Part shown: positions 1-64,000 of the stretch, in pieces
Layout: each line of letters opens with the position of its first letter
Numbering within the stretch: position 1 is the stretch's first letter
Assembly (NCBI GenBank): GCA_965552055.1
Contig: CBEVQO010000003.1
Coordinates: 64,001-128,000, forward strand
Reading direction: 5' to 3'
DNA from: an uncultured bacterium
Lineage (GTDB): Bacteria > Hydrothermota > UBA3073 > NMUJ01 > CBEVQO01
Length of the DNA stretch: 64,000 nt
Position numbers and translations under genes: made by a program
Notes under the pieces: model-generated
Databases searched by the model: none
What the model was told of the DNA's origin: nothing
The model's input: the letters and a program-made list of their open reading frames with translations, nothing else

Positions 1-1
1 T

Positions 2-67
2 ATCTGGGATTGGAGAGAACGCATTAAGTTTGAATACGAAGAGATTCTCAAAATAAAAACGAGATGA
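2..67 (+). CDS. 3' end of a gene truncated by the window edge, probably a glycosyltransferase
   Basis: Frame reads IWDWRERIKFEYEEILKIKTR*. Its stop overlaps the next start (ATGA). W...YEE tail resembles GT4 C-termini; polysaccharide context. Confidence 0.45.
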   Translation: MWDWRERIKFEYEEILKIKTR

Positions 68-1365
68 AAGCATTGGCTTATTTTCTGTTGATTTCTTTAT
101 GCATTGAAACTCTTCCCGTAAAAGTAATGGGTGCAAGTGTCGTTCCTTTAACTACCTTTACTTGTATGATTTTATTTCCATTTGTGTTAGTATTAAATTG
201 CAAAAGGCATACTTTTACTCCTGTTTTTCAGAATTTATATTTGTTTTTAAATTATTCGTTATTGCAATCTTTAATAATGTTATTGTTGAGAATGAATTTT
301 TTCTTTGAATCCTCTCAGAGTTTGTTTATTTTTCTGAGGCAATTGCTTTCTCTATTTGCTGGATTTACGGTTTATTTTGTTATGAAAGGAGTACTCGTAA
401 ATTTGAAGGAAGAAGAGATTTTTAAAAGCATGTTGATAGGTTCTGCCTTTGCGATTTTTATTAGTTTAATAAATATCTGGTGGGGATTATCCGGTAGTGA
501 ACTGGCTCGCTGGATAGTTATGACGGTTCGAGGAAGTATAATAGGTATGGGTCGCAATAGACCCTTGAGATGCAGTGGACTTTCGCTGGAGCCAGCCGGA
601 TTTGGCTATTATTTAATTTCCATAACAATACCAAGCATACTCTATTTAATAAAGACAAAGAAAAAGAATATCTTTTATGTTTTTTATTTTATAATTTGCA
701 TGATTGTATTTATTTTTACATTTAGCACTACTGCTTATTTATGTAGTTTTATTTTCTTTTTCTTGAGTTGTTTTTATCCGACTTTTAGAAGAATCGGAAT
801 AAGTGTAATGTGGTTACTCATTTTGGCATTAGGTCTTGCATGTATTCTTATTCCAAATAATTATTTTATTAAGCAAATAAGCTTACTCTTTGCAGGAGAG
901 TTCAATTACTCTTTTTTAACCCGCTTTTACAGTACATTTGGTCCTATAATTAGTTTTTTACAAAACAAGAATATGTTTATGGTATTTGGCTATGGGCTTG
1001 GGGGAAGTGTTTTCCATATTGAAGAAATAATACCTGTGGAGAGTGCGGTAAAAGCGATAGAATTTACTTCTCCAGCAGGCTTGCCTAACTTGAAGACTTT
1101 ATGGGGAAGAATATTGAGTGAAAATGGCATTATTGGTCTAATTTTTTATTTGCTGGTTGTGATTATGAGTATCAAATATGTGAAGCCTTCTTCTCGTGAT
1201 TTTCCTTTAGTTGAAATAATAAAAATATCCTTATTAACAGTGACATTTGCTCAGGCGCTTTCCTACGGTTCTTTTGCGACTCCTTATTTTTGGTTATGGT
1301 TAGCAATGCTTGATTCACTTTACATTAAAAAGAAAGAATTAAAAAATCGGTTGACAAAGCGATAA
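64..1365 (+). CDS. O-antigen/polysaccharide polymerase or ligase-like membrane protein (Wzy/WaaL-like)
   Basis: 433 aa with many hydrophobic segments; R..GLSLEP, FGYGLG and E.GIIG motifs; glycosyltransferase neighbours. Confidence 0.65.
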   Translation: MKALAYFLLISLCIETLPVKVMGASVVPLTTFTCMILFPFVLVLNCKRHTFTPVFQNLYLFLNYSLLQSLIMLLLRMNFFFESSQSLFIFLRQLLSLFAGFTVYFVMKGVLVNLKEEEIFKSMLIGSAFAIFISLINIWWGLSGSELARWIVMTVRGSIIGMGRNRPLRCSGLSLEPAGFGYYLISITIPSILYLIKTKKKNIFYVFYFIICMIVFIFTFSTTAYLCSFIFFFLSCFYPTFRRIGISVMWLLILALGLACILIPNNYFIKQISLLFAGEFNYSFLTRFYSTFGPIISFLQNKNMFMVFGYGLGGSVFHIEEIIPVESAVKAIEFTSPAGLPNLKTLWGRILSENGIIGLIFYLLVVIMSIKYVKPSSRDFPLVEIIKISLLTVTFAQALSYGSFATPYFWLWLAMLDSLYIKKKELKNRLTKR

Positions 1366-1377
1366 AAAAATTAATAT
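1351..1377 (+). promoter_or_regulatory. Putative promoter TTGACA-N15-TAATAT
   Basis: Motif read directly; followed by TT-ATG-ATG as at other promoters in this window. Confidence 0.5.
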
Positions 1378-1445
1378 TTATGATGCTGAAGATTGAAAAA
1401 ATTGCGAAAATGCAAAATAGAAAGGATTAACAGAGGGATTAGAAG

Positions 1446-2108
1446 GTGAAGAATGATCTAAATAAAATTATTTCACCGGGGACATTTTTTTCCAGGATTT
1501 TTTATAGCAAGATTACTCGCTTTTTAGTGCCAATCTTAGCGAAAGCGAAGTTTACTCCGAATCAGGTTACTGTTATTAGTTTGATGCTGGGCTTATTTTC
1601 TGGTTACATTTTTACAAAAGGCACACACTTATTTTTGATTATAGGTGCAATTATTCTTCAAATATCTTACATTTTTGACTATGCCGATGGTCAATTAGCC
1701 AGATATCTTGGTAAGAGTTCATTTTTTGGTGCGTGGTTTGATTCTATAACCGATAGGATAGTTGAATTTGCCGTAATTTTTGGTTTATGTGCAGGGCATT
1801 ATTCACAGGTTCACAAAATCTATATCTGGAAACTTGGATTTGGAACTTTTGGGACTGTTTTTCTTTATAATTATGTAATGGATACTTTTATCCCTGAAAG
1901 GCTAAAGAAGAAAACAGGCAATGCAGAATATACTTTAAGTTTTTCTGAGAGATTCAAATTTGCTACTGGAAGAGATATTGTTTTACTGGTGATAACATTG
2001 GGTGCGCTATTTAATGTCATTCCTGTTGCTTTCTGGGTGCTGATTGCTGGGGTCACTTCTTACTGGATATTCAGGGTTTGTGAATTCTGGAGAAAAAGCA
2101 AGCAATGA
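1446..2108 (+). CDS. CDP-alcohol phosphatidyltransferase family protein
   Basis: TPNQVT and D.ADGQLAR....S..GA..D...D signature. Confidence 0.9.
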   Translation: MKNDLNKIISPGTFFSRIFYSKITRFLVPILAKAKFTPNQVTVISLMLGLFSGYIFTKGTHLFLIIGAIILQISYIFDYADGQLARYLGKSSFFGAWFDSITDRIVEFAVIFGLCAGHYSQVHKIYIWKLGFGTFGTVFLYNYVMDTFIPERLKKKTGNAEYTLSFSERFKFATGRDIVLLVITLGALFNVIPVAFWVLIAGVTSYWIFRVCEFWRKSKQ

Positions 2109-3292
2109 GGATATTGTTTTTAACTCCGAGATTCCTTTTACCGCCAGACCGCGGTGATAAAATTCGTCCACTTTATTTCGCTAAAAGTATAAAAGGTAAT
2201 AAAAGGAAATTGTATTTGATAAGTTTAGTTGATAAACAAATTGATGCTGATTTAATAAATGAATGTAAGGAAGTTTTTACCGAAATATTTTTATTTAAAC
2301 GGGAGAAATTTTTAACTCCAAGACTTTTACTTTACCCTTATCCAGTTCAGTTAGATTTTTTTAAATCAAATAAGTTATTTTCTAAAATTAAAGAAATACT
2401 CGAAGAAATATCTCCACATATAGTTTATATTTATCATTTGCGTATGGCACAATATATTTTACAAATAAAGAGGTGCAATTTTTACACTATAATGGATTTC
2501 GCAGATTGTATCACAATGTTTTTAAGCCGTATGAAAATGCATTCAAAAAACTTTTATAAAGTTTTTTTAAATTTAGAAATACCGCGGGTAAGAAGCTACG
2601 AAAAATATCTTGCAGATAAATTCGATGAAAGCTGGTTTACATCTTCCATTGATTTGAATTTTATGCAAAGATTTGCAAAAGTTAAAAATCCGCAAATCAT
2701 TCCAAATGGTGTGGATACGCAATATTTTTTTGTTTCACAAAAGGATTATAATGAAAAAAATATAATTTTCGTTGGATATATGAGTATTGAAAGTGTGCAT
2801 GCGGTTTTGTATTTTTATAATAGGATTTTCCCTTTAATAAAGAGTGAGATACCCGATGTAAAATTTTACATTGTAGGTGCCAATCCTCCTCCCTGCATTC
2901 GCAATCTTGCTTCTAAAGATGTTATTGTAACTGGATTTGTACCTGATTTGCGTCCATATTATCTTAAAGCGAGAGTTATGGTAGCGCCTTTGCATTTTGT
3001 TGTTGGAATTCAAAATAAAATATTAGAAGCTATGGCAATGAAAGTGCCTGTTGTATGCACACCTGAGGCTAACGAGGGAATATTCGCGAATGATAGCAAA
3101 GAAGTTTTTGTCGAAAAAGATGATGAAAAGTTTGCAAAAAGGGTGATTGAATTACTGAAAGATGAAGAACTTTGTAAAAAAATAGGTGAAAATGCCCGAA
3201 AATTTGTAGAAAAAAATTTTTCATGGAACAAAGTATTGGACAGAATTCAACAAATTGAAAGGAAGATAAAATGTTACAATATAAGTGCTTGA
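2105..3292 (+). CDS. Glycosyltransferase family 4
   Basis: IPNGVD, GFVPDL, KILEAMAM.VPVV and FSW motifs. Confidence 0.9.
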   Translation: MRILFLTPRFLLPPDRGDKIRPLYFAKSIKGNKRKLYLISLVDKQIDADLINECKEVFTEIFLFKREKFLTPRLLLYPYPVQLDFFKSNKLFSKIKEILEEISPHIVYIYHLRMAQYILQIKRCNFYTIMDFADCITMFLSRMKMHSKNFYKVFLNLEIPRVRSYEKYLADKFDESWFTSSIDLNFMQRFAKVKNPQIIPNGVDTQYFFVSQKDYNEKNIIFVGYMSIESVHAVLYFYNRIFPLIKSEIPDVKFYIVGANPPPCIRNLASKDVIVTGFVPDLRPYYLKARVMVAPLHFVVGIQNKILEAMAMKVPVVCTPEANEGIFANDSKEVFVEKDDEKFAKRVIELLKDEELCKKIGENARKFVEKNFSWNKVLDRIQQIERKIKCYNISA

Positions 3293-3315
3293 CAATTTTA
3301 TAATATGGATAAAAT
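3289..3315 (+). promoter_or_regulatory. Putative promoter TTGACA-N15-TAAAAT with short SD-containing leader
   Basis: Motif read directly; AGGGGG SD and ATG at 3329 follow. Confidence 0.6.
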
Positions 3316-3328
3316 GATAGGGGGTAAG

Positions 3329-4429
3329 ATGGCAAAATATAAAATTGCATGGCTACCTGGAGACGGTATCGGTAAAGATGTGCTGGATGCTGCTCGCATT
3401 GTACTTGATGCTGTGAAGTTTGATGCAGAATATATTCATGGTGATATCGGATGGGAATTCTGGAAAAATGAAGGAAATCCATTGCCCGATAGGACAATTG
3501 AAATGATGAAAAATACAGATGCTGCAATGTTTGGTGCAATTACTTCGAAACCGGAAGACGAAGCACAAAAAGAACTTGCTCCTCATCTGCAAGGGAAAGG
3601 ATTAAAATACAGGAGTCCAATTGTTAGATTAAGGCAATTATTTGACCTTTACATTTGTCTGAGACCTGCAAAAGCAATCCCGGGTAATCCCTTAAATTTT
3701 AAGGAAAACATTGACCTCATAATTTTCAGGGAAAATACGGAAGACCTTTATTTTGGTGCAGAGTTATATCCACCTTTGCCTGATGAATTTTTGAAAATTG
3801 AAGGTCTTGAGAAGATACCCAGAGATGCGGCTGTTTCTATGAAAGTGATAACTCCCAGAGGAAGCGAAAGAATAATAAGAGCTGCTTTTGAGTATGCACG
3901 CAAACATGGTAGAAAGAAAGTAACAGCAGTCCATAAAGCAAATGTTGTTCGTGCTGCCGATGGTTTATTCTTGCAAACTGCGAAAAAGATAGCAGAAGAA
4001 TACCCAGACATTGAATTTGACCACGCAAATGTTGACTCATTTTGCATGTGGGTTATAAAAAATCCAGAGAGATTCGATGTAATTGTTGCACCAAATTTAT
4101 ATGGCGATATAATTTCTGACCTTTGCACGCAAATGGTAGGAGGTCTTGGTTTCGCTGCATCCGGCAATATCGGCGATAATTATGCTGTTTTCGAACCTGT
4201 CCATGGTTCAGCTCCTAAATACGCTGGTCAATACAAGGTGAATCCAACGGCTGCGATTTTAGCAGCAAAAATGATGTTAGAATGGCTCGGAGAAATAGAA
4301 AAGGCACAAAAAATAGAAAAAGCTGTGCATGAGGTTATAAAAGAAGGTAAAGTAAGGACTTATGACCTTGGTGGTCAAAATTCAACCCTTGAGATGGCAG
4401 AAGCCATAGCAAAAAAGTGTGAAATTTAA
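3329..4429 (+). CDS. Isocitrate/isopropylmalate (beta-decarboxylating) dehydrogenase family protein
   Basis: LPGDGIG, RENTED.Y, VHKANV, NLYGDIISDL and EPVHGSAPKYAG motifs. Start moved to 3329 because of the SD. Confidence 0.92.
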   Translation: MAKYKIAWLPGDGIGKDVLDAARIVLDAVKFDAEYIHGDIGWEFWKNEGNPLPDRTIEMMKNTDAAMFGAITSKPEDEAQKELAPHLQGKGLKYRSPIVRLRQLFDLYICLRPAKAIPGNPLNFKENIDLIIFRENTEDLYFGAELYPPLPDEFLKIEGLEKIPRDAAVSMKVITPRGSERIIRAAFEYARKHGRKKVTAVHKANVVRAADGLFLQTAKKIAEEYPDIEFDHANVDSFCMWVIKNPERFDVIVAPNLYGDIISDLCTQMVGGLGFAASGNIGDNYAVFEPVHGSAPKYAGQYKVNPTAAILAAKMMLEWLGEIEKAQKIEKAVHEVIKEGKVRTYDLGGQNSTLEMAEAIAKKCEI

Positions 4430-4440
4430 AGGGGGGTGCA

Positions 4441-5331
4441 ATGAAAAAGTCAACATTACTTAAAAAGATGATTTATGAGAGAAAGGGTCTCGTTGTTCCT
4501 GGTGCCTATGACTGTGTTAGTGCAAAGCTAATAGAGAGAGCGGGTTTTAAAGCGCTTCAGGTGAGTGGATTTGGGCTTGCAGCTTGTTATCTTGGAAAGC
4601 CCGATGTCGGACTTTTGACATTTACGGAAATGCTGAATTTCACGAAAAACATAGTTGATGCAGTTGATATTCCTGTAATGGCAGATGGAGATACAGGTTT
4701 TGGAAATGCATTGAATGCTATGCGAACGACAGAGGAATTCATAAAAGCGGGATGTGCCGGGATGAATATTGAAGACCAGGTGTTTCCAAAAAGATGTGGA
4801 CACCTTGAAGGCAAACAGATAATTCCTATGGAAGAAATGGTATTGAAAATAGAAGCATGTGTTGAAGTTAAGAAGAAGTTAGACCCCGACTTTGTGATAA
4901 ATGCAAGGACAGATGCGATAGCAGTTGCAGGTATTGATGAGGCAATAAAAAGAGGCAACGCTTATGCGAAAGCAGGAGCAGATTTAATTTTTGTTGAAGC
5001 ACCAAGGACAAAAGAAGAGATTGAGAGAGCAGTAAAAGAAATTGATGCTCCTGTGAGTATAAATCTTTTTGATGCAGTTAAAGGTGGTAAAACTCCGCTT
5101 GTTGCAATAGAATGGCTTCGTGAGATAGGTGTTGCAAGGATTTCAATCCCTGTTGGACCTTTATTTGCAGCGATTAAAGGATTGCAGAATTATCTTGATG
5201 CGATAAAAGGAGATAGATTGGCAGAAGGAAGGACAGACCTTGTGTGCGATTTCGATTGGTTTAAAGAATTCATAGGATTTACAGAATATAGAAAATTAGA
5301 AAAGAAATTCTTACCAAAGTTCGTGGAATAG
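4441..5331 (+). CDS. Isocitrate lyase/PEP mutase superfamily C-C lyase (2-methylisocitrate lyase or 2,3-dimethylmalate lyase-like)
   Basis: PGAYD, DGDTGFG, IEDQVFPKRCGH, NARTDA and AGADLIFVE motifs. Confidence 0.9.
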   Translation: MKKSTLLKKMIYERKGLVVPGAYDCVSAKLIERAGFKALQVSGFGLAACYLGKPDVGLLTFTEMLNFTKNIVDAVDIPVMADGDTGFGNALNAMRTTEEFIKAGCAGMNIEDQVFPKRCGHLEGKQIIPMEEMVLKIEACVEVKKKLDPDFVINARTDAIAVAGIDEAIKRGNAYAKAGADLIFVEAPRTKEEIERAVKEIDAPVSINLFDAVKGGKTPLVAIEWLREIGVARISIPVGPLFAAIKGLQNYLDAIKGDRLAEGRTDLVCDFDWFKEFIGFTEYRKLEKKFLPKFVE

Positions 5332-5340
5332 GAGGATGAT

Positions 5341-5673
5341 ATGGTAGTGGGCTTGCCTAAAGAATTAATGGATGCACTGGGAGATAGGGGTTCGCAGGCG
5401 TTGGCAGAAGAGAATTTTGAAAGGAGATTGTCAGAAGAAATGGCAAAAGTTAATAAGAGGATAACGGAAGAAGTTGCGAAAGTTAATAAGAGGATAACAG
5501 AAGAAACAGCGAAATTGGATAAAAGGATAACAGAAGAAGTATCAAAAGTATATGTTCATATTAGCAATGTATTTTCGAGGTTATTAAGGTGGATGTTCGC
5601 TTTCTGGGCTACCACATTTGTTACACTCATTGGCTTCCTTATCGCTTTATTATCTGTTTTGAAGGGGGGATAA
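5341..5673 (+). CDS. Small coiled-coil protein with C-terminal membrane anchor (DUF1640/CCDC90-like)
   Basis: 11-residue repeats EE.AKVNKRIT, then LLRWMFAFW and a TM helix; GGAGG SD. Confidence 0.7.
   Translation: MVVGLPKELMDALGDRGSQALAEENFERRLSEEMAKVNKRITEEVAKVNKRITEETAKLDKRITEEVSKVYVHISNVFSRLLRWMFAFWATTFVTLIGFLIALLSVLKGG
5434..5550 (+). repeat. 33-bp tandem coding repeat (~3.5 copies)
   Basis: gaagaa...aagaggataac units start at 5434, 5467, 5500 and 5533. Confidence 0.85.
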
Positions 5674-5674
5674 G

Positions 5675-6931
5675 ATGGGGATGACAATTGCAGAAAAAAT
5701 TCTTGCAAAAAAGTCAGGTAAAGACAAAGTTAAAGCAGGTGAAATAGTTACTGCAAAAGTAGATGTGGCAATGTCCCACGAAAATTCACGAATGGTAAAA
5801 CTCAGTTTCGAAAAAATCGGTGTAAAAAAAGTATGGGACCCCGAAAAAATCGTTATAATTTTCGACCACAGAGTACCAGCAGAATCAGAAAAAACTGCAA
5901 ATTTACATAAAGAAATGAGAGAATTTGTAAAAGAACAGGGAATAAAGTACTTTTACGATATAAATGTTGGAATTTGTCACCAGGTACTCGCAGAAAAAGG
6001 TTTTTCACGCCCTGGAATATTGCTCGTGGGAACAGACTCTCACACAACTACAGCAGGTGCTTTTGGAGCTTTTGCAACGGGTATAGGTGCTACTGAGATG
6101 GCAGCAGTATGGGCAACAGGAGAAATATGGCTGAGAGTGCCGGAAACCATCAAGATAACAGTAAAAGGCAAATTGCAAAAAGGAGTTTACGCAAAAGATT
6201 TGATACTCTACATAATAGGCAAACTCAGAGCAGATGGTGCAAATTATAAAGCTGTAGAATTCTATGGAGATACGATAGAAAATTTATCAATAGCTTCTCG
6301 CATGGTTTTATCGAATTTGTCAATGGAAATGGGAGCGAAAACCGCATTTGTTCCGCCAGACGAAAAGACACTCAAGTATGTGAAAGAAAGGAGTAAATTT
6401 TCTTATGAAGTTGTGCACGCTGACCCCGATGCTGAATATTGCGAAGAAATAGAGATAAATGCAGAAGAAATTGAACCTCAAGTTGCATGTCCTCACAATG
6501 TTGATAATGTAAAACCTGTAAAGGAAGTTGAAGGAGTAAAAGTTCATCAGGCAGTGATAGGTTCCTGTACGAATGGAAGATTGGAAGACCTTGAAGAGGC
6601 AGCAAAAATTTTAAAAGGCAGAAAAGTTCATAAAGAAGTAAGATTACTCGTGATTCCTGCATCGTGGGAGATTTATCTGGAAGCTATGAGGAAAGGTATA
6701 CTTGAGACACTGGTAGAGGCTGGTGCTGTGATTATAAATCCTGGATGCGGACCCTGTCTTGGTGCGCACGAAGGTGTGCTCGCAGCAGGCGAAACCGCAA
6801 TCTCCTCTACTAACCGCAATTTCCAGGGAAGGATGGGAAGCGCAGATTCCTTTGTATACCTTGCATCACCTGCAACGGTAGCAGCATCAGCAATCGAAGG
6901 AGTAATAACAGACCCAAGAAAATACTTATAG
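5675..6931 (+). CDS. leuC: 3-isopropylmalate dehydratase/homoaconitase family large subunit
   Basis: DHRVPA, GICHQ, DSHT, GSCTNGR, PGCGPCLG and STNRNF.GRMG motifs. Family is certain, substrate is not. Confidence 0.9.
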   Translation: MGMTIAEKILAKKSGKDKVKAGEIVTAKVDVAMSHENSRMVKLSFEKIGVKKVWDPEKIVIIFDHRVPAESEKTANLHKEMREFVKEQGIKYFYDINVGICHQVLAEKGFSRPGILLVGTDSHTTTAGAFGAFATGIGATEMAAVWATGEIWLRVPETIKITVKGKLQKGVYAKDLILYIIGKLRADGANYKAVEFYGDTIENLSIASRMVLSNLSMEMGAKTAFVPPDEKTLKYVKERSKFSYEVVHADPDAEYCEEIEINAEEIEPQVACPHNVDNVKPVKEVEGVKVHQAVIGSCTNGRLEDLEEAAKILKGRKVHKEVRLLVIPASWEIYLEAMRKGILETLVEAGAVIINPGCGPCLGAHEGVLAAGETAISSTNRNFQGRMGSADSFVYLASPATVAASAIEGVITDPRKYL

Positions 6932-6940
6932 GAGGGGAAA

Positions 6941-7441
6941 ATGGAGGTCATCAAAGGAAAAGTTTGGAAATTTGGAGATAATATAAACACAGATGTAATT
7001 TATCCCGGGAGATATATGAAGATAACGGACCCAGAGGAAACAGCGAAACACTGTTTTGAAACTGTGTATCCTGAATTTATGAAAGAAGCAAAGCCCGGTG
7101 ATATCATAGTTGCCGGTAAATACTTTGGATGTGGTTCATCAAGGGAACAGGCAGTAACCTGTCTTAAATATTTTGGAGTGGGAGCTGTTGTTGCCGAATC
7201 TTTTGCCCGCATATACTACAGAAACGCAATAAATGTGGGCTTACCAATAGTAGTATGTCTGGGGATAACGAAAAAAGTAGAAAAGGGCGATATCATTGAG
7301 ATAAATCTTGAAAAAGGTGAGATAAAAAATGAGAGAACAGGTGAAATCATAAAATTCGAGCCATTACCAGATTTTGTGCTTCAAATATTTAAAGCAGGCG
7401 GATTAATCCCTTACATACGCAAAAAGTTGGGAATAGAGTAA
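6941..7441 (+). CDS. leuD: 3-isopropylmalate dehydratase/homoaconitase family small subunit
   Basis: GDNINTD.IYP, FGCGSSRE.A and SFARIYYRNAIN.GL motifs. Confidence 0.9.
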   Translation: MEVIKGKVWKFGDNINTDVIYPGRYMKITDPEETAKHCFETVYPEFMKEAKPGDIIVAGKYFGCGSSREQAVTCLKYFGVGAVVAESFARIYYRNAINVGLPIVVCLGITKKVEKGDIIEINLEKGEIKNERTGEIIKFEPLPDFVLQIFKAGGLIPYIRKKLGIE

Positions 7442-7444
7442 TAA

Positions 7445-10141
7445 ATGAGAGTGAAAATAACGATTATCATATTAATAGGATTTATTTTCATGCTGGTATA
7501 TGCAGAGGAGATGCCCCCTATATATGTTTCGATTGTCTCACATAATGAAGAGCCATTAACAGGTCAGTATCCTGACTTTACATCGAACGAGGATACATTC
7601 TGGGTGCATCGTAATGCAGTGGTGAGATTTGCCCAGATGTTGCACGATAAAGGTGTGAAATATAATTTTCAATCTGACTGGAATTTTCTTATGGCAGAAA
7701 TAATGTTTGATACAGGTACATCCAGTACCAACAACAAAAATTTGATTAAATATCTGGTAGAAGACCTTGGATTTGAAGTTGACCCTCATGCTCATGAGAC
7801 AAATTATAATTATGCTGATGTAGCATACCTGATATCTCAGTTAATTGAAGGTGAGCCTTCACATACTGTTGGTGGTTATATTGCATATCCTCCTGATTCT
7901 TCAAAAATTGAATATTTTAGGGATACGATTTATGGCTGGCATTACGATTATAAGTGGAAAGCAGAAATACTATGGGGAGGTGCTACGAAATTTCATCAGA
8001 ATGAGGATAGTTTATATGTCGCAGGTATATGGAAGCCAAAGGATGATTATCATTATCTTTTGCATGACGAATATGCACCTTTGCCAGAAATAGGAAGATA
8101 TTTGCCGAACTGGAGGGGTTTGCACGATTTACTTAAAAAACAGGAAAAAGGAGAATTGCATTCGGGTAGAATTTACACAATCACTATATTTGTAAGCCAA
8201 AATTTTTTGCTGGATACAAATTTTATAAATGCATTTAGTAAAAAGATAGACTCACTTAAACCTTATGTTGATTCTGGCAGGATTGTATGGGTAGGATTAG
8301 CAGAAGCTGTGGATATCTGGCGTACACATTATGATGCGAGACCCAATCTTTATTCATGGCTTGCTGGTGATATAACAAAACCTGTTCGCGAGACATTGTG
8401 GCTTAAAATGGATGACGGAGTGCACTTAGATGTGACACTTTATAAACCCGTTGACCCTGCACCACCGGGTGGCTACCCTGCTATCATATTTGTGCATGGA
8501 TTGGGAGGTTCTAAGCTCCAGATGGAACCACTTGCCGAGTATTATGCAACTAAGGGATACATTACGCTTGCATATTCTGTTCGTGGACAGGGTAAATCAG
8601 AGGGCTTATCCACAATATTTTCATATCGTGAGCAAAAAGACCTCGATAGCATTATAAACTGGTTGGCAAGTTTACCTTATGTTAGCGATACACTAATCGG
8701 TGTAAGCGGAGCATCTCAGGGAGGATACCATTCATGGCTCGCGGGTGTATGTAATATGAATGTGCGTGCAGTGGCACCTGAAAATAGCACTCCGAAAGTA
8801 ACCGATGCAATGGCAAGATATAACTGTTATGAAGCATGTATAACGGCTGGTATGGACTATTTACCGAATGTTCGGGTTGATACAATATCGTATCCTGTAA
8901 AACACTGGTTGCTTGAAGATAATTATGATTCGGTGCGTGCAGTCATCGCACAAGGCAGGGAATTTGATTCAATTGATGTAGCAAATTCCAATGCTCATTA
9001 TCTGATAATGGGTGCATGGCATGACCACATGTTCTGGCATAATCGTGTGCCAGGTGCATTCGCAGTAGCACCCCATCGCCCAATAATGTATCTCGGGACA
9101 GGAGGACATGGTTCTGAGTACTCTCCTCAGGAAGATTCTTTTCGCGACAAATTGCGTGAAATATTTTTTGATGCAACACTCAAAGGCAACTATGATGCAC
9201 TCGATACGATAAAACCAGTAATCATAGCAATAGGACCATACTGGGAGCATCTTGAATTTGACAAATGGCCTCCCGAAGGAATCAAAACAATTACATATTA
9301 TCTGCACTCCGATGGCTCACTTAGTGACGAAATACCGGGAGCAAATGATTCATCATATCATATACAACATCAACTTATTGACCCTGCATACGACTGGGAA
9401 ACAGCGGTTAAGGACCACTTCAGGCATGTAAAGAGTGCATTTATGCAGTGCAGGCGAACATGGAGAACAGAGCAATTTACAGATACAATTATAATACTGG
9501 GGATACCGACTGCTAAGGTGTATGCAAAATCTACAGCAAGCAGAATGCAAATAAATTTGCAATTATATGATGAACTACCTGATGAAATACCTGTGTATCT
9601 TACACAAATAAGTATGGGAGTAAGGGATAATCCTGATACTTCTCAATGGCATACACTTGAAGGTGAATTCACAATTATAGGCTGGAAGATACCACCCGGA
9701 CATAGACTGAGACTCGATTGGACAAGCATCAATCAAACTCTGGGTGATACAAGTTTATGGACTATACCGTATTGGAATGCAAATGGCATACTTACTCTGG
9801 GGTTGGATGAAGAGCATCCCAGTCATATATGTGTGCCAATTTTATCGCTTGAGTCTGTAAATAAGTCAAAATCAATAGAAGCAGGGATAAAGGTTTATCC
9901 AAACATTGTCTTTAATTATGTAAACATAGAGATAAAACTCAATAAACCTTCAGCTGTTTCGATTAAAATTTGCAATCTAATAGGGCAAATTGTAATTGCT
10001 GAGGCTTTACATAAATCCGCTGGCACTCATGTAATACGCTATAATTGTAGCAAATTGCCTTCGGGTGTGTATTTTATAATTGTAAAAATAGGCAATATCA
10101 GTAAAGTTGCCAAGTTATGCGTAATCAGATGTCGTGATTAA
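7445..10141 (+). CDS. Secreted CocE/NonD (peptidase S15) alpha/beta hydrolase with an extra N-terminal domain and a T9SS-like C-terminal domain
   Basis: Signal peptide; M.DGV.L, RGQG.SEG and GASQGG nucleophile elbow; C-terminal VYPN...LPSGVYF..K. Confidence 0.75.
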   Translation: MRVKITIIILIGFIFMLVYAEEMPPIYVSIVSHNEEPLTGQYPDFTSNEDTFWVHRNAVVRFAQMLHDKGVKYNFQSDWNFLMAEIMFDTGTSSTNNKNLIKYLVEDLGFEVDPHAHETNYNYADVAYLISQLIEGEPSHTVGGYIAYPPDSSKIEYFRDTIYGWHYDYKWKAEILWGGATKFHQNEDSLYVAGIWKPKDDYHYLLHDEYAPLPEIGRYLPNWRGLHDLLKKQEKGELHSGRIYTITIFVSQNFLLDTNFINAFSKKIDSLKPYVDSGRIVWVGLAEAVDIWRTHYDARPNLYSWLAGDITKPVRETLWLKMDDGVHLDVTLYKPVDPAPPGGYPAIIFVHGLGGSKLQMEPLAEYYATKGYITLAYSVRGQGKSEGLSTIFSYREQKDLDSIINWLASLPYVSDTLIGVSGASQGGYHSWLAGVCNMNVRAVAPENSTPKVTDAMARYNCYEACITAGMDYLPNVRVDTISYPVKHWLLEDNYDSVRAVIAQGREFDSIDVANSNAHYLIMGAWHDHMFWHNRVPGAFAVAPHRPIMYLGTGGHGSEYSPQEDSFRDKLREIFFDATLKGNYDALDTIKPVIIAIGPYWEHLEFDKWPPEGIKTITYYLHSDGSLSDEIPGANDSSYHIQHQLIDPAYDWETAVKDHFRHVKSAFMQCRRTWRTEQFTDTIIILGIPTAKVYAKSTASRMQINLQLYDELPDEIPVYLTQISMGVRDNPDTSQWHTLEGEFTIIGWKIPPGHRLRLDWTSINQTLGDTSLWTIPYWNANGILTLGLDEEHPSHICVPILSLESVNKSKSIEAGIKVYPNIVFNYVNIEIKLNKPSAVSIKICNLIGQIVIAEALHKSAGTHVIRYNCSKLPSGVYFIIVKIGNISKVAKLCVIRCRD

Positions 10142-10144
10142 AAA

Positions 10145-11227
10145 TTAAACTTTGCGGACAAATCCTCCCGGTTTTATTCTGGCTTTAACTTTTTTGCCAC
10201 GACAATCGATTTTGATTTCTTCTCCTTCTTCAAATGGCAAACTTATATAACCCATGCCTATTGGACAATTTAAATGCGGTGAGAAGCCACCACTTGTAAC
10301 AACTCCTGCTTTTTCATCCCCCTTATAAATATCATAGCCTTTCCTCGGTATAATTTTATCTTCGACTATAAATCCTGTTAGTTTTCTTTTTAGACCTTCT
10401 TCTTTTTGCTTTAAAAGTGCATCTTTTCCTATAAAATCATCTTTATCAAATTTCACAATCCATGATAATCCAGCCTCAAGAGGAGTTGTATTTTCATCAA
10501 TATCATTCCCGTAAAGGCAATATCCTGCTTCCAAGCGCAAAATATCCCTTGCTCCAAGACCTGCGGGCTCTATTCCAAACTCTTTCCCTGCTTCAAAAAT
10601 CCAATCCCAGATTTTTACTGCATTTTCAGATGTAACAAATACTTCAAAGCCATCTTCACCCGTATATCCTGTGCGCGATAGAAAAACATCAATCCCATTT
10701 ATCTTACCCTGTCTAAATCTAAATCTTTTGGGTGGAATTTCTCCGTCAAATATCTTTTCGAAGATTTTTATAGCATCGGGACCCTGTACCGCTATCAAAG
10801 CCCAGTAATCACTTTTATTTTCGATTTTTACATCACCCTTTTTATTTTTTACCATCCATTCATAATCTTTTTCGATATTTGCAGCATTTACAACGATTAA
10901 GAATTTATCGGGGAAATTGTAAACAACGATGTCATCAACCATACCGCCTGTGGGATAGCACATGCCCGAATACTGCGCCTGATACTCTTTTAACTTTGCC
11001 GGATTATTTAAAGTTATGTAACTGACAAAAGATAGGGCATCCTTTCCTGATATTTCGATCTCTCCCATGTGTGATACATCAAAAATACCACAGGAGCTTC
11101 TAACTGCTTTTGCCTCATGAAGTATTCCCTTATATTGGAGTGGCATCTCAAAACCTGCAAATGGCACTAATTTTGCACCAAATTCCCTATGTCTGTTATA
11201 AAGAGGCGTTCTTTTCAATTTTTCCAT
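10145..11227 (-). CDS. gcvT: Glycine cleavage system aminomethyltransferase T
   Basis: FDVSHMG, SRTGYTGEDGFE and GLGARD.LRLEAG motifs. Confidence 0.97.
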   Translation of the reverse strand: MEKLKRTPLYNRHREFGAKLVPFAGFEMPLQYKGILHEAKAVRSSCGIFDVSHMGEIEISGKDALSFVSYITLNNPAKLKEYQAQYSGMCYPTGGMVDDIVVYNFPDKFLIVVNAANIEKDYEWMVKNKKGDVKIENKSDYWALIAVQGPDAIKIFEKIFDGEIPPKRFRFRQGKINGIDVFLSRTGYTGEDGFEVFVTSENAVKIWDWIFEAGKEFGIEPAGLGARDILRLEAGYCLYGNDIDENTTPLEAGLSWIVKFDKDDFIGKDALLKQKEEGLKRKLTGFIVEDKIIPRKGYDIYKGDEKAGVVTSGGFSPHLNCPIGMGYISLPFEEGEEIKIDCRGKKVKARIKPGGFVRKV

Positions 11228-11239
11228 TATTTTGTTCTA

Positions 11240-12343
11240 TTAATCTTCCAGTTTCTCGAATCTATCCTTAAGCTTATCCCTTACCTGTGGCAGTGTCGTG
11301 TATTCCATCTGTTCAAGTGGTAATCTGTGTGGCTCAAATGGTCCGTGTCTTCTCATAAAGTTCGCAATTTCGTTTGCCATTCGCCTTGCTTCATCAAAAG
11401 CAGGGTCATCAAACAAATCTCTAGGACCTATTAATTTACCTTCGGAAATCTGGAAACCGAGTGCTATCACTCTTGGGGGTCCATCAAATCTTGAAGGTGT
11501 AGCTTCCTTTACGGATACAGGCATAAGGGGACCGTGATGTGAGCCTCTCATCCATCCAGCAACAAGATGAGGAAATGCAAAGGGTTCTAATACTTCTCCA
11601 ACTGCCGGGAAGCCCGATTGTGTTCTTACAATCATAACGGGGTCATCTTTTCCAACATATCTTCCAGCGATTAAATTTACCTTTTGTGAACTTGCAATAG
11701 CTGCTATTTCTCTGTCACTCTTACGCCAGATTCTTCTGATGCAGTAGTGTTCCATAGCACCGATAAAAACAAGAAGGTCATACATCTCTTCTGGGACTTT
11801 GAATTCAATCTTCTCGTGTTTGTAAACATCTATAACTTCGAAGATAAATCCATCGTGGAGTTTCGGGTCAATAACCAATCCTGCAGTATTAAACGGGTCT
11901 GCAAAAATTTTGAATAGAGGGAAATTCCATGCACCCGGTGATGTTTTATCTGCCATGAAGATTATGATGGGTTCGCTTGGTCGCTCTTCTATTTCCATTT
12001 CTGCAACTCCTGGTCCCATTCCCTTCACATTTCCCGAGAAGGTTTCGGTAAGTATATCCTGTCCTGCGCCATAAAGTTTCATCTTTTTTGCCAGTTCTGT
12101 GCATTTTATGAATGTATCCCATGCGAGTTTGTGAATATCAGAATTATCCTCTCCTTTTTGATGCGTCATAATGAGTTCAAGGTCGTCGCCGCAAGCAGTT
12201 ACATGATAGTCAAGTATCAAACCCTTTTTCCTTGCTTCTTCGAGTGATTCTTTTGCGCAATCGAGTATCGCGGGATGACTGGAAGAGTGTCCCACATATC
12301 CGCCTATATCTGCCTTTATAACGGATATTGTTACTTTTGCCAT
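11240..12343 (-). CDS. fbp: Bifunctional fructose-1,6-bisphosphate aldolase/phosphatase (class V FBPase)
   Basis: IKADIGG, GDD, LYGAGQD, DPFNTAGL, YVGKDDP, GWMRGSH and RRHGPFEPHRL motifs. Confidence 0.96.
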   Translation of the reverse strand: MAKVTISVIKADIGGYVGHSSSHPAILDCAKESLEEARKKGLILDYHVTACGDDLELIMTHQKGEDNSDIHKLAWDTFIKCTELAKKMKLYGAGQDILTETFSGNVKGMGPGVAEMEIEERPSEPIIIFMADKTSPGAWNFPLFKIFADPFNTAGLVIDPKLHDGFIFEVIDVYKHEKIEFKVPEEMYDLLVFIGAMEHYCIRRIWRKSDREIAAIASSQKVNLIAGRYVGKDDPVMIVRTQSGFPAVGEVLEPFAFPHLVAGWMRGSHHGPLMPVSVKEATPSRFDGPPRVIALGFQISEGKLIGPRDLFDDPAFDEARRMANEIANFMRRHGPFEPHRLPLEQMEYTTLPQVRDKLKDRFEKLED

Positions 12344-12362
12344 AACCCCTCCTTATTCTTTA

Positions 12363-12389
12363 ATTATGATAAATTAGACAAAATGTCAA
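12363..12389 (-). promoter_or_regulatory. Putative fbp promoter TTGACA-N15-CATAAT
   Basis: Read on the minus strand; followed by GGAGGGG SD and ATG at 12343. Confidence 0.55.
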
Positions 12390-12410
12390 GCAAATTTTTT
12401 AAATTTTTAT

Positions 12411-12647
12411 TACGAGCGTAAGCGAGCAAGGCACTGCCTTAACCACGCTGTGGCTCTCTAAAGCGCTTTTCTAATAATTTTTAATGCGAGGCGTAGCCGA
12501 GCACATTACATATGGGTTGATATGTCAGCCCATTACGGGGTTGTGGGTTACTCTGGTGTTTTATGCTTTATCTTCTGATTGCGTTATAGCGGGGGTAGTA
12601 GTGGGCTGACTTAATCGGGAAGGTGGGGACAGCGGAGGAGGGGCTAA
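12411..12647 (+). repeat. Divergent copy (A) of the dispersed G-rich non-coding element
   Basis: Two CGAG..GNA/GTAA..CGAG heads (~12413 and ~12487), CATTACATATGGGTTG, and the end GGTGGGGACAGCGGAGGAGGGGCTAA, shared with the copies at 42.3 and 61.1 kb. The middle differs. Confidence 0.75.
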
Positions 12648-12654
12648 AAATTAC

Positions 12655-12681
12655 TTGACATATTGAGTCATTGATTATATT
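12655..12681 (+). promoter_or_regulatory. Putative promoter TTGACA-N15-TATATT, leaderless
   Basis: ATGs at 12684 and 12687 directly follow; no SD. Confidence 0.55.
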
Positions 12682-12683
12682 TT

Positions 12684-14453
12684 ATGATGATTATTGTATT
12701 GTTAACTTTAACACTTGTAAGAACTTCCTCTCAAAAGATTTCAAATGAATTATTGAGTTTGATGAAAGAGCATCCTGATTCTATTGTAAAGGTGTGGGTT
12801 TATTTTACGGATAAAGGAATTTTCACAGAAAAAGATTATTACAGGTCGATTAAAGAAGCCGAAAGAAGATTGCCCCCCGGTGTCCGCAAAAAAAGGAGAA
12901 AATTGAATAGAAAATATTTGTGTGATTTTACAGATATTCCCGTAAAAGAAGAATATGTTGAGAGATTAAAAGAAACAGGTGCAAAAATTTACTGCGTATC
13001 AAAATGGTTGAATGCAGTTTCCTGCAAGGTAGAGGCAAAGAAATTATATGAAATAAAGGATTTAAAATTTGTATATAAGATAAGAAAAGTTCGTAGATTT
13101 GTTGAAAAGCTTAAAGAAGTTAAAGAATTAAAAGAAGGCATTTATGGTGATGCGATGCACTTTCAATATCGAGTGATTAACATTCCAAAATTGCATGACG
13201 AAGGCTATTTAGGTCAAAATGTTCTCGTCGGTGTAGTGGATGCTGGCTTTGACCTCGATGACCATCCTGCCTTGCGGGAAATCAAATCCAAAGTCGTTGC
13301 AAAAAGAAACTTTGTTGATGTTCCGGAAGATGAGGTTGATACTTCATGGGAGTCTGTAAAGCAGACGCCCTATCATGGTACGCGAATGGTCTGTCTTATC
13401 GCAGGAAAAGGAGCATTCGAAGTAATAGGAGCTGCGCCCGAATGTTATCTTGCACTTGCGCGCACAGAAGATGTTTATACAGAGAGAATAGCGGAAGAGG
13501 ATTTCTGGATTGCAGGAGTAGAATGGCTTACAGATGAAGTTTCTTATGTGACACCTGAAGGTGAAACTTTGGGTGTTGAAATAATTTCGAGTTCTCTTGG
13601 ATATAAATTTTATCCCTATTCGATGATGACAGGTGATACTATTCCTATGAGCAAAGTTGCCAGCCTCCTTGCCAGAAAAGGTGTTTTGCTTGTTACAGCA
13701 ATGGGTAATGTAACGAAGACTACATCCCGTCTTGACACATGTATAGTTGCGCCAGCAGATGCCGAATCTATTCTTGCAGTAGGAGCAGTTGATACGACAC
13801 TCGTATGGAAATGGTTTGAAACCCCTGGAGGAGGCTTAGCAACGAGTGCTCTTGGACCCACTGCTGATGGAAGGATAAAGCCCGATGTTGTTGGTCCGTG
13901 GTATGGCTGGACAGTGCTTACACCCGATTCAGATTACACCCTTATTGGTGGGACATCTGTTGCTACGGCTGTGGTCGCTGGTATGTGTGCAGCGATTCTG
14001 TCAGGACATCCTGACTGGACACCTTATGATTTGAGAAATGCGATTATAAAAACAGCATCAAGAGCGAACAATCCAAACGACACTCTGGGATATGGAATAC
14101 CTGACCCATGGCAGGCATTAAATTTCGAAAAACCCATCCCTGGAATTACTTTTAAGATAAAAATTTTAAATCCCTATCCAAATCCTTTCATTATTGGTAA
14201 GCATAAAGAGGTAACGATTCCTTATTTTATGACTGCAAAAACCTATGCTGAGATAAAAATATATTCAGTGAGTGGTAGATTGGTAAAATCCATTGAAGCA
14301 CCGACAGAGGACATAATTATAGGGATAAATTACATAAAATGGGATGGCAAAGATGAAAATGGCGTAACAGTGCCATCAGGCGTCTATATATTAGTGCTGA
14401 AAACAGGAGTAGGAGGAAAAACAGCGCTTCAGAAATTAACAGTTGTTCGATGA
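12684..14453 (+). CDS. Secreted subtilisin-like S8 serine peptidase with FlgD-Ig/T9SS-like C-terminal domain
   Basis: Catalytic motifs VVDAG, HGT and GTS.AT; KPDV; GYGIPD; C-terminal YPNPF...WDGKD..G..VPSGVY. True start may be 12687. Confidence 0.9.
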   Translation: MMIIVLLTLTLVRTSSQKISNELLSLMKEHPDSIVKVWVYFTDKGIFTEKDYYRSIKEAERRLPPGVRKKRRKLNRKYLCDFTDIPVKEEYVERLKETGAKIYCVSKWLNAVSCKVEAKKLYEIKDLKFVYKIRKVRRFVEKLKEVKELKEGIYGDAMHFQYRVINIPKLHDEGYLGQNVLVGVVDAGFDLDDHPALREIKSKVVAKRNFVDVPEDEVDTSWESVKQTPYHGTRMVCLIAGKGAFEVIGAAPECYLALARTEDVYTERIAEEDFWIAGVEWLTDEVSYVTPEGETLGVEIISSSLGYKFYPYSMMTGDTIPMSKVASLLARKGVLLVTAMGNVTKTTSRLDTCIVAPADAESILAVGAVDTTLVWKWFETPGGGLATSALGPTADGRIKPDVVGPWYGWTVLTPDSDYTLIGGTSVATAVVAGMCAAILSGHPDWTPYDLRNAIIKTASRANNPNDTLGYGIPDPWQALNFEKPIPGITFKIKILNPYPNPFIIGKHKEVTIPYFMTAKTYAEIKIYSVSGRLVKSIEAPTEDIIIGINYIKWDGKDENGVTVPSGVYILVLKTGVGGKTALQKLTVVR

Positions 14454-15352
14454 GATTCAAAGAAAATTTAGTATCTTACTCTTTTCTTTTGCCTTTTATG
14501 ATAATTTTTTTCATCTTTCTTTTTTATCCTTTTATTTATGCACTATGGCTTTCTTTTCATAAAGTTACAGACCTTTTCGATGTATTTGGCAAATTGAAAT
14601 TTGTTGGACTTAAGAATTATATAAAATTATTTAAAGATGTTGAGTTCTGGTGGGCAATTCTTATGACACTTCTTTATGCTGCTATAACGATTCCTTTAAA
14701 TATTGCTTTATCCCTTACTCTCGCTGCGTTATTACATGGAGCATTTAAAGGAGTAAGGGCTTACAGGACATGTTTTTTTATGCCCTTTGTTCTTGATACT
14801 TTTGTTGTTGCTATTGTATGGAAATTTTTATATTCGCATCCTTATGGAGTGGTTACTCAGGTTCTTAAATTTTTACATATAAATCTGCCACCGCTTTTAT
14901 CTTCACCAAAAACCGCGATGCCGAGTATAGCAGTTGCGATGGTGCTTAAAAATTGTGGATTCGGAATGATACTTTATCTCGCAGGGTTACAGAATATTCC
15001 TCAATCAATTTACGAAGCTGCGGAAATTGACGGTGCACCTGCATGGAAACAGCATTTGTATATAACTTTGCCTTTGCTCAAACCTATAACTTTCTTCCTG
15101 ATTTTAACAGGACTTATTGGAGCTTTTTCTGCATTTGCGGAGTTCTATGGCATGACAGGAGGCGGACCCGTTATAAGGGTTGGCACACATATTCTCGGGA
15201 GTACAAAAGTCACAGGTCTTTATTTATTTAGAAATTTTGAGTCTTTAAAACTTGGCTATGCTGCTTCTATTTCTTTTGTACTTTTGATTCTCACCCTTTT
15301 AATTTCATTTGTTTGTGCAAAGATATTGAAACCCGAGGTGCGATATGGTTAA
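14450..15352 (+). CDS. Carbohydrate ABC transporter permease (MalF-like)
   Basis: FVGL.NY and EAA loop YEAAEIDGA. Confidence 0.93.
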   Translation: MRFKENLVSYSFLLPFMIIFFIFLFYPFIYALWLSFHKVTDLFDVFGKLKFVGLKNYIKLFKDVEFWWAILMTLLYAAITIPLNIALSLTLAALLHGAFKGVRAYRTCFFMPFVLDTFVVAIVWKFLYSHPYGVVTQVLKFLHINLPPLLSSPKTAMPSIAVAMVLKNCGFGMILYLAGLQNIPQSIYEAAEIDGAPAWKQHLYITLPLLKPITFFLILTGLIGAFSAFAEFYGMTGGGPVIRVGTHILGSTKVTGLYLFRNFESLKLGYAASISFVLLILTLLISFVCAKILKPEVRYG

Positions 15353-16166
15353 TTATGTCAAATTTAAAAGGATTTTTATTTATTTCTTTTTAACTGTATT
15401 TGCGATAATAATTCTTTTCCCTTATTACTGGATGTTTATAACTGCTTTTAAACCGCTTGCAGAAGGTCTTACACTTTCTCTGATTCCGCGTCATCCTACA
15501 TTATCGAATTTTATAAGGATTTTAACGAGTTATAATTTTGGCAGATATTTTTTAAATTCTCTGATAGTGGCTGTTTCTGCTGCTACATTTTCCACTTTAT
15601 TTGCCACGCTTGCTGCTTTTGCCTTTGCCAAGCGAGATTTTGTCTTCAAAAATGGTTTATTTGCTCTCTTTTTATCAACATTGATGATACCTGGGTTGAT
15701 GTTCATGATACCTCAGTTTGCCATAGTTTACAAACTTGGCTGGATAAATACTTATAAAGCGATGGTGATACCACATCTTGCAAATGTTTTTGGCTTACTT
15801 TTACTTACCCAATTTATGAAAACGATACCTGATTCTTTGCTGGATGCTGCACGCATTGATGGTGCTTCTCCTTATATGATTTTCTGGAAAATAGTTGTGC
15901 CTCTTTCGCTTCCAATCATTGCCACTGTATTTTTGTTGTCTTTTCAATTTCACTGGAATAATTTCTTATGGCAGTTAATAGTAGCTACAGATGAGAAGAT
16001 GTACACAGTACCTGTGGGTCTTGCTATGTTTCGCAGTGCCCATGAAGAGTTACATACATTGAAGATGGCGGCATCCTGCATCTCAATAATACCAATTGCT
16101 ACTCTTTTCCTTTTCACGCAGCGTTATTTCGTAGAAGGCATACTAAAAGGTGCATTAAAAGGATGA
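15345..16166 (+). CDS. Carbohydrate ABC transporter permease (MalG-like)
   Basis: LLDAARIDGAS, WNNFLW and QRYFVEG motifs. Confidence 0.93.
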   Translation: MVNYVKFKRIFIYFFLTVFAIIILFPYYWMFITAFKPLAEGLTLSLIPRHPTLSNFIRILTSYNFGRYFLNSLIVAVSAATFSTLFATLAAFAFAKRDFVFKNGLFALFLSTLMIPGLMFMIPQFAIVYKLGWINTYKAMVIPHLANVFGLLLLTQFMKTIPDSLLDAARIDGASPYMIFWKIVVPLSLPIIATVFLLSFQFHWNNFLWQLIVATDEKMYTVPVGLAMFRSAHEELHTLKMAASCISIIPIATLFLFTQRYFVEGILKGALKG

Positions 16167-16185
16167 GAGTTATAAGGAGGGGAGT

Positions 16186-17361
16186 ATGAGGTGGTTGTTT
16201 TTAAGTTTATTTTTGTGTGGAGTCAGTTACGGACAATTGAAGATTTGGGTATCCTACAACGATGAGGAATTCGCAGTATTTAAAGAAATAGTAAAGGATT
16301 TCGAACAGAAGACCGGGATAAAAGTAGATGTACAGAGGATACCCTTCGAAGGTCAGGAGCAAAAGATATTAACTGCATGTGCTACACGCTCAACTCCGGA
16401 TATTGCCCGTATTGATTGCGCTTTCCTTGGCAAACTTGCCCTAAAAAATGCAATAGAAGAAATTGATATAGGTGAATTGAAAGATAAACTATTACCTGCT
16501 GCTGTAAAATCTGCGATGATCGGAGAGAAATTATTCGGAGTGCCCGACCAGATAACATTTATTCTACTCTTTTATAATAAAAAATTGTTTAAAGAAGCAG
16601 GTCTTGACCCAGAAAAGCCACCCAAAACATGGGATGAATTTGTAGAATATGCAAAAAAACTTACAAATCCAGAAAAGGGAATTTATGGCTTTGCCATGCG
16701 AAATACATTGTGGTGGACTTTACCGTTTTTCTATTGCTGGGGAGCGGAATTTATAAAGGATAAAAAATGTGTTTTAAATTCAGAAGAAGCAGTTAAAGCA
16801 CTTCAATTCAAAGTTGACCTTTATCAAAAATACAAAGTAGAGCCGGGTGCATGGAAAGCAGGTGCTGTTGACCCTGATATGGGCTTTCAAAATGAAAAAT
16901 ATGCAATGGTTTTGAATGGTCCTTGGAAAATCAAAAGTTTAAAAGAGATGGGGATAGATTTTGGAATAGCAAAGATCCCAGAAGGTCCTGCAGGCAGTTA
17001 TACAGCTATAGGCGGTACTTATATGGTTATATTCCGTGGGACAAAACACAAAAAAGAAGCGGAAGAATTTTTGAAATATCTTGTAAGTAAAGAAGTGCAA
17101 ATAAAATGGGCAAATGAATTGGGACAGGTACCTGTGAATCTTGAAAGTTTTTCTGGTCTTGATATGAAGAAACATCCCTATTTCAGCGTGTTGATTGAGC
17201 AGATGAAGACAGCAAGAGCCCGTCCAATTCTTGAAGATTACTCACAGATTGAAAACATAGCAAATCCTTTGATGGAAGCAGCATTAATGGGTCAAAAATC
17301 AGTAAAAGAAGCCCTCGATGAAATTACAAAAAGAATAAATGAAATCCTGGAAGGGGAATGA
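16186..17361 (+). CDS. Sugar ABC transporter substrate-binding protein (maltodextrin-type, SBP family 1)
   Basis: Signal peptide; LFYNKKLF..AG...PKTWDEF and GPW motifs. Confidence 0.9.
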   Translation: MRWLFLSLFLCGVSYGQLKIWVSYNDEEFAVFKEIVKDFEQKTGIKVDVQRIPFEGQEQKILTACATRSTPDIARIDCAFLGKLALKNAIEEIDIGELKDKLLPAAVKSAMIGEKLFGVPDQITFILLFYNKKLFKEAGLDPEKPPKTWDEFVEYAKKLTNPEKGIYGFAMRNTLWWTLPFFYCWGAEFIKDKKCVLNSEEAVKALQFKVDLYQKYKVEPGAWKAGAVDPDMGFQNEKYAMVLNGPWKIKSLKEMGIDFGIAKIPEGPAGSYTAIGGTYMVIFRGTKHKKEAEEFLKYLVSKEVQIKWANELGQVPVNLESFSGLDMKKHPYFSVLIEQMKTARARPILEDYSQIENIANPLMEAALMGQKSVKEALDEITKRINEILEGE

Positions 17362-17963
17362 AAAGAAATTTTTTAAGAGAAGACGACATAACTAATGAAT
17401 TAGTAGGTGACTATCAAGAATTTGAATTAAAAAGGCCTGAAAAAAATAAAGAATATAAAGAATTCAAATATGATTTATGTGTCAAGTGCAATGGGGAGGT
17501 AGTGGCTTTAATAGAAGCGAAATATAGGAGTAAACCTTACAAGCCAACGACCGACTCTTTAATTTCTTCTTTTATGAAATTACATCGTGAATGGGTGCAT
17601 TCTTTTGGGGCGTCACCTTCGATTAAAATTATATTTTTAATTTACATAAAAGATGAAGAGAATTTGAAAGAAATAACTCCAGAAGCACGAAAGAATTTGT
17701 TTAAAAGATTAAAAGGACTTTTATTTTATTATAGTGAACCAGAAATAATAAACTTACGCATCAAAATTAAAAATGGTGAAATCAAAAATTTAAAAGAGAT
17801 AAAAGAGCATTTAAAAAATGAATTAAAAACGAAATTAAATGGGAAAATAAAACATTTAAAACTCAACTGGATAGGAGCGTTATCTGAACTTAAAAAAGAA
17901 TTCAAATCATCTGTGGATTTACAGCATGCAATTTTAAAATGGTGGGCCGAAAGCGCTTTTTAA
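17358..17963 (+). CDS. Hypothetical protein: PD-(D/E)XK-like N-terminus plus antitoxin-like (DUF2281-type) C-terminal tail
   Basis: YDL.........IEAK motif; tail KLNWIGALSELKKEFKSSVDLQH; overlaps the PIN gene. Confidence 0.5.
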   Translation: MKRNFLREDDITNELVGDYQEFELKRPEKNKEYKEFKYDLCVKCNGEVVALIEAKYRSKPYKPTTDSLISSFMKLHREWVHSFGASPSIKIIFLIYIKDEENLKEITPEARKNLFKRLKGLLFYYSEPEIINLRIKIKNGEIKNLKEIKEHLKNELKTKLNGKIKHLKLNWIGALSELKKEFKSSVDLQHAILKWWAESAF

Positions 17964-18346
17964 TTGATACGAACATTATTTTAGAATTGTTATTAGAATT
18001 TGATAGAACAAATGAAGTAAGGCGATTTTTCGAAATTACTCCATTAAGCGATATTTTTATGAGCGATTTTTCTGTGTACTCCTTAGGAATTCTTCTAACA
18101 AAAAGGAAATATTATGAAGTATTTAAAAAATTCGTGAACGATTTTTTAAAAGAAATTTCTATACTCAGATTAACCCCCAATGAATTAATAGATGTTATTA
18201 AAATTATGAAAAAATATAATCTAGACTTTGACGATGCTTATCAATATACTATCGCTGAAAAATATGATTTGCAGATAATAAGCTTTGATGGAGATTTTGA
18301 CAGGACAGAGAGAGGCAGAAAAGAGCCAAAAGAAGTTATAAAATGA
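17939..18346 (+). CDS. vapC: PIN domain ribonuclease (VapC-like toxin)
   Basis: LIDTNI.LE, LDFDDAYQY and ISFD.DFD acidic motifs. Confidence 0.88.
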   Translation: MVGRKRFLIDTNIILELLLEFDRTNEVRRFFEITPLSDIFMSDFSVYSLGILLTKRKYYEVFKKFVNDFLKEISILRLTPNELIDVIKIMKKYNLDFDDAYQYTIAEKYDLQIISFDGDFDRTERGRKEPKEVIK

Positions 18347-19668
18347 TATTATTTTTAACATTGTCATGGCTTTCCATTTATTATGAAGGAGAGTATTGCA
18401 CTGAAGGTTGGAGAAGCTGGAATATGTGGAATCCCAAAAATCACATCGAATTGAAGATAGGTTCACAAAATATGTTTTTATCATTCATAGGAGAATCAAA
18501 TGCAAACGATATGAGATTCTTTTTCAATCAGGGACATATTGAATTTAGAAGAGAGCAGAGAGGCATAGGTTATCACATTGTATTATTTGCAAGGGAAGAC
18601 AGGCACTGGATTGATTATCCTCTTTTACATCTCGTAAATACAGATAGAATAAAAGATGATGTATGGGGTCCAAAAGCCGAAGGTATAAGAGCAGATGTAT
18701 GGGGCAACTTTTACATGACTTATCTTTTCTCAAGATACAGAGTAACGGAGCAGGGCGATGTGCATATCTTCAAAATCGGTAAAAAATTTATGAAAAAAAA
18801 TTATATCTTCTTATCCAGATTGAGAAAAGACCACGAAATTTATGATATAACATTAAAATTATCACCAAAATACGATTTAAATTGCGAATTCGCTTATAAC
18901 AAAGATTTGAAATCAAAAGCATACGAAATTGAAGTTAGAAATTTAAGGTTTAAAGATTTTTTAAATGCATTTTCTTTTTTCCGTTATGATAAAGATTTTA
19001 GATGTAACATCTCAAACAAATTTAATGCTCTTTTTGATAAAGAATATGGAAGGACAGGGATTTATCACGAAATTGTGTATCTTTTCCCAAATTATGCTAT
19101 CACGGGTGTTTTCAAAGGAAGATATTACAAATCTTATGTAAAATATGGAGAAATAATTGATACTCCCATTTTTTGTAGATGGAATTATTATGAATTGTAT
19201 CTCGAATTCATTTATGATTTTAATTTAAAACTGGCGATTGACGAGACGATTATAGATAGAGATTTGTGGCGACATTTGATATGTGAATGGATAATGGAAA
19301 AAAAACTTTACAGATTGAAATTTCAATATAAATTAAGGAATATGGGAGTGGGTGATACTCTTATTGTGAGTGAAGATACTGTTAAGACGATAGGGCAAAC
19401 CCATCTATTTGGTGCGGAGTTAAGGTTTAATCTTTTGAAGAATTTGTGGTTTTACTGTCGCACAGGTTATGCGCTTGGTCTTTATAAAAAGTGGTGGACT
19501 GGCTTTTTCCAGATAGGTTATCGTCCATCATGGAACACTGAAATTTATTTTGAGTATGGGGACCCATGGCAGACAGATGCTAACATCGTTGATGACTGGG
19601 ATTTCGCAGAGAATCCAAATTGTGCTCTCGTAAAAAGATTTAAAATATTTGTGAAGGCATGGTTCTGA
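18343..19668 (+). CDS. Hypothetical exported protein, probable outer-membrane beta-barrel
   Basis: Short hydrophobic N-terminus, aromatic-rich alternating strands, C-terminal ...FKIFVKAWF. Confidence 0.55.
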   Translation: MILFLTLSWLSIYYEGEYCTEGWRSWNMWNPKNHIELKIGSQNMFLSFIGESNANDMRFFFNQGHIEFRREQRGIGYHIVLFAREDRHWIDYPLLHLVNTDRIKDDVWGPKAEGIRADVWGNFYMTYLFSRYRVTEQGDVHIFKIGKKFMKKNYIFLSRLRKDHEIYDITLKLSPKYDLNCEFAYNKDLKSKAYEIEVRNLRFKDFLNAFSFFRYDKDFRCNISNKFNALFDKEYGRTGIYHEIVYLFPNYAITGVFKGRYYKSYVKYGEIIDTPIFCRWNYYELYLEFIYDFNLKLAIDETIIDRDLWRHLICEWIMEKKLYRLKFQYKLRNMGVGDTLIVSEDTVKTIGQTHLFGAELRFNLLKNLWFYCRTGYALGLYKKWWTGFFQIGYRPSWNTEIYFEYGDPWQTDANIVDDWDFAENPNCALVKRFKIFVKAWF

Positions 19669-19669
19669 T

Positions 19670-20164
19670 ATGGCTACTTTAAAGGAATTACAAAAAATAG
19701 TTTATGAGATCGCAAAACAAGTCGGTGGTATAGCAAATTCTCTTGGTAAGATATCAGAAGCCCTTGCAGAGCCCGAAATTGAAGAAAATTTTGAGAAAAT
19801 AGGGTTTAAAGTTTTGGGCTATTCTACTAATTTAAAAAGAAAATTAAATGGCAAAGAAAAAGAGATTGATTTACTTTTAAACGCAATGCGTGATGGTACT
19901 GATTATGTCATTGTAATGGAATCAAAAGTTAGGTTCAGGAAAAGAGAAGAAATTGATGAATTCGTTGAGTTTTTGTCAAAAGATTTTAAAAAATTTTTCA
20001 AAGAATATGCGAATTATAGAGTGGTAGGATGCGTTTGTGGGTTAAATTTCGGGACAGGAGTAGCTGAATATGCGATGAAAAAAGGATTATTTGTCATGAA
20101 GCCGAAGAAAGGAATTATGGGAATAGTTAATCCTCGTAATTTTAAATTTAAAGAATATGAGTGA
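19670..20164 (+). CDS. PD-(D/E)XK nuclease-superfamily protein (DUF3782-like)
   Basis: G...EAL, EIDLLL.....VIVMESK and YA.KKGLFV motifs. Confidence 0.65.
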   Translation: MATLKELQKIVYEIAKQVGGIANSLGKISEALAEPEIEENFEKIGFKVLGYSTNLKRKLNGKEKEIDLLLNAMRDGTDYVIVMESKVRFRKREEIDEFVEFLSKDFKKFFKEYANYRVVGCVCGLNFGTGVAEYAMKKGLFVMKPKKGIMGIVNPRNFKFKEYE

Positions 20165-21794
20165 ATTTTTAATGATATTTTTGATTTCTAAAGTTGTAAG
20201 TGTAGAAGGTGGTGTCAAATTCATTTATGAAGACTCTTATGCCTCGCAGGTTTATCTTGCTGGCAGTTTTAACAACTGGAATCCAACTGCCTTACCCATG
20301 AATCGCACGGACGGAAAATGGGAAGTTATAATAAAACTTCCACCAGGCAGATATGAGTACAAATTTGTAGTGGATGGGGAATGGGTAGCCGACCCCGATA
20401 ATCCCATGCGCACAAAAGAATACGGAAATTCTGTTATAGAAATTGGAGAAGATGGAGAAATTTTACCACCAAAACTATTTGCAGGTACACCTTTAAGCGG
20501 AATATTACTCTTTAAAGGCAAATACAAAGCATATTTTTATTTCAAAAAAGATACAGTATGGGTGTCAAAGACACCATGGCATATCGCATTGCTCAATATG
20601 GAAACAGATGTCGAAAAAGCAAGAATATTTGCACAATTAAAATTTGATTCACATAAAGAAGCGCAGGGAATATTACCAATAACATTATACAAAGGAAGAG
20701 CCACTTTAAAAGGGAAAATCTTTTCCTTAAACGGATTTTACAATCACAAAGAATTGAAAACAGATGACCCCATGACCTTAATCGGTAGGGTAGGTGAATT
20801 TGAAGAAAAATTTGGTAAAGACGAACAGGGAATTTATGGGCTCTGGAATCTTAGAAAATTTGACTTTATGGTATTATATAGTAACAACATAAACACAGAT
20901 AGAGACCTAATCGCAGGACATTTTAAAACACAAAGAGGTGGTTTTCTATATATTCAAGAAAAAGATTTTGATGAAAATGTTTACAAATTCTCAGCATATT
21001 CAAGGATTATAAACTTTGTCTATCAGGGAGTATTTTTCTGGCACAATAAGGATAAAGAGAAATTTTCAAATGGTTTCAAAATAAAGGCAGGACTTGAATT
21101 TAATAATGGAGATTTTTTAATAGATGTGGAAAAGCACAATTACAAAAATTTGAAATTATCGCCAGTTTATACAAGATTTGAAACAGGTTATAAATACAAA
21201 AAAAGAAAATTGAAATTTGCATTCAGGATGATTTATACACATTATGGTATCCCTCAAAATCTACCCTGGAAATATCTCTTTGATTATTTTGAACTTGGCA
21301 GATTAAAATATTATGAATATCCTTTAATAGGCTACAGGGATAATTTATGCTTTAGATTTAATTTGGGCTTTAGATTTAGTAAAACAGAAATTGATGACGA
21401 TTTAAATATCGGGAAATTAGGGGTTTTAAGCGAGCCAAAGACGATAGAAAATATCCTTCGCATTAAATATTATAAGAAAAGATGGATTTTTGGAGCAGAT
21501 TACAGAATCTTCTATATTAAGGATGATTACTGGAAATTGAATAATGTTTTTCAATCACCTTATTTTGAGATAGGGTATAGATTTTCTCCGTTTGCAGCAT
21601 TAAAAATTTGCTATGGTGTTGCCCCATTGAATTATAAAGATGAATATAAAGGCAGACGAGAATTTCTTGAAGATTATGGGGTTACTTATGATAATTTGAG
21701 GGCTGGCTATAAGTGGCTTGGGCAATACATTAAAGATGGTGAGCGAGCGTTATCGCAGAAGATAATAACGATAAAAGGAGAGGTGAAATTCTGA
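20157..21794 (+). CDS. CBM48/AMPK-beta glycogen-binding domain fused to a probable beta-barrel
   Basis: VYLAGSFNNW...LPPGRYEYKFVVDGEW..DP.N; remainder aromatic and strand-like, ending in F. Confidence 0.7.
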   Translation: MSEFLMIFLISKVVSVEGGVKFIYEDSYASQVYLAGSFNNWNPTALPMNRTDGKWEVIIKLPPGRYEYKFVVDGEWVADPDNPMRTKEYGNSVIEIGEDGEILPPKLFAGTPLSGILLFKGKYKAYFYFKKDTVWVSKTPWHIALLNMETDVEKARIFAQLKFDSHKEAQGILPITLYKGRATLKGKIFSLNGFYNHKELKTDDPMTLIGRVGEFEEKFGKDEQGIYGLWNLRKFDFMVLYSNNINTDRDLIAGHFKTQRGGFLYIQEKDFDENVYKFSAYSRIINFVYQGVFFWHNKDKEKFSNGFKIKAGLEFNNGDFLIDVEKHNYKNLKLSPVYTRFETGYKYKKRKLKFAFRMIYTHYGIPQNLPWKYLFDYFELGRLKYYEYPLIGYRDNLCFRFNLGFRFSKTEIDDDLNIGKLGVLSEPKTIENILRIKYYKKRWIFGADYRIFYIKDDYWKLNNVFQSPYFEIGYRFSPFAALKICYGVAPLNYKDEYKGRREFLEDYGVTYDNLRAGYKWLGQYIKDGERALSQKIITIKGEVKF

Positions 21795-22189
21795 TGAGAT
21801 ACTTTTTGATGATATTTCTTATATTAACGGGTTGTGCTTTAAATCGCATTTTGAAGCCAAGACTTAAACCGCCTCATAAAGTAAATGGTGGCTATATTTT
21901 TCAATTTTACGCACCTTATGCTCGTATGGTTAATCTGGCAGGTGATTTCAATGGTTGGTGCGGAACGGTGTCAGGACCTTTCAATCCAGAAATTGGCAAA
22001 ATGTATGACGATGGAACACATGGCGATAAAAAGGCAGGTGATGGAATATGGACGATAATAGTGAATTTGAAACCCGGAGTTTATAAGTACAAATTCGTGG
22101 TAGATGGAATGTACTGGTATACTGACCCTAACAATCCTGAAACGATAACTGAGGGAGGCTATACAAATTCAGTTGTGAGGGTGAAATGA
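21794..22189 (+). CDS. Lipoprotein with CBM48-type glycogen-binding domain
   Basis: LTGC lipobox; LAGDFNGW, inserted MYDDGTHGDKKAGDGIW loop, YKYKFVVDG. Confidence 0.78.
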   Translation: MRYFLMIFLILTGCALNRILKPRLKPPHKVNGGYIFQFYAPYARMVNLAGDFNGWCGTVSGPFNPEIGKMYDDGTHGDKKAGDGIWTIIVNLKPGVYKYKFVVDGMYWYTDPNNPETITEGGYTNSVVRVK

Positions 22190-23229
22190 AATATAAATGG
22201 TTTTACAGTGTAGCGGCGTTTATTTTCTTTATAAGTTGTCAACATAATCCTGAAAAACCTTATCTCACACCCTACACGATTCATTTACTTGGTAATTTCA
22301 ACAACTGGGATATTGAAGATTTTGAAGGCACGATGATGGAATATAAAGGCGGGCATTTGTGGGAAAAAGAGGTGAAATTTGATTCAGCGATGCATATTGA
22401 ATTCAAATTTGTGATAAATGGAAGCTGGGAGCCTTACAGTTTTGGTGGGCCACCTGGTTCATCGCAGTATGGTGCAGCAGGTGTATGTACACTTGCTTCA
22501 AACAGCTCAAATCTAACATGGGACATTCCTGTTGCTGGTACTTATAAATTTTTGTTTAATGACTCAACTTATTATTACGAAATAAGATCGGCATTCTTTA
22601 TGATTGATGGCAATATGGCAGATTGGGACTCGACTTCAAAAGTTTGTGAAAATACAAAAAATCCCTGGGCACAGTTTGATTTAAAAAGTGGCTGGATAAC
22701 ATGGGATAGTGCCAATTTATATCTCGGCGCCGTCGGTAGCTGTCCTTCAGAAAGCGACCCCAATGCTTTCCGCATTTTCATTGATGTTGATTATGGTGCA
22801 AAAACAGGTGAAAGGGACTTTACAAATACAAATTATGGACTTTATGGTACGGATTTGGAAGTTACAGATACTCTGTTTGGTGCAGATTTTGAAGTATTTT
22901 ATGCAAGCTGGGGTGAAAGCCATTTTGTTTCGCTTGATGCTGCAAATGATGTTGCAACAGAAATGGATAAGGATGTGGAAATTGCTTATGCAGAAGGTGG
23001 AGAATTAACAGGTTTAGAGGTCAAAATTCCATGGCAGAAGTTTTTTGGCACGGTCCCTGATAGCGTAAAGATAGGCATTTTGTGGGTGCTTACAAATGCC
23101 AAAACAGATGATTATTATTCCAGTGATGATCAACTACCAGAGCGTCAAGCTGGTAATTACGATGAAACAACAGGGCACCTCGTTCAAGACAGGGTTTACA
23201 CTACGGTGATAAAAATAAAGCAAAAATGA
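22186..23229 (+). CDS. Lipoprotein with starch-binding (SusE/F- or CBM48-like) domain and DOMON/CBM9-like domain
   Basis: FISC lipobox; LLGNFNNW..EFKFVINGSW..GTYKF.FND; IDG...DW, TWD..NLYLG and EVKIPW. Confidence 0.62.
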   Translation: MKYKWFYSVAAFIFFISCQHNPEKPYLTPYTIHLLGNFNNWDIEDFEGTMMEYKGGHLWEKEVKFDSAMHIEFKFVINGSWEPYSFGGPPGSSQYGAAGVCTLASNSSNLTWDIPVAGTYKFLFNDSTYYYEIRSAFFMIDGNMADWDSTSKVCENTKNPWAQFDLKSGWITWDSANLYLGAVGSCPSESDPNAFRIFIDVDYGAKTGERDFTNTNYGLYGTDLEVTDTLFGADFEVFYASWGESHFVSLDAANDVATEMDKDVEIAYAEGGELTGLEVKIPWQKFFGTVPDSVKIGILWVLTNAKTDDYYSSDDQLPERQAGNYDETTGHLVQDRVYTTVIKIKQK

Positions 23230-25517
23230 CACTATTAATCATCGCGATGCTAAAAATTAATCCCATTCCAACTTTATATTTGAATATCGGAGAGTCAGCA
23301 GAGATAAGGTTATCACCTTATATTTTGAGTACTTCAAAGATTTCTATATCCTCTGTTAAAATTTTGGGTAAAGATACAAAAAATTTTGAGATTTTTAATG
23401 TTGAAGATAGGATTTTTTTAAGACCCGCTAAAAAAATCAAAGGTATTTTGTTTTTAAGCTTTGAAGTTAAAAATGTAGAAGGTGAAATAGCCAAAGGTGT
23501 AGTTCCCATCGTTTACAGGGAGGAACATAAAGTTAAATTTATTTATCATGGTAAACCAGGAGAAGAAGTTTATCTTGCAGGTGAGTTTAACAATTGGAAT
23601 CCTAAATCATTGAAAATGGAGGATAAAGGGGGAGGTATTTATGTTGTAGAGTTATCGCTTCCTCCAGGCAGATATCAGTATAAATTTGTTGTAAATGGAA
23701 ACTGGATAAGAGATGAGAAAAATCCTTTAACAGCACCGGATGGTTTTGGAGGATTAAATTCTGTAATTGAAGTGAAAGGAAAAGAGTTTAACATAATTCC
23801 AGATAAACTTAAAAAGGAAGAAAATAAAATAAGCTTTAGTGTGGAATTTGAAGGTAAGATAAAAGATGTATATCTTGTGATGGACAACAAAGTTCTTCCT
23901 AAATGCTGGAAAATTAAAGGAAAAAAGATAACTTTTGAAGTGAAAAATGTTGAAAAGGGTGAGCACTGGTTTAGATTATTTGTTGGAGATGGTGATAATT
24001 TCTCAGAATTATTTTTTAAAGAATACATTGGAATACCCACAAAATTTGACTGGCGTGATGCTATAATTTATTACATTGTAGTAGATAGGTTTTGCAATGG
24101 AGATAAAGAAAATGATAAACCAATAAATGATCCAGAATTATCGTGGAAGTGCAACTTTCAAGGCGGTGATTTTGAGGGTATAATTCAAAAGTTAAAAGAG
24201 GGTTACTTTAATAAACTTGGCATAAATTGCATCTGGTTGTCACCTGTCTACAAAGCACCTGATAAAGCGTATAAAGAGAGTTTTCCGCCATATCGCAAAT
24301 ACTCTGGGTATCATGGATACTGGCCTGTAAGCCCTACAGAGGTTGAACCACGTTTTGGCGGTGCAAAAAGATTGAAAGAATTGATAAATCTTGCACATAA
24401 AAAAGGGATTAAAATAATGTTTGATCTTGTCTTAAACCATGTACATATTGAACATCCTTGGTATAAAAATCATAAAGATTGGTTTACGCCACTTTATCTT
24501 CCTGATGGGAGGAAAAATTTAAGGCTTTTTGATGAATTTCCTTTAACAACTTGGTTTGATGAGTTTGTGCCTTCATTTGATTTCAGTAAAAAAGAAGTTA
24601 TTGATACTGTTTGTGAGAATGCAATATGGTGGCTTCGTGAATTTGATGTTGATGCAGTGCGTCTTGATGCTGTGAAACATATCCCTCATAATTTTTGGCG
24701 TGAGTTTAGAAGAAGGATAAAAGAAGAAATTGAAATACCTTATAACAAAGAGATTTATTTATTAGGTGAAACAATCTGGAGTAGGGAGAAGATAAAAGAA
24801 TATGTGAATCCAGAAGAATTAACGGGGCAATTTGATTATCCTTTGTACTGGGTGATAAGGGATGTTTTTGCGTTTAATCGCAGGGACTTCCGAGAGCTTG
24901 AGCATGAGCTTTTGCAATCTGAGAGGATTTACGGCGATGCTATAATGTCGCCGTTCCTCGGAAATCAGGATTTTGCGCGATTTATCTCATACATTGAAGG
25001 GCTAAGTGGAGATGAAAAAGAAATAGGTTGGCACAATCCTCCCGAAGTTAAAGATACTCTGAGCTATAAGAAGTTGCAATTGGCATTTGCATTTTTGATG
25101 ACATTGAAAGGAGCTCCTTTGATTTTTTATGGCGATGAGATTGGAATGCCGGGTGCAGGCGACCCGGATAACAGAAGATTTATGAGATTCGGAGACAAAT
25201 TGAAGAAAGAGGAAAAGGAAACCTTTGAGGTTATAAGCAAATTATGTCATTTTAGACGAAAACATCCTGCTTTAAGGTATGGTGTACGTCGCACACTTTA
25301 TATCGATGATGATTTTTGGGTTTATGAATTAAAATATTTCAACGATGATGTGCTTGTTCTTTTAAATAGAGGGAGAGATGAAAGAGAGTATGAACTTAAA
25401 GGTGATTGGCTCAACGAATTTACAGGTGAAAAAATAAGCAGTAAGGTAAAAGTTTCTCCTTTTTCCTTTGTATATTTAACAAAAATCAACAATGATAAAC
25501 TTGACTTTCAAAAATAA
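23226..25517 (+). CDS. GH13 alpha-amylase family glycoside hydrolase with CBM48
   Basis: DRF.NGD, GGDFEGI, YHGYW, DLVLNH, RLDAVKH, GE, FLGNQD and YGDEIG motifs. Confidence 0.92.
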   Translation: MTLLIIAMLKINPIPTLYLNIGESAEIRLSPYILSTSKISISSVKILGKDTKNFEIFNVEDRIFLRPAKKIKGILFLSFEVKNVEGEIAKGVVPIVYREEHKVKFIYHGKPGEEVYLAGEFNNWNPKSLKMEDKGGGIYVVELSLPPGRYQYKFVVNGNWIRDEKNPLTAPDGFGGLNSVIEVKGKEFNIIPDKLKKEENKISFSVEFEGKIKDVYLVMDNKVLPKCWKIKGKKITFEVKNVEKGEHWFRLFVGDGDNFSELFFKEYIGIPTKFDWRDAIIYYIVVDRFCNGDKENDKPINDPELSWKCNFQGGDFEGIIQKLKEGYFNKLGINCIWLSPVYKAPDKAYKESFPPYRKYSGYHGYWPVSPTEVEPRFGGAKRLKELINLAHKKGIKIMFDLVLNHVHIEHPWYKNHKDWFTPLYLPDGRKNLRLFDEFPLTTWFDEFVPSFDFSKKEVIDTVCENAIWWLREFDVDAVRLDAVKHIPHNFWREFRRRIKEEIEIPYNKEIYLLGETIWSREKIKEYVNPEELTGQFDYPLYWVIRDVFAFNRRDFRELEHELLQSERIYGDAIMSPFLGNQDFARFISYIEGLSGDEKEIGWHNPPEVKDTLSYKKLQLAFAFLMTLKGAPLIFYGDEIGMPGAGDPDNRRFMRFGDKLKKEEKETFEVISKLCHFRRKHPALRYGVRRTLYIDDDFWVYELKYFNDDVLVLLNRGRDEREYELKGDWLNEFTGEKISSKVKVSPFSFVYLTKINNDKLDFQK

Positions 25518-25527
25518 GAGTTATAAT
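25501..25527 (+). promoter_or_regulatory. Putative promoter TTGACT-N15-TATAAT, leaderless
   Basis: Overlaps the last codons of the GH13 gene; ATGs at 25530 and 25533 follow. Confidence 0.6.
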
Positions 25528-25529
25528 AA

Positions 25530-28500
25530 ATGATGGAGAAAATTTTATTACTGTTCCTTTTGTTAAGTCAGCCGAAACCCAAAGGTACCGTAAAAATTGC
25601 TTTTTTGCATCATGGTAATCAAACATTTGCTGATAACGGTGCTTATGCTTTGATCCCCGGAGATCCAGGATATGTAGGAAATAGTTATCATAGAATTCTT
25701 GATTCACATTTCTATTACAATATTCCTGTTGATATACATATCTCAGGACCTCTCGCACAATCTTATGCGTGGTTGAAAAATGACAATGATTTGCTGAATA
25801 GATTAAAAAATGACCTTGTATGTATAGTTGCAAGTGTGTATGGTCAAAACATAATGCCATATGCTGACCCCGAGATGAATAAGTTTGCACTCTGGTACAA
25901 AAAAATAGTAGATTCATGTCTTATAAAAAAACCGGGCTGGCAGGATTATCCGACCGTTATATGGATACCTGAGAGAGTTTGGAAAAGCCAATTGTTAATG
26001 CCTTACTCTTTAATAGAAATTTTAAACCAAGAGTATGGTAAGTATGATTCACAAGGACGCTGGATAGCACCCTGTATAATCCTTGACGATAATGTTCATG
26101 AATGGTATCCTCATACTTTTCCTTCAGGTGATACATGCTATAATCCTAATAAAGTTCATATTATGTATGACGATAATGGCTACTATGTATTTGTTATTTT
26201 CATTGATTCTTATATGAGGCACGGTTGGGTCTGGAACGATGTCAGTGACCCTGATAACTGGGTGAATCAACATCTTTGGTCTATGGCAAATTCCTGGGAT
26301 CAGTGGCAGATTGCACTTTATGGTGATGACTGGGAGAAAGCAGCAGGGGTTGCTGGTTGGGATTTCGGTCAGGCAGGAGCTCCTTCGAATTCCTATGATA
26401 ACAACATTGCCTGGGCTGCAACACAGGATTGGGTTCAATGCATACATGTATGTGAAGCTGCAAAATGGTGGGGAGTGGATGCTATTTATGATGAGAACCC
26501 ATTAAATGACCCCCCGGAAATCAAAATTCATTACGCTGCATATTCTGAACTGCATGACTGGACTGGCGGTAATTATGATAACTGGTATAATGATTTTCAT
26601 CACACAATAGCTTATGGGATTGATACTGCCAATATTAGTGATTTGAGTGGAAATGGTGTAAAAGGCGATTATGAAGACCTTTGGAAATATGGTTATAACA
26701 GGTTAATGGGGAACATTGGTCCTTCTATTCCTGACCTTACTATTGCGAAGCTGGGCTGGATTACGCTGATGGGCATGCTGTATGAAACTGCATGGCATAC
26801 AGGTCCTGGTGGTGAACTTGTTTACTGGGGCAAAAATCTCTGGAATCATACTCGTTACGCTGGATTTTTTGCAGAAGCAACTGCTTGGCTTGCATATATT
26901 GCAGATACGATAACGATAGCAAAAGTTGATTCCGGAGATTATGATTTTGATGGTGAATATGAGTATGCTATTTACAACAATAAATTATTTGCGATTTTTG
27001 AGAAAAGGGGCGGAAGGGCACTTGTAGTGGTCACTTCTGATACTCATTGTGTTGTTGGCAATCTTATGACAAACTGGGGAGGAGAGGGTGACTGGGATGA
27101 TGGTGGGCATCCTGGTCTTTTCCACGACTCTCAGGGTGAAAATTCATGGTTCACTGCAGATAGTGTGTCATCGGGCTCGACAGCTGTTCTCCTTCTTTGT
27201 GAAAAATACGACTGGTCAGGTGAGCCAGCGTCTGATTTGCAAAAAGAAATTAGATTAAAAGCAGGGAAATCGTATTTTGAAGTGAAATATCAGAGTACAT
27301 GGGATAACTGGACAAAAGCAGGGGTTACTCCTGGCCTCTGGAACATGCTATTGCATGGATATAATTTGAAATTTATATGGGGTTTATCTCCAAATGGCTG
27401 GATGTATGCCGGTTACGAAGATACTTTTAGTACCGTGAAAGCATGCTTTATGTGGGGGTCGGGTCAGGGACTTACTTATCATAATCTTTGTAAAATGTCA
27501 TCAGGTGCAGAATTAATAGAACTTGGTGGCAAATCAGGTACATATACAATCTTTTTCTATGCTGGTAAAGGTACGCCAGAGATAGACTCCATAGGTCCGG
27601 GTGACCTCGAAGGTCCGATAATTTACGGAACTTCTCAAACACCTCCTCATTCTATTCTGCCAGAAGATACTGTTTGGATACAATGTTATGTTGTTGACCC
27701 ATCTGATGTAAAAGAAGTGTTTGTGAGATATACAGACAACAACTGGGCATCTTCTTATGATGTGCAGATGCAAAAAGTTGATGATAATTTATATAAAGCA
27801 TTTATACCGCCTCATCCTTATGGAACAAAAATAGAATATTGTATATGTGCAAGAGACACATTTTTAAATGAATCATGGGATAATAACTTCTGGCAGAATT
27901 ATTCTTATACTGTAGGACTTATTACATTTGAGATGGATGGCCAGATTGATCGAATTGCTTACGAAATAAGTCAAAATGAAGGTATGCATTTGTGGATATA
28001 CTATTATGCTGATTCCTGTCAATTATATGTCGCAACAGAAGCAGCTACAGGTGAGATTTTTCATAACGACCATTTTATTTTTATATCTCTAAATCCATGT
28101 TCCTTACTTATATCACCACCATGGGCTAAGCGTGGCAAAGTAGGGTATTACGATGTTTATCTTGCAGATGAGTCAGAGAGTAATTTTGAAGGTTGGTTTA
28201 AGAGAGGCGATGTCCTTTTTGACACCATAAATTGTGCATCTTCAACCCAGGATGGAGTTTTAGAAGGAGTTATTGATCTTGACAAATTTTATGGTTTCAG
28301 ACCAGAAACTGTGTATATAGCAGTTGGAAGCTATGGCACATGGGATGGTGATTATTTACAGTGGCAGGTACCACCATCAGATACAGTTCCAGCAGATACA
28401 ATAATATCTGCAGATGAATTTGTAATCTTACCTTTACAAAGACTTAGAATAGAAGAAAAAAGAATTTTAAGAAAGCCAGAAATCAAAATTTATCCAAATC

Positions 28501-28727
28501 CTACGAAAGGCAAATTTACAATATTTTATACTATTCCGGAAGAAACAAAGATAAAAATTTCCCTTTATGATGTGAATGGGCGTCTTGTTCAAATTTTAAA
28601 AGAAGAAAAAGTCTTACCTGGTAGATATATTTTGAAAGAAAATTTAAGATTACCATCGGGAATTTACTTTGTAAGAATAGAAGGTAAAGGTTTAATAGGT
28701 ATTCAAAAACTGATCTATATAAAATGA
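25530..28727 (+). CDS. Secreted divergent GH57-like glycoside hydrolase with T9SS-like C-terminal domain
   Basis: LHHGNQ, WIPERVW and YGDDWEK resemble GH57 conserved regions; C-terminal IYPNP...IYFV..K. Confidence 0.6.
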   Translation: MMEKILLLFLLLSQPKPKGTVKIAFLHHGNQTFADNGAYALIPGDPGYVGNSYHRILDSHFYYNIPVDIHISGPLAQSYAWLKNDNDLLNRLKNDLVCIVASVYGQNIMPYADPEMNKFALWYKKIVDSCLIKKPGWQDYPTVIWIPERVWKSQLLMPYSLIEILNQEYGKYDSQGRWIAPCIILDDNVHEWYPHTFPSGDTCYNPNKVHIMYDDNGYYVFVIFIDSYMRHGWVWNDVSDPDNWVNQHLWSMANSWDQWQIALYGDDWEKAAGVAGWDFGQAGAPSNSYDNNIAWAATQDWVQCIHVCEAAKWWGVDAIYDENPLNDPPEIKIHYAAYSELHDWTGGNYDNWYNDFHHTIAYGIDTANISDLSGNGVKGDYEDLWKYGYNRLMGNIGPSIPDLTIAKLGWITLMGMLYETAWHTGPGGELVYWGKNLWNHTRYAGFFAEATAWLAYIADTITIAKVDSGDYDFDGEYEYAIYNNKLFAIFEKRGGRALVVVTSDTHCVVGNLMTNWGGEGDWDDGGHPGLFHDSQGENSWFTADSVSSGSTAVLLLCEKYDWSGEPASDLQKEIRLKAGKSYFEVKYQSTWDNWTKAGVTPGLWNMLLHGYNLKFIWGLSPNGWMYAGYEDTFSTVKACFMWGSGQGLTYHNLCKMSSGAELIELGGKSGTYTIFFYAGKGTPEIDSIGPGDLEGPIIYGTSQTPPHSILPEDTVWIQCYVVDPSDVKEVFVRYTDNNWASSYDVQMQKVDDNLYKAFIPPHPYGTKIEYCICARDTFLNESWDNNFWQNYSYTVGLITFEMDGQIDRIAYEISQNEGMHLWIYYYADSCQLYVATEAATGEIFHNDHFIFISLNPCSLLISPPWAKRGKVGYYDVYLADESESNFEGWFKRGDVLFDTINCASSTQDGVLEGVIDLDKFYGFRPETVYIAVGSYGTWDGDYLQWQVPPSDTVPADTIISADEFVILPLQRLRIEEKRILRKPEIKIYPNPTKGKFTIFYTIPEETKIKISLYDVNGRLVQILKEEKVLPGRYILKENLRLPSGIYFVRIEGKGLIGIQKLIYIK

Positions 28728-30316
28728 TAGCATATTTTTCGATGGAGATAGGGTTAGAATCTGACATCAAAACCTATAGTGGTGGTCTCGGCATTTTGGC
28801 AGGTGATATTTTACGCACAGCAGCAGATATCGGGGCTCCTTATGTGGGGGTAACGCTTATCTATCAAAGTGGTTATTTTCGACAAATACTTGAAGAGAAT
28901 GGAGAACAACATGCGATAGATGACGAATGGGTACCCTCTGAAAAGATGAAAAAGATAGATGATTTTGTTGAGATAAAAATAAAGAACGATGTTTTTAAAA
29001 TATCTGCATGGCTTTATGAAATAAAGGGAAAGAAGGGAGTTGTTCCTGTATATTTTCTCGATACAGGTGATGACTATCTTACCCGCTATCTTTATATGGG
29101 AAACAGAGAGTACAGGTTTCAACAGGAGATGGTACTTGGCATAGGTGGATATCGACTTTTGAAAAAACTTGGATATGATATAAAAGTTTATCATATGAAT
29201 GAAGGGCATTCCGCTCTTTTATCGCTTGAATTACTAAAAGAACAGGGTGATATTGAAAAAGTAAAGAGAAAATGTGCATTTACAACTCATACTCCTGTTC
29301 CTGCGGGTCATGATATTTTTGATTATGAAATTGTGAAAGAAAATTTACCAGAAGAAGATGCAAAATTGGTAAATAAAATAATGGGAGATAAGGAATTGAA
29401 TATGACACTGCTTGCGATGAAATTATCGGGATACATAAATGCTGTATCCAAAAGGCATCATGAAGTAACAAAAGAGATGTTCAAAGGTTTTGATATAAAT
29501 TATATAACAAATGGTGTGCATTCTTATACTTGGACATCCAAATATTTTGCAGAGCTTTACGATAAATACATACCTGAATGGAAGGAAGACCCTGAAAATC
29601 TCCAGAAAGTAGATGTAATCCCTGATGAAGAAATATGGGAGGCACATAAAAATGCAAAAAGAGATTTAATAAAATTTGTAGAAGAAAAGACAAAGGTTAA
29701 ACTTTCGGAAGACATTTTTACTGTCGTATTTGCGAAAAGAATGACGAAATGGAAAAGAGGTTATTTGATTTTTAAGGATATTGAGAAATTGAAAGAAATT
29801 GGTAGAGGTAAATTGCAAATTATTTTTGCGGGTAAAGCTCATCCTTATGATGAAGAAGGTAAAGAAGTTATAATGAAAATATTTGAAGGGATGAAAAAGT
29901 TAAAAGGAGATATAAAGTGCGTTTATTTAAAGAATTATGATATTGATATGGCAAAATATTTTGTTAGTGGTGCTGATTTGTGGTTGCAGATGCCATTACC
30001 TCCATATGAAGCTAGTAGCACAAGTGGTATGAAAGCAGCGCATAATGGAGTGCCCTTGTTATCCACGCTAGATGGGTGGTGGTGTGAAGGAAGGCGTGAA
30101 GAAGAAAACGGTTGGACTATAGAAGACGGAAATGATGATATGGCAGCAAAAAGTTTATATGAGAAACTGAAAGATATAATGAAAATTTATTATGGAGATA
30201 GAAAAAAATGGATAAAAGTTATGAAAGGAGCAATAAAATACACAGCATCGCGATTTAACACACATAGAGTTCTCAAAGAATATCTTAACGCTTTTAAAAA
30301 ATATTTACTGACTTAA
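28724..30316 (+). CDS. glgP: Alpha-glucan (glycogen/maltodextrin) phosphorylase
   Basis: YFSME.G, YSGGLG.LAGD, HMNEGH, FTTHTP..AGHD, TNGVH and EASSTSGMKA (PLP lysine). Confidence 0.95.
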   Translation: MIAYFSMEIGLESDIKTYSGGLGILAGDILRTAADIGAPYVGVTLIYQSGYFRQILEENGEQHAIDDEWVPSEKMKKIDDFVEIKIKNDVFKISAWLYEIKGKKGVVPVYFLDTGDDYLTRYLYMGNREYRFQQEMVLGIGGYRLLKKLGYDIKVYHMNEGHSALLSLELLKEQGDIEKVKRKCAFTTHTPVPAGHDIFDYEIVKENLPEEDAKLVNKIMGDKELNMTLLAMKLSGYINAVSKRHHEVTKEMFKGFDINYITNGVHSYTWTSKYFAELYDKYIPEWKEDPENLQKVDVIPDEEIWEAHKNAKRDLIKFVEEKTKVKLSEDIFTVVFAKRMTKWKRGYLIFKDIEKLKEIGRGKLQIIFAGKAHPYDEEGKEVIMKIFEGMKKLKGDIKCVYLKNYDIDMAKYFVSGADLWLQMPLPPYEASSTSGMKAAHNGVPLLSTLDGWWCEGRREEENGWTIEDGNDDMAAKSLYEKLKDIMKIYYGDRKKWIKVMKGAIKYTASRFNTHRVLKEYLNAFKKYLLT

Positions 30317-33300
30317 ATAAAAGCAATAAACTTTGCCATTGTAACTTCCTATGATTACTACATTGTTATTAACACTTACAACGGGATAAGATCTTATTTT
30401 AGCACCTGTATTATATTTCCAGACAATTTCTCCCGTTTGTTTGTTTACAGCGTAAAATATTCCGTTATCAGCACCAAAATAAATGTAATTTCCCCAAATT
30501 ACAGGTGCAGAATAAGTTGGTGAGCCTATATCAAGAGGATAATTCGTCCATGAATATGGATTTGGGTTTTTAAGGGTATCTATTACCCATAATTTTCCGC
30601 TTGTATCGAGGAAATAAATATAGTAAGAATCAAGGAAATCTTGCCAACATAAGGAATGGATCGGTGCCGAAACAGAGTATGTCCATACGGTATCAAAGTT
30701 TATAGGCTTCATTGCGAAAAACTTATTACCATAACTTCCAACATAAATTCTTTTTGGTACATAATCTCCCGCTGATTGTGGGAAATATTCGATCCAAGGT
30801 GGTGCTTTAACATCTCCTTCTGCATAAACTGCACCGAGCCATGTTCCATCAAAAGTTTGTATTTTGAAAATAGTATCGACATCAGAACCTATATAAAGTT
30901 CGTCTGTTAAGTTACAAATTGCAGGTGATGAGCATATGCTACCGTTCGTAGAATAAGGTGTTGTCCATGCTGGAGTGCCATCTTCTTTATTCAATGCGTA
31001 TATTTCTCCATCGGCTGTACCAAAATATACTTTTTCACCATCACAAATAACAGCTCCAACGATTGCTGAGTTTACATCATATGTCCAGAGTACCTCGTAA
31101 GATTTGCCAGTGTCTTTTACTGCGTAAATTTTTGCAGGTGTTGAGTATGTTCCAAAAAAGATTACCGAATCAAAAACTGTTGGTGTTCCTCTTATTGGTC
31201 CCGTTGCTTGGAATGTCCAATTTGTATCGCCATCCAATATTTTAATTGCGTAAAGCTTGCCATCTTCATCGCCTATGTAACAAATATTGCCATATTTTGT
31301 GGGAGAACAATTTATGTTACCGATGTATTTATCGAAAGGTTTCGGAAATACCCATTTTAGATTTCCAGCATTTCCCCAAATTACAAAACCATTTTCTTCT
31401 TTATCATAATCTTCGCCTGCTTTTGCGCCTCCGTAATTTGTTATCCAGAGCGTATCGCCCAAAGCTTTTGCAAGTCCTCCAGCAGAGCCAATCAAATATA
31501 CATTTATGGAACAGGCAGTATCTGCAAATGTGAGGCAATCAAAAGTGTCTTTGAAGTTTGTTTTTATTCTTATTTTAAGATAAATTCCCTTGTTTTTTAT
31601 TTTACCAAAATATACATTGTTAAAGTTTATAATGCTGACAAGTGAATCTATAAATATTGCGACTGAGTCGAGGAAATCGAGATTTAAGTGAGTTATATCA
31701 ATATCTCCTTTTATCAATTCTAATTTACAAAGATTATTCTCGTCGATTCCTCTTATTAAAGGAGGTTCAGTTCCGTATGCTGTTATTTTTGCCAGAGAAC
31801 TTACTAAATTGATTTTGCCATTTAGTTTTATGACTGCACCATCTGATAAAGAGAGTAATGCTCTACCGCCAACTCTTATTGATTCTGCAACAAAAAGTGT
31901 CGAAGGTGAAGAAAAATTGAGCTTTCCGTTGAGTCTCAATACATTCACTTTAAGATTATGAGAATTTAATACAAGATATTTATTAATCTGATCAATTGTC
32001 AGAAGATCAAAGTTTACATCTCTAAATAAGATTAAAGAATCTCCGGATAATCTTGCACTCAGGTCTTTGAATTTACCATTGCCATAGATTTTGCCTTTTG
32101 ATTTGAAAAGCAGGTCTGCATCGGTTATTTCTCTATCAATTATCGTAGCCACTATATTTCCGTTATTTATTAACTTAACCGGGTTTACAAAAACAAAAGA
32201 AGTTGCTTTTAAATTACCTATTTTTAGTGAGCAATTTTCATCGATTACGAAATAATTCGAGTGCACTCTGAATTCTCCTCCACCAACATAAATTCCTGTG
32301 CCTTTGAGAGTGCATGATTGCGCTATAAAGCGGAAAGTATCGGTAGCACCATAGGTTTGAATACAGCCATCATTCAATAATACATTACCGTAGAAGAAAA
32401 ATCCTGTATCTGAATTTATAAAAAGGGTGCATTTTTTTGTCTGGATGTAAAGATTTTTACATTTATTTATAGTTTTGCTTCTAACAGCAGGATATCTTGA
32501 GCGATGAGGAGGAATTATAACATCCGCATTTTCGTCGGGACATTTTCCCATATTCCAATTACTTGAAACCTCCCATTCATCGCTTACCCCGCCATACCAT
32601 ACATAATCGCCAGTATATGCTGTTACGCCTGTATCAGGGATACCATTCGAATCTCGATCTATGCAAATATAGAAAACAGCATTTATTACTGAAGGAGTAT
32701 TATCAGAAGGCAAACACTGATTTGATGTGAGGTTACCGTCCCAATTTTTGATAATTGCAAATAAAGCCAAAACTGCTCCTGTATCAACTTTTCCGTTTCC
32801 TTTTCCGTAAATTGAATTCCAGTTTATTTTTATTTCTACATCACTTCCAGGTGTTGCTTGTAAATCACATTTAGATATCCATGCGAAATCGGTTGGATTT
32901 TCAATTTTTCTCAATCCTGCTGAATCTTCAAGCCCATAATATCCGCAGTCATGCGCATTTACACAACCTACTACATAATCTGCCATGAAGCCTTTAACTT
33001 TGACAGTTTCGGGTACAGAGCCAGAAATTGCATTGTCAAGCACTCCTGTATTATCCTTTACATCAGAAGAATCCACAAATCCTGAATCATTTTTATCTTT
33101 TCCGAAATCTTTGTCTATGTAGATAAGTAGAGCGTTGCCGTTTGTTGTGGTAAGAGCACCTTTTATGCCTATATAAAGGTCATGTAAATCCCAGGTTATA
33201 AAAAGGCTATCGAGAGTATCACCCGACCAGTTTGAAGTGATTGAATTTAAAAGAGGGAATTCTCCTTTTTTCCAGTCATCATCACTAACAAAGAATATTG

Positions 33301-34741
33301 TTCCGTCTATTTCTGGTACATCATAAGTTGAGGAATCTCCTGCTGTTCTTGTTATTACTTTTGAATTGTTCCTTACATCTGGGGGAATATCAGGTATTCC
33401 ATCGCCATTTCTGTCAATAGTTATGGAGACAGCTGAATTCATTGTTGATGGGAACACTTCTTCTGGTAAGGTAGCATCACTTATTCCATTTCCTGTTGCA
33501 TCTTTTATTAATACAAATAATGCAATTTTCGCATTTATTGGTACTATTTCTGTTGCATCTGGATAAAGATTTCGCCATGGGATTTCGGCTTCAAGGTCGC
33601 CTCCTGGTGTTGCTCTTACTTTGCAATTAATCCACCAAAAGTTATCCATATTTGGGGATGTATCTAATCTTCTGAGTCCCACGGTATCGCATGTGTTATC
33701 GTTGCAGTCACCTGCATTCTTTGCGCCAAGCACAAAATCTGCGTAAAAGCCTTTAACAGGACAGATGGAAGGTTTATCACCGGTGATAGCGGCATCAAGA
33801 GCACCTGTCTCATCTGCTAAATCTTTTCTGTCATTCCAACCGAGAGAATCGAATTGTTGAAAATCTACATCAATATAAATAAGGCAATAATTCGCATGGT
33901 CTGTTGTTAAATGAGCATCTACTCCTATATAAAGATTTTGTGTATCCCATGTTACAAATAGAGAATAAAGTGAATCCCATGCAAAGCTTCCAGAACCTCC
34001 ATTTGAATTAGAGCATATAGAATCTGCCCTGCTCCAGTCATGTTTCGCAATGTAAATGTATCCATCAATCAAAGGACCTTTTGAAGTATCTTTTATATGA
34101 TACCAGAAACCCTGGGTTATATAAGCGGAATTATCTGCATAATCTGAGCATGTGTCATCGTAAGGATTGGCATCACTGATACCGGGTTTATTTTCAGCGG
34201 GTCTAAAATAACAAATGATGTAAATTGAATCACCAAAACTAACTCCGAGTGTATCCCTTGAGATTGAGATTTCTGCCCAGCCTCCTGATACAGATTCTGC
34301 ATGTCGCAACCCTCCTGCAACTTTCCATTGAGTGCCGTCCCATTTTTGTAAATCAATTTCTCCAAAGGCATCATTACCATAAGGAATCCAAGCAGTTATC
34401 CAGAAATCAGGTTTATTTGTCCAGCCAATCTGTGTCGTTGAGCACCATGGGTCTGTTCCGTTGCCTTCCGATGTGCCATTTACATCAATAGCAAACATCC
34501 AGTGTGCTGATTTGCCATCATTCCAGGGGTCTCCTCCAAATTCCCATCCGATATAAATGCAGGTATCATCATGAGTAATCCATAATTTTTTACATGCATC
34601 GTAGGGAAGATTATAAGAACCTGTGCTGTTGTGTAAATCTACATTCTCCCAATCTTCCCATTTGTTTGCATCAATTACAGGAGTAAACGCATACAAATGA
34701 GTACAGATAAAAAGCCATATAGCCATACATCGCTTCATCAT
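30305..34741 (-). CDS. Large secreted multidomain protein: three DOMON/CBM9-like repeats, beta-rich stalk, PQQ-type beta-propeller
   Basis: Signal peptide from 34741/34738; repeated T(W/H)D...(L/I)YIG domains; C-terminal IYFG..DG..YA....G...W repeats. Confidence 0.65.
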   Translation of the reverse strand: MMKRCMAIWLFICTHLYAFTPVIDANKWEDWENVDLHNSTGSYNLPYDACKKLWITHDDTCIYIGWEFGGDPWNDGKSAHWMFAIDVNGTSEGNGTDPWCSTTQIGWTNKPDFWITAWIPYGNDAFGEIDLQKWDGTQWKVAGGLRHAESVSGGWAEISISRDTLGVSFGDSIYIICYFRPAENKPGISDANPYDDTCSDYADNSAYITQGFWYHIKDTSKGPLIDGYIYIAKHDWSRADSICSNSNGGSGSFAWDSLYSLFVTWDTQNLYIGVDAHLTTDHANYCLIYIDVDFQQFDSLGWNDRKDLADETGALDAAITGDKPSICPVKGFYADFVLGAKNAGDCNDNTCDTVGLRRLDTSPNMDNFWWINCKVRATPGGDLEAEIPWRNLYPDATEIVPINAKIALFVLIKDATGNGISDATLPEEVFPSTMNSAVSITIDRNGDGIPDIPPDVRNNSKVITRTAGDSSTYDVPEIDGTIFFVSDDDWKKGEFPLLNSITSNWSGDTLDSLFITWDLHDLYIGIKGALTTTNGNALLIYIDKDFGKDKNDSGFVDSSDVKDNTGVLDNAISGSVPETVKVKGFMADYVVGCVNAHDCGYYGLEDSAGLRKIENPTDFAWISKCDLQATPGSDVEIKINWNSIYGKGNGKVDTGAVLALFAIIKNWDGNLTSNQCLPSDNTPSVINAVFYICIDRDSNGIPDTGVTAYTGDYVWYGGVSDEWEVSSNWNMGKCPDENADVIIPPHRSRYPAVRSKTINKCKNLYIQTKKCTLFINSDTGFFFYGNVLLNDGCIQTYGATDTFRFIAQSCTLKGTGIYVGGGEFRVHSNYFVIDENCSLKIGNLKATSFVFVNPVKLINNGNIVATIIDREITDADLLFKSKGKIYGNGKFKDLSARLSGDSLILFRDVNFDLLTIDQINKYLVLNSHNLKVNVLRLNGKLNFSSPSTLFVAESIRVGGRALLSLSDGAVIKLNGKINLVSSLAKITAYGTEPPLIRGIDENNLCKLELIKGDIDITHLNLDFLDSVAIFIDSLVSIINFNNVYFGKIKNKGIYLKIRIKTNFKDTFDCLTFADTACSINVYLIGSAGGLAKALGDTLWITNYGGAKAGEDYDKEENGFVIWGNAGNLKWVFPKPFDKYIGNINCSPTKYGNICYIGDEDGKLYAIKILDGDTNWTFQATGPIRGTPTVFDSVIFFGTYSTPAKIYAVKDTGKSYEVLWTYDVNSAIVGAVICDGEKVYFGTADGEIYALNKEDGTPAWTTPYSTNGSICSSPAICNLTDELYIGSDVDTIFKIQTFDGTWLGAVYAEGDVKAPPWIEYFPQSAGDYVPKRIYVGSYGNKFFAMKPINFDTVWTYSVSAPIHSLCWQDFLDSYYIYFLDTSGKLWVIDTLKNPNPYSWTNYPLDIGSPTYSAPVIWGNYIYFGADNGIFYAVNKQTGEIVWKYNTGAKIRSYPVVSVNNNVVIIGSYNGKVYCFYLSQ

Positions 34742-34743
34742 TA

Positions 34744-34771
34744 ATTTTAATTCGTTTTGTATAAAAGTCAA
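34744..34771 (-). promoter_or_regulatory. Putative promoter TTGACT-N16-TAAAAT, leaderless
   Basis: Overlaps the stop of the ABC ATPase gene; TA-ATG-ATG follows. Confidence 0.5.
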
Positions 34772-35829
34772 GATTTTGATATTTCTATTCTTTTTTCCGT
34801 TTTTTTATCAAAGAAGTGCAATCTATTTTCGTTGAACTTTACTGGTATAATTTCTCCTGCTTTTATTTTTACATCATAAGGTGCCCTTGCTGTCAAATTT
34901 GTATCCCCGATTTTAAGGTGCAAGAAATTTTCGTTACCAATTGGTTCTATAATTTCTACCTGTGCTTTCAAATGTGCCTCTTTTTCATCGCAGAGCAAAA
35001 TATCTTCCGGACGCACACCCAGAATTATTTCACCCCGGGGCACTTTTTTTAATTTTATCTTAAAATCTTTTGATATGAATTCATCTTTTTCTCCTTTTCC
35101 TTCTATAAAATTCATCGTAGGGGTACCTATAAATCCTGCTACGAATTTATTTTGTGGTTTTTCGTAAAGCGTGAGTGGGTCTGCTATTTGCTGTATTACA
35201 CCGGCATTAAGTACCACTATCTTTGTTCCCATTGTCATTGCTTCAATCTGGTCGTGCGTTACATAAATTGATGTTACTCCGAGTTTTTTGTGCAATCTTA
35301 AAAGTTCGGTTCGCATTTGATTTCGCAATTTCGCATCGAGATTTGAAAGCGGTTCATCAAACAAAAATGCTTTTGGATTTCTTATTATTGCTCTGCCGAG
35401 CGCTACACGCTGACGCTGTCCACCCGATAACTGACCCGGACGCCTCGAAAGAAGGTTTTCCAGCTGCAATAACTTTGCTACTTCTTTAACCTTTTTATCT
35501 ATTTCGTCTTTTGGATATTTTCTCAATCTCAGTGGAAAAGCGAGATTTTCGTAAACAGTCATATGTGGGTAGAGTGCGTAATCCTGGAATACCATGGCTA
35601 TATCCCTTTCTTTTGGTGGTACATCGTTTACAATTTTTCCATCAATGTAAATTTCGCCTTCGGTAGGTTTCTCGAGCCCTGCAATTAAGCGCAATATTGT
35701 GGATTTGCCACAGCCAGAAGGTCCTACAATGACAACAAATTCTCCATCCTCTGCAATAAAAGAAACATTCTTTACTGCAACTGTTTTGCCAAAGATTTTC
35801 GTTACATTTTTTAATTCAACTTTTGACAT
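34768..35829 (-). CDS. Carbohydrate ABC transporter ATP-binding protein (MalK/MsmX/UgpC family)
   Basis: GPSGCGKS, LSGGQRQR, DEPLSNLD and YVTHDQ motifs; TOBE tail. Confidence 0.95.
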   Translation of the reverse strand: MSKVELKNVTKIFGKTVAVKNVSFIAEDGEFVVIVGPSGCGKSTILRLIAGLEKPTEGEIYIDGKIVNDVPPKERDIAMVFQDYALYPHMTVYENLAFPLRLRKYPKDEIDKKVKEVAKLLQLENLLSRRPGQLSGGQRQRVALGRAIIRNPKAFLFDEPLSNLDAKLRNQMRTELLRLHKKLGVTSIYVTHDQIEAMTMGTKIVVLNAGVIQQIADPLTLYEKPQNKFVAGFIGTPTMNFIEGKGEKDEFISKDFKIKLKKVPRGEIILGVRPEDILLCDEKEAHLKAQVEIIEPIGNENFLHLKIGDTNLTARAPYDVKIKAGEIIPVKFNENRLHFFDKKTEKRIEISKS

Positions 35830-35831
35830 TA

Positions 35832-36284
35832 TTAAATTGTGATGTTTTTTAAAATTTGAAAAATATTTACAAGATGCTCACCAGCTTCTTTCGTTGATTT
35901 CGCTTTTTGAGTGTAACTCCAGAATACAGAGCCTCCTGTTTCTTCTCCTGTCCCAGCATCATGAGAATAAAAAATATCATGGAATTCATTGAAATTTAAA
36001 TTTTTTAGATATTGTAAAAGCGGGGAATAAATTTTCTTTATATCCTGTTCGATAATCGCAGTTTTTGTTATTCTTTCGTCTTCCTCTTCCCATGTTCCAA
36101 ACTCAAATTCTTTTTCCAATCTAACTTCTATTTTCTTATCAGCATCATCGTAAACAACCTCACACGAAATATCTTTGATTTTGCCGAGGTATCTTAAAAA
36201 TTTACTCTCAATATCCACATCAAATAATCCATAAGGTAAGTTTATCTTTCTCAGTTCATTTACAATTTTTTCAAATTCTTCCAT
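35832..36284 (-). CDS. Hypothetical protein
   Basis: 150-aa ORF packed between co-oriented genes and preceded by a promoter-like motif. Confidence 0.6.
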   Translation of the reverse strand: MEEFEKIVNELRKINLPYGLFDVDIESKFLRYLGKIKDISCEVVYDDADKKIEVRLEKEFEFGTWEEEDERITKTAIIEQDIKKIYSPLLQYLKNLNFNEFHDIFYSHDAGTGEETGGSVFWSYTQKAKSTKEAGEHLVNIFQILKNITI

Positions 36285-36289
36285 CACAT

Positions 36290-36316
36290 AATTTATTGAT
36301 AAACTAAAAATGTCAA
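36290..36316 (-). promoter_or_regulatory. Putative promoter TTGACA-N15-TAAATT, leaderless
   Basis: Lies in the 3' end of the upstream gene; ATG at 36284 is 5 nt downstream. Confidence 0.5.
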
Positions 36317-36769
36317 ATAAATTTCAAAAAAATTTGTTCCGATTGAGAAATCTATTTCGTGACCATTATCCGCGAAGTCCCTGATCTTTAGATAAGAGTA
36401 AGTTTCTGCCCTCAAAATTATATTCTTCATTAGAGAAAAACTTATTCCGAGTAATCCTTTTATTCCAAAGTCATTATAAGGCTCTTCAACTATCTGACCC
36501 CAGTGATTTGCTGTCTTTTCTGTTCCTCTGTCAAGAAATATTCCTCCACCGAGATACGGATACGATTTTTTATTGCCAGAAAAAGGCAATATGTAGCTTG
36601 CATTCACTCCCATTTCTATCCTTTTGTGCGTTACCCATTTGAGTTTAGCGCCAAACAGAATTTGCCTGAATTCAATACGAGTGAGAGATGGCTTCAGCAA
36701 TTCGAATTCACCTCCCGCATTCGTCCACCCAATTGCGAGCCCTATTTGAAATATCAATACGAGTAACAT
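36293..36769 (-). CDS. Small outer-membrane beta-barrel-like protein
   Basis: GGAGG SD; YPYLGGG and G...LLGISF strand motifs. Confidence 0.55.
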   Translation of the reverse strand: MLLVLIFQIGLAIGWTNAGGEFELLKPSLTRIEFRQILFGAKLKWVTHKRIEMGVNASYILPFSGNKKSYPYLGGGIFLDRGTEKTANHWGQIVEEPYNDFGIKGLLGISFSLMKNIILRAETYSYLKIRDFADNGHEIDFSIGTNFFEIYLTFLVYQ

Positions 36770-36778
36770 AATCCCTCC

Positions 36779-39040
36779 TTATTGTATTAAAATTTTCCTT
36801 TTTAAAAATGAAGGTGGCTCTTTGCCCATCAGAATATAAATATTTTCGAGTGTTTTTCTAAACATTTTGTCATACTCTGCTTCATCGGGAGTATACTGGT
36901 CGCGTCCATACCACCAGAACCAATCAGAACCTTCAGCAGCATAAACCTCTTCCCAAACTCTTTCCGGTACATTTTCCCATTTTTCGACATCTTTTCTTAC
37001 TTTAAGTAAATAATCCCATGCGAGATTTTCCTCAAATTCTCCTATCCATGTGGAAAAATCTGCATTTATCCATGAGCCCGACCACAAATTGTGAAGAGTG
37101 GCTTCCGGCGGATTTTCCCTTATAAATTCAGATAGATAAACTGTTTTTACCCATTTTGCTCTCTGTAATTGAGAATATAGAGAATGTAAAAATTCCTTAC
37201 CATCGTGTTTATAATTTTCCCAGCAATTCTCACCGTCAAGGATAACAGTCACAAGAATAGGTTCTTTTGAATTTGCAAACTTTTTATGAATTTCATAAAG
37301 TTTACTTATAAAATCGTTCGCAGCATCTATTGGATGCATTTTACAATATCTAAAGCCGATATCATCCGATAATCTTGTATCTCTAAAAACTATGTAAACA
37401 AATTTATCTTCTGCTATTGCCTTGTAAACTTTGTATTTTTCGTAATCAGTGCAAAAATCTTTCCCAAAAGTTTTTGCCAATACTTTTTCGTCTGTTGCTA
37501 TCCATTTTATCCCTGCATCTGCAAAAATAGGGATTACAGATTTTGATACAGCTCCTTCAGCAGGCCACATTCCCACAGGTTTTTTACCAAATATTTTTTC
37601 ATACAATTTGACTGCTTTTTCAACATGGGCTTTTGCATCCTGGGGATAGCGAAAACTCCTGCCATTGTCGCATAAAAGCGGCAATATCGGGTGATAGAAA
37701 GGAGTCGTCGTTATTTCAATCTGTCCTTTGTCCTGTAATTCTTTATGAATTGTCAGCACATTTTTCATTATTTTGTAATGAATTTCCATAAGGCGCTTTT
37801 TATCTCTTTCTGTAAAATTTTTGCCTTTTTCCACAAGGTCTTTTGCTGTTATTACTTCGCCGTCTGGAAGTTCTACTTCTTTTTCCTTGAAATCAGGGTC
37901 GAGCCATGCAAGATTGAACCATACCTGTAAATCCCTGAAATCCTGTGTTGTATAATTCTTTATAGATGCTGATAAATTTATCGTACCATCGGGATTCATA
38001 ACTCTTTTTAACCGCAATTCTCTGTATCTCGGATAAATATCAATCATATTTTGCCAGTTTGCACTGAAAAAGTTTAAAATTAAAAATTCCTTGTCTTTCT
38101 TTGTCAATTTATTTGCAGGTTTAAGTGTCAATCTCATATATTTATCCATTGGCAACCCTTTTTCGTATCTCTCAATCATTTCCTGCAACTGCATTATTAA
38201 TACGGGAGTCAGGTTTATTGCGAGATGTATTTTTGGATATTCCTTTAGGATTGCTGCCATATCGTAGTAATCTTTTACTGCGTGCAATCTTACCCATGGT
38301 TTCTCGTATTCCCCTGTTTCCGGGTCTTTGAAATACCTTGGCTGATGCTGGTGCCAAAGTATCATCAGATAAATCGGCTTACCTACTGGCTTCAAATTAT
38401 CTACAATTTCTTTTTTCTCCTCGTGGTAAACCACCTTGCCCTCCTCTGTTACTCTTAGAACCGAATTAAATCCACCGAAGCCATCATCTGTTTTCCATGG
38501 ATTTTTGGGGTCTTCACGCCATTTTCCATCAATTACAAATTTATATTGATAAATTCCGGGTTTTAAATTTATCGTTACTTCCCAGTATCCATCTTTTTTA
38601 ATCATTTTTGTTGCTTTTGGATTCCAGTTGTTAAATGTTCCTGCAAGATATACTTCGTGGGCTGTGGGTGCGTGAATGCGGAAAGTTACGGGGAAGGCGC
38701 CTTCTTCTGGCGGGAAACCGAAATATACTTTGCCGTCATCCGTTACCTTAACTACTGAATTGAATCCTCCAAATCCATCGTCAACTTTCCATGGATTTTT
38801 GGGGTCTTCGCACCATCTTCCATCAACTACGAATTTATACTGATAGGTGCCGGGTTTTAAAGATATTTCTACTTCCCATACGCCATCGCGCTTTTTCATA
38901 GGAGTAGCAGTGGGACTCCACGAGTTAAATTCACCAGCAAGATACACAGATTTTGCATCAGGAGCTTCAAGCGTGAATTTCACTTTGTAAATCTGTGCAT
39001 CCAAAATGCATGGCAAAAATAGTAAAAATAATTTTTTCAT
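36779..39040 (-). CDS. GH57 amylopullulanase-type enzyme with two N-terminal CBM48 domains
   Basis: Signal peptide; two VYLAG.FN.W..YQYKFV.DG.W domains; WHQHQP, MWPAEG, LDGEN.WE and AEGSDWFWW. Confidence 0.92.
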   Translation of the reverse strand: MKKLFLLFLPCILDAQIYKVKFTLEAPDAKSVYLAGEFNSWSPTATPMKKRDGVWEVEISLKPGTYQYKFVVDGRWCEDPKNPWKVDDGFGGFNSVVKVTDDGKVYFGFPPEEGAFPVTFRIHAPTAHEVYLAGTFNNWNPKATKMIKKDGYWEVTINLKPGIYQYKFVIDGKWREDPKNPWKTDDGFGGFNSVLRVTEEGKVVYHEEKKEIVDNLKPVGKPIYLMILWHQHQPRYFKDPETGEYEKPWVRLHAVKDYYDMAAILKEYPKIHLAINLTPVLIMQLQEMIERYEKGLPMDKYMRLTLKPANKLTKKDKEFLILNFFSANWQNMIDIYPRYRELRLKRVMNPDGTINLSASIKNYTTQDFRDLQVWFNLAWLDPDFKEKEVELPDGEVITAKDLVEKGKNFTERDKKRLMEIHYKIMKNVLTIHKELQDKGQIEITTTPFYHPILPLLCDNGRSFRYPQDAKAHVEKAVKLYEKIFGKKPVGMWPAEGAVSKSVIPIFADAGIKWIATDEKVLAKTFGKDFCTDYEKYKVYKAIAEDKFVYIVFRDTRLSDDIGFRYCKMHPIDAANDFISKLYEIHKKFANSKEPILVTVILDGENCWENYKHDGKEFLHSLYSQLQRAKWVKTVYLSEFIRENPPEATLHNLWSGSWINADFSTWIGEFEENLAWDYLLKVRKDVEKWENVPERVWEEVYAAEGSDWFWWYGRDQYTPDEAEYDKMFRKTLENIYILMGKEPPSFLKRKILIQ

Positions 39041-39056
39041 AATCCCTCCTTTAATT

Positions 39057-42000
39057 TTACCTTAATTTTATGGTCTTTTTTACAACTTTATTCCTGCCTG
39101 CTTTTACAAGATAGAAGTATATTCCTGGTGGGACATTTCTGCCTTTGTCATCTTTTCCCTGCCATGTTACAGAATAAAATCCCGGCTTTTTCTTTTCGTC
39201 AACCAATACTTTTATCGATCTTCCTGTTATATCGATTATTTCAATCTTCACTTTTACTTCTTTTGGTAATTGATATTTAATCTTTGTGAGGTTATTAAAT
39301 GGATTTGGATAGTTACTTACTTTGAATATCCTTGGTGGTACTTCCTGTAATCCCACGCATGATGCAAGTAATAACACTTTTACAATGGGTTCATCAGGGT
39401 CATTTGAATAAATCTTCATAGTATCTGAGAAATTGCCTGTATCCTGTGGATTAAACCTTATTGTAAACTCTGTGCTGTCACCGGGTAATATTGTCTCTGG
39501 TAAAGCTGGTGAAACTAACGCAAAAGGTGAGAATAGTTCAACGCTATCAATTATAAGGTCAGCATTGCCCACATTACTTACCCACATCTGCCAATTTATT
39601 GTATCGTTAGGAGAGCATGCTCCAAAATCGTGTATTGTATTCGAAAGGGCAATATCGGGTGCAAGTGCCTTTCCAGAAAGATATATTTTTGCAACGGGTT
39701 CATCTGGGTCATTTGAGTAAATTTCCATAGTGTCGGAGAAACTGCCTGTATCCTGGGGATTGAATCTTATTGTAAACCCTGTGCTATTACCCGGTGATAT
39801 AGTTTGAGGTAAAGAAGGTGAAATTAATTTAAAGGGTAAATTTATTTTGACGCTGTCAATTAATAAGCTTTCATTACCTGCATTCTTTACCCACATCTGC
39901 CAATCTATTGTGTCATAGGGTGAACATGTCCCAAAATCATGTAGAGTATCTGAAAGGACTATATCAGGTGCAACCGCTCTCCCAGAAAGATATACTTTTG
40001 CAACGGGTTCATCAGGGTCATTTGAGTAAATTTCCATAGTGTCGGAGAAACTGCCTGTATCCTGGGGATTGAATCTTATTGTAAACCCTGTGCTATTACC
40101 CGGTGATATAGTTTGAGGTAAAGAAGGTGAAATTAATTTAAAGGGTAAATTTATTTTGACGCTGTCAATTAATAAGCTTTCATTACCTGCATTCTTTACC
40201 CACATCTGCCAATCTATTGTGTCATAGGGTGAACATGTACCAAAATCATGCAAGGTATCCGAAAGGACAATATCGGGTTGCGGTGGTCCTCCTTTGTACT
40301 TAATAAAGAACTTCTTCGTGGCATCAATATTGCTTTGAAGTGTTATCTCGTCGCCTGCTGGACTAACCCGTATTATTTGATTTATGTCGTCAATCCTTAT
40401 TGTATCATTACCTGTGCTTTCAAATACATAAGCCATACCTTCATAAACTCCAGAATTTGTATCTGTTTCAACGAGCCCAACTGCTATACCCTGTGGATAT
40501 ACGCTCGATTTTATTATTACCACTGCGATTTCATGTATATGTGCATCCCTATCCTGCCCGTAAATCCTTATATAAAGTGTATCTTCTCCGCCAAGTGAGT
40601 CACTGACCTTTGAGAAATCTTTATCATAATTTTTTAAAGAGTCAATGCTAACAGGTTCGCCAGGCACACCCGGTATAAAATCATTAAACCAAGGAGTATG
40701 GTCATTTAAACCTGCTATTTTTGCAGAAATATCTGCATCTGTTGTATCCCACCAGAAGTTATTTTCAAGATTCATCGTCACACTGGAAAGATTTTTTATT
40801 TCTGTATCCGGCTGAAAAGTATTGTAGTATATGTGGCTATATGTAAGCTTAAATGTTACTCCAGAATCTGCATCAGCCGTAATATAAGCGAGCCCTGCAC
40901 TTCTTAGATAATCGCCATTATCTACAATGAATGAACTATCAATTATGACCTTTGAATTAAGTGTGTCGTATATTGCACCTCCATATTTGCTTTTGTTCAT
41001 ACCGAGAACACATTTTGTTAACTTCGCAGAAGAATTATATCTTATGTAAATTCCACTGCCATTTCTTCCAGCATAATTATCTATAATAACAGCGCCTAAT
41101 AATGTCGGTGATGAATGATAAATATGAATTCCACCACCATCATAATAGGCATGGTTATTTACGATGATGTTATTTTCTAATGTAGGTGAAGAAGCACCAG
41201 CGATGTAAATTCCGCCTCCAAAAGGTGTGCGGTTGTTTTTTATGGTGTTGCCTTTTAATGTTGCTGAAGATTGACCTGCAATAAAACATCCGCCTCCACG
41301 GTCAGAAGCAAGATTATTCGCGATGGTATTACCTATTAATGTGGCTGAAGACCTGGCAATATACACTCCACCACCCTGCTTGGCAGAATTGTCTGTGATG
41401 ATATTATGGGATAAAATTGGTGAAGAATAAAAATCAATGTAAATTCCGCCTCCGTAGTCAGTTGAGTCATTTTTGATGATATTATTTATAAGTGTCGGTG
41501 AAGAATAATTAAAAATGCTAATTCCACCACCATAATCTTCAGCATAATTGTTTTCGATTATATTTCCTGATAATACAGGGGAAGAGTGGTACAAAATTTC
41601 GATTCCTCCTCCCCTATAATCAGCATAATTACCTGTAATTATGCAGGAATCTATTCTGGGTGAGGCAGACTTGATAAATATTCCTCCACCCATAATATGA
41701 GGAGAAGGTCCCTTTGCTTTGCCATCTTTTATTGTGAAGCCCCTTATTAGTGCTGCGTGCGATGCGGTATCCCATCCGCTGCAATAAATGACATGCCATG
41801 CGGTGTCTGTGCCATCTTCCGATACTGCTGTTAGCGTGCATTTTTCTGCTCCGTTTTCACTCACGAGCACCACAGAATCACGCATTATCAAGCCCACAGT
41901 GTCATTTATAAATAGATGATAGGTTCCATTCTTTACCAGCACGGTATCAATCCCCGGGTCTGCCCATGCAGAATTAATCGCTTTCTGTAATGAGTCACCT

Positions 42001-42083
42001 TCTGCACCTGTGGTATCAACTACCCATATCTTTGCGAAAGCCGTCCCTGATAAAATGATGAATAATAAGGCAAAACGCCTCAT
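39057..42083 (-). CDS. Secreted right-handed beta-helix repeat protein with three Ig-like (ASH/choice-of-anchor D) repeats and FlgD/T9SS-like C-terminal domain
   Basis: Start 42083 (SD, signal peptide MRRFALLFIILSGTAFA); GGGI....SSP.L..N.I..N repeats; three DFG...SNDPDEP domains; YPNPFN tail. Confidence 0.85.
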   Translation of the reverse strand: MRRFALLFIILSGTAFAKIWVVDTTGAEGDSLQKAINSAWADPGIDTVLVKNGTYHLFINDTVGLIMRDSVVLVSENGAEKCTLTAVSEDGTDTAWHVIYCSGWDTASHAALIRGFTIKDGKAKGPSPHIMGGGIFIKSASPRIDSCIITGNYADYRGGGIEILYHSSPVLSGNIIENNYAEDYGGGISIFNYSSPTLINNIIKNDSTDYGGGIYIDFYSSPILSHNIITDNSAKQGGGVYIARSSATLIGNTIANNLASDRGGGCFIAGQSSATLKGNTIKNNRTPFGGGIYIAGASSPTLENNIIVNNHAYYDGGGIHIYHSSPTLLGAVIIDNYAGRNGSGIYIRYNSSAKLTKCVLGMNKSKYGGAIYDTLNSKVIIDSSFIVDNGDYLRSAGLAYITADADSGVTFKLTYSHIYYNTFQPDTEIKNLSSVTMNLENNFWWDTTDADISAKIAGLNDHTPWFNDFIPGVPGEPVSIDSLKNYDKDFSKVSDSLGGEDTLYIRIYGQDRDAHIHEIAVVIIKSSVYPQGIAVGLVETDTNSGVYEGMAYVFESTGNDTIRIDDINQIIRVSPAGDEITLQSNIDATKKFFIKYKGGPPQPDIVLSDTLHDFGTCSPYDTIDWQMWVKNAGNESLLIDSVKINLPFKLISPSLPQTISPGNSTGFTIRFNPQDTGSFSDTMEIYSNDPDEPVAKVYLSGRAVAPDIVLSDTLHDFGTCSPYDTIDWQMWVKNAGNESLLIDSVKINLPFKLISPSLPQTISPGNSTGFTIRFNPQDTGSFSDTMEIYSNDPDEPVAKIYLSGKALAPDIALSNTIHDFGACSPNDTINWQMWVSNVGNADLIIDSVELFSPFALVSPALPETILPGDSTEFTIRFNPQDTGNFSDTMKIYSNDPDEPIVKVLLLASCVGLQEVPPRIFKVSNYPNPFNNLTKIKYQLPKEVKVKIEIIDITGRSIKVLVDEKKKPGFYSVTWQGKDDKGRNVPPGIYFYLVKAGRNKVVKKTIKLR
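39351..40277 (-). repeat. 309-bp (103-aa) tandem triplication; two copies nearly identical
   Basis: Anchor gaaagg at 39643, 39952 and 40261. Confidence 0.92.
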
Positions 42084-42101
42084 ATTCCCTCCTTTTTGCA
42101 T

Positions 42102-42128
42102 ATTATAATCAACATTTTCCTCTGTCAA
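42102..42128 (-). promoter_or_regulatory. Putative promoter TTGACA-N15-TATAAT
   Basis: Perfect hexamers 15 bp apart; GGAGGG SD and ATG at 42083 follow. Confidence 0.7.
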
Positions 42129-42176
42129 TAAATTTATCACGAGGAGGTAAGAAGCCACATCAGTGTCAGGTTTGAC

Positions 42177-42291
42177 CTAAAATTTTTAATAATTTTATTA
42201 AAATTTTTGAATTTTTTGTTAAATTTTTTAACATTTATATTAAAATTTTTGATTTTTGTGTTAAAATTTTTGAAATTTGTATTAAATTTTT
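42177..42291. repeat. AT-rich 21-bp imperfect tandem repeat (~5.5 units)
   Basis: Units TTAAAATTTTTGA... start at 42177, 42198, 42219, 42240, 42261 and 42282. Confidence 0.8.
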
Positions 42292-42292
42292 A

Positions 42293-42616
42293 TTACGAGC
42301 GAAGCGAGTGCATTACATATGGGTTGTGAGCCAACACCCCGAGCGGTGAGAGCGGAACAGCATTTTGAGAGCAGAGAGGGAGATTTTTAAGGGTAGTGGC
42401 AATAAAAGCGGGAGCTGGTTTTAGGTGCGATACTACATCATTATGGGGAGAGGTTATAGAGTGCGGTAGTGCAGTTTTTGATGTGATTGGGGTTTTGGTT
42501 GCGAACTTGCTTTATTACGGGTAGGGCATTTTAAAGAGCGGAAGTGCGGTCAAGGCTGTGCCTTGTGGTAGCGAGGGGTGTGCACGAGGGCGGTGGGGAC
42601 AGGGAGGTGGGGCTAA
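42293..42616 (+). repeat. Full copy (B) of the ~325-bp dispersed G-rich non-coding element (MITE/REP-like or structured RNA)
   Basis: Aligns end to end, roughly 90% by eye, with the reverse complement of 61097-61419. Confidence 0.92.
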
Positions 42617-42629
42617 TAATTATTATCGG

Positions 42630-42656
42630 TTGACATAAAAAAAATTTTGTTAAAAT
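42630..42656 (+). promoter_or_regulatory. Putative hypF promoter TTGACA-N15-TAAAAT, leaderless
   Basis: Extended TGn before the -10 box; GTG start 5 nt downstream; no SD. Confidence 0.65.
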
Positions 42657-42661
42657 AAAGC

Positions 42662-44887
42662 GTGGGATTTAAAATTTTGATAAAAGGAGTGGTGCAGGGA
42701 GTGGGTTTCCGTCCCTTTCTCTACAGAACAGCAACAAAATTTAATCTCAAAGGAATAATAAGAAATACTGCAAGAGGAGTTGAGATGTTAACAGATTGCG
42801 ATGAAAATACTTTGCAAAAATTGATAAAAGAAATAAAAGAAAAAGCACCGCCTTTATCGAACATAAAAGAAATAATTTATGAAGAGTGGGAAGGAAATCT
42901 GCCAGATGACTTACAAATCGTTGAGAGTGAAAATGAAGAATCGAAAAAAGTTTTAATACCGCCGGATATTGCACCATGTGATGAGTGTTTGAGAGAACTT
43001 TTTACTCTTACGGATAGAAGATATAGATACCCTTTTATAAACTGCACAAACTGTGGACCTCGCTTTTCCATAATAAAAGATATTCCCTATGATAGGGAAA
43101 AAACCACCATGAGCATTTTTATTATGTGTGATGAATGCAGGAAAGAGTATGAAGACCCCCTTAACCGTCGCTTTCACGCAGAACCAAACGCCTGTCCCAA
43201 ATGCGGACCCCAAATAACGCTTTATGACCCAAAAGGAAATTTGATAGAAAAGGGAGATAAAGCAATTAAACTTACACAAAAATTTATAAAAGAAGGCAAA
43301 ATAGGGATAATAAAAGGCATAAGCGGTATGCATATAGTTTGCGATGCAAGAAAAAAGGAAGCAGTTAGAAGAATAAGAGCGATAAAATTAAGAAAGACAA
43401 AACCATTTGCAGTTATGTGCAAAGATTTGGAAGAAGTTAAAAAAATTGCAAAAATTTCAAAGGAAGAAGAAAATATTTTGTTATCTCCACAGCGTCCGAT
43501 TGTGCTACTGAAAAAATCTCCAGATTATGACCTTGCAGAAGAAGTTGCTCCAAAAAATAGATATGTGGGTGTTATTTTGCCATATTCGCCTTTGCATTAC
43601 CTATTGATGGAAGATTTAGAATGCATAGTTGATACAAGTGCAAATATAACAGATGAACCCATTATTTATAAAAATGAAGAGGCATTTTCGAAGTTTAAGA
43701 ATAAAGTAGATTTTTTCCTTCTTCACAATAGAGAAATATTTATGAGATCTGATGATAGTGTGTTGCAGGTAGTGTCTGGCGAACCTCGTTTTATTCGTCG
43801 TGCAAGAGGATATTGTCCTTTGCCTTTTGAATTTGATGAGAAATTTCCACAAATATTGGCTGTGGGAGCTGAACTGAAAAATACATTTTGCCTTTCAAAA
43901 GAAAATCTTATTTTTATGAGTCAACATATAGGAGATTTGGCTGATTTTGAAACACTTTCTTTTTTTGAAGATGTTTTAAATCATTTTAAAAAGATTTTTG
44001 ACATCGAACCTCGAATTTGTGTTTGTGATATGCATCCAGATTACTTATCAACAAGGTGGGCACAGCAAAATTTCAAAAAAGTTTTGAAAGTTCAGCATCA
44101 TTATGCTCATATTTTGAGCTGTATTTTGGAAAATAATTTAAAGGGAAAAGTGATAGGTGTTGCTTTTGATGGTACCGGGTATGGTGCAGATGGCGCAGTT
44201 TGGGGTGGTGAATTTTTAATATGCGATGCAAAGAATTTTGAGCGTGTTTTTCATTTTGAATATGTGCCGATGCCCGGAGGTGAGAAAGCAGTAAAAGAAC
44301 CCCGTCGCATGGCTTTGAGTTATCTTTATCTTTCAGGATGTAAAGATTACATTCATAAAATATGGGATAAAAAGGAAGCAGAAGTTTTAATAAAGATGAT
44401 TGATAAAAAGATAAACTGTCCTTTAACTTCAAGTTGCGGAAGATTATTTGATGCTGTATCTTCAATTTTGAGAATTTGTGATTTTAATTCTTATGAGGGG
44501 GAAGCGGCTATAAATCTTGAAATGATTGCAGAAGGTAATCATCAAGTTTATTCATTTGAAATAGGAGACAAAAAAATAAGTTTTAAAAAGATGATAAGAG
44601 AAATAGTCAGAGATTTGAAAAGAGGAGCGCCTGCGAGCGAAATTTCTATGAAATTTCACAATACTATTTGTGAAGTGGTTAAAAAAGTTTGTTTAATTTT
44701 AAGGGAGAGATATGGAATAAATAAAGTGTGTTTATCTGGAGGTGTTTTTCAGAATAGAATATTATTTGAAAAATTGCTGGAAGATTTAAGGGAATTAAAA
44801 TTTGATGTGTATAGCAATTTTAAAGTTCCTGTTAATGATGCTGGTATATCGCTGGGTCAAATCTTGACATCGTTAGGATATGATTAA
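42662..44887 (+). CDS. hypF: [NiFe]-hydrogenase maturation carbamoyltransferase
   Basis: GVVQGVGFRPF, zinc fingers (NCTNCGPR, RRFHA.PNACP.CGP), RRARGY, QHHYAH, FDGTGYG.DG..WGGE and NDAGISLGQ. Confidence 0.97.
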   Translation: MGFKILIKGVVQGVGFRPFLYRTATKFNLKGIIRNTARGVEMLTDCDENTLQKLIKEIKEKAPPLSNIKEIIYEEWEGNLPDDLQIVESENEESKKVLIPPDIAPCDECLRELFTLTDRRYRYPFINCTNCGPRFSIIKDIPYDREKTTMSIFIMCDECRKEYEDPLNRRFHAEPNACPKCGPQITLYDPKGNLIEKGDKAIKLTQKFIKEGKIGIIKGISGMHIVCDARKKEAVRRIRAIKLRKTKPFAVMCKDLEEVKKIAKISKEEENILLSPQRPIVLLKKSPDYDLAEEVAPKNRYVGVILPYSPLHYLLMEDLECIVDTSANITDEPIIYKNEEAFSKFKNKVDFFLLHNREIFMRSDDSVLQVVSGEPRFIRRARGYCPLPFEFDEKFPQILAVGAELKNTFCLSKENLIFMSQHIGDLADFETLSFFEDVLNHFKKIFDIEPRICVCDMHPDYLSTRWAQQNFKKVLKVQHHYAHILSCILENNLKGKVIGVAFDGTGYGADGAVWGGEFLICDAKNFERVFHFEYVPMPGGEKAVKEPRRMALSYLYLSGCKDYIHKIWDKKEAEVLIKMIDKKINCPLTSSCGRLFDAVSSILRICDFNSYEGEAAINLEMIAEGNHQVYSFEIGDKKISFKKMIREIVRDLKRGAPASEISMKFHNTICEVVKKVCLILRERYGINKVCLSGGVFQNRILFEKLLEDLRELKFDVYSNFKVPVNDAGISLGQILTSLGYD

Positions 44888-44890
44888 AAT
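44864..44890 (+). promoter_or_regulatory. Putative promoter TTGACA-N15-TAAAAT, leaderless
   Basis: Lies in the last hypF codons; ATG at 44896 is 5 nt downstream. Confidence 0.62.
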
Positions 44891-44895
44891 GATTG

Positions 44896-45900
44896 ATGAC
44901 TTTAAGGCAAAAAATAATAGTTGCAATAGGGTGCATTATAGGGCTCATAACGCTTGGCACAATTGGTTATATGAAAATCGAGGGCTGGAATTTTCTGGAT
45001 TCACTTTATATGGTTGTCATTACGCTTACTTCTGTCGGTTTTTCAGAGGTTAAACCTCTTTCCACTGCTGGTAGAATTTTTACAATTGCTTTAATATTGA
45101 CAGGGCTTGGCACTCTTATGTATGCTGTTTCCACAATTGTTGCTTTATTACTTGAAGGTGAATTCATTGAATTACTTTATGAAAGGAGGGTTAAAAGGAT
45201 GATAGAAAAATTACAGGGACATTATATTGTGTGTGGATACAGTGATGTTGCCAAGTATGTTGTTGAGGAGTTGCAGCGCGCAGGTGCTGACTTTGTGATA
45301 ATAGTTCGTGGCGAAGAAAGGTATGAACTGTTGAAGCAAAGGCGGTTGCTGGTGATAAGAGGTATTCCTTTTGAAGAAGAAGTTCTTATTTCTGCTGGTA
45401 TTACCCGTGCAAGAGGATTATTCAGTTTGATGCATACAGACCAGGATAACCTTATTGTTGTGATAACGGCAAGGAGTTTGAACCCCTCTCTGCGCATAGT
45501 TACCTGTGCTTTTAGTGATGAAAGTGTGTCAAAGTTAGAGAAAGCAGGAGCTGATTCTGTTATATCTGTTAATGCGTTGAGTGGAGCAAGGATTGCAGCA
45601 GAGATGATGAGACCCGCTGTAGTAAGTTTTCTCGATTCTTTGCTTATCGAGAAGGAAAAGCATTTGAGGATAGAAGAAGTTGAAATTATGGAGGGAAGCA
45701 GGCTTATAGGTCAAACATTGCGTGAAGCACGCATACCGCAGAAAACAGGCCTAATTGTGATAGCAATAAAAGATGCGGAAGGCAGATTTAAATACAATCC
45801 AGGACCGGATGTAAAACTAAACCTTGGCGACAAAATAATAGTAATAGGAGACATCGAAAGAGTAAGAAAGTTAAAAGAAATAGCCCATTCGGAAGTTTGA
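44896..45900 (+). CDS. Two-TM potassium channel family protein with TrkA-N/TrkA-C (RCK) domains
   Basis: DSLY..VITLTSVGFSEV pore region, HYIVCGY, and C-terminal GLIVIAI...NP....L..GD. Confidence 0.9.
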   Translation: MTLRQKIIVAIGCIIGLITLGTIGYMKIEGWNFLDSLYMVVITLTSVGFSEVKPLSTAGRIFTIALILTGLGTLMYAVSTIVALLLEGEFIELLYERRVKRMIEKLQGHYIVCGYSDVAKYVVEELQRAGADFVIIVRGEERYELLKQRRLLVIRGIPFEEEVLISAGITRARGLFSLMHTDQDNLIVVITARSLNPSLRIVTCAFSDESVSKLEKAGADSVISVNALSGARIAAEMMRPAVVSFLDSLLIEKEKHLRIEEVEIMEGSRLIGQTLREARIPQKTGLIVIAIKDAEGRFKYNPGPDVKLNLGDKIIVIGDIERVRKLKEIAHSEV

Positions 45901-45904
45901 TTTA

Positions 45905-48900
45905 TTATTGTAGAACTCTATTTAAGGCTGTTTCAATGTTATCAATCCAATAATTTTCATATGATATTTTGGGAATTTTATTTATATCTGGGGTATAATA
46001 AAATAAGAATATTTTGACTTTGTAATTGGCTTTTTCATAAGGAAATTCTTTATTTTCTAAAATTTCTTTGTATCCTTCTATCTTTCGATCAGGGTCTCTA
46101 TATTCGATTCCTTTAGGATCAATAAACATAATGTAATATTTATTTAAATCTCGAGGTTTTAACCAGAATATAAAATCAGGTTTAAATTTTGATATTCTAT
46201 TTTCTCTGGAGTTGTAATAAGGGATGTAAACTTCGTCAAGATGTTCATCAATTTTTGAAAACACCCACCATTCAAACTTCTTAAATTTGTTATTATCTTT
46301 ATTTAAATACTCCTCAAGATGCTCTAAGAATTTTACTTCGCTCTTTGTTTTTATTATATGAGTGATATATTTAATTTTTTCTTCTACTGTCATTACAAGA
46401 GGTAAATAATAATGATTTGCAATATGTTTTATTTTAATTTTTTTGTTTCGTACTTCAAAAATTTCTTCTTTCTTCAGTTGTTGAGCTTTCCTCATATACT
46501 CTTCAGGAGGTATTTTGCCGTATTGTAATTCCAGTTCTCTTAATAATTCTGGATATTTCTTTACATTTTCAATTTTTTTCGTTAGTTCATCAATCTTATT
46601 TATTTCATCTATATAAACTTTTATATTTTTAAAATGCCTGATTTCATCTTCGAGTTCTTTCAATTCGTTAAATTCTTCGGGCATAATGTTGAAATAATCA
46701 AATATTCTTTGAATGATTAAATCTACATTTTTAAAACTTTTATCAGGTTCAATTCTGTAATATTTATCCTTATCCACAACACTCTGTCTTAAAATTTTTA
46801 TCTTTTCAGGTTCAGTATTATAGCGTACAAGTAGAATCCTGTCGTCATTTATAAAATTTAAAAATTTCTCAAGCATTTCGAAATCCTCTTTCGAGATCTA
46901 GAATTTGGTAAGTTCTCTTTTTCTTATAAGGGGATAATTTACTTCCTTGTATTTCGGAATTAAAAGTTTTTTGTTCTTAGCATTATTAGTAATGGTAAAC
47001 AGATTGCCTATTATCTTTTCGCCTTCTCTTTTGGCTTGAATTTTTAATTCTTTTATAACTTCTTTTATTGCATTTCTGTTTGTTCCAAATATAAATAATG
47101 TCTCAACAGGTAAAACGAAATTTTTAATTTTTTCGTACAATTCCTCGTCTATTTCTTTGTTATTATAAAGAAATTTTATTCTTTTTCTTTTGTCTTTTAC
47201 GGGTTCAATTCTTACACCCCTTCCTACAGACTGCAAAATGAATTTTTTAGCATCGGTTCCTGTTCCTATATTTATAAACATTATCACATTTGGTCTATTG
47301 GAATCCCAGCCCTCGTAAAAGCTTCGAGAACCCATTAAAATGTTAATATCCGAATCATCCCGATTTAAAGTTTCAAAATATCCTTCGTCATCAAATCTTT
47401 CATTTATTTCATATCCTGAGAATTCTTCTTTAAGCCATTTTGATATATCACCTATTTTTATCAATGCAAAAGGTTTATCAGATGTTTTTAATTTAAAAGC
47501 CATTTCTTTTTTATCTGAGGGTCTTATCAAAATTTCTATCCCTCCGGGTGAGGTTGAATTAAAAACATATTTTAAAATGTCTTCAAATTTTATATTTACA
47601 AACATATCCTTATCGATTCTTAAATTTTCTTCTTCGAACATAAATTTTGGCTCTTTTTTTAATTCTTCCCAAAGTTCGTCTATTGCGGAATTTAAGATTC
47701 TTTCATCAACTTCTCCTTTTCCTATTCTTTCTATTTCCCTGAAAAATAATTTCAAATCTGCATCCTCTGTGTTTACAGAATTTACAAGAGTTATGAGCAG
47801 GGGTTTATGATAAAGTTTTGAATCACATTGTGATAATCTTTCATAAAATTTCTTTGCATAAGTTAAAAGTATTAAGGATTTTAGAACTATTTTCTGTTTT
47901 TCTTCGGTGTTATAATCCTCATATTCTTCTCCTTTATCTCTGAAAGCCCTTACTTCCTGTTCGAGAACAAGAATATGCTTTCCGTGTCCTTCCTTTACAT
48001 AAGATGAGAGGTTGAACTCAAATGCCGTGGTTATTACATCTCTCGGGTCTGTAAATGTAGCTGAGAAATTAAATAAAAACCCATTCCTCGAAAGTATTGA
48101 GTAAATATGTTGTCTTTTTGATTCTTCTTTATCTCCTTTATGTGCCTCATCGAGAAAGATATACCATTTCCCATCATTGTCATAATTTTTGAAATCAATT
48201 ATTTTCTCTTTTTGCTCATCACTTAAATTATCAGAGCGATAATAAAAGACTGTTATCTCTTTTTCTCTAAAAAGCGAGGGATTTTCCCTTTTAACCGAGT
48301 CATACTCTTTTAACTCTCTTAACTTTATAAGAATATCGTGACTATTTGCATAATTGAATTCATTTATATGTCTTTTCAATTGTTCTATTAAGTCATCTCT
48401 ATGAGTTAGCACAAGGATATCATTGGGTGGGATTTCTTCCCTTTTAATTAAATCCCTTAGAATCTGAATCAGTTTAACAATCACGAGTGTTTTACCCGAA
48501 CCCGTAGCCATCCAGAAGCACATTCTGTTTATAAAATTTTCATAAGAAATTCTGAATTTTCTTTTTCTGTTTCTTCCATAATAAAGCTCTTCCACAGGAT
48601 AATAATTTTCGAGTAATTTTAAAAGTTTAGAATCTTCATCAAATTCAAGGTCAATTTTTAAATCAAGTCCGTTGTTTTTATACCATTCGTAAAATTTTCT
48701 TTTCCGTTCATTATTTATTCTGGGATTTTCAAATTTTTGATAATCAACAAAATCTTCATAGTATTTCCATAAAACCTTGATAGCATTTCTCAAAGCATTT
48801 TCTTGATAATCCCATAAAGTTTTTGTCTTTGAAAAGGTTTTAAAATTAAAAGAAATCCACTCTGAAGGAAGATTATCAAACCTTAAATTTTTAATCATCT

Positions 48901-48940
48901 CTTGGAGATAGATTCGTATTTTATCTGTTTTTTGACTCAT
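45905..48940 (-). pseudogene. res: Type III restriction enzyme Res subunit interrupted by an in-frame TAG at 46898-46900
   Basis: MATGSGKT, LDEAHKG, FSATF, EGWD and QSVGRG.R lie upstream; KPDF..IDPKG nuclease lies downstream. Both ORFs share one frame: ELTKF*ISKEDFEMLEKF. Confidence 0.85.
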
Positions 48941-48987
48941 TTATCCGCCTTTCATCTAGTGCTAATTTTCTTAGATTTTCATGTTTG

Positions 48988-49035
48988 TGTCCGATAAATG
49001 TCCGAAATATGTCTGATATGTCCGATAAATGTCTG
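48988..49035. repeat. Five TGTC(C/T)G direct repeats at ~11-bp spacing
   Basis: Motifs at 48988, 48999, 49010, 49019 and 49030. Confidence 0.7.
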
Positions 49036-49452
49036 TTATAACAACTCATATTTCGTACCCTTCTTTTTACCAATTTTTTTCAAAAGACTTCTGTTTACAA
49101 GTTCTTGTAAGTCTCTATATAAGGTCTTTTCCGAAACATCAGGTATCATATCTTTAAAAGCAGATAAACTTGCACTTTTATGTTCTTTTATATAGTTAAT
49201 TATCTTCATCTGTCTCTCATTCAATCCCATTTTTTTCAGATTTTCCTCGGTATAGATATCTTTATAAAATACAACTTTCATCACTCCGTATTCTTCAATA
49301 AAATCGGGCTCCGGCAATCCCTGTTTTTTGCAATTTTCAATAATTTTTAATGTTCCCCGTCCCCATGCCTCGATGAATCCTGCGTAATAGAAAACTCTCG
49401 CAAGAAGTTCATTTCTGGGTTTTGATAAATGTTCTTTTTTATTTCTTTTCAT
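49036..49452 (-). pseudogene. C-terminal fragment of an HATPase_c_4 + winged-HTH regulator (N-terminal domains missing)
   Basis: S.PRN.LLA.VF...G.IE.WGRG...I...C...GLPEP, then LNERQ..I and T..RDL.ELV...G..KGT.Y HTH. Confidence 0.65.
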
Positions 49453-49997
49453 TTTGTTTTATATCTAACTAACTGTTGTGATAAATCTTTTTTAACTATT
49501 CTGCGTAAAATTTCATCAATCGCTAAAACAGTTTCTTCGCTTATTTCAACAAATTTCCTGTATTCTCTTTCAGAGGCTTGTTCCATAATTTTGTGAATGT
49601 TTCCGAAATACCGATCAGGTTTTAGCCATGAGGCAGGGTGAACAAGATTTCGGGTCATTTGCACCCATTTTACCCAATTTCTAAACTCTCCTATGTTTTC
49701 AATTTGTTCTTTTAAAGGAAGCCATTTAAGTTCCTCGGCAATTTCTATGAGATCTTTTAGAGTAAATTCAAGAAAAATTCCTCTTTTTCTTTTAGTTTTT
49801 CGTTTCTTACTCTTATAAGTGTTAGTATTTCTTACTTTTTCGGGATAAGCAAAGCACATGGCTAAAAGTAATGCTTCTAAACTGGCTCCATATAAAATTA
49901 AAGATGCAATGTAACATTTGTTTTCATAACATTTTTGTGCCTCCTCAAAAAATTTTTGAGCCACATTCATAATTTTTTCTACGTCATAACCATTCAT
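49449..49997 (-). CDS. HEPN-like domain protein (putative RNase)
   Basis: ASLILYGASLEALL helix, L.DLI..A..L.W and RNLVHP (R-x3-H). Confidence 0.65.
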   Translation of the reverse strand: MNGYDVEKIMNVAQKFFEEAQKCYENKCYIASLILYGASLEALLLAMCFAYPEKVRNTNTYKSKKRKTKRKRGIFLEFTLKDLIEIAEELKWLPLKEQIENIGEFRNWVKWVQMTRNLVHPASWLKPDRYFGNIHKIMEQASEREYRKFVEISEETVLAIDEILRRIVKKDLSQQLVRYKTK

Positions 49998-52305
49998 AAA
50001 TCATTTTCAGAGTTGATTTGACATAATTTTCCAGTTCGTTTCGAGCATAGTCCGTTCTATAAGAAGCTGTAATACAACTATGATGCGAGTATTTTGAAAA
50101 ATCACATAAGTTGCTAAGTTCGTTTATAACCTCATCTTTATTACTATGTTTAAATTTTAACGAAGGATTATCTTTTATTTTCCTTAGTTTATTTACCATA
50201 CTTCCTAACCAACAATCTTCACCTAAATCTTTAAAAAATTGAAAATAATTAAATTTGAGTTTATCTTCTAAACAAATCCTAATTAGTCTTCTTATTTCGT
50301 CTAACGGTATTTCTTCCCCATTCAGGAAAGATTCTAATTTTGCAAGATTTTTAAAATATGGAAGTTTTTTATCCTCTTCAATATTCCATTTAATTATTTT
50401 TCCATTCTTAATTTGTAGACATTGCGGAGCAATCCCTATATCACGCAAAGTATCATATAATTCAAAAGCAAAAGTATTAAAATGAGTAAAAATGATCACT
50501 TGTTTTGCCTTTTTTGCCAAATCTCTTATAATTTCAATTGTTCGTCTTTTTCTATTAATATCAAAACTTGAAATAGGGTCATCAAATATGATGATTTTAT
50601 TTTGAAGGTCTCCATCTATATAGAGTTTTGCTATAAAAAACGATAGTGCAAGTCCATTTCTATCTCCTGCACTTAGAGCAAATTTAGTATGAGAGAGTGG
50701 ATTTATTTCTGCTCCTTCATATTCTAAGAAATATTCGAAATAAGGTTCTTTCCCTTTTCCTCTATATCTTGAAATTTGCTTGATAATTTTGAATGGGATG
50801 CCAAATTTTTCAAGAATTATGTTTGTTTTTTTACCGTATTTTTGTATTTTTTCAGAGACAGCAAATTTCAATTTTTCTTGATTCTCTCGGATTGTTTTTT
50901 TTATCTTATTTATTTCATTTTTAACATTTTTATATTCTTCACATAATCGCATAATTTCGGGAGAGAATCTTCGCTTTTTAATTTTAAGTTTTTCAAGTTC
51001 TTTCTCTAATTTCTCAATATCTGGTTGTTTTTCTTTTAATTCTGAGATTTGTGTATTTAAATTTTTGACTTTAAAATTATAATCTTCAATTGCTGTATTA
51101 AACTTTGAAACAATTTGTTGTAATTTATCTATATAATCTGTCTCTATAGGTGACAAGATTTTTTTGGATTTGTTTTCTAATGCTAATTTAACTTTTCGAA
51201 AATATTCATTTATTTTCGAGGAATATTCTTCAAACTTTTTTATCTCAAATATTTCTATATTCTTTATAAATCTTTTCCAAAACTCAAGCAATCCATTATT
51301 TCTTAAAATGATATTTTTAGCGTCATTTAATATGCGTTCAATATTAAATTTCTCAATTTTATACAAATATTGCTTAACCTCTTCGTCAATTTTCCTATAT
51401 TCTTGGTTAAAATATTGCTGATATGATTTAATCATAATTTCCGCTTTTGTAAGGTCTTGCTGACAAAAAGGACATTTGTTATCCTTTACGTGTTCTACTA
51501 CTAATAATCCTTGATGTATCCACTCTTCAGCTTTTTCTCCTATGGCATTAACAAGTTTATTTATATGTTGTTTTGTTTTTTGCAATGCGTCTTCTGAAAT
51601 TGTAGTTAATGATTTTTTTAAAATTGTTTTTAGAATATTTAAATCAAAAGGTAAAGAGAATTTAGGAATTTCTTTTAAATTTTCTTTCTGTCTAATCTCA
51701 GAAAATTCTTTTGCTATGTTAATTTTATGTTCTTTTTCTTGAATTTTTTCATCTATCTCCGGATCTTCAGTCAAATTAATATAAGTTTCTACATCAAAGT
51801 TGTTTTTTATTAATATTTCTATTTGGTTCTCTAACTTTTCTAATTTAGGGTATTTTTCTGATTGCAATTCTTCTTTTATTTTTTCAATTTCTTTCGCTAA
51901 TTCCACGCCTTCTTCGCCCATAACAAATCCATATAAACGTTTTTGATGTTCTGGAAATATTTCCATTCCTGTGTATACATTTTCATTTACAAAAAATTCA
52001 TCAAAAATTTCTATGTTTTTTAATTCATTTTTCCAATTACTCCAGTTACCAGTTTGAAATCTAAATACTTCATTATTGCTAAATAATAATTCAATATACG
52101 GTTCATCGTTGGCTCCAAAAGTTTTTTTCTTTAAAATCAAATCTGGATTATTAAGATGTAAAGAACGCACTATAGATACTAAAGTACTTTTTCCTACACT
52201 GTTTTCTCCATAAATTATATTAACTTTATGTAAACTAATGTCTCCTGAGGCGGAAAAATTTCTGAATTTTCCTACATTTCTGATTTTAATAAACTTTTTA
52301 ATCAT
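49984..52305 (-). CDS. RloC-like Rad50-type ABC ATPase (AAA_13) with zinc hook; putative anticodon nuclease
   Basis: Walker A GENSVGKS, coiled coil with CPFCQQ, signature LSAGDR, Walker B IIFDDPISSFD, IFTH, and C-terminal R..LE...SHH. Confidence 0.75.
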   Translation of the reverse strand: MIKKFIKIRNVGKFRNFSASGDISLHKVNIIYGENSVGKSTLVSIVRSLHLNNPDLILKKKTFGANDEPYIELLFSNNEVFRFQTGNWSNWKNELKNIEIFDEFFVNENVYTGMEIFPEHQKRLYGFVMGEEGVELAKEIEKIKEELQSEKYPKLEKLENQIEILIKNNFDVETYINLTEDPEIDEKIQEKEHKINIAKEFSEIRQKENLKEIPKFSLPFDLNILKTILKKSLTTISEDALQKTKQHINKLVNAIGEKAEEWIHQGLLVVEHVKDNKCPFCQQDLTKAEIMIKSYQQYFNQEYRKIDEEVKQYLYKIEKFNIERILNDAKNIILRNNGLLEFWKRFIKNIEIFEIKKFEEYSSKINEYFRKVKLALENKSKKILSPIETDYIDKLQQIVSKFNTAIEDYNFKVKNLNTQISELKEKQPDIEKLEKELEKLKIKKRRFSPEIMRLCEEYKNVKNEINKIKKTIRENQEKLKFAVSEKIQKYGKKTNIILEKFGIPFKIIKQISRYRGKGKEPYFEYFLEYEGAEINPLSHTKFALSAGDRNGLALSFFIAKLYIDGDLQNKIIIFDDPISSFDINRKRRTIEIIRDLAKKAKQVIIFTHFNTFAFELYDTLRDIGIAPQCLQIKNGKIIKWNIEEDKKLPYFKNLAKLESFLNGEEIPLDEIRRLIRICLEDKLKFNYFQFFKDLGEDCWLGSMVNKLRKIKDNPSLKFKHSNKDEVINELSNLCDFSKYSHHSCITASYRTDYARNELENYVKSTLKMIYEWL

Positions 52306-52308
52306 ATT

Positions 52309-54816
52309 TCACCACCATATCAAATCTTTAACATATTTATAAAACATCTCCTTTTTTCCATCCGGCAACTCCACATATTCAAGATTTTTCGGGTCAATCT
52401 TCGTCCCGTCTTCAAGCTCAGCATAATCCTTTGTTATCTTTTTAATCCATTTGCCCAGTAGATTTGAGAGTGTTTCAACAATGTCTATTTCCTTTCCATC
52501 TTTTTCTTTTGAATAAAGTTTTGAGAAATCAACTTTTACTTTGTTATTCTCATAATCAATTTCAAGACATTCGAGCATTTTCGGGTCTTTCATAAAAATA
52601 TACTGGCTATATGGGTCTTCATAGGGATTTTCAAATAAATCAGAATCTTCATATTTTGCTTTTCTTAAAACATCTTCATACTGTTCAAGTTCGTAATATT
52701 TGAAAAATCCGCCCGCATTTTTCTCATTATATTTTTCCTTAACATCCTTTTCTTTTGAAATTCCCGACTTGTCATAAAATAAAACCTTTTTCATTCTTGG
52801 TAAAACAACGGTATAAAAATGCTCTCCAACCTCAATCCCTATCCATTTTCTTTTTAACTTATGAGTCACAGCGCATGTTGTGCCGGAACCTAGAAAGAAA
52901 TCCATAATTAAATCTCCTTCATTTGAAGTGGATTCTATCACGCGCTTTAAAAGGATTTCAGAATTTTCGGTTTTAAAATGCCAATTAAATGAATAACCTG
53001 AAATATCTGTCCAATTAGTTCCGGGGGCTTTTTTATCCAGCAATATATAAAGTTTTCCATTTTTGATTTTTAATCGACCTTCTTTATACATTCTATTGGC
53101 TACCTCGTTTCCTCTAGCCCAGCAGTAGCCTTTTCGTGGATAAAAAACTTGATTCTCAATAATAATAGGTTTACCCGTTTGACCTCGGTTAGGCTTCTCC
53201 TGCATTAATACCCATTGCGGTTCTCTTTCAATCCAAATTCTTTTGAAAAAGATCAAATTATGATTTTTACAGTAATTTATTAAGCTTTCAGTTTCTTGCT
53301 CTAGATTGTTTACCTCTCTTTTTGCTAAATAAGCAGTTTTCTTTAAAATTATCTCATTCCTAAAATTTTCCCCTCCAAAAATCTCATTCATCAATAACCT
53401 CACATACATATTTCCATTGTAATCGCACCTTACAAATATGCTTCCTGTATCTTTTAATAAATCTTTTGCTATTCTTAATCTGTTTTCAAGCATTGTTATC
53501 CATGTTGCATCTTTGTATTTAACCGAATAGAAGTAATCCGCGTCCTGTTCTTTGTTAAAAGGCGGGTCTATGTAAATTGTCTGAACCTTTTCCCTGAATT
53601 TATTTAATATGGTGTTAAGTGCCTGATAATTCTCAGATTTTATTAACCAGCCATCAAGGGATTCGTCAAGATTATCAAATAATGATAAAATTTCGATCTC
53701 CAAATCTTTAAAATACTTTGTGTCAATCGGAAGGAATCTGTATTTTTCATTTAAATTTTTACCCGTTAAATCTTCTTTTAAAATTTCTTTCCTTAAATCG
53801 GATTCTTTTAATTTATCCTCAATTATTCCGAGTTCTTTCCATTCCTTCACTTGCTCCCCGAAATTTGGATGTTCAAGTATTTTCTCAACGATTAACTTTT
53901 CGTTTTTCGCTTTTGACTTTTCTTTCTCAAAAATCCTATCAAGGGTTATCACATAATTTGAGTTAAAAACAAATTTCGGTTTGTTCCAAATTTTCACAAG
54001 TTCGTTTTCAAATTGAGAAATGAATCTGATTATTTTATATGCAATATCTTTTAAAATCTGTAATTCTTTTATTCTTTTTTCAGTCCATTCACTTTTTTCT
54101 TTAAAAACATATTGATAAAGCCATAAATCAAATTGCTCTTTTAAAAATTCTTCTGCATTTTTGTTTATAAAATAGTCAACTTCGCTTTGTCTTTCAAAAA
54201 CTTTAAAGGCTCTTTCCAGGATATCTGTAGTGATTTTAATACCGTGTTTTTTGAGTTCTTTTATTATTTTTTCAACATTCGTTTTTCTCCCTCTTTCTGT
54301 GTAAAGAACATTAAAAACAATTGTTTTATCTTTTTGAATTTCTTTAAACTCATAAATTAATTCTCTTTTTTCAGTTGCCTTTTTATGTTCAAGTTTGGAA
54401 ACATCAAAATAAAATTTGAAGCCATCTATTTCTGTTCCCATATTTTTAAAAATCCTATCGGTTTTAACATAATAAAGCATTCTTGTTTTCCAGAAAAGGA
54501 TTACATCTTTGTCATCAGTATAAATTTTGTCATAAATACTTTGATGTAAAGGAGTATAATCAAAATAAATGGAACCACTTTTAGAGAAATAACGAGAAAA
54601 GAAAGTATAAAGCTTATCAAATAATTCCTCACGAAATTCTGGAAATTCTTTAAGGGCTGCTTCAATATCTCTTTGTAATTTGGGAAATACCCCTTTCTCG
54701 AAATATTTAGACTTAATTTTCATTAAATTGATATAACCTGATTCGCCCTCTATTTTTTCACCTATAAATACTTCTTTTAAGGCATCATAAAATTTTTTCT
54801 CTTTTTGGATCATCAT
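52309..54816 (-). CDS. mod: Type III RM DNA methyltransferase (Mod)
   Basis: IKSENYQAL, YIDPPFN, K.ENSE.LL.R.I and DFFLGSGTT motifs; upstream of res. Confidence 0.92.
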   Translation of the reverse strand: MMIQKEKKFYDALKEVFIGEKIEGESGYINLMKIKSKYFEKGVFPKLQRDIEAALKEFPEFREELFDKLYTFFSRYFSKSGSIYFDYTPLHQSIYDKIYTDDKDVILFWKTRMLYYVKTDRIFKNMGTEIDGFKFYFDVSKLEHKKATEKRELIYEFKEIQKDKTIVFNVLYTERGRKTNVEKIIKELKKHGIKITTDILERAFKVFERQSEVDYFINKNAEEFLKEQFDLWLYQYVFKEKSEWTEKRIKELQILKDIAYKIIRFISQFENELVKIWNKPKFVFNSNYVITLDRIFEKEKSKAKNEKLIVEKILEHPNFGEQVKEWKELGIIEDKLKESDLRKEILKEDLTGKNLNEKYRFLPIDTKYFKDLEIEILSLFDNLDESLDGWLIKSENYQALNTILNKFREKVQTIYIDPPFNKEQDADYFYSVKYKDATWITMLENRLRIAKDLLKDTGSIFVRCDYNGNMYVRLLMNEIFGGENFRNEIILKKTAYLAKREVNNLEQETESLINYCKNHNLIFFKRIWIEREPQWVLMQEKPNRGQTGKPIIIENQVFYPRKGYCWARGNEVANRMYKEGRLKIKNGKLYILLDKKAPGTNWTDISGYSFNWHFKTENSEILLKRVIESTSNEGDLIMDFFLGSGTTCAVTHKLKRKWIGIEVGEHFYTVVLPRMKKVLFYDKSGISKEKDVKEKYNEKNAGGFFKYYELEQYEDVLRKAKYEDSDLFENPYEDPYSQYIFMKDPKMLECLEIDYENNKVKVDFSKLYSKEKDGKEIDIVETLSNLLGKWIKKITKDYAELEDGTKIDPKNLEYVELPDGKKEMFYKYVKDLIWW

Positions 54817-54818
54817 AA

Positions 54819-54845
54819 ATTTTACTTAAATATTATTGTTGTCAA
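54819..54845 (-). promoter_or_regulatory. Putative mod promoter TTGACA-N15-TAAAAT, leaderless
   Basis: TT-ATG-ATG follows (54816 and 54813). Confidence 0.65.
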
Positions 54846-54855
54846 GAATAAAATC

Positions 54856-55332
54856 TTACAAATTCGACCACTTTTGTGCGAGTTCGTCTCTGCGAGGTTT
54901 ATAAACTTTTTCGTAGAACAGGCGCTGTGATTTCAATACATCTTCGCCTGCTTCTTTACAAATTTTTACCGCTTCTTCCCATGCTTTATCAAATTTGCCA
55001 CCAAATCTTTTCTCAATTTGGCGTTCAAAATCTTTCTCTGTTTGTATTTCGCCGCCTATTGTAAAATACTTTTTGCCTTCGATTTCCACACAAAAAGCCA
55101 TTTCATCACCAACTTTGAATTGCTCTATTTTCAACTCTTTCTTATATTTCCTTTTATATTCGGGTTTTAATTCTACGGGTTTTTGTATCTTTTTGAATCC
55201 TTTCTTTGCTGCTGCATAAAATATTGCACGATTTAAACCAAAACTTTTTGCAGATTCCAAAGGAAGTAGATTAAGGACATAAACTCTTGCTGCCTGCAAT
55301 GTAGCCATAACCTGAAACCTACCTACCATCAT
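54856..55332 (-). CDS. Conserved hypothetical protein
   Basis: Likely start 55332/55329 (MVGRFQVMATLQAAR..GLNRAIFYAAAK). The longer track ORF overlaps the next gene. Confidence 0.7.
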   Translation of the reverse strand: MMVGRFQVMATLQAARVYVLNLLPLESAKSFGLNRAIFYAAAKKGFKKIQKPVELKPEYKRKYKKELKIEQFKVGDEMAFCVEIEGKKYFTIGGEIQTEKDFERQIEKRFGGKFDKAWEEAVKICKEAGEDVLKSQRLFYEKVYKPRRDELAQKWSNL

Positions 55333-55334
55333 TA

Positions 55335-55396
55335 TTTTTATGCAAAAGAGAAATTTGTCAATAAGAATCTTGACAAAGTATATAAATGAGTAAAAT
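55335..55396. promoter_or_regulatory. Back-to-back divergent promoters: TTGACA-N15-TAAAAA (minus) and TTGACA-N15-TAAAAT (plus)
   Basis: tgtcaa at 55356-55361 and ttgaca at 55370-55375; starts at 55329 and 55403. Confidence 0.6.
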
Positions 55397-55402
55397 AGGT
55401 TG

Positions 55403-56605
55403 ATGATTAAAAGACTAAAAGTTAAAAATTTTAAGAGTTTTAAAGAAATTGATGTTAACTTGGGCAGATTTAATGTTTTAATAGGACCAAATGCTTCTGG
55501 GAAAACAAATTTTACCCAGATTTTTAATTTCATAAGAGATATTATAAATTTAGGTTTAGAGGATGCAATATTTTCTCAAGGAGGTCCCAATTATATTCGT
55601 AATTTAAATTGCAAAGAAGATTTTTTGACAATAAATATTTCGTTAGATGAAAAATTATCTCTACATAGGAAAGGGACTCCTTTTGGGATAAATATAGAAG
55701 AAACAGAATATGAGATAGATATTTCTTTTCGAGGTAAAAGTCAATTCATAATAGATAGGGAAATAATATTTGAACATTGCGAATTTATTGACACAGAAAA
55801 AAAAGAAGCGAATAAAGGATTTATAAAAGTTTTGAGAGAAAGAAATGATGTAAAAGTTGAAATAAATTCTCCTGAAAATTTTCCTCTAAAAGAAAATGAT
55901 ATATGTTCGCCTTTACTTCCACAAATAATAGGAAAATATAGTTTACTACGCATGATCTCTCCGCCCTTTGCAGACCAGTTTTTAAAATTAAATAAAATAA
56001 AAGTATTTAACATTAATCCTCAAGAGGCAAAGAAAAATAGACCTATCTCAGGAAGATTGTCATTAGAAGAGGATGGAAGCAATTTGCCTCTTATCCTGAA
56101 AAACATATTAGAAGATGATGAGAAGAGGAATAAATTGTTAAATTTAGTGAATGACATTTTACCTTTTGTAGAAGATATTATTATAGAAAAAAGGTTCGAA
56201 GAGAAAGAGTTATCGTTTAAATTGTATGAAAAATATTTAATGGAAGATATTCCTTCGTCTTTGATATCTGATGGTACTATTAACTTAATTATTATGATAA
56301 TCATGCTTTATTTCGAGAAATTGCCGCTTGTTATAATCGAAGAACCTGAAAGAAATATTCACCCATCCATAATTTTTCGAATAGTAAACATGATGAAAGA
56401 AGCATCAAAAGATAAACAAATTATTATTACAACACATAATCCATTATTTGTAAAGTATGTTGATTTGGAAAATTTACTTTTGATAAAAAGAGATGAGGAA
56501 GGAAACTCTGTAATAACTTGTGCAGAAGAACATGAAGAAATAAAAATATTTTTGGAAAATGAAATAGGTCTGGATGAACTTTTTGTGAAAAATATATTAT
56601 CATAG
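55403..56605 (+). CDS. AAA_21/AAA_15 ABC-type ATPase (defence-associated family)
   Basis: NFKSF, GPNASGKTN, L..DGSNL, SDGT, IEEPE..IHP and ITTHNP motifs. Confidence 0.88.
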   Translation: MIKRLKVKNFKSFKEIDVNLGRFNVLIGPNASGKTNFTQIFNFIRDIINLGLEDAIFSQGGPNYIRNLNCKEDFLTINISLDEKLSLHRKGTPFGINIEETEYEIDISFRGKSQFIIDREIIFEHCEFIDTEKKEANKGFIKVLRERNDVKVEINSPENFPLKENDICSPLLPQIIGKYSLLRMISPPFADQFLKLNKIKVFNINPQEAKKNRPISGRLSLEEDGSNLPLILKNILEDDEKRNKLLNLVNDILPFVEDIIIEKRFEEKELSFKLYEKYLMEDIPSSLISDGTINLIIMIIMLYFEKLPLVIIEEPERNIHPSIIFRIVNMMKEASKDKQIIITTHNPLFVKYVDLENLLLIKRDEEGNSVITCAEEHEEIKIFLENEIGLDELFVKNILS

Positions 56606-56608
56606 TAA

Positions 56609-57139
56609 ATGGAATATAAGCTCCTTTTCATATTCGTTGAGGGAGAAAATGAAATGAGATTTTTTGAAAGAATGCTTGAACCTCTATTAAAACAAAAATA
56701 TTCTTGCATTAAAATTGTTCCTTATTCCAAAAAAGAAAGAAAATGGGATTGGATAAATGATTTTATTAGATCAATCAACAAGATGAAATTTGCCAGTTAT
56801 ATTTTTGTGACAGATATAAATACTGCTCCATGCGTTGCTGCAAGAAAAGAAGAAATAAAAAATAAAATTCGAAATATCTCTGATGATAGAATAATGGTAG
56901 TGGTGAAGGAAATCGAAAGTTGGTATATGGCTGGAGTAAGCGAAAATTTTCTCAGCAAAAATAAAATAAAGGTACCTAAAAATACCGATGATTTCATGAA
57001 AGAAGATTTTGAAAAAATTATTCCTAAAAAATTTTCAAAAAGAGAATTTTTAATAGAAATGTTAAAGTATTTTTCATGTGAGAGAGCCCAAAAGAAAAAT
57101 AAATCGTTTAAATATTTTATGACAAAATTCGATTGCTGA
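56609..57139 (+). CDS. TOPRIM-like partner protein (DUF4276/RloB-like)
   Basis: IFVEG..E, FVTD.N, KEIESWY.AG and N.SF..F motifs. Confidence 0.65.
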   Translation: MEYKLLFIFVEGENEMRFFERMLEPLLKQKYSCIKIVPYSKKERKWDWINDFIRSINKMKFASYIFVTDINTAPCVAARKEEIKNKIRNISDDRIMVVVKEIESWYMAGVSENFLSKNKIKVPKNTDDFMKEDFEKIIPKKFSKREFLIEMLKYFSCERAQKKNKSFKYFMTKFDC

Positions 57140-57206
57140 TGAAGTTTCTGAGTCGAAATAGAAATAAGAGTAAGGCAAAGGCTTAAATTTTAAAAGAGAA
57201 TATTAA

Positions 57207-58244
57207 TCACTTTTTATAAGGAATGCGTAATAAATCAAATGTTATAATTGAATTGAGACGCTTAACTTTTATCCTTGTTTTTGTCCCAGGTTTTCCTTCC
57301 AACAATTTTATGATTTCAGAAAAAGGTTTATTGCATGTATTCACGCTGTCTATTTCGATTATCATATCATATTTTTTTATACCTATACTGTCTGCGGGTG
57401 TTCCTTTTATTACCTCTAAAACAGTAGGATAATAAGAATTACCATCAACTGTAAAAATAGCAATTCGAACTCCTGTTTCACATTTAAAGGCTGAGGAATC
57501 TATATTAGAACATATGGGGAAATTTTTTAAAATATCTCGTATAACAAATTGTGAACAAACCCTTATATCTGGATTTTTAGAAACACCCACACCGCATCCC
57601 GACCAGACATTTTTAAGTGTTTTCCCATCATATACCCATATAATTGCCGAAGGTAAAAAATAACCTACTGTATACCCGGGTTTGATGTAAGTTTTTGTAG
57701 TTAAATATCCCGGAACATAAATAGTTTTAGTATCCATTCCTTGCCATGTACCCCAAGTGTGGGAAAAGTTTGAATTATATGAGGACATGTTAAATCTATA
57801 GTAAGAGAAATCATGAATAGTGATGTATTTACCTGGCACCCATACAGGAACTTGTTTAATTGATGGCGGAACTTTTATTTCTTTATATTCGATATCCACT
57901 TGAGCTGTGATTAAAAAGTCAGGAGTAGAATCTATTGGAACAAATTTATACCCTTTTGCTTCGAATATGTTTCTAATGAAAAATAAAATCTGGCGTTCTA
58001 AAATTGGATTCATTTTAACATCTTTTGCGATTATTGATAAAGGGAACACTGAAAATGTTCTGTAACTTGTGAAATCTGCTTCTGGTTCTTTGTATACTGA
58101 TACAGTTGGTTTACATTTTAAGAATGCCGGACTTAAGTTATTACCGTAATATAACTTAACTTTTGTAATGGATGATGTGGAAGCACAAGATACAAATTTT
58201 AAGAGTACTAAAAGAAATACAAAATAAATTAACTTCACTTTCAT
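57207..58244 (-). CDS. Lipoprotein with DUF4136-like domain and C-terminal PDZ domain
   Basis: VSC lipobox; ADFTSYRTF, KGY.....PDFLI; V..GTPA...GIKK.D.I.EID. Confidence 0.7.
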   Translation of the reverse strand: MKVKLIYFVFLLVLLKFVSCASTSSITKVKLYYGNNLSPAFLKCKPTVSVYKEPEADFTSYRTFSVFPLSIIAKDVKMNPILERQILFFIRNIFEAKGYKFVPIDSTPDFLITAQVDIEYKEIKVPPSIKQVPVWVPGKYITIHDFSYYRFNMSSYNSNFSHTWGTWQGMDTKTIYVPGYLTTKTYIKPGYTVGYFLPSAIIWVYDGKTLKNVWSGCGVGVSKNPDIRVCSQFVIRDILKNFPICSNIDSSAFKCETGVRIAIFTVDGNSYYPTVLEVIKGTPADSIGIKKYDMIIEIDSVNTCNKPFSEIIKLLEGKPGTKTRIKVKRLNSIITFDLLRIPYKK

Positions 58245-58250
58245 CACATT

Positions 58251-58323
58251 ATTTTATACAAAATTTTTATTTTGTCAAGCGTAAAAATTAAAAAAGTTGA
58301 CAATACTAATTTGTGATTAAAAT
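58251..58323. promoter_or_regulatory. Divergent promoters: TTGACA-N16-TAAAAT (minus) and TTGACA-N15-TAAAAT (plus, purL), both leaderless
   Basis: tgtcaa at 58273-58278; ttgaca at 58297-58302 and taaaat at 58318-58323; ATG at 58329. Confidence 0.65.
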
Positions 58324-58328
58324 AACAG

Positions 58329-61100
58329 ATGAACCGCTATCGCATCGAAATAAAAAGTAAATCACAGTCAGAAGCACAAATTTTAAAAGAAAATATTAAA
58401 TTACTGGGGATAGATGCAAAAGAAGTTCAGATAACTTATTGCTATTATTTATTTGGGGATATAGAAAAAAGTGATGCAGAATTCATCGCCGATAAAATTT
58501 TGAGAGACAAAGTTGATGAAGAATTTAAAATAAATGAAAAATTTCCTTTTAGCGGATTTGAGGTAGAAATCGCTTACAAACCCGCAGTAAAAGACCCCAC
58601 AGCGGAAAGCACAGAATACATATTATCGGAATTCGGATATAATGTAAAGGTTAGAAGGACAAAAAGATATTGCATAAAAGGAATAACAGAAAAGGAATTT
58701 ACAGAAATAAAAAAGAGATTGCTTTATAACGACCTTATTGAAGAAGAAGTAAAAGATGTGCAAATCTTAACTCCACCCGATTATAAATTTGAACTTATAC
58801 AAATACCACTACTTGAATGCAAAGATTTAAAGGATTTAAGCGAAAAAATGGCACTATTCTTATCGGAAAAAGAGATGAAAGTTATACAGGATTATTTCAG
58901 GGAAAAAGGCAGGAATCCCACCGATGCAGAACTCGAGACATTCGGAGCTATATGGTCGGAACATTGCTCTCACAAAACATTAAAAGCAAGGGTTAAATAT
59001 GGTGATAAGAAATTTGAAAATTTATTACGGGATACAATAATGAAGGCAACAGAAGAACTTAAAAAAGATTATATTCTTTCTGCATTTTCAGATAATGCAG
59101 GTGTTTATGAGTTTGATGAAAAATGGGGAATTGCTTTCAAAGTAGAGACACACAATCATCCTTCTGCTCTTGAGCCTTATGGAGGTGCATCAACAGGTAT
59201 CGGTGGTGTTATAAGGGATGTGCTCGGATGTGGACTCGGTGCTACACCAATTGCAAATACAGATGTATTTTGCTTTGCTCCGCCTGACATATCTTATTCT
59301 GAATTGCCTCAAGGTGTGCTCCATCCTTTGAGGATAGCAAAAGGCGTTGTAGCAGGTGTGCGTGATTATGGAAACAAAATGGGCATACCCACTGTAAATG
59401 GTGCGGTTATTTATGATAAAAGGTATATAGGAAATCCTGTTGTATATTGCGGATGTATAGGGCTTATCCCAAAGGATAAAATTAAGAAAAAGACAAACCC
59501 AGGTGATTACATCGTGCTTGTAGGGGGACTTACGGGCAAAGATGGCATACATGGTGCTACATTCTCATCAACAGGTTTAACATCTGAATCACAGGACAAA
59601 TTCATAGCAGCAGTCCAAATCGGTGACCCCATTACAGAGAAGCGTTTGCGGGATGCACTCATTGAAGCGCGCGACAAAAATCTATACACAAATATTACAG
59701 ATTGCGGAGCAGGGGGGATATGTGTTGCTGTTACAGAGATGGCAAGGGATACAGGTGCAGAAGTGCAGCTCAATAAAGTCCCATTAAAATACAAAGGATT
59801 AACTTATAGGGAAATATGGGTGTCAGAATCTCAGGAAAGAATGATATTGGGATGTCCACCTCAAAACCTCCAAAAATTGAAAGAAATATTTGAAAAATAT
59901 GGAGTAAAAGCCACGCCAATAGGCAGATTCAGGAATGACAAAAGATTAATTGTAAAATATGAGGATAAAGTTGTTGTGGATATGGATGTAGATTTTATTT
60001 TCAAAAAGCAACCAAAATTTGAGTTTGAATTTGAAGAAAGAAAAATTGAAGAAAAAGAGGTTGATTTACCGGAATTCGATGTTAAAGAAGTTTTACTAAA
60101 AGTGTTATCGGATTATAATATTCGCAGTAAGGGCTGGATAGTCCATCAGTATGACCACGAGGTTCAGGGTGGCACGGTAATAAAGCCATTGCTCGGTGAT
60201 GCAGCAGTTATAAAGCCACTTCTTAATGTAGATAAAGGAATAGCTATAGGTTGTGGCATAAATCCCTTTTATTCCCGCAATCCCTATCGTATGGCATTTT
60301 GCTGTGTAGAGGAAGCAATTCGCAATGTTGTGGCTGTGGGAGGCGACCCCCAAAAAGTTGCACTGCTCGACAATTTCAGCTGGGGCAAACCCGAAGGCGA
60401 AAAAATGCAGGCGATAATAGAGGTATGCATGGCACTTTATGATACATCAAAAGAATTTTCTGCTCCATTTTTCGCAGGAAAAGATAGTTTAAATAATGAG
60501 TTCGAAGTAGATGGCAAAAGAATATCCATTCCACATACATTGCTCATATCTGCGATAACCATTGTGCCGGATGTCAAAAAAGCAGTAGATTGTATATTTA
60601 AAAAAGAAGGAAATCCAATATATTTACTTGGGATAACGAGGGATGAATTGGGAGGCTCTGTTCTTCACAGGATACTCGGAATAGATGAAGGCGTAACTCC
60701 CTGTGTCTATCCATCGGAATCAAAGAAAATTTTCCAAAGTTTACATTGTGCCATCAAAGAAGGTTTAGTTTTATCGTGTCATGATTTATCGGATGGTGGG
60801 CTGGCAGTTGCTCTATGTGAGATGTGTATCTGTGGCTGGCATCAACATATAAAACCACTTGGTGCGAAAATAGATTTGTGGAGTATACTCGTAGATGGAA
60901 ATTTAACCTTTGAAAAAATTTTATTTTCAGAGTCACAGGGACGCTTTCTTGTAGAGGTTGATAGAGATAAAGAAAAAGAGTTCCTCGATATAATGTCAGG
61001 AGTTCCGCTTTCACGGATAGGAGTTGTAACATCAAAAGATTATGTTGAAATAGGTGAATTAAAGATTTCTCTTTCAGAATTAATAAGAAGTTATTTTTAG
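58329..61100 (+). CDS. purL: Phosphoribosylformylglycinamidine synthase subunit PurL with N-terminal PurS-like domains
   Basis: WSEHCSHK, KVETHNHPSALEPYGGA.TG.GG..RD, DCGAGG, SESQERM, QYDHEVQ, GKDSL.N and HDLSDGGL. Confidence 0.96.
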   Translation: MNRYRIEIKSKSQSEAQILKENIKLLGIDAKEVQITYCYYLFGDIEKSDAEFIADKILRDKVDEEFKINEKFPFSGFEVEIAYKPAVKDPTAESTEYILSEFGYNVKVRRTKRYCIKGITEKEFTEIKKRLLYNDLIEEEVKDVQILTPPDYKFELIQIPLLECKDLKDLSEKMALFLSEKEMKVIQDYFREKGRNPTDAELETFGAIWSEHCSHKTLKARVKYGDKKFENLLRDTIMKATEELKKDYILSAFSDNAGVYEFDEKWGIAFKVETHNHPSALEPYGGASTGIGGVIRDVLGCGLGATPIANTDVFCFAPPDISYSELPQGVLHPLRIAKGVVAGVRDYGNKMGIPTVNGAVIYDKRYIGNPVVYCGCIGLIPKDKIKKKTNPGDYIVLVGGLTGKDGIHGATFSSTGLTSESQDKFIAAVQIGDPITEKRLRDALIEARDKNLYTNITDCGAGGICVAVTEMARDTGAEVQLNKVPLKYKGLTYREIWVSESQERMILGCPPQNLQKLKEIFEKYGVKATPIGRFRNDKRLIVKYEDKVVVDMDVDFIFKKQPKFEFEFEERKIEEKEVDLPEFDVKEVLLKVLSDYNIRSKGWIVHQYDHEVQGGTVIKPLLGDAAVIKPLLNVDKGIAIGCGINPFYSRNPYRMAFCCVEEAIRNVVAVGGDPQKVALLDNFSWGKPEGEKMQAIIEVCMALYDTSKEFSAPFFAGKDSLNNEFEVDGKRISIPHTLLISAITIVPDVKKAVDCIFKKEGNPIYLLGITRDELGGSVLHRILGIDEGVTPCVYPSESKKIFQSLHCAIKEGLVLSCHDLSDGGLAVALCEMCICGWHQHIKPLGAKIDLWSILVDGNLTFEKILFSESQGRFLVEVDRDKEKEFLDIMSGVPLSRIGVVTSKDYVEIGELKISLSELIRSYF

Positions 61101-61419
61101 CCCCGCCTCCCTGTCCCCACCGCCCTCGTGCACACCCCTCGCTACCGGGGCACAGCCTTAACCGCACTACCGCTCTTTAAATGCCCTCCCCGTAATAAGT
61201 CAAGTTCGCAACCAAAACCCCAATCACATCAAAAACTGCACTACCGCACTCTATAACCTCTCACCATAATGAATGTAGTATCGCACCTAAAACCGGCTCC
61301 CGCTTTCATTGCCACTACCCTTAAAAATCTCCCTTTCTGCTCCCCAAATGTAGTTCAGCTCTCACCGCTCGGGGTGTTGGCTCACAACCCATATGTAATT
61401 GGCTCGCTTACGCTCGCAT
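61097..61419 (-). repeat. Full copy (C) of the dispersed G-rich element, inverted relative to copy B
   Basis: Reverse complement matches 42293-42616; its terminal TTAG contains the purL stop codon. Confidence 0.92.
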
Positions 61420-61453
61420 TAAAAATTTAAAAATTTAACGCTTCTAAATTGTG

Positions 61454-61522
61454 GTTCTGCTCTCACCGCTCGAGGTATTGACTTACAGCCCATATGAAAT
61501 TTGCTCGGCTTCGCCTCGCAAT
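61454..61522 (-). repeat. Partial copy (D): head ~70 bp of the same element
   Basis: Reverse complement TTGCGAGGCGAAGCCGAGCAAATTTCATATGGGCTGTAAGTCAATACCTCGAGCGGTGAGAGCAGAAC matches the 5' end of copies B and C. Confidence 0.8.
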
Positions 61523-61932
61523 CAAATCTTCACTTAGCCGTGATATGAGAGCCTGCTCCATTTACTGAATAACGCAGCCAAGTTATAAACACCGATGCAC
61601 CATCATATGTACCTTATCCCAAGTTCAACTCAAATTTCCCTAAAAAAATTCTTGACAAACTCATATTTTAAATTATAAATTGTAATATGAAGCCAGCCCT
61701 ATTGGAAAGGGCTGACAGTACTAAGGAGATGGGAAAGAGGCAGAAATCACATCTTATTTTGAACCACCTACCCGAAAATGAGGAAAGAATGATGAATGAA
61801 GGAAATGAGTTTATATATCCTCTCAAACTGTGAAAATATGAATTTCGCACATATCAAATTGTCCGAAATTTGGCTCGGCGACTTTAAAAATTTGAGAATG
61901 AAAATAATTAATGAGAAGTGGGCAAAAATATC

Positions 61933-64000
61933 ATGTGGAACGAAGCAGAAACAAGAGCTAAACTAATAGATCCAAAATTGCATGAATCTGGTTGGTCAGA
62001 AGATTTAATCCAGCGTGAGTTAAAAATAACTGAAGGTAGAATTATAGATGAATATGGAAATAGAAAAGAAGGAGTAAAACCTGATTATATTCTATTTTTA
62101 GAGAGGTATTTTCCGATAGCTGTTGTAGAAGCAAAGGAAGAAGCAAAACATCATGTGGCAGGAATTCAACAAGCAAAAAGATATGCAGAAATGCTTAATG
62201 TTCCATTCGCGTACTCAACAAATGGACACAAGATCGAGGAATATGATTTCATAACCAAAAAGCAAAGAACTCTTGATAAATTTCCATCTCCGCAAGAATT
62301 ATGGAAAAGATATTCATTATGGAAGTTTAATAAACTCCTACCTTTTAATAAAGATGAAAATCCTCTTTTGTATCCGTATAAAATTGTCCAAAACAAAATT
62401 CCAAGATATTATCAGATTGCTGCAGTAAGGAATATCATAGAGGCCTTTCTTAACGGAAAAAAACGTATTTTATTGACTATGGCAACTGGAACAGGTAAAA
62501 CTTATGTTGCTTTTCAGGTAGCATGGAAACTTTACAACACTAAGAAAATCAGAAGGATTCTATATATTGCAGACAGAATAATGCTGAGGGATCAAGCTTG
62601 TAATAAATTCTTTGAACCATTTGGAGGTGCAAGAGAGGTAATAAAAGAAGGGAAAGCACCTAAAATAAGAGATATTTATTTTGCTACATATCAAACACTA
62701 TATTCGGAGAAAAACGGAAAGAGACTTTATCAAGAATATTCCCCTGATTTCTTTGATATGGTAATTATTGATGAATGCCATAGATCTGGATACGGGAGAT
62801 GGAAAGAGATTCTCGATTATTTTAAAAATGCCATTCATTTTGGTATGACTGCCACACCTAAAAGAGATGATAACATAGATACTTATGCATATTTTGGCAC
62901 ACCTGTTTATGTTTACAGCTTGGGACAAGGTATAGAAGATGGATTCCTGTCTCCTTATAAGATTCATAAAATTTACATGAACATTGATAAGAAAGGAGGT
63001 ATATCCTTAACAGATGTGGCGAGTGAGGGAGGAATTATTGAAGCACCAGAGGAAACAGAAGTTAAAGAATTCTATTCTGTTGGTGAATTTGAGAGGATTA
63101 TAACTCTACCTGATAGAACAGAAGCGATGACTAAGAAGCTTGCTGAAATACTAAAAACTTATGGTCCAACAGAGAAAACAATTGTTTTTTGTGTAACAAA
63201 AGAACATGCTTTAGATGTTGTAAAAATTTTACAAAATGAGTTAGCTTCTGAAATTGCTTCAACTGGCGTAAGGGCCGATGATTTTGTAGTAAGGATTGTT
63301 GATGAGGAACCTAACGCTATAGAGCTTGCTGAGAAAATGGCAGATTCAGAATATCAAATACCTGCCATTGCTGTAACCGTGGATTTATTAAGTACAGGTG
63401 TTGATATGCCTCCTGTAAAAAACATTGTTTTCATGAAACCCATTGCGTCTAAGGTGTTATTTAAGCAGATAATAGGTAGAGGAAGTAGAATAAGCGAGGA
63501 TGCAAACAAATTTTTCTTCCGAATTATAGATTTTGTAGATGCTACTCGTCTTTTAGATCCTTGGGATTTGCCACCTGAAGAATACATACCAGATATTCCA
63601 GAAGGACCTTTCGATTACTTTATAAAAGGAAAAGTTGTAGATAGCGAAGACGGGACACCTATTCCAAATGCAAGGATAACAGCAAAGTTGGGAGTTAATA
63701 TGGTTAAACCAGCGAGAACAAATGAAAATGGAGAGTTCATTATTGATAGTTGTCCTCATTCACCAGTAAAGGTAAAAGTTGAGGCAAAAAACTACAAACT
63801 TAGAGAAGTAAGCGTAGACCCGATCCCTTTCAAGGATAAGATTGCTGTTGTAATTGAATTGAAGAAGAAAAAACCAAAGGAAGGTAAAGTAGTTGTTAAG
63901 GGTATCAATGTTTATATCGAAGAGGAGATATATGTTGAAGTTGAAGGCAAAAAACTCAATAAAGCAAGATATATTGAATATGCTAAAGAAAATGTGAGGA
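61933..64000 (+). CDS. hsdR: Type I restriction enzyme R subunit (EcoEI-like HsdR); runs off the window and is absent from the ORF track
   Basis: Own translation: MWNEAETRAKLIDP.L..SGW, PDY...VVEAK, RYYQ, MATGTGKT, DECHR, MTATP, LSTGVD and KQIIGRGSR. Confidence 0.92.
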   Translation, partial: MWNEAETRAKLIDPKLHESGWSEDLIQRELKITEGRIIDEYGNRKEGVKPDYILFLERYFPIAVVEAKEEAKHHVAGIQQAKRYAEMLNVPFAYSTNGHKIEEYDFITKKQRTLDKFPSPQELWKRYSLWKFNKLLPFNKDENPLLYPYKIVQNKIPRYYQIAAVRNIIEAFLNGKKRILLTMATGTGKTYVAFQVAWKLYNTKKIRRILYIADRIMLRDQACNKFFEPFGGAREVIKEGKAPKIRDIYFATYQTLYSEKNGKRLYQEYSPDFFDMVIIDECHRSGYGRWKEILDYFKNAIHFGMTATPKRDDNIDTYAYFGTPVYVYSLGQGIEDGFLSPYKIHKIYMNIDKKGGISLTDVASEGGIIEAPEETEVKEFYSVGEFERIITLPDRTEAMTKKLAEILKTYGPTEKTIVFCVTKEHALDVVKILQNELASEIASTGVRADDFVVRIVDEEPNAIELAEKMADSEYQIPAIAVTVDLLSTGVDMPPVKNIVFMKPIASKVLFKQIIGRGSRISEDANKFFFRIIDFVDATRLLDPWDLPPEEYIPDIPEGPFDYFIKGKVVDSEDGTPIPNARITAKLGVNMVKPARTNENGEFIIDSCPHSPVKVKVEAKNYKLREVSVDPIPFKDKIAVVIELKKKKPKEGKVVVKGINVYIEEEIYVEVEGKKLNKARYIEYAKENVR

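Follow-up and report, generated by a model that had tools for sequence, protein, structure and literature searches.

Primary sigma factors are treated as reading promoters with a near-universal spacer of 17 plus or minus 1 bp. The spacing of Bacteroidota promoters equals this ordinary geometry (16-18 bp), and the short nominal spacers of sigma32 and sigma28 promoters stem from longer motifs and correspond to 16-17 bp between equivalent hexamers. Across 49 species with mapped start sites, spacers analysed with a model trained on E. coli are mostly 16-18 bp long with 17 predominant (PMC12641261). The primary sigma of Bacteroidota lacks region 1.1 and is associated with a -33/-7 promoter, TANNTTTGY (PMC12632263), and Deinococcus-Thermus bacteria carry leaderless genes adjacent to a -10 element, the -35 element being tested at 17 bp in that study (PMC12340547). 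The orientation of sigma4 on the flap tip and its spacer contacts differ among sigma factors including sigma32 and sigma28 (PMC10216364, PMC12784957), the zipper of the beta' subunit contacts spacer DNA (PMC3173786), and sigma without core cannot discern spacing (PMC3035472). Footprints of the B. subtilis sigmaA holoenzyme are absent or very weak at 14-15 bp (PMC3035472), which implies that a standard enzyme would serve 15-bp promoters poorly. Neither a housekeeping mode of 15 bp nor the promoters of WOR-3 are described in the literature searched, which left most subscription papers outside its coverage.

The window described here, a 64-kb stretch of DNA from a probably heat-loving bacterium, contains fifteen promoter-like elements, 13 with a 15-bp spacer (N15) and two with a 16-bp spacer (N16), all of which had been located correctly by an earlier, sequence-only reading. 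That reading gave the -10 box as TAAAAT throughout, while the consensus is TAWAAT and the boxes at 12389 and 55361 read CATAAT and TAAAAA; its uniform TTGACA holds for most -35 boxes but not for those at 25501 and 34771, which are both TTGACT, and the alternative 17-bp reading that it granted to 12655 alone also exists at 42128. An Rfam search of the window gave no match. The elements are as follows.

1351..1377, forward strand: N15, TTGACA/TAATAT, lying in the 3'-terminal part of ORF 64-1365; two ATGs, at 2 and 5 nt downstream, open a frame of only 14-15 codons, followed by a CDP-alcohol phosphatidyltransferase-like gene at 1446
3289..3315, forward strand: N15, TTGACA/TAAAAT, with a G-rich ribosome-binding-like stretch and an ATG at 13 nt; isocitrate/isopropylmalate dehydrogenase-family operon
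12363..12389, reverse strand: N15, TTGACA/CATAAT, with a Shine-Dalgarno-like sequence and an ATG at 19 nt; FBP aldolase/phosphatase
12655..12681, forward strand: N15, TTGACA/TATATT, 17-bp reading also possible, in-frame ATG at 2 and 5 nt; subtilase-like gene, sugar ABC operon
25501..25527, forward strand: N15, TTGACT/TATAAT, overlapping the upstream stop codon, in-frame ATG at 5 nt; 1064-aa protein with a T9SS tail
34744..34771, reverse strand: N16, TTGACT/TAAAAT, in-frame ATG at 5 nt
36290..36316, reverse strand: N15, TTGACA/TAAATT, in-frame ATG at 5 nt
42102..42128, reverse strand: N15, TTGACA/TATAAT, 17-bp reading also possible, with a Shine-Dalgarno-like sequence and an ATG at 18 nt
42630..42656, forward strand: N15, TTGACA/TAAAAT, GTG of hypF at 5 nt
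44864..44890, forward strand: N15, TTGACA/TAAAAT, overlapping the hypF stop codon, in-frame ATG at 5 nt; potassium channel
54819..54845, reverse strand: N15, TTGACA/TAAAAT, in-frame ATG at 5 nt; DNA methyltransferase-like gene
55335..55361, reverse strand: N15, TTGACA/TAAAAA, the -10 box being imperfect, in-frame ATG at 5 nt; stands back to back with the element at 55370
55370..55396, forward strand: N15, TTGACA/TAAAAT, in-frame ATG at 6 nt; AAA ATPase
58251..58278, reverse strand: N16, TTGACA/TAAAAT, back to back with the element at 58297, in-frame ATG at 6 nt
58297..58323, forward strand: N15, TTGACA/TAAAAT, ATG of purL at 5 nt

The 2.2-Mb genome contains 1818 TTGACA sites, and TTGACA-Nn-TAWAAT occurs 12, 253, 47, 17 and 8 times at n = 14, 15, 16, 17 and 18 with a chance level, estimated by local shuffling, of about 7 per spacing. 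This histogram, which the sequence-only reading had put forward as a check, has its mode at 15 and not 17, far above chance. When the downstream motif is learned by EM from 759 TTGACW sites in non-coding DNA, the fit assigns a weight of 0.63 to a spacing of 15, 0.07 to 16, 0.00 to 17 and 0.29 to no motif, and about 90% of the fitted promoters have a spacer of 15; the best likelihood was reached from two of six starts, the other four arriving at this motif with the window displaced, and on genome G004 the fit did not converge to one motif. The learned -10 matrix has T at -12 (0.96), A at -11 (0.98) and T at -7 (0.85), which together with the TTGACA box are the marks of a sigma70-type promoter, from which the spacer departs by falling outside 17 plus or minus 1 bp. 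A C precedes the -35 box, an A/T-rich tract lies upstream and a G-rich stretch ahead of the -10 box, A- and T-tracts are conserved within the spacers, and a TG occupies -16/-15. The same method applied to G013 yields a spacer of 17 with TG at the canonical -15/-14. The N15 peak is seen with TTGACA and TTGAC[TCG] only and is absent for other one-mismatch variants of the -35 box. A mixture of two promoter classes in this genome is unsupported by BIC, one class giving the best fit.

The elements stand at the starts of transcription units and of rRNA and tRNA genes and are oriented with the gene. TAnnnT at a spacing of 15 follows 329 of the 592 TTGACA sites in non-coding DNA, as against 87 of the 1226 within coding sequence. 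The spacer is N15 at both rRNA promoters, and among 26 tRNA/tmRNA genes preceded by TTGACA 20 have TAnnnT at 15 and one at 17 only; 17 of these 20 boxes end 6-9 nt ahead of the mature 5' end. Among 334 divergent gene starts a strict N15 element is found in 200, a spacing of 15 or 16 in 224 and 17 only in 11, so that the earlier statement that almost every unit start carries such an element is right for the majority and somewhat too strong for the genome as a whole. At 487 sites the starts of frames of at least 100 aa are most frequent at 5 nt (152) and at 6 nt (62) past the -10 box, and TAnnnT lies a few bases ahead of the start codon in 235 of them. The peak at 5 nt makes a mis-registered 17-bp spacer unlikely, as a box in the 17 register would leave just 3-4 nt compared with an optimum of 7-8 nt in E. 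coli (PMC12641261). The TTGACA-N15-TAWAAT elements are thus very likely the housekeeping promoters of this genome.

A top spacer of 15 is restricted to three of the 161 genomes of the phylum (probably WOR-3), to which the survey was confined, and all three belong to this order. The lineage-wide promoter code that had been suggested is supported, since the second family of the order, its sister, likewise has its peak at 15, with promoters of 15-16 bp, and no other sampled family does. Family modes across the phylum range from 15 to about 18 bp and include 16-bp families, the counts at 15/16/17 being 19/612/134 in G082, 27/373/63 in G074 and 20/342/53 in G035.

The RpoD of this genome (G000:C7:57373-59100) comprises regions 1.1, 1.2, 2, 3 and 4 with a Pfam set that includes PF03979, is encoded next to dnaG and falls among the RpoD proteins at 100/100 in a midpoint-rooted sigma tree of 35 rows. 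It scores 285-288 bits, below the TIGR02393 cut-off of 354 which only 49 of 161 phylum genomes reach, and its mean identity to other families is 48% as against 57-63% for RpoDs of the same class, while RpoB is ordinary. M399, K400 and N417 replace the conserved T440, R441 and E458 (E. coli numbering), of which E458 is kept in G013, and a one-residue deletion in sigma3.0 is found in only one of 140 measurable RpoD-like sequences (six more could not be measured). Changed conserved columns number 15 of 34 in sigma2.3-3.0 versus one of 20 in sigma4.2 (Fisher p=0.017, with the region picked after looking), and the helix-turn-helix of sigma4.2 that reads the -35 box is unchanged. The altered primary sigma proposed by the sequence-only reading therefore finds circumstantial support in a divergent RpoD with a cluster of changes and a deletion in sigma2.3-3.0. 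No RpoD relatives of 53-100% identity were found, the nearest lying at 45-53%, and a search for related loci returned only four distant ones, leaving no intermediates by which the order of events could be traced. A 'see-saw' in which RpoD divergence alone shortens the spacer was rejected, because the equally diverged family f15 (RpoD at 274-296 bits compared with 288 here) matches its sister f10 at 16 and retains spacers of 16-17 bp.

The RpoB flap and the RpoC zipper, for which the same reading had considered indels, have none. No order-specific indels occur in the flap, flap tip, zipper, zinc-binding domain or clamp helices, in a comparison confined to beta and the N-terminal quarter of beta'. 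Two point changes mark the order, an E to D substitution in the beta' zipper (three of three order genomes, with E in 22 of 22 others) and a K to R substitution beside the flap-tip helix (four of four versus one of 24 elsewhere), and a zipper R to K change is confined to this genome. A shortened insertion after the beta flap, which we take to be beta-i9, was discarded as a cause, being common to 16- and 17-bp families as well.

In the sister family no rpoD was found in any of the three genomes (99, 87 and 66% complete, none closed), and dnaG runs straight into an unrelated gene in both genomes that carry dnaG. The only group 1/2 sigma found in the three genomes is a short Bacteroidota-type sigma, the sole candidate for the housekeeping sigma of the family, and the -10 box there is TAnnTT with T at -8 in 77%. 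The short sigma of the present genome (G000:C5:66580-67377, 265 aa) lacks region 1.1 and PF03979, lies in a degP-sigma-M23 operon, has Bacteroidota proteins at 41% as its named neighbours and retains the residues that read the -35 box; in the sigma tree it groups with Bacteroidota primary sigmas, apart from RpoD, at 100/100. At TTGACW-anchored sites the trailing TG of Bacteroidota is missing in this genome and in the sister family alike, and the TANNTTTG box with a TTTG upstream element that defines the -33/-7 promoter was not found among them. Codon-usage scores of the two sigma genes (32nd and 17th percentile) are uninformative. Other apparent losses of rpoD in the phylum were followed in five genomes (G139, G120, G085, G105 and G142): G139 has a broken rpoD frame beside dnaG, in G120 dnaG is missing as well, and in G085 and G105 dnaG sits at a contig edge.

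From the observed motif and protein differences we infer, with confidence evenly poised, that the optimum of the holoenzyme has moved from 17 to 15 bp and that the most likely reader of the N15 promoters here is a remodelled RpoD. In RpoD the segment that holds the -10 box and the spacer next to it, sigma2.3-3.0, is rebuilt by T440M, R441K, E458N and the sigma3.0 deletion. The altered DNA path would let sigma4 reach the -35 box sooner by two base pairs, and point changes in the core may assist. At about half of the promoters transcription would begin at or just before the start codon, giving leaderless transcripts. RpoD as the reader is supported by the -8 base, which is A in 69% of sites here as in the RpoD-led relatives G013 (79%) and G023 (67%, no short sigma found), unlike the rpoD-less family. 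In the sister family the short sigma may have taken over inherited 15-16 bp promoters. As that family reaches 15-16 bp without rpoD, changes in RpoD alone cannot explain the whole order and are unnecessary for the phenotype; a cause common to the order, be it core, DNA or short sigma, would be more economical.

One such common cause, which we consider unlikely, is that the short sigma is the housekeeping reader order-wide and intrinsically fits 15-16 bp, RpoD being dispensable, lost in one family and drifting or secondary here. Its position as sole group 1/2 sigma in the sister genomes, the dnaG junctions, its intact -35 residues, its place in the tree and the divergence of RpoD beside an ordinary RpoB all agree with this, but the -10 box here is TAWAAT and not TAnnTT, sigma4.2 of RpoD is conserved, the same short sigma occurs in many 16- and 17-bp genomes that lack an N15 class and the short sigmas of the order carry no shared indel. 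It is decidedly unlikely that order-wide point changes in core RNA polymerase set 15 bp for any sigma, with the sigma changes as side effects. Two unrelated sigma families apparently read 15-bp promoters in sister families, discrimination of spacing requires core (PMC3035472) and one of the order-specific substitutions lies in the zipper, which touches spacer DNA (PMC3173786); both substitutions are, however, conservative, the examined domains have no order-specific indels and the R to K change is private to this genome.

An ordinary enzyme on DNA in which overwinding by reverse gyrase, the shape of A/T-tract spacers or an accessory protein aligns boxes 15 bp apart is improbable. Reverse gyrase is present in this genome, G001 and G002, the spacers do hold conserved tracts and relaxed DNA favours short spacers (PMC9303308), yet at the optimum angle of 543 degrees from that study we calculate that a 15-bp spacer would call for a superhelical density near +0.065. 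GyrA is encoded in this genome (G000) and G001, a reverse gyrase is likewise found in 17-bp G026, there with an internal stop, in 16-bp G029 and in the Thermus and Thermotoga controls, and a search for stand-alone CarD matched only Mfd-like frames of 800-1000 aa in five of five genomes. Very little probability attaches to a mis-registered -10 box (a true 17 with an extended TA motif) or to an element bound by another protein. Start sites here are predictions from sequence and 56 of 416 N15 sites also read TAnnnT at 17, but the 15-bp reading is the sole one at 355 sites and the 17-bp reading at 50, the learned motif is sharp at -12, -11 and -7 of the 15 register, a box 2 nt further downstream would not fit ahead of the leaderless ATGs and the tRNA 5' ends, and the method recovers the canonical arrangement in G013.

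A wider and tentative proposal, rather doubtful at present, is that the order has re-calibrated its promoter ruler through few transferable changes, such that its RNA polymerase, carrying a sigma from either of two unrelated families, would read textbook -35 and -10 boxes 15 bp apart, and that the sister family represents a separate instance, outside Bacteroidota, in which RpoD was lost and a short sigma without region 1.1 replaced it. If so, the phylum, whose family modes run from 15 to about 18 bp, would lend itself as a natural series to finding the residues that set spacer length. The 15-bp promoters of rRNA, tRNA and most operons, with relatives at 16, 17 and about 18, offer a testable swap system with named candidate residues and a possible route to orthogonal promoter-polymerase pairs. 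Promoter predictors trained on E. coli will read such lineages wrongly, and the sister family, through its apparent loss of rpoD, gives a second view of the primary-sigma change in Bacteroidota.

Among known systems, sigma32 and sigma28 promoters differ in serving small regulons with other motifs. As with the leaderless genes of Deinococcus-Thermus, TAnnnT lies shortly ahead of the start codon for a large proportion of genes, but in this genome a perfect -35 box is present at a fixed short spacing. Bacteroidota resemble the order in that its short sigma belongs to the same clade as their primary sigma and that the sister family has a TAnnTT -10 box and no rpoD, but here the -35 box stays TTGACA, no TG follows the -10 box, the spacing is 15-16 bp and this genome still has RpoD. 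The families of G082, G074 and G035 share a lineage-wide mode below 17 with consensus hexamers, although theirs does not leave the accepted range of 17 plus or minus 1 bp and their RpoD is normal. There is a close likeness in sequence to the canonical sigma70/SigA promoters of E. coli and B. subtilis, with TTGACA and TATAAT-like hexamers, a C before the -35 box, an A/T-rich upstream tract, a G-rich stretch before the -10 box and conserved sigma4.2 residues, from which the promoters of this genome depart by a mode of 15 instead of 17, TG at -16/-15 and a start apparently 5-6 nt past the box.

Genome G000 (2.23 Mb in 15 contigs, 97% complete), an uncultured member of the Hydrothermota, carries a TTGACA-like -35 box and a TAnnnT-like -10 box separated by 15 bp (N15), the spacing that the sequence-only reading had proposed from the window. 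A genome-wide histogram bears this out, with a mode of 15 and not 17: following 1818 TTGACA sites, TAWAAT occurs at 14, 15, 16, 17 and 18 bp in 12, 253, 47, 17 and 8 cases, against a chance level of about 7 per spacing when the 30 nt downstream are shuffled. The looser TAnnnT box gives 416, 93 and 106 matches at 15, 16 and 17 bp; of the 17-bp matches, 56 are N15 sites read a second time. TTGACA-N15-TAnnnT is mainly non-coding (329 of 592 non-coding against 87 of 1226 coding TTGACA sites, as divided by a simple gene caller made for this analysis), and an EM fit to 759 non-coding TTGACW sites yields 0.63, 0.07 and 0.00 at 15, 16 and 17 bp with the motif TGAT-TAWAAT. A strict N15 element is present at 200 of the 334 divergent gene starts, 11 have a 17-bp one alone, and both promoters upstream of the 16S gene are N15. 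TTGACA is found upstream of 26 of 47 tRNA/tmRNA genes; 20 of these promoters have a spacer of 15 (3 also of 17), one of 17 only and 5 have imperfect boxes. Motif, spacing and placement are thereby established for G000, and judged from sequence the N15 elements are almost certainly promoters. The stable-RNA (tRNA, rRNA) promoters have in common a conserved spacer in which an A-tract follows the -35 box and a T-tract and then a G precede the -10 box. Promoters often stand back to back: within 34 nt upstream of the 487 N15 sites there are 154 -35 boxes in reverse orientation, with a peak at 8-10 nt, 115 of them belonging to complete promoters with 15- or 16-bp spacers, as at 55335-55396 and 58251-58323 in the window.

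All 15 promoter sites previously listed in the window (13 N15 and 2 N16) were located, with minor deviations only:
Site 12389, -10 box CATAAT
Site 55361, -10 box TAAAAA
Sites 25501 and 34771, -35 box TTGACT
Site 12655 had been singled out as the sole one with an alternative 17-bp reading, but 42128 is a second. An in-frame ATG/GTG of a long frame lies 5-6 nt past the box at 9 of the 13 N15 sites and at both N16 sites, a Shine-Dalgarno-like sequence lies downstream of three N15 sites (3289, 12389 and 42128) and site 1351 leads into a short frame only. A lysine-rich frame of 14-15 codons at 1380-1427, starting from ATGs near the 1351 promoter and upstream of the gene at 1446, is possibly a leader peptide, or chance. 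Two extra N15 matches within a repeat-containing gene (39833-39859 and 40142-40168) are probably chance. G/C-rich intergenic stretches with short palindromic repeat units adjoin promoters at 61100-61560 and about 12400.

Across the 487 TTGACW-N15-TAnnnT sites of G000, long-frame starts peak at 5 nt (152) and 6 nt (62) past the box, and the mature tRNA end lies 6-9 nt past it in 17 of 20 N15 cases. The start optimum of E. coli is given as 7-8 nt past the -10 box (PMC12641261). A 17-bp spacer would move the box 2 nt further downstream and leave 3-4 nt, so that 15 is the sensible register. The relative G014 has in-frame ATGs 6-10 nt past the box, and the G000 promoter seems compact on both sides. 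About half of the N15 promoters, with ATG/GTG 5-7 nt past the box (235 of 487), look leaderless, including 42630 and 58297 in the window. At such starts an in-frame NTG often stands just ahead of the ATG, and longest-frame start calls are therefore often one codon too early.

A lineage-wide promoter code had been suggested, and the N15 peak is restricted to G000's order among the sampled families, the others peaking at 16, 17 or about 18 or showing little signal. This survey covered 161 genomes at least 80% complete, which are kin and not independent, with tables compared by eye. The top spacer is 15 in G000 and in G001 and G002 of a sister family (99, 46 and 26, and 89, 35 and 20 TTGACA-TAnnnT matches at 15, 16 and 17 bp), and in no other genome among the 161; in G003, the fourth member of the order, N15 matches number 62, compared with 12 in a reversed control. 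On sampled DNA, the EM fit gives 0.46 at 15 and 0.20 at 16 in G001 (554 kb), and 0.32 and 0.37 in G002, where 112 kb offered only 30 sites. G013 comes out as strictly 17, and G014, G023 and G030 as mixtures of 16 and 17. Within the phylum the mode is family-specific: 16 in f17, f24 and f27, 17 in f4, f8, f22 and f35, and about 17-18 in f29 and in G088 (about 36 at 17 versus 29 at 18 among the first 100 matches listed, by eye), with little signal at 15-17 in f20, f28 and f30. The closest named proteins to the G000 RpoD and short sigma mostly carry WOR-3 labels (two RpoDs are Cloacimonadota), and the phylum is therefore probably WOR-3.

The holoenzyme is described as fixing the distance between sigma2 and sigma4, the standard enzyme binding 15-bp promoters poorly (PMC3035472), and spacer changes as rotating the sigma4-flap-tip module (PMC10216364). 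Under the model of PMC9303308, a 15-bp spacer would call for strongly positive supercoiling. Reverse gyrase is above cut-off in 5 of 31 genomes, 3 in the order and 2 at 16 or 17 bp, and suggests that G000 is a thermophile; GyrA is present, with no match in G013 (90% complete). A ruler intrinsic to the proteins is very probable, and the optimum of the order's holoenzyme would be 15-16 bp. Five sigma70-family genes were found in G000:
RpoD, 575 aa, after dnaG
Short Bacteroidota-type sigma, 265 aa, in a degP-sigma-M23 operon
FliA-like protein, identity read from sequence
Two further small sigma70-family genes

The ruler could lie in core polymerase alone, which is the least probable placing. Conservative substitutions specific to the order occur in the RpoC zipper and beside the flap tip, and a 4-residue insertion in the RpoC clamp head is peculiar to G000; the indels anticipated in the RpoB flap and RpoC zipper did not materialise, the order having none in flap or tip helix (RpoB of 28 genomes) nor in the zipper, zinc-binding domain or clamp helices. 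In G001 an unrelated gene comes after rpoB (L080:3117-7385, G001:C18), with rpoC on another contig, so that the usual rpoBC operon is split; in G002 and G003, too, the two genes lie on separate contigs (further loci L270, G001:C31, and L269, G002:C115).

That the short sigma sets the spacing is unlikely, though a little less so. 

In the sister family, rpoD has apparently been lost: three queries found no RpoD in G001-G003 (99, 87 and 66% complete), and an unrelated gene begins within dnaG in G001 (L084:416-2721, G001:C89) and G002 (L105:1255-3560, G002:C20). The family retains one ECF-like sigma and the short one, its only group 1/2 sigma (L044), which together with its relatives in the phylum falls among the primary sigmas of Bacteroidota, apart from RpoD. 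The -8 base is T in 77% of 65 N15 sites there versus A in 69% of the 487 in G000; the former box agrees with the reported Bacteroides box TANNTTTGY (PMC12632263) over its first six letters, whereas the A is as in RpoD-led relatives. The simplest reading of these sequences would be that 15-bp promoters are served by one sigma in G000's family and by a different one in the sister family. In f4 (strict 17-bp; L139-L144) the short sigma is without paired tryptophans and has lost part of the sigma3-4 linker.

A ruler led by RpoD has about an even chance of being correct, and the reader of G000 promoters would likely be a remodelled RpoD. Its differences are established: T440M, R441K and E458N with Q437, R451 and the sigma4.2 helix-turn-helix unchanged (contact roles as assigned in PMC3130263), the loss of one residue from sigma3.0, and, around the sigma finger, two single insertions and lost acidic residues. 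The changes are concentrated in residues 384-420, where 15 of 34 conserved columns differ, and spare sigma4.2 (1 of 20), a pattern more suggestive of remodelling than of decay. In the diverged RpoD of G030, 6 of 20 sigma4.2 columns are changed, and all 15 sampled genomes of f15 have a diverged RpoD beside an intact short sigma (L037 and L047 in G030), with best E values of 1e-74 to 1e-88 where most others reach about 1e-95 or better. In the single-contig genome G139 the rpoD frame beside dnaG (G139:C1:180647-183471) ends early (441 aa), possibly through a sequencing error.

The order offers concrete candidate determinants of spacer length, together with an unexpected apparent loss of rpoD in the neighbouring family. 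The literature searched yielded no report of a 15-bp housekeeping spacer mode, and 17 bp is described as predominant across 49 species (PMC12641261, whose model was trained on E. coli). Set against this rule, regarded as near-universal, the 15-bp spacing is a real, strong and order-restricted departure, and a variant of a known promoter type.

Follow-up and report, generated by a model that had tools for sequence, protein, structure and literature searches.

A dispersed G-rich intergenic repeat with a predicted mini-hairpin head and a G-run tail in the genome of a vent bacterium

Repeat copies in the window and in the genome

The window analysed here, a 64,000-nucleotide stretch from the genome of a vent bacterium, carries complete copies (A, B and C) of a G-rich repeat, together with partial and decayed pieces of it. 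The features are as follows.

12404..12477 (+): outer head (12412-12427) and inverted 48-bp body module (12428-12475)
12478..12651 (+): copy C, a complete 162-bp element (12486-12647) of the '160' subfamily, which has 24 members
42141..42177 (+): decayed element-body fragment 5' of the A/T array, present also at three paralogous loci
42178..42292 (+): A/T array, 21 bp x 5.5, found on the head side of several copies
42287..42620 (+): copy A, a complete long (~320-bp) element, aligned over 42293-42616
42295..42309 (+): hairpin 1 of copy A, a predicted DNA mini-hairpin, with covariation in 66/69 copies
42334..42581 (+): stem-loop 2 in copy A; its arms lie at 42334-42344 and 42571-42581, and the tandem GA/GA recurs in it
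42588..42612 (+): G-run tail in copy A, whose four runs make a canonical quadruplex motif by motif scan (folding predicted)
61093..61425 (-): copy B, a complete long element, aligned over 61097-61419
61440..61526 (-): copy D, a head followed by about 60 bp from the long body, cut where copy B starts; the outer head of a composite

Copies A and B align end to end (91.6-91.8% identity, E 5e-135), as an earlier sequence-only reading had described, and the G bias that it noted on one strand is evident in copy A (G124 T79 A76 C43; the genome has about 35% GC). Also in line with that reading, no ORF of at least 90 aa lies within copies A or C; a 137-aa antisense ORF without a Pfam match extends into the tail end of copy B. 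Other descriptions need revision. The span 12411-12647, thought to share only the ends of the element, is instead a composite of an outer head, an inverted 48-bp module and a complete 162-bp copy; the outer head and inverted module recur together at four or five further loci, and copy C has an identical counterpart on another contig (C1:385298-385459). The piece at 61454-61522 was called head-only. It does contain a head, but also about 60 bp of the long body, and represents an older copy truncated at copy B. The purL-like gene at 58329-61100 takes its TAG stop (61098-61100) from the tail of copy B. The A/T array and the decayed body fragment preceding it (~42141-42177) had escaped the first reading; contigs from other runs skip the array.

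The family is large. In the 2.2-Mb genome (15-contig assembly, 97% complete), we find 69 complete copies of 64-466 bp and about 23 surplus heads, which together take up at most 0.7% of the DNA. A motif scan yields 70 tails, 69 of them paired with a head, and nhmmer returns 92 head and 71 tail matches, bearing out the high copy number predicted from the window. The same final base is seen in 69 of the 70 tails. Copies contain no genes, lie in gaps between genes and have a median identity of 92% to their nearest relative. Their layout is constant: a head with a GNA or GNNA mini-hairpin, a stem-loop middle that can be swapped, and a G-run tail that stays fixed. The shortest copies (64-74 bp) consist of hairpin 1 and the G-run tail only.

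BLAST of the repeat matched none of 40 relatives' genomes, and the head motif occurs in none of 200 genomes of the phylum. A model of the repeat (R1) gave five single weak matches in 140 relatives' genomes; of the four inspected, one is attC/REP-like and three resemble chance. Exact repeat motifs are absent from GTDB contigs in two scans and from plasmids, and scans of viral contigs gave 0, 0, one coding chance match and one lone head-like hairpin. In metagenomes, exact motifs mark nine loci, every one 93-100% identical to the source genome. Rfam gave no match for the window at the gathering cut-off or for the copies in six loci searched at E up to 5, so the family, which the sequence-only reading did not recognise, has no counterpart there.

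Predicted folding of the G-rich strand and exchange of modules

Hairpin 1 can be parsed in 66 of 69 copies. In copy A it comprises an AC/GT stem, a tandem GA/GA, a GC/GC stem and a GAA triloop. Among the 66 copies the outer pair is GC/GC in 49, AC/GT in 16 and mismatched in one, and the inner stem is GC/GC in 45, GGC/GCC in 20 and GGGC/GCCC in one; the stem holds tandem G-A pairs and the loop is GNA in 38 and GNNA in 28. In or near copies, the hairpin motif occurs 78 times on the G-rich strand and never on the opposite one. An alignment of 15 copies of about 100 bp has 98.4% of its cells paired, with 11 double changes, no one-sided change and no G-U wobble change, and its pairing score was reached by 0 of 500 shuffles; these covariation counts rest on copies that are kin to each other. 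By standard DNA folding the stability of hairpin 1 is not significant (z -0.97 to 0.91). According to PMC13037366, the motifs GCGNAGC/GCGNNAGC form DNA mini-hairpins that are much less stable as RNA and are found at single-stranded DNA priming sites. By its sequence, the hairpin motif looks like a DNA fold rather than an RNA fold.

This bears on the proposal that the family is a multicopy non-coding RNA, or is copied via RNA by a reverse transcriptase. In favour of it, RNA folding is better for the G-rich strand than for its complement, 26 of 66 loops are of the GNRA type, the '160' subfamily has one G-T pair in its stem, and the combination of a fixed 3' end and a looser 5' side is reminiscent of target-primed copying. 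The GNA triloops and the lack of wobble changes point the other way, as do the absence of an inward promoter and a following intrinsic terminator at copy A, of a reverse transcriptase gene in the assembly, and of an Rfam match. The RNA option raised in the sequence-only reading is weakened by these results, and we regard it as very improbable.

The tail has a different character. A canonical quadruplex motif is present in 44 of 69 tails, compared with 8.3 in shuffles, and the remaining 25 lack a strict motif; if loops of up to 12 are allowed, all 69 have four quadruplex-like G-runs. The runs are near invariant and the loops between them variable. Of the 67 canonical quadruplex motifs in the genome, 45 lie in copies. 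We infer that three structures may form on the G-rich strand: a GNA mini-hairpin that includes tandem G-A pairs, a stem-loop and a G-quadruplex.

The middle of the element is exchanged inside stem-loop 2. In copy A, a 226-bp insert takes the place of the 7-base CT-GAA-AG loop of short copies, and contigs from other runs join 42342 directly to 42573 over 7 letters. The type of the head does not depend on that of the body (p 0.33), and body type is linked to tail type (p about 1e-14). In another strain, a locus (L017) has different modules at the same right junction as the copy at C7:90848. A TGTC tag precedes stem-loop 2 in 13 copies. At one decayed, body-less locus (C2:287676) the head runs straight into a tract like a right flank, which hints that the body alone was excised there.

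Flanks, gene context and the possible means of spread

Conservation fades gradually into A/T runs on both sides of the element, and a stop-codon test for its exact ends gave no clear register. An imperfect, A/T-only inverted repeat of 8 bp is found at the ends (mean 6.2/8 matches), so that the earlier statement that terminal inverted repeats are lacking holds for longer ones only. A target duplication can be rejected, as flanks match each other no better than shuffled ones (5.77 versus 5.75), although a TA might have been duplicated. The two sides differ in what they carry. By our own sorting of the nhmmer matches, 11 surplus heads lie upstream of complete copies, inside composites, compared with no surplus tail. 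Shared left flanks form five clusters with 14 of the 69 copies, shared right flanks a single cluster of two copies; this asymmetry is weak (p 0.02 counted as nine events versus one, p 0.22 as five clusters versus one) and can also be obtained by duplication and homologous recombination. At five loci with differing genes and tail flanks, the head side is bordered by one and the same promoter block. Mostly head-side sharing of this kind would be as in one-ended transposition. IS200/IS605 elements prefer the lagging-strand template; here, the strand of the element has no link with local GC skew (34 versus 35). No C-to-T excess, as deamination of an exposed strand would leave, is seen on the G-rich strand.

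Of the 69 copies, 46 have a -35 box next to them, and the element's TAG ends 12 of 28 converging genes, so that the last residues of 12 proteins, that of purL in the window included, are written by the repeat. In tandem contexts, genes read into the C-rich strand 24 times versus 12 (p 0.065), and Rho is present in the genome. These features would suit regulatory DNA whose C-rich strand loads Rho behind genes and whose G-rich strand insulates neighbouring promoters. Against this, the contexts of copies (26 divergent, 36 tandem, 6 convergent) resemble those of all gaps (150, 285, 42), and A-tracts 5' of the -35 box are normal in promoters without the element. The family is also absent from 200 relatives. 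Regulation would leave its spread without explanation, and we consider it very unlikely as the main account.

The genome was searched for a mover one enzyme family at a time. The assembly has no match to Y1_Tnp, TnpB, Rep_trans, Rep_OBD, DDE_1, IS1595, rve, DDE_3 or ISL3, and RT, resolvase and DUF559 were not found. Y2_Tnp also gave none, with a control that matched only below the cut-off; for Rep_1 the control itself was silent. No HUH motif or multicopy transposase was seen in the ORF set, and the only PF01541 match is a 581-aa UvrC-like protein, not an Ssn-type or single-domain GIY-YIG gene. The window itself is without a transposase, as first noted (none by Pfam in 33 of its 70 ORFs; the genome-wide family matches all lie outside it). 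The check proposed from the window, filled against empty sites, gave neither an empty site nor a circle at the nine metagenome loci, no empty site among paralogous loci, and no empty site at A or C, or circle, among the listed contig matches of five further runs (X1-X4, in which the species is present, and X6). Mobility is accordingly inferred only. Two candidate empty sites (L019 and L015) were rejected, as they differ from the genome by gene-sized deletions rather than clean sites. XerCD/dif was also rejected; a dif site was not found and the arm orientation is unsuitable.

Resident enzymes can be considered instead. The genome has a single intact, full-length IS110/IS1111 recombinase gene with both domains; elements of this kind make use of circles and of defined targets (PMC11187229), and three copies of the repeat are placed behind the IS left-end motif. 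Since the IS ends and non-coding region share no sequence with the repeat head or tail, it is most improbable that the repeat is a MITE-like passenger of this enzyme.

An integron-like tyrosine integrase is the other resident candidate, and the repeat would then be an attC derivative spread by it. An IntI-like gene (TIGR02249 3e-66, below the cut-off) begins beside the copy at C9:28184, its promoter abutting that copy, and the five-locus promoter block next to the head is that of the integrase. A cassette array follows, whose attC-like sites bear the same GA-GC-GNNA-GC-GA hairpin; the flank of one head is joined to half an attC; and integrases can insert cassettes outside att sites, according to bioRxiv 10.1101/2022.09.11.507474. 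However, the copies lack paired RYYYAAC/GTTRRRY boxes, both in their sequences as inspected and in a scan that also missed attC-like sites visible by eye, and the integrase is short of about 24 internal residues relative to its homologues. Its closest relatives are archaeal (74%), no such element precedes the sole close homologue detected in 250 genomes of the phylum, and the five promoter-block loci may stem from one insertion. We think this origin quite unlikely.

It is also conceivable that no dedicated enzyme is involved: the folded G-rich strand would stall forks or attract nicks, and host repair would copy it by microhomology into A/T tracts, the tail end annealing first, synthesis halting at the mini-hairpin and gene conversion shuffling modules. 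This would account for the capture of head-side DNA. The gradual fading of both ends, the head-body independence and body-tail linkage, the exchanged modules at L017 and the lack of an enzyme all agree with it. However, repair alone would probably rarely preserve compensatory pairs, or ends so constant that just one of 70 tails differs in its last base and just one is without a head. We judge this route unlikely.

Tentatively, the explanation we put first, at somewhat under an even chance, is a non-autonomous element that travels as single-stranded DNA, mobilised by an HUH-type enzyme that the assembly lacks. Ends that are asymmetric, a middle that can be replaced and passage through single-stranded DNA, all suggested from the window alone, fit the evidence. 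The mover would act in trans, probably as a Y1, Y2 or RAYT-like enzyme, on the folded G-rich strand. The tail would serve as the obligatory boundary and the head would leak; read-through past the head would relocate promoters, gene starts, the A/T array and outer heads along with the element. Insertion would be at the junction of an A-run and a T-run, and copies would survive where they are harmless, upstream of -35 boxes and at gene ends; later gene conversion may have shuffled heads against bodies. Some observations run counter to this single-stranded route. A G-rich strand displaced by a rolling circle would start at the head and capture tail-side DNA, the reverse of what is observed. A hairpin is lacking from the tail, whereas IS200/IS605 ends have one, and a candidate enzyme was not found in the assembly. 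The missing link with GC skew, the missing C-to-T excess, the non-significant stability of hairpin 1 and the 25 tails without a strict quadruplex motif count against it as well.

Small mosaic intergenic repeats are common, many without a known mover, so the kind of repeat is ordinary. What sets this one apart is a predicted DNA-type fold confined to one strand, a conserved quadruplex-like end to which two thirds of all canonical motifs in the genome belong, and the carriage of promoters and genes on one side. If the quadruplex is the recognised end, it would be a type of transposon end not found in the literature searched. A bolder and rather unlikely version is a new minimal class of single-stranded DNA element, with the quadruplex as obligatory end, the GNA mini-hairpin as leaky stop and an undescribed enzyme, read-through carrying promoters, gene starts and integron-like islands in a compact thermophile genome.

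Comparison with known systems

According to PMC13181058, IS91 has unlike ends, no duplication and leaky termination. The repeat resembles IS91/ISCR elements (oriIS/terIS, one-ended transposition) in having no target duplication, ends that look unlike each other with one of them fixed, a palindrome at the putatively leaky end and an apparent one-sided carriage of neighbouring DNA. It differs in that the assembly has no transposase gene (Y2, with the weak control noted above) and that a target tetranucleotide is not evident at its sites; it is also only 64-466 bp long, ends in a G-run tract on its fixed side and has its predicted fold on a single strand.

PATEs, the ends-only derivatives of IS200/IS605 (PMC7290912, accessible part), are similarly small and gene-less, without long inverted repeats or duplication, and have a DNA hairpin near one end and an A/T-rich left junction. 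Unlike them, the repeat has conserved A/T bases on both sides, no right-end hairpin, no TnpA (Y1) in the assembly and no strand bias by GC skew. Target or guide candidates at the hairpin foot do not covary, as judged by eye against the pairing rules of that family. REP/BIME, CGTC repeats and SRM/NTS with SsnA (PMC3733652; PMC11893778; accessible parts) are likewise intergenic, lineage-specific and mosaic with strand-specific hairpins, and the TGTC tag before stem-loop 2 recalls the CGTC type. Unlike REP/BIME, the repeat has a fixed head-body-tail order, a quadruplex tail, no inverted dimers and no GTAG tag at the hairpin foot, and the assembly has no RAYT gene; unlike SRM/Ssn, stem-loop 2 does not fit the 3' part of the SRM pattern by eye, and an Ssn gene is lacking.

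With attC sites, the repeat shares the tandem-GA/GNNA hairpin on the folded strand of the genome's own attC-like sites, but it is dispersed rather than arrayed, has a G-run tail and, by the insensitive scan, has no paired core boxes. Classical DDE-type MITEs differ in having inverted repeats (none of at least 10 bp here), target duplication and a related DDE transposase, and no Rfam covariance model, Flavo-1 included, matches the copies. The head itself resembles the d(GCGNAGC) mini-hairpins at the single-stranded DNA priming sites of phage G4 and ssiA, which, according to PMC13037366, have the same loop and closing pairs, the CC-GAA-GG variant included; here, by contrast, the hairpin sits within a dispersed chromosomal repeat.

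Copies in the window and across the genome

Two complete long elements lie in the window, and each aligns end to end with the other:
42287-42620, + strand: copy A, complete long element
61093-61425, - strand: copy B, complete long element

The sequence-only reading had matched the pieces at 42293 and 61097 in this way, and their identity is indeed 91.6-91.8% over the full length. It had taken the piece at 12411 for a relative sharing only the ends of A and B; the head is there, but it is the outer one of a composite, in which an inverted module and a complete 162-bp member of a different subfamily follow; that member is identical to one copy on contig C1. Likewise, 61454-61522 does contain a head, but it is an older copy, interrupted at the start of B, and not a mere head-only copy. 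Just past it lies the start of a type I restriction subunit. The surrounding defence cluster (46898-57139 and 61918-64000) comprises a type III-like helicase, an AAA_13 protein, a DNA methylase and an AAA_21 + DUF4276 pair.

The dispersed repeat family is real. In the source genome, G000 (2.23 Mb, 15 contigs, 97% complete), of which the window is C3:64001-128000, a motif scan finds 70 tails, 69 of them with a head, as the high copy number implied by the window had led one to expect. Lengths range from 64 to 466 bp, with classes near 68, 100, 160, 190-270, 320 and 415-466 bp. Profile searches return 92 head and 71 tail matches, and masking covers 87 loci, or 15.5 kb; this 0.70% of the genome is an upper bound because some matches to the 21-bp A/T array (window 42178-42292) fall within genes. 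Such array look-alikes (C3:49913-50017, C7:27204-27256, C8:87898-87994) sit in genes for an Mfd-like protein, a WD40 protein and an 845-aa protein, where they read as K/I/F-rich heptads and may reflect chance codon bias. On the side of the array away from copy A, 39057-42158 encodes a beta-helix protein of 1033 aa with three Ig-like repeats, each 309 bp long. All three of its paralogues (C1, C3, C5) have the same promoter, and the version of the dispersed repeat next to each of them is different. Elsewhere, small paralogous genes, which we take to be HEPN/PaREP1-like, stand in tandem, three to six per array, at C4:142545-145183, C2:89129-90619, C8:2787-4298 and C5:102931-104054.

The family appears in none of 40 relatives by BLAST, in none of 200 phylum genomes by head motif, in no GTDB contig with two exact motifs and in none of the plasmids searched. 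Hydrothermal-vent metagenomes are the best public holders, and the nine metagenome loci that carry the family all come from the same species. Rfam gives no match, in keeping with the initial failure to recognise the family.

Hairpins and the G-run tail

Along the G-rich strand, a T-run leads into hairpin 1; next come a short spacer with TTAC, then TGGG, a variable stem-loop and a G-run tail that ends in CTAA and is followed by WAAT. Hairpin 1, parsed in 66/69 copies, has a 2-bp stem, tandem GA facing GA, a GC stem of 2-4 bp and a loop (GNA in 38, GNNA in 28); the outer pairs are GC/GC in 49 and AC/GT in 16. Stem-loop 2 has the same design, and its cap in 100-bp copies is CT-GAA-AG or CC-GAA-GG. 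Long copies have 90-370 bp (C content of long middles, 11%) in place of this cap, and contigs link 42342 to 42573 via the short one. Across both hairpins in 15 copies of ~100 bp, 98.4% of cells are paired, with 11 double and no one-sided changes, figures that, coming from related copies, lend support and are not a probability. The tail has near-invariant G-runs and variable loops; 44/69 tails carry a strict quadruplex motif, versus 8.3 in shuffles, and of the 67 motifs of this kind in the genome, 45 lie in element copies.

All 78 occurrences of the hairpin motif at copies or close to them fall on the G-rich strand, none on the opposite one. Hairpin 1 does not come out as stable under standard energy models; in the available part of one account, GNA/GNNA-type loops are DNA mini-hairpins and much weaker as RNA (PMC13037366). 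That the element acts as an RNA is very improbable.

Junctions, module variation and candidate movers

Target duplication is absent, and both ends grade into A/T runs; insertion at an A-run/T-run junction would be the simplest reading. Terminal inverted repeats, initially reported as absent, are so only for longer ones; the two ends together form an imperfect 8-bp inverted repeat. Nearly all copies are intergenic, with a few exceptions, and a -35 box adjoins 46/69. It is quite improbable that the copies are regulatory DNA: despite this neighbourhood, their gene contexts resemble those of all gaps, and A-tracts 5' of -35 boxes are normal in G000, so target preference and survival suffice. Among 28 genes converging on a tail, 12, including purL in the window, terminate in the tail's TAG. 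Only 4/1849 element-free genes end in the matching TAA context, which suggests that the element provides the last codons of those 12.

The type of head does not depend on the type of body (p 0.33), whereas body and tail types go closely together (p about 1e-14); in another strain, the modules at the same right junction differ. By our sorting of profile matches, 11 extra heads lie 5' of complete copies and no extra tails lie within copies. Common left flanks form five clusters and common right flanks one (p 0.02 counted as events, 0.22 as clusters), a count that leaves out a sixth left pair and one more right match, to a truncated copy, both observed. Element strand shows no bias relative to GC skew, and copies bear no deamination signature. 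The proposed comparison of filled with empty sites was run: among the matches listed from nine metagenome loci, paralogous loci and contigs of five runs, there is no clean empty site or circle. At C2:287630-287690 (L071), a decayed head passes directly into a right-flank-like tract and -35 box, possibly a body-less site. A 1.18-kb island beside a tRNA cluster in another strain (metagenome locus L019:2247-3425), absent from G000 (C1:340794-340803), holds a nucleotidyltransferase-like gene, a decayed repeat copy and an aspartyl-protease-like gene.

We tentatively favour, with a little less than even confidence, a non-autonomous element that would travel as folded single-stranded DNA, moved in trans by an HUH-type enzyme (Y1, Y2 or RAYT-like), with a fixed boundary at the tail and a leaky one at the head. 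A difficulty for this reading is that the strand that folds is the G-rich one, but captured DNA sits 5' of it, as template copying would explain better than displacement; it is therefore also possible, if unlikely, that host repair copies the folded G-rich strand with no dedicated enzyme.

Looking for copies that flank recombinase genes was among the proposed checks, and one such case exists: heads at five loci have one promoter block on their side, at one of them the start of an integron-like tyrosine integrase. Family searches of the G000 assembly match no Y1, Y2 (control matched only below the cut-off), TnpB or RT, nor do they find a resolvase, DUF559, a single-domain GIY-YIG gene or any member of five DDE and two Rep families; XerC and XerD are present. 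Movement by the integrase, which is decidedly unlikely, would accord with the promoter block and with attC-like sites downstream of the gene, which share the hairpin design. The enzyme lacks about 24 internal residues, and its best matches are archaeal. Its island (C9:28340-36000; L023, L024, L074) encodes, all in one orientation, the HARP-domain IntI-like integrase with its internal in-frame deletion, a restriction-modification pair of AccI type and additional cassettes, with attC-like sites between; a decayed sister lies at C7:29400-32700. Movement by IS110 is exceedingly improbable, as the ends of the one IS110 are unrelated to those of the element. In this sole intact IS110 (IS1111-type; C6:126330-127600, L025), the ends contain -35 and -10 boxes that point outward. 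Its left end also survives as about ten remnants, and a relative of its non-coding hairpin ends the rRNA operon at C5:37460, next to a repeat copy.

Comparison with known systems

Hairpins that share the GA/GNA design but stand alone, with no tail, occur in another genome of the phylum (L067:1205-1314, G104) and on a phage contig (L046:1501-1522). Literature searches on structured single-stranded DNA motifs and on quadruplex-bearing miniature elements yielded nothing relevant. The element belongs neither to attC sites nor to classical MITEs, nor, judged against the available parts of their descriptions, to REP/RAYT (PMC3733652) or SRM/Ssn (PMC11893778). The sequence family is absent from the libraries searched; the kind of element is already known. 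As far as the accessible portions of the sources describe them, the favoured mechanism would resemble the one-ended transposition of IS91/ISCR (PMC13181058) and the movement of PATEs (PMC7290912), but enzyme and end structure set the element apart from both.
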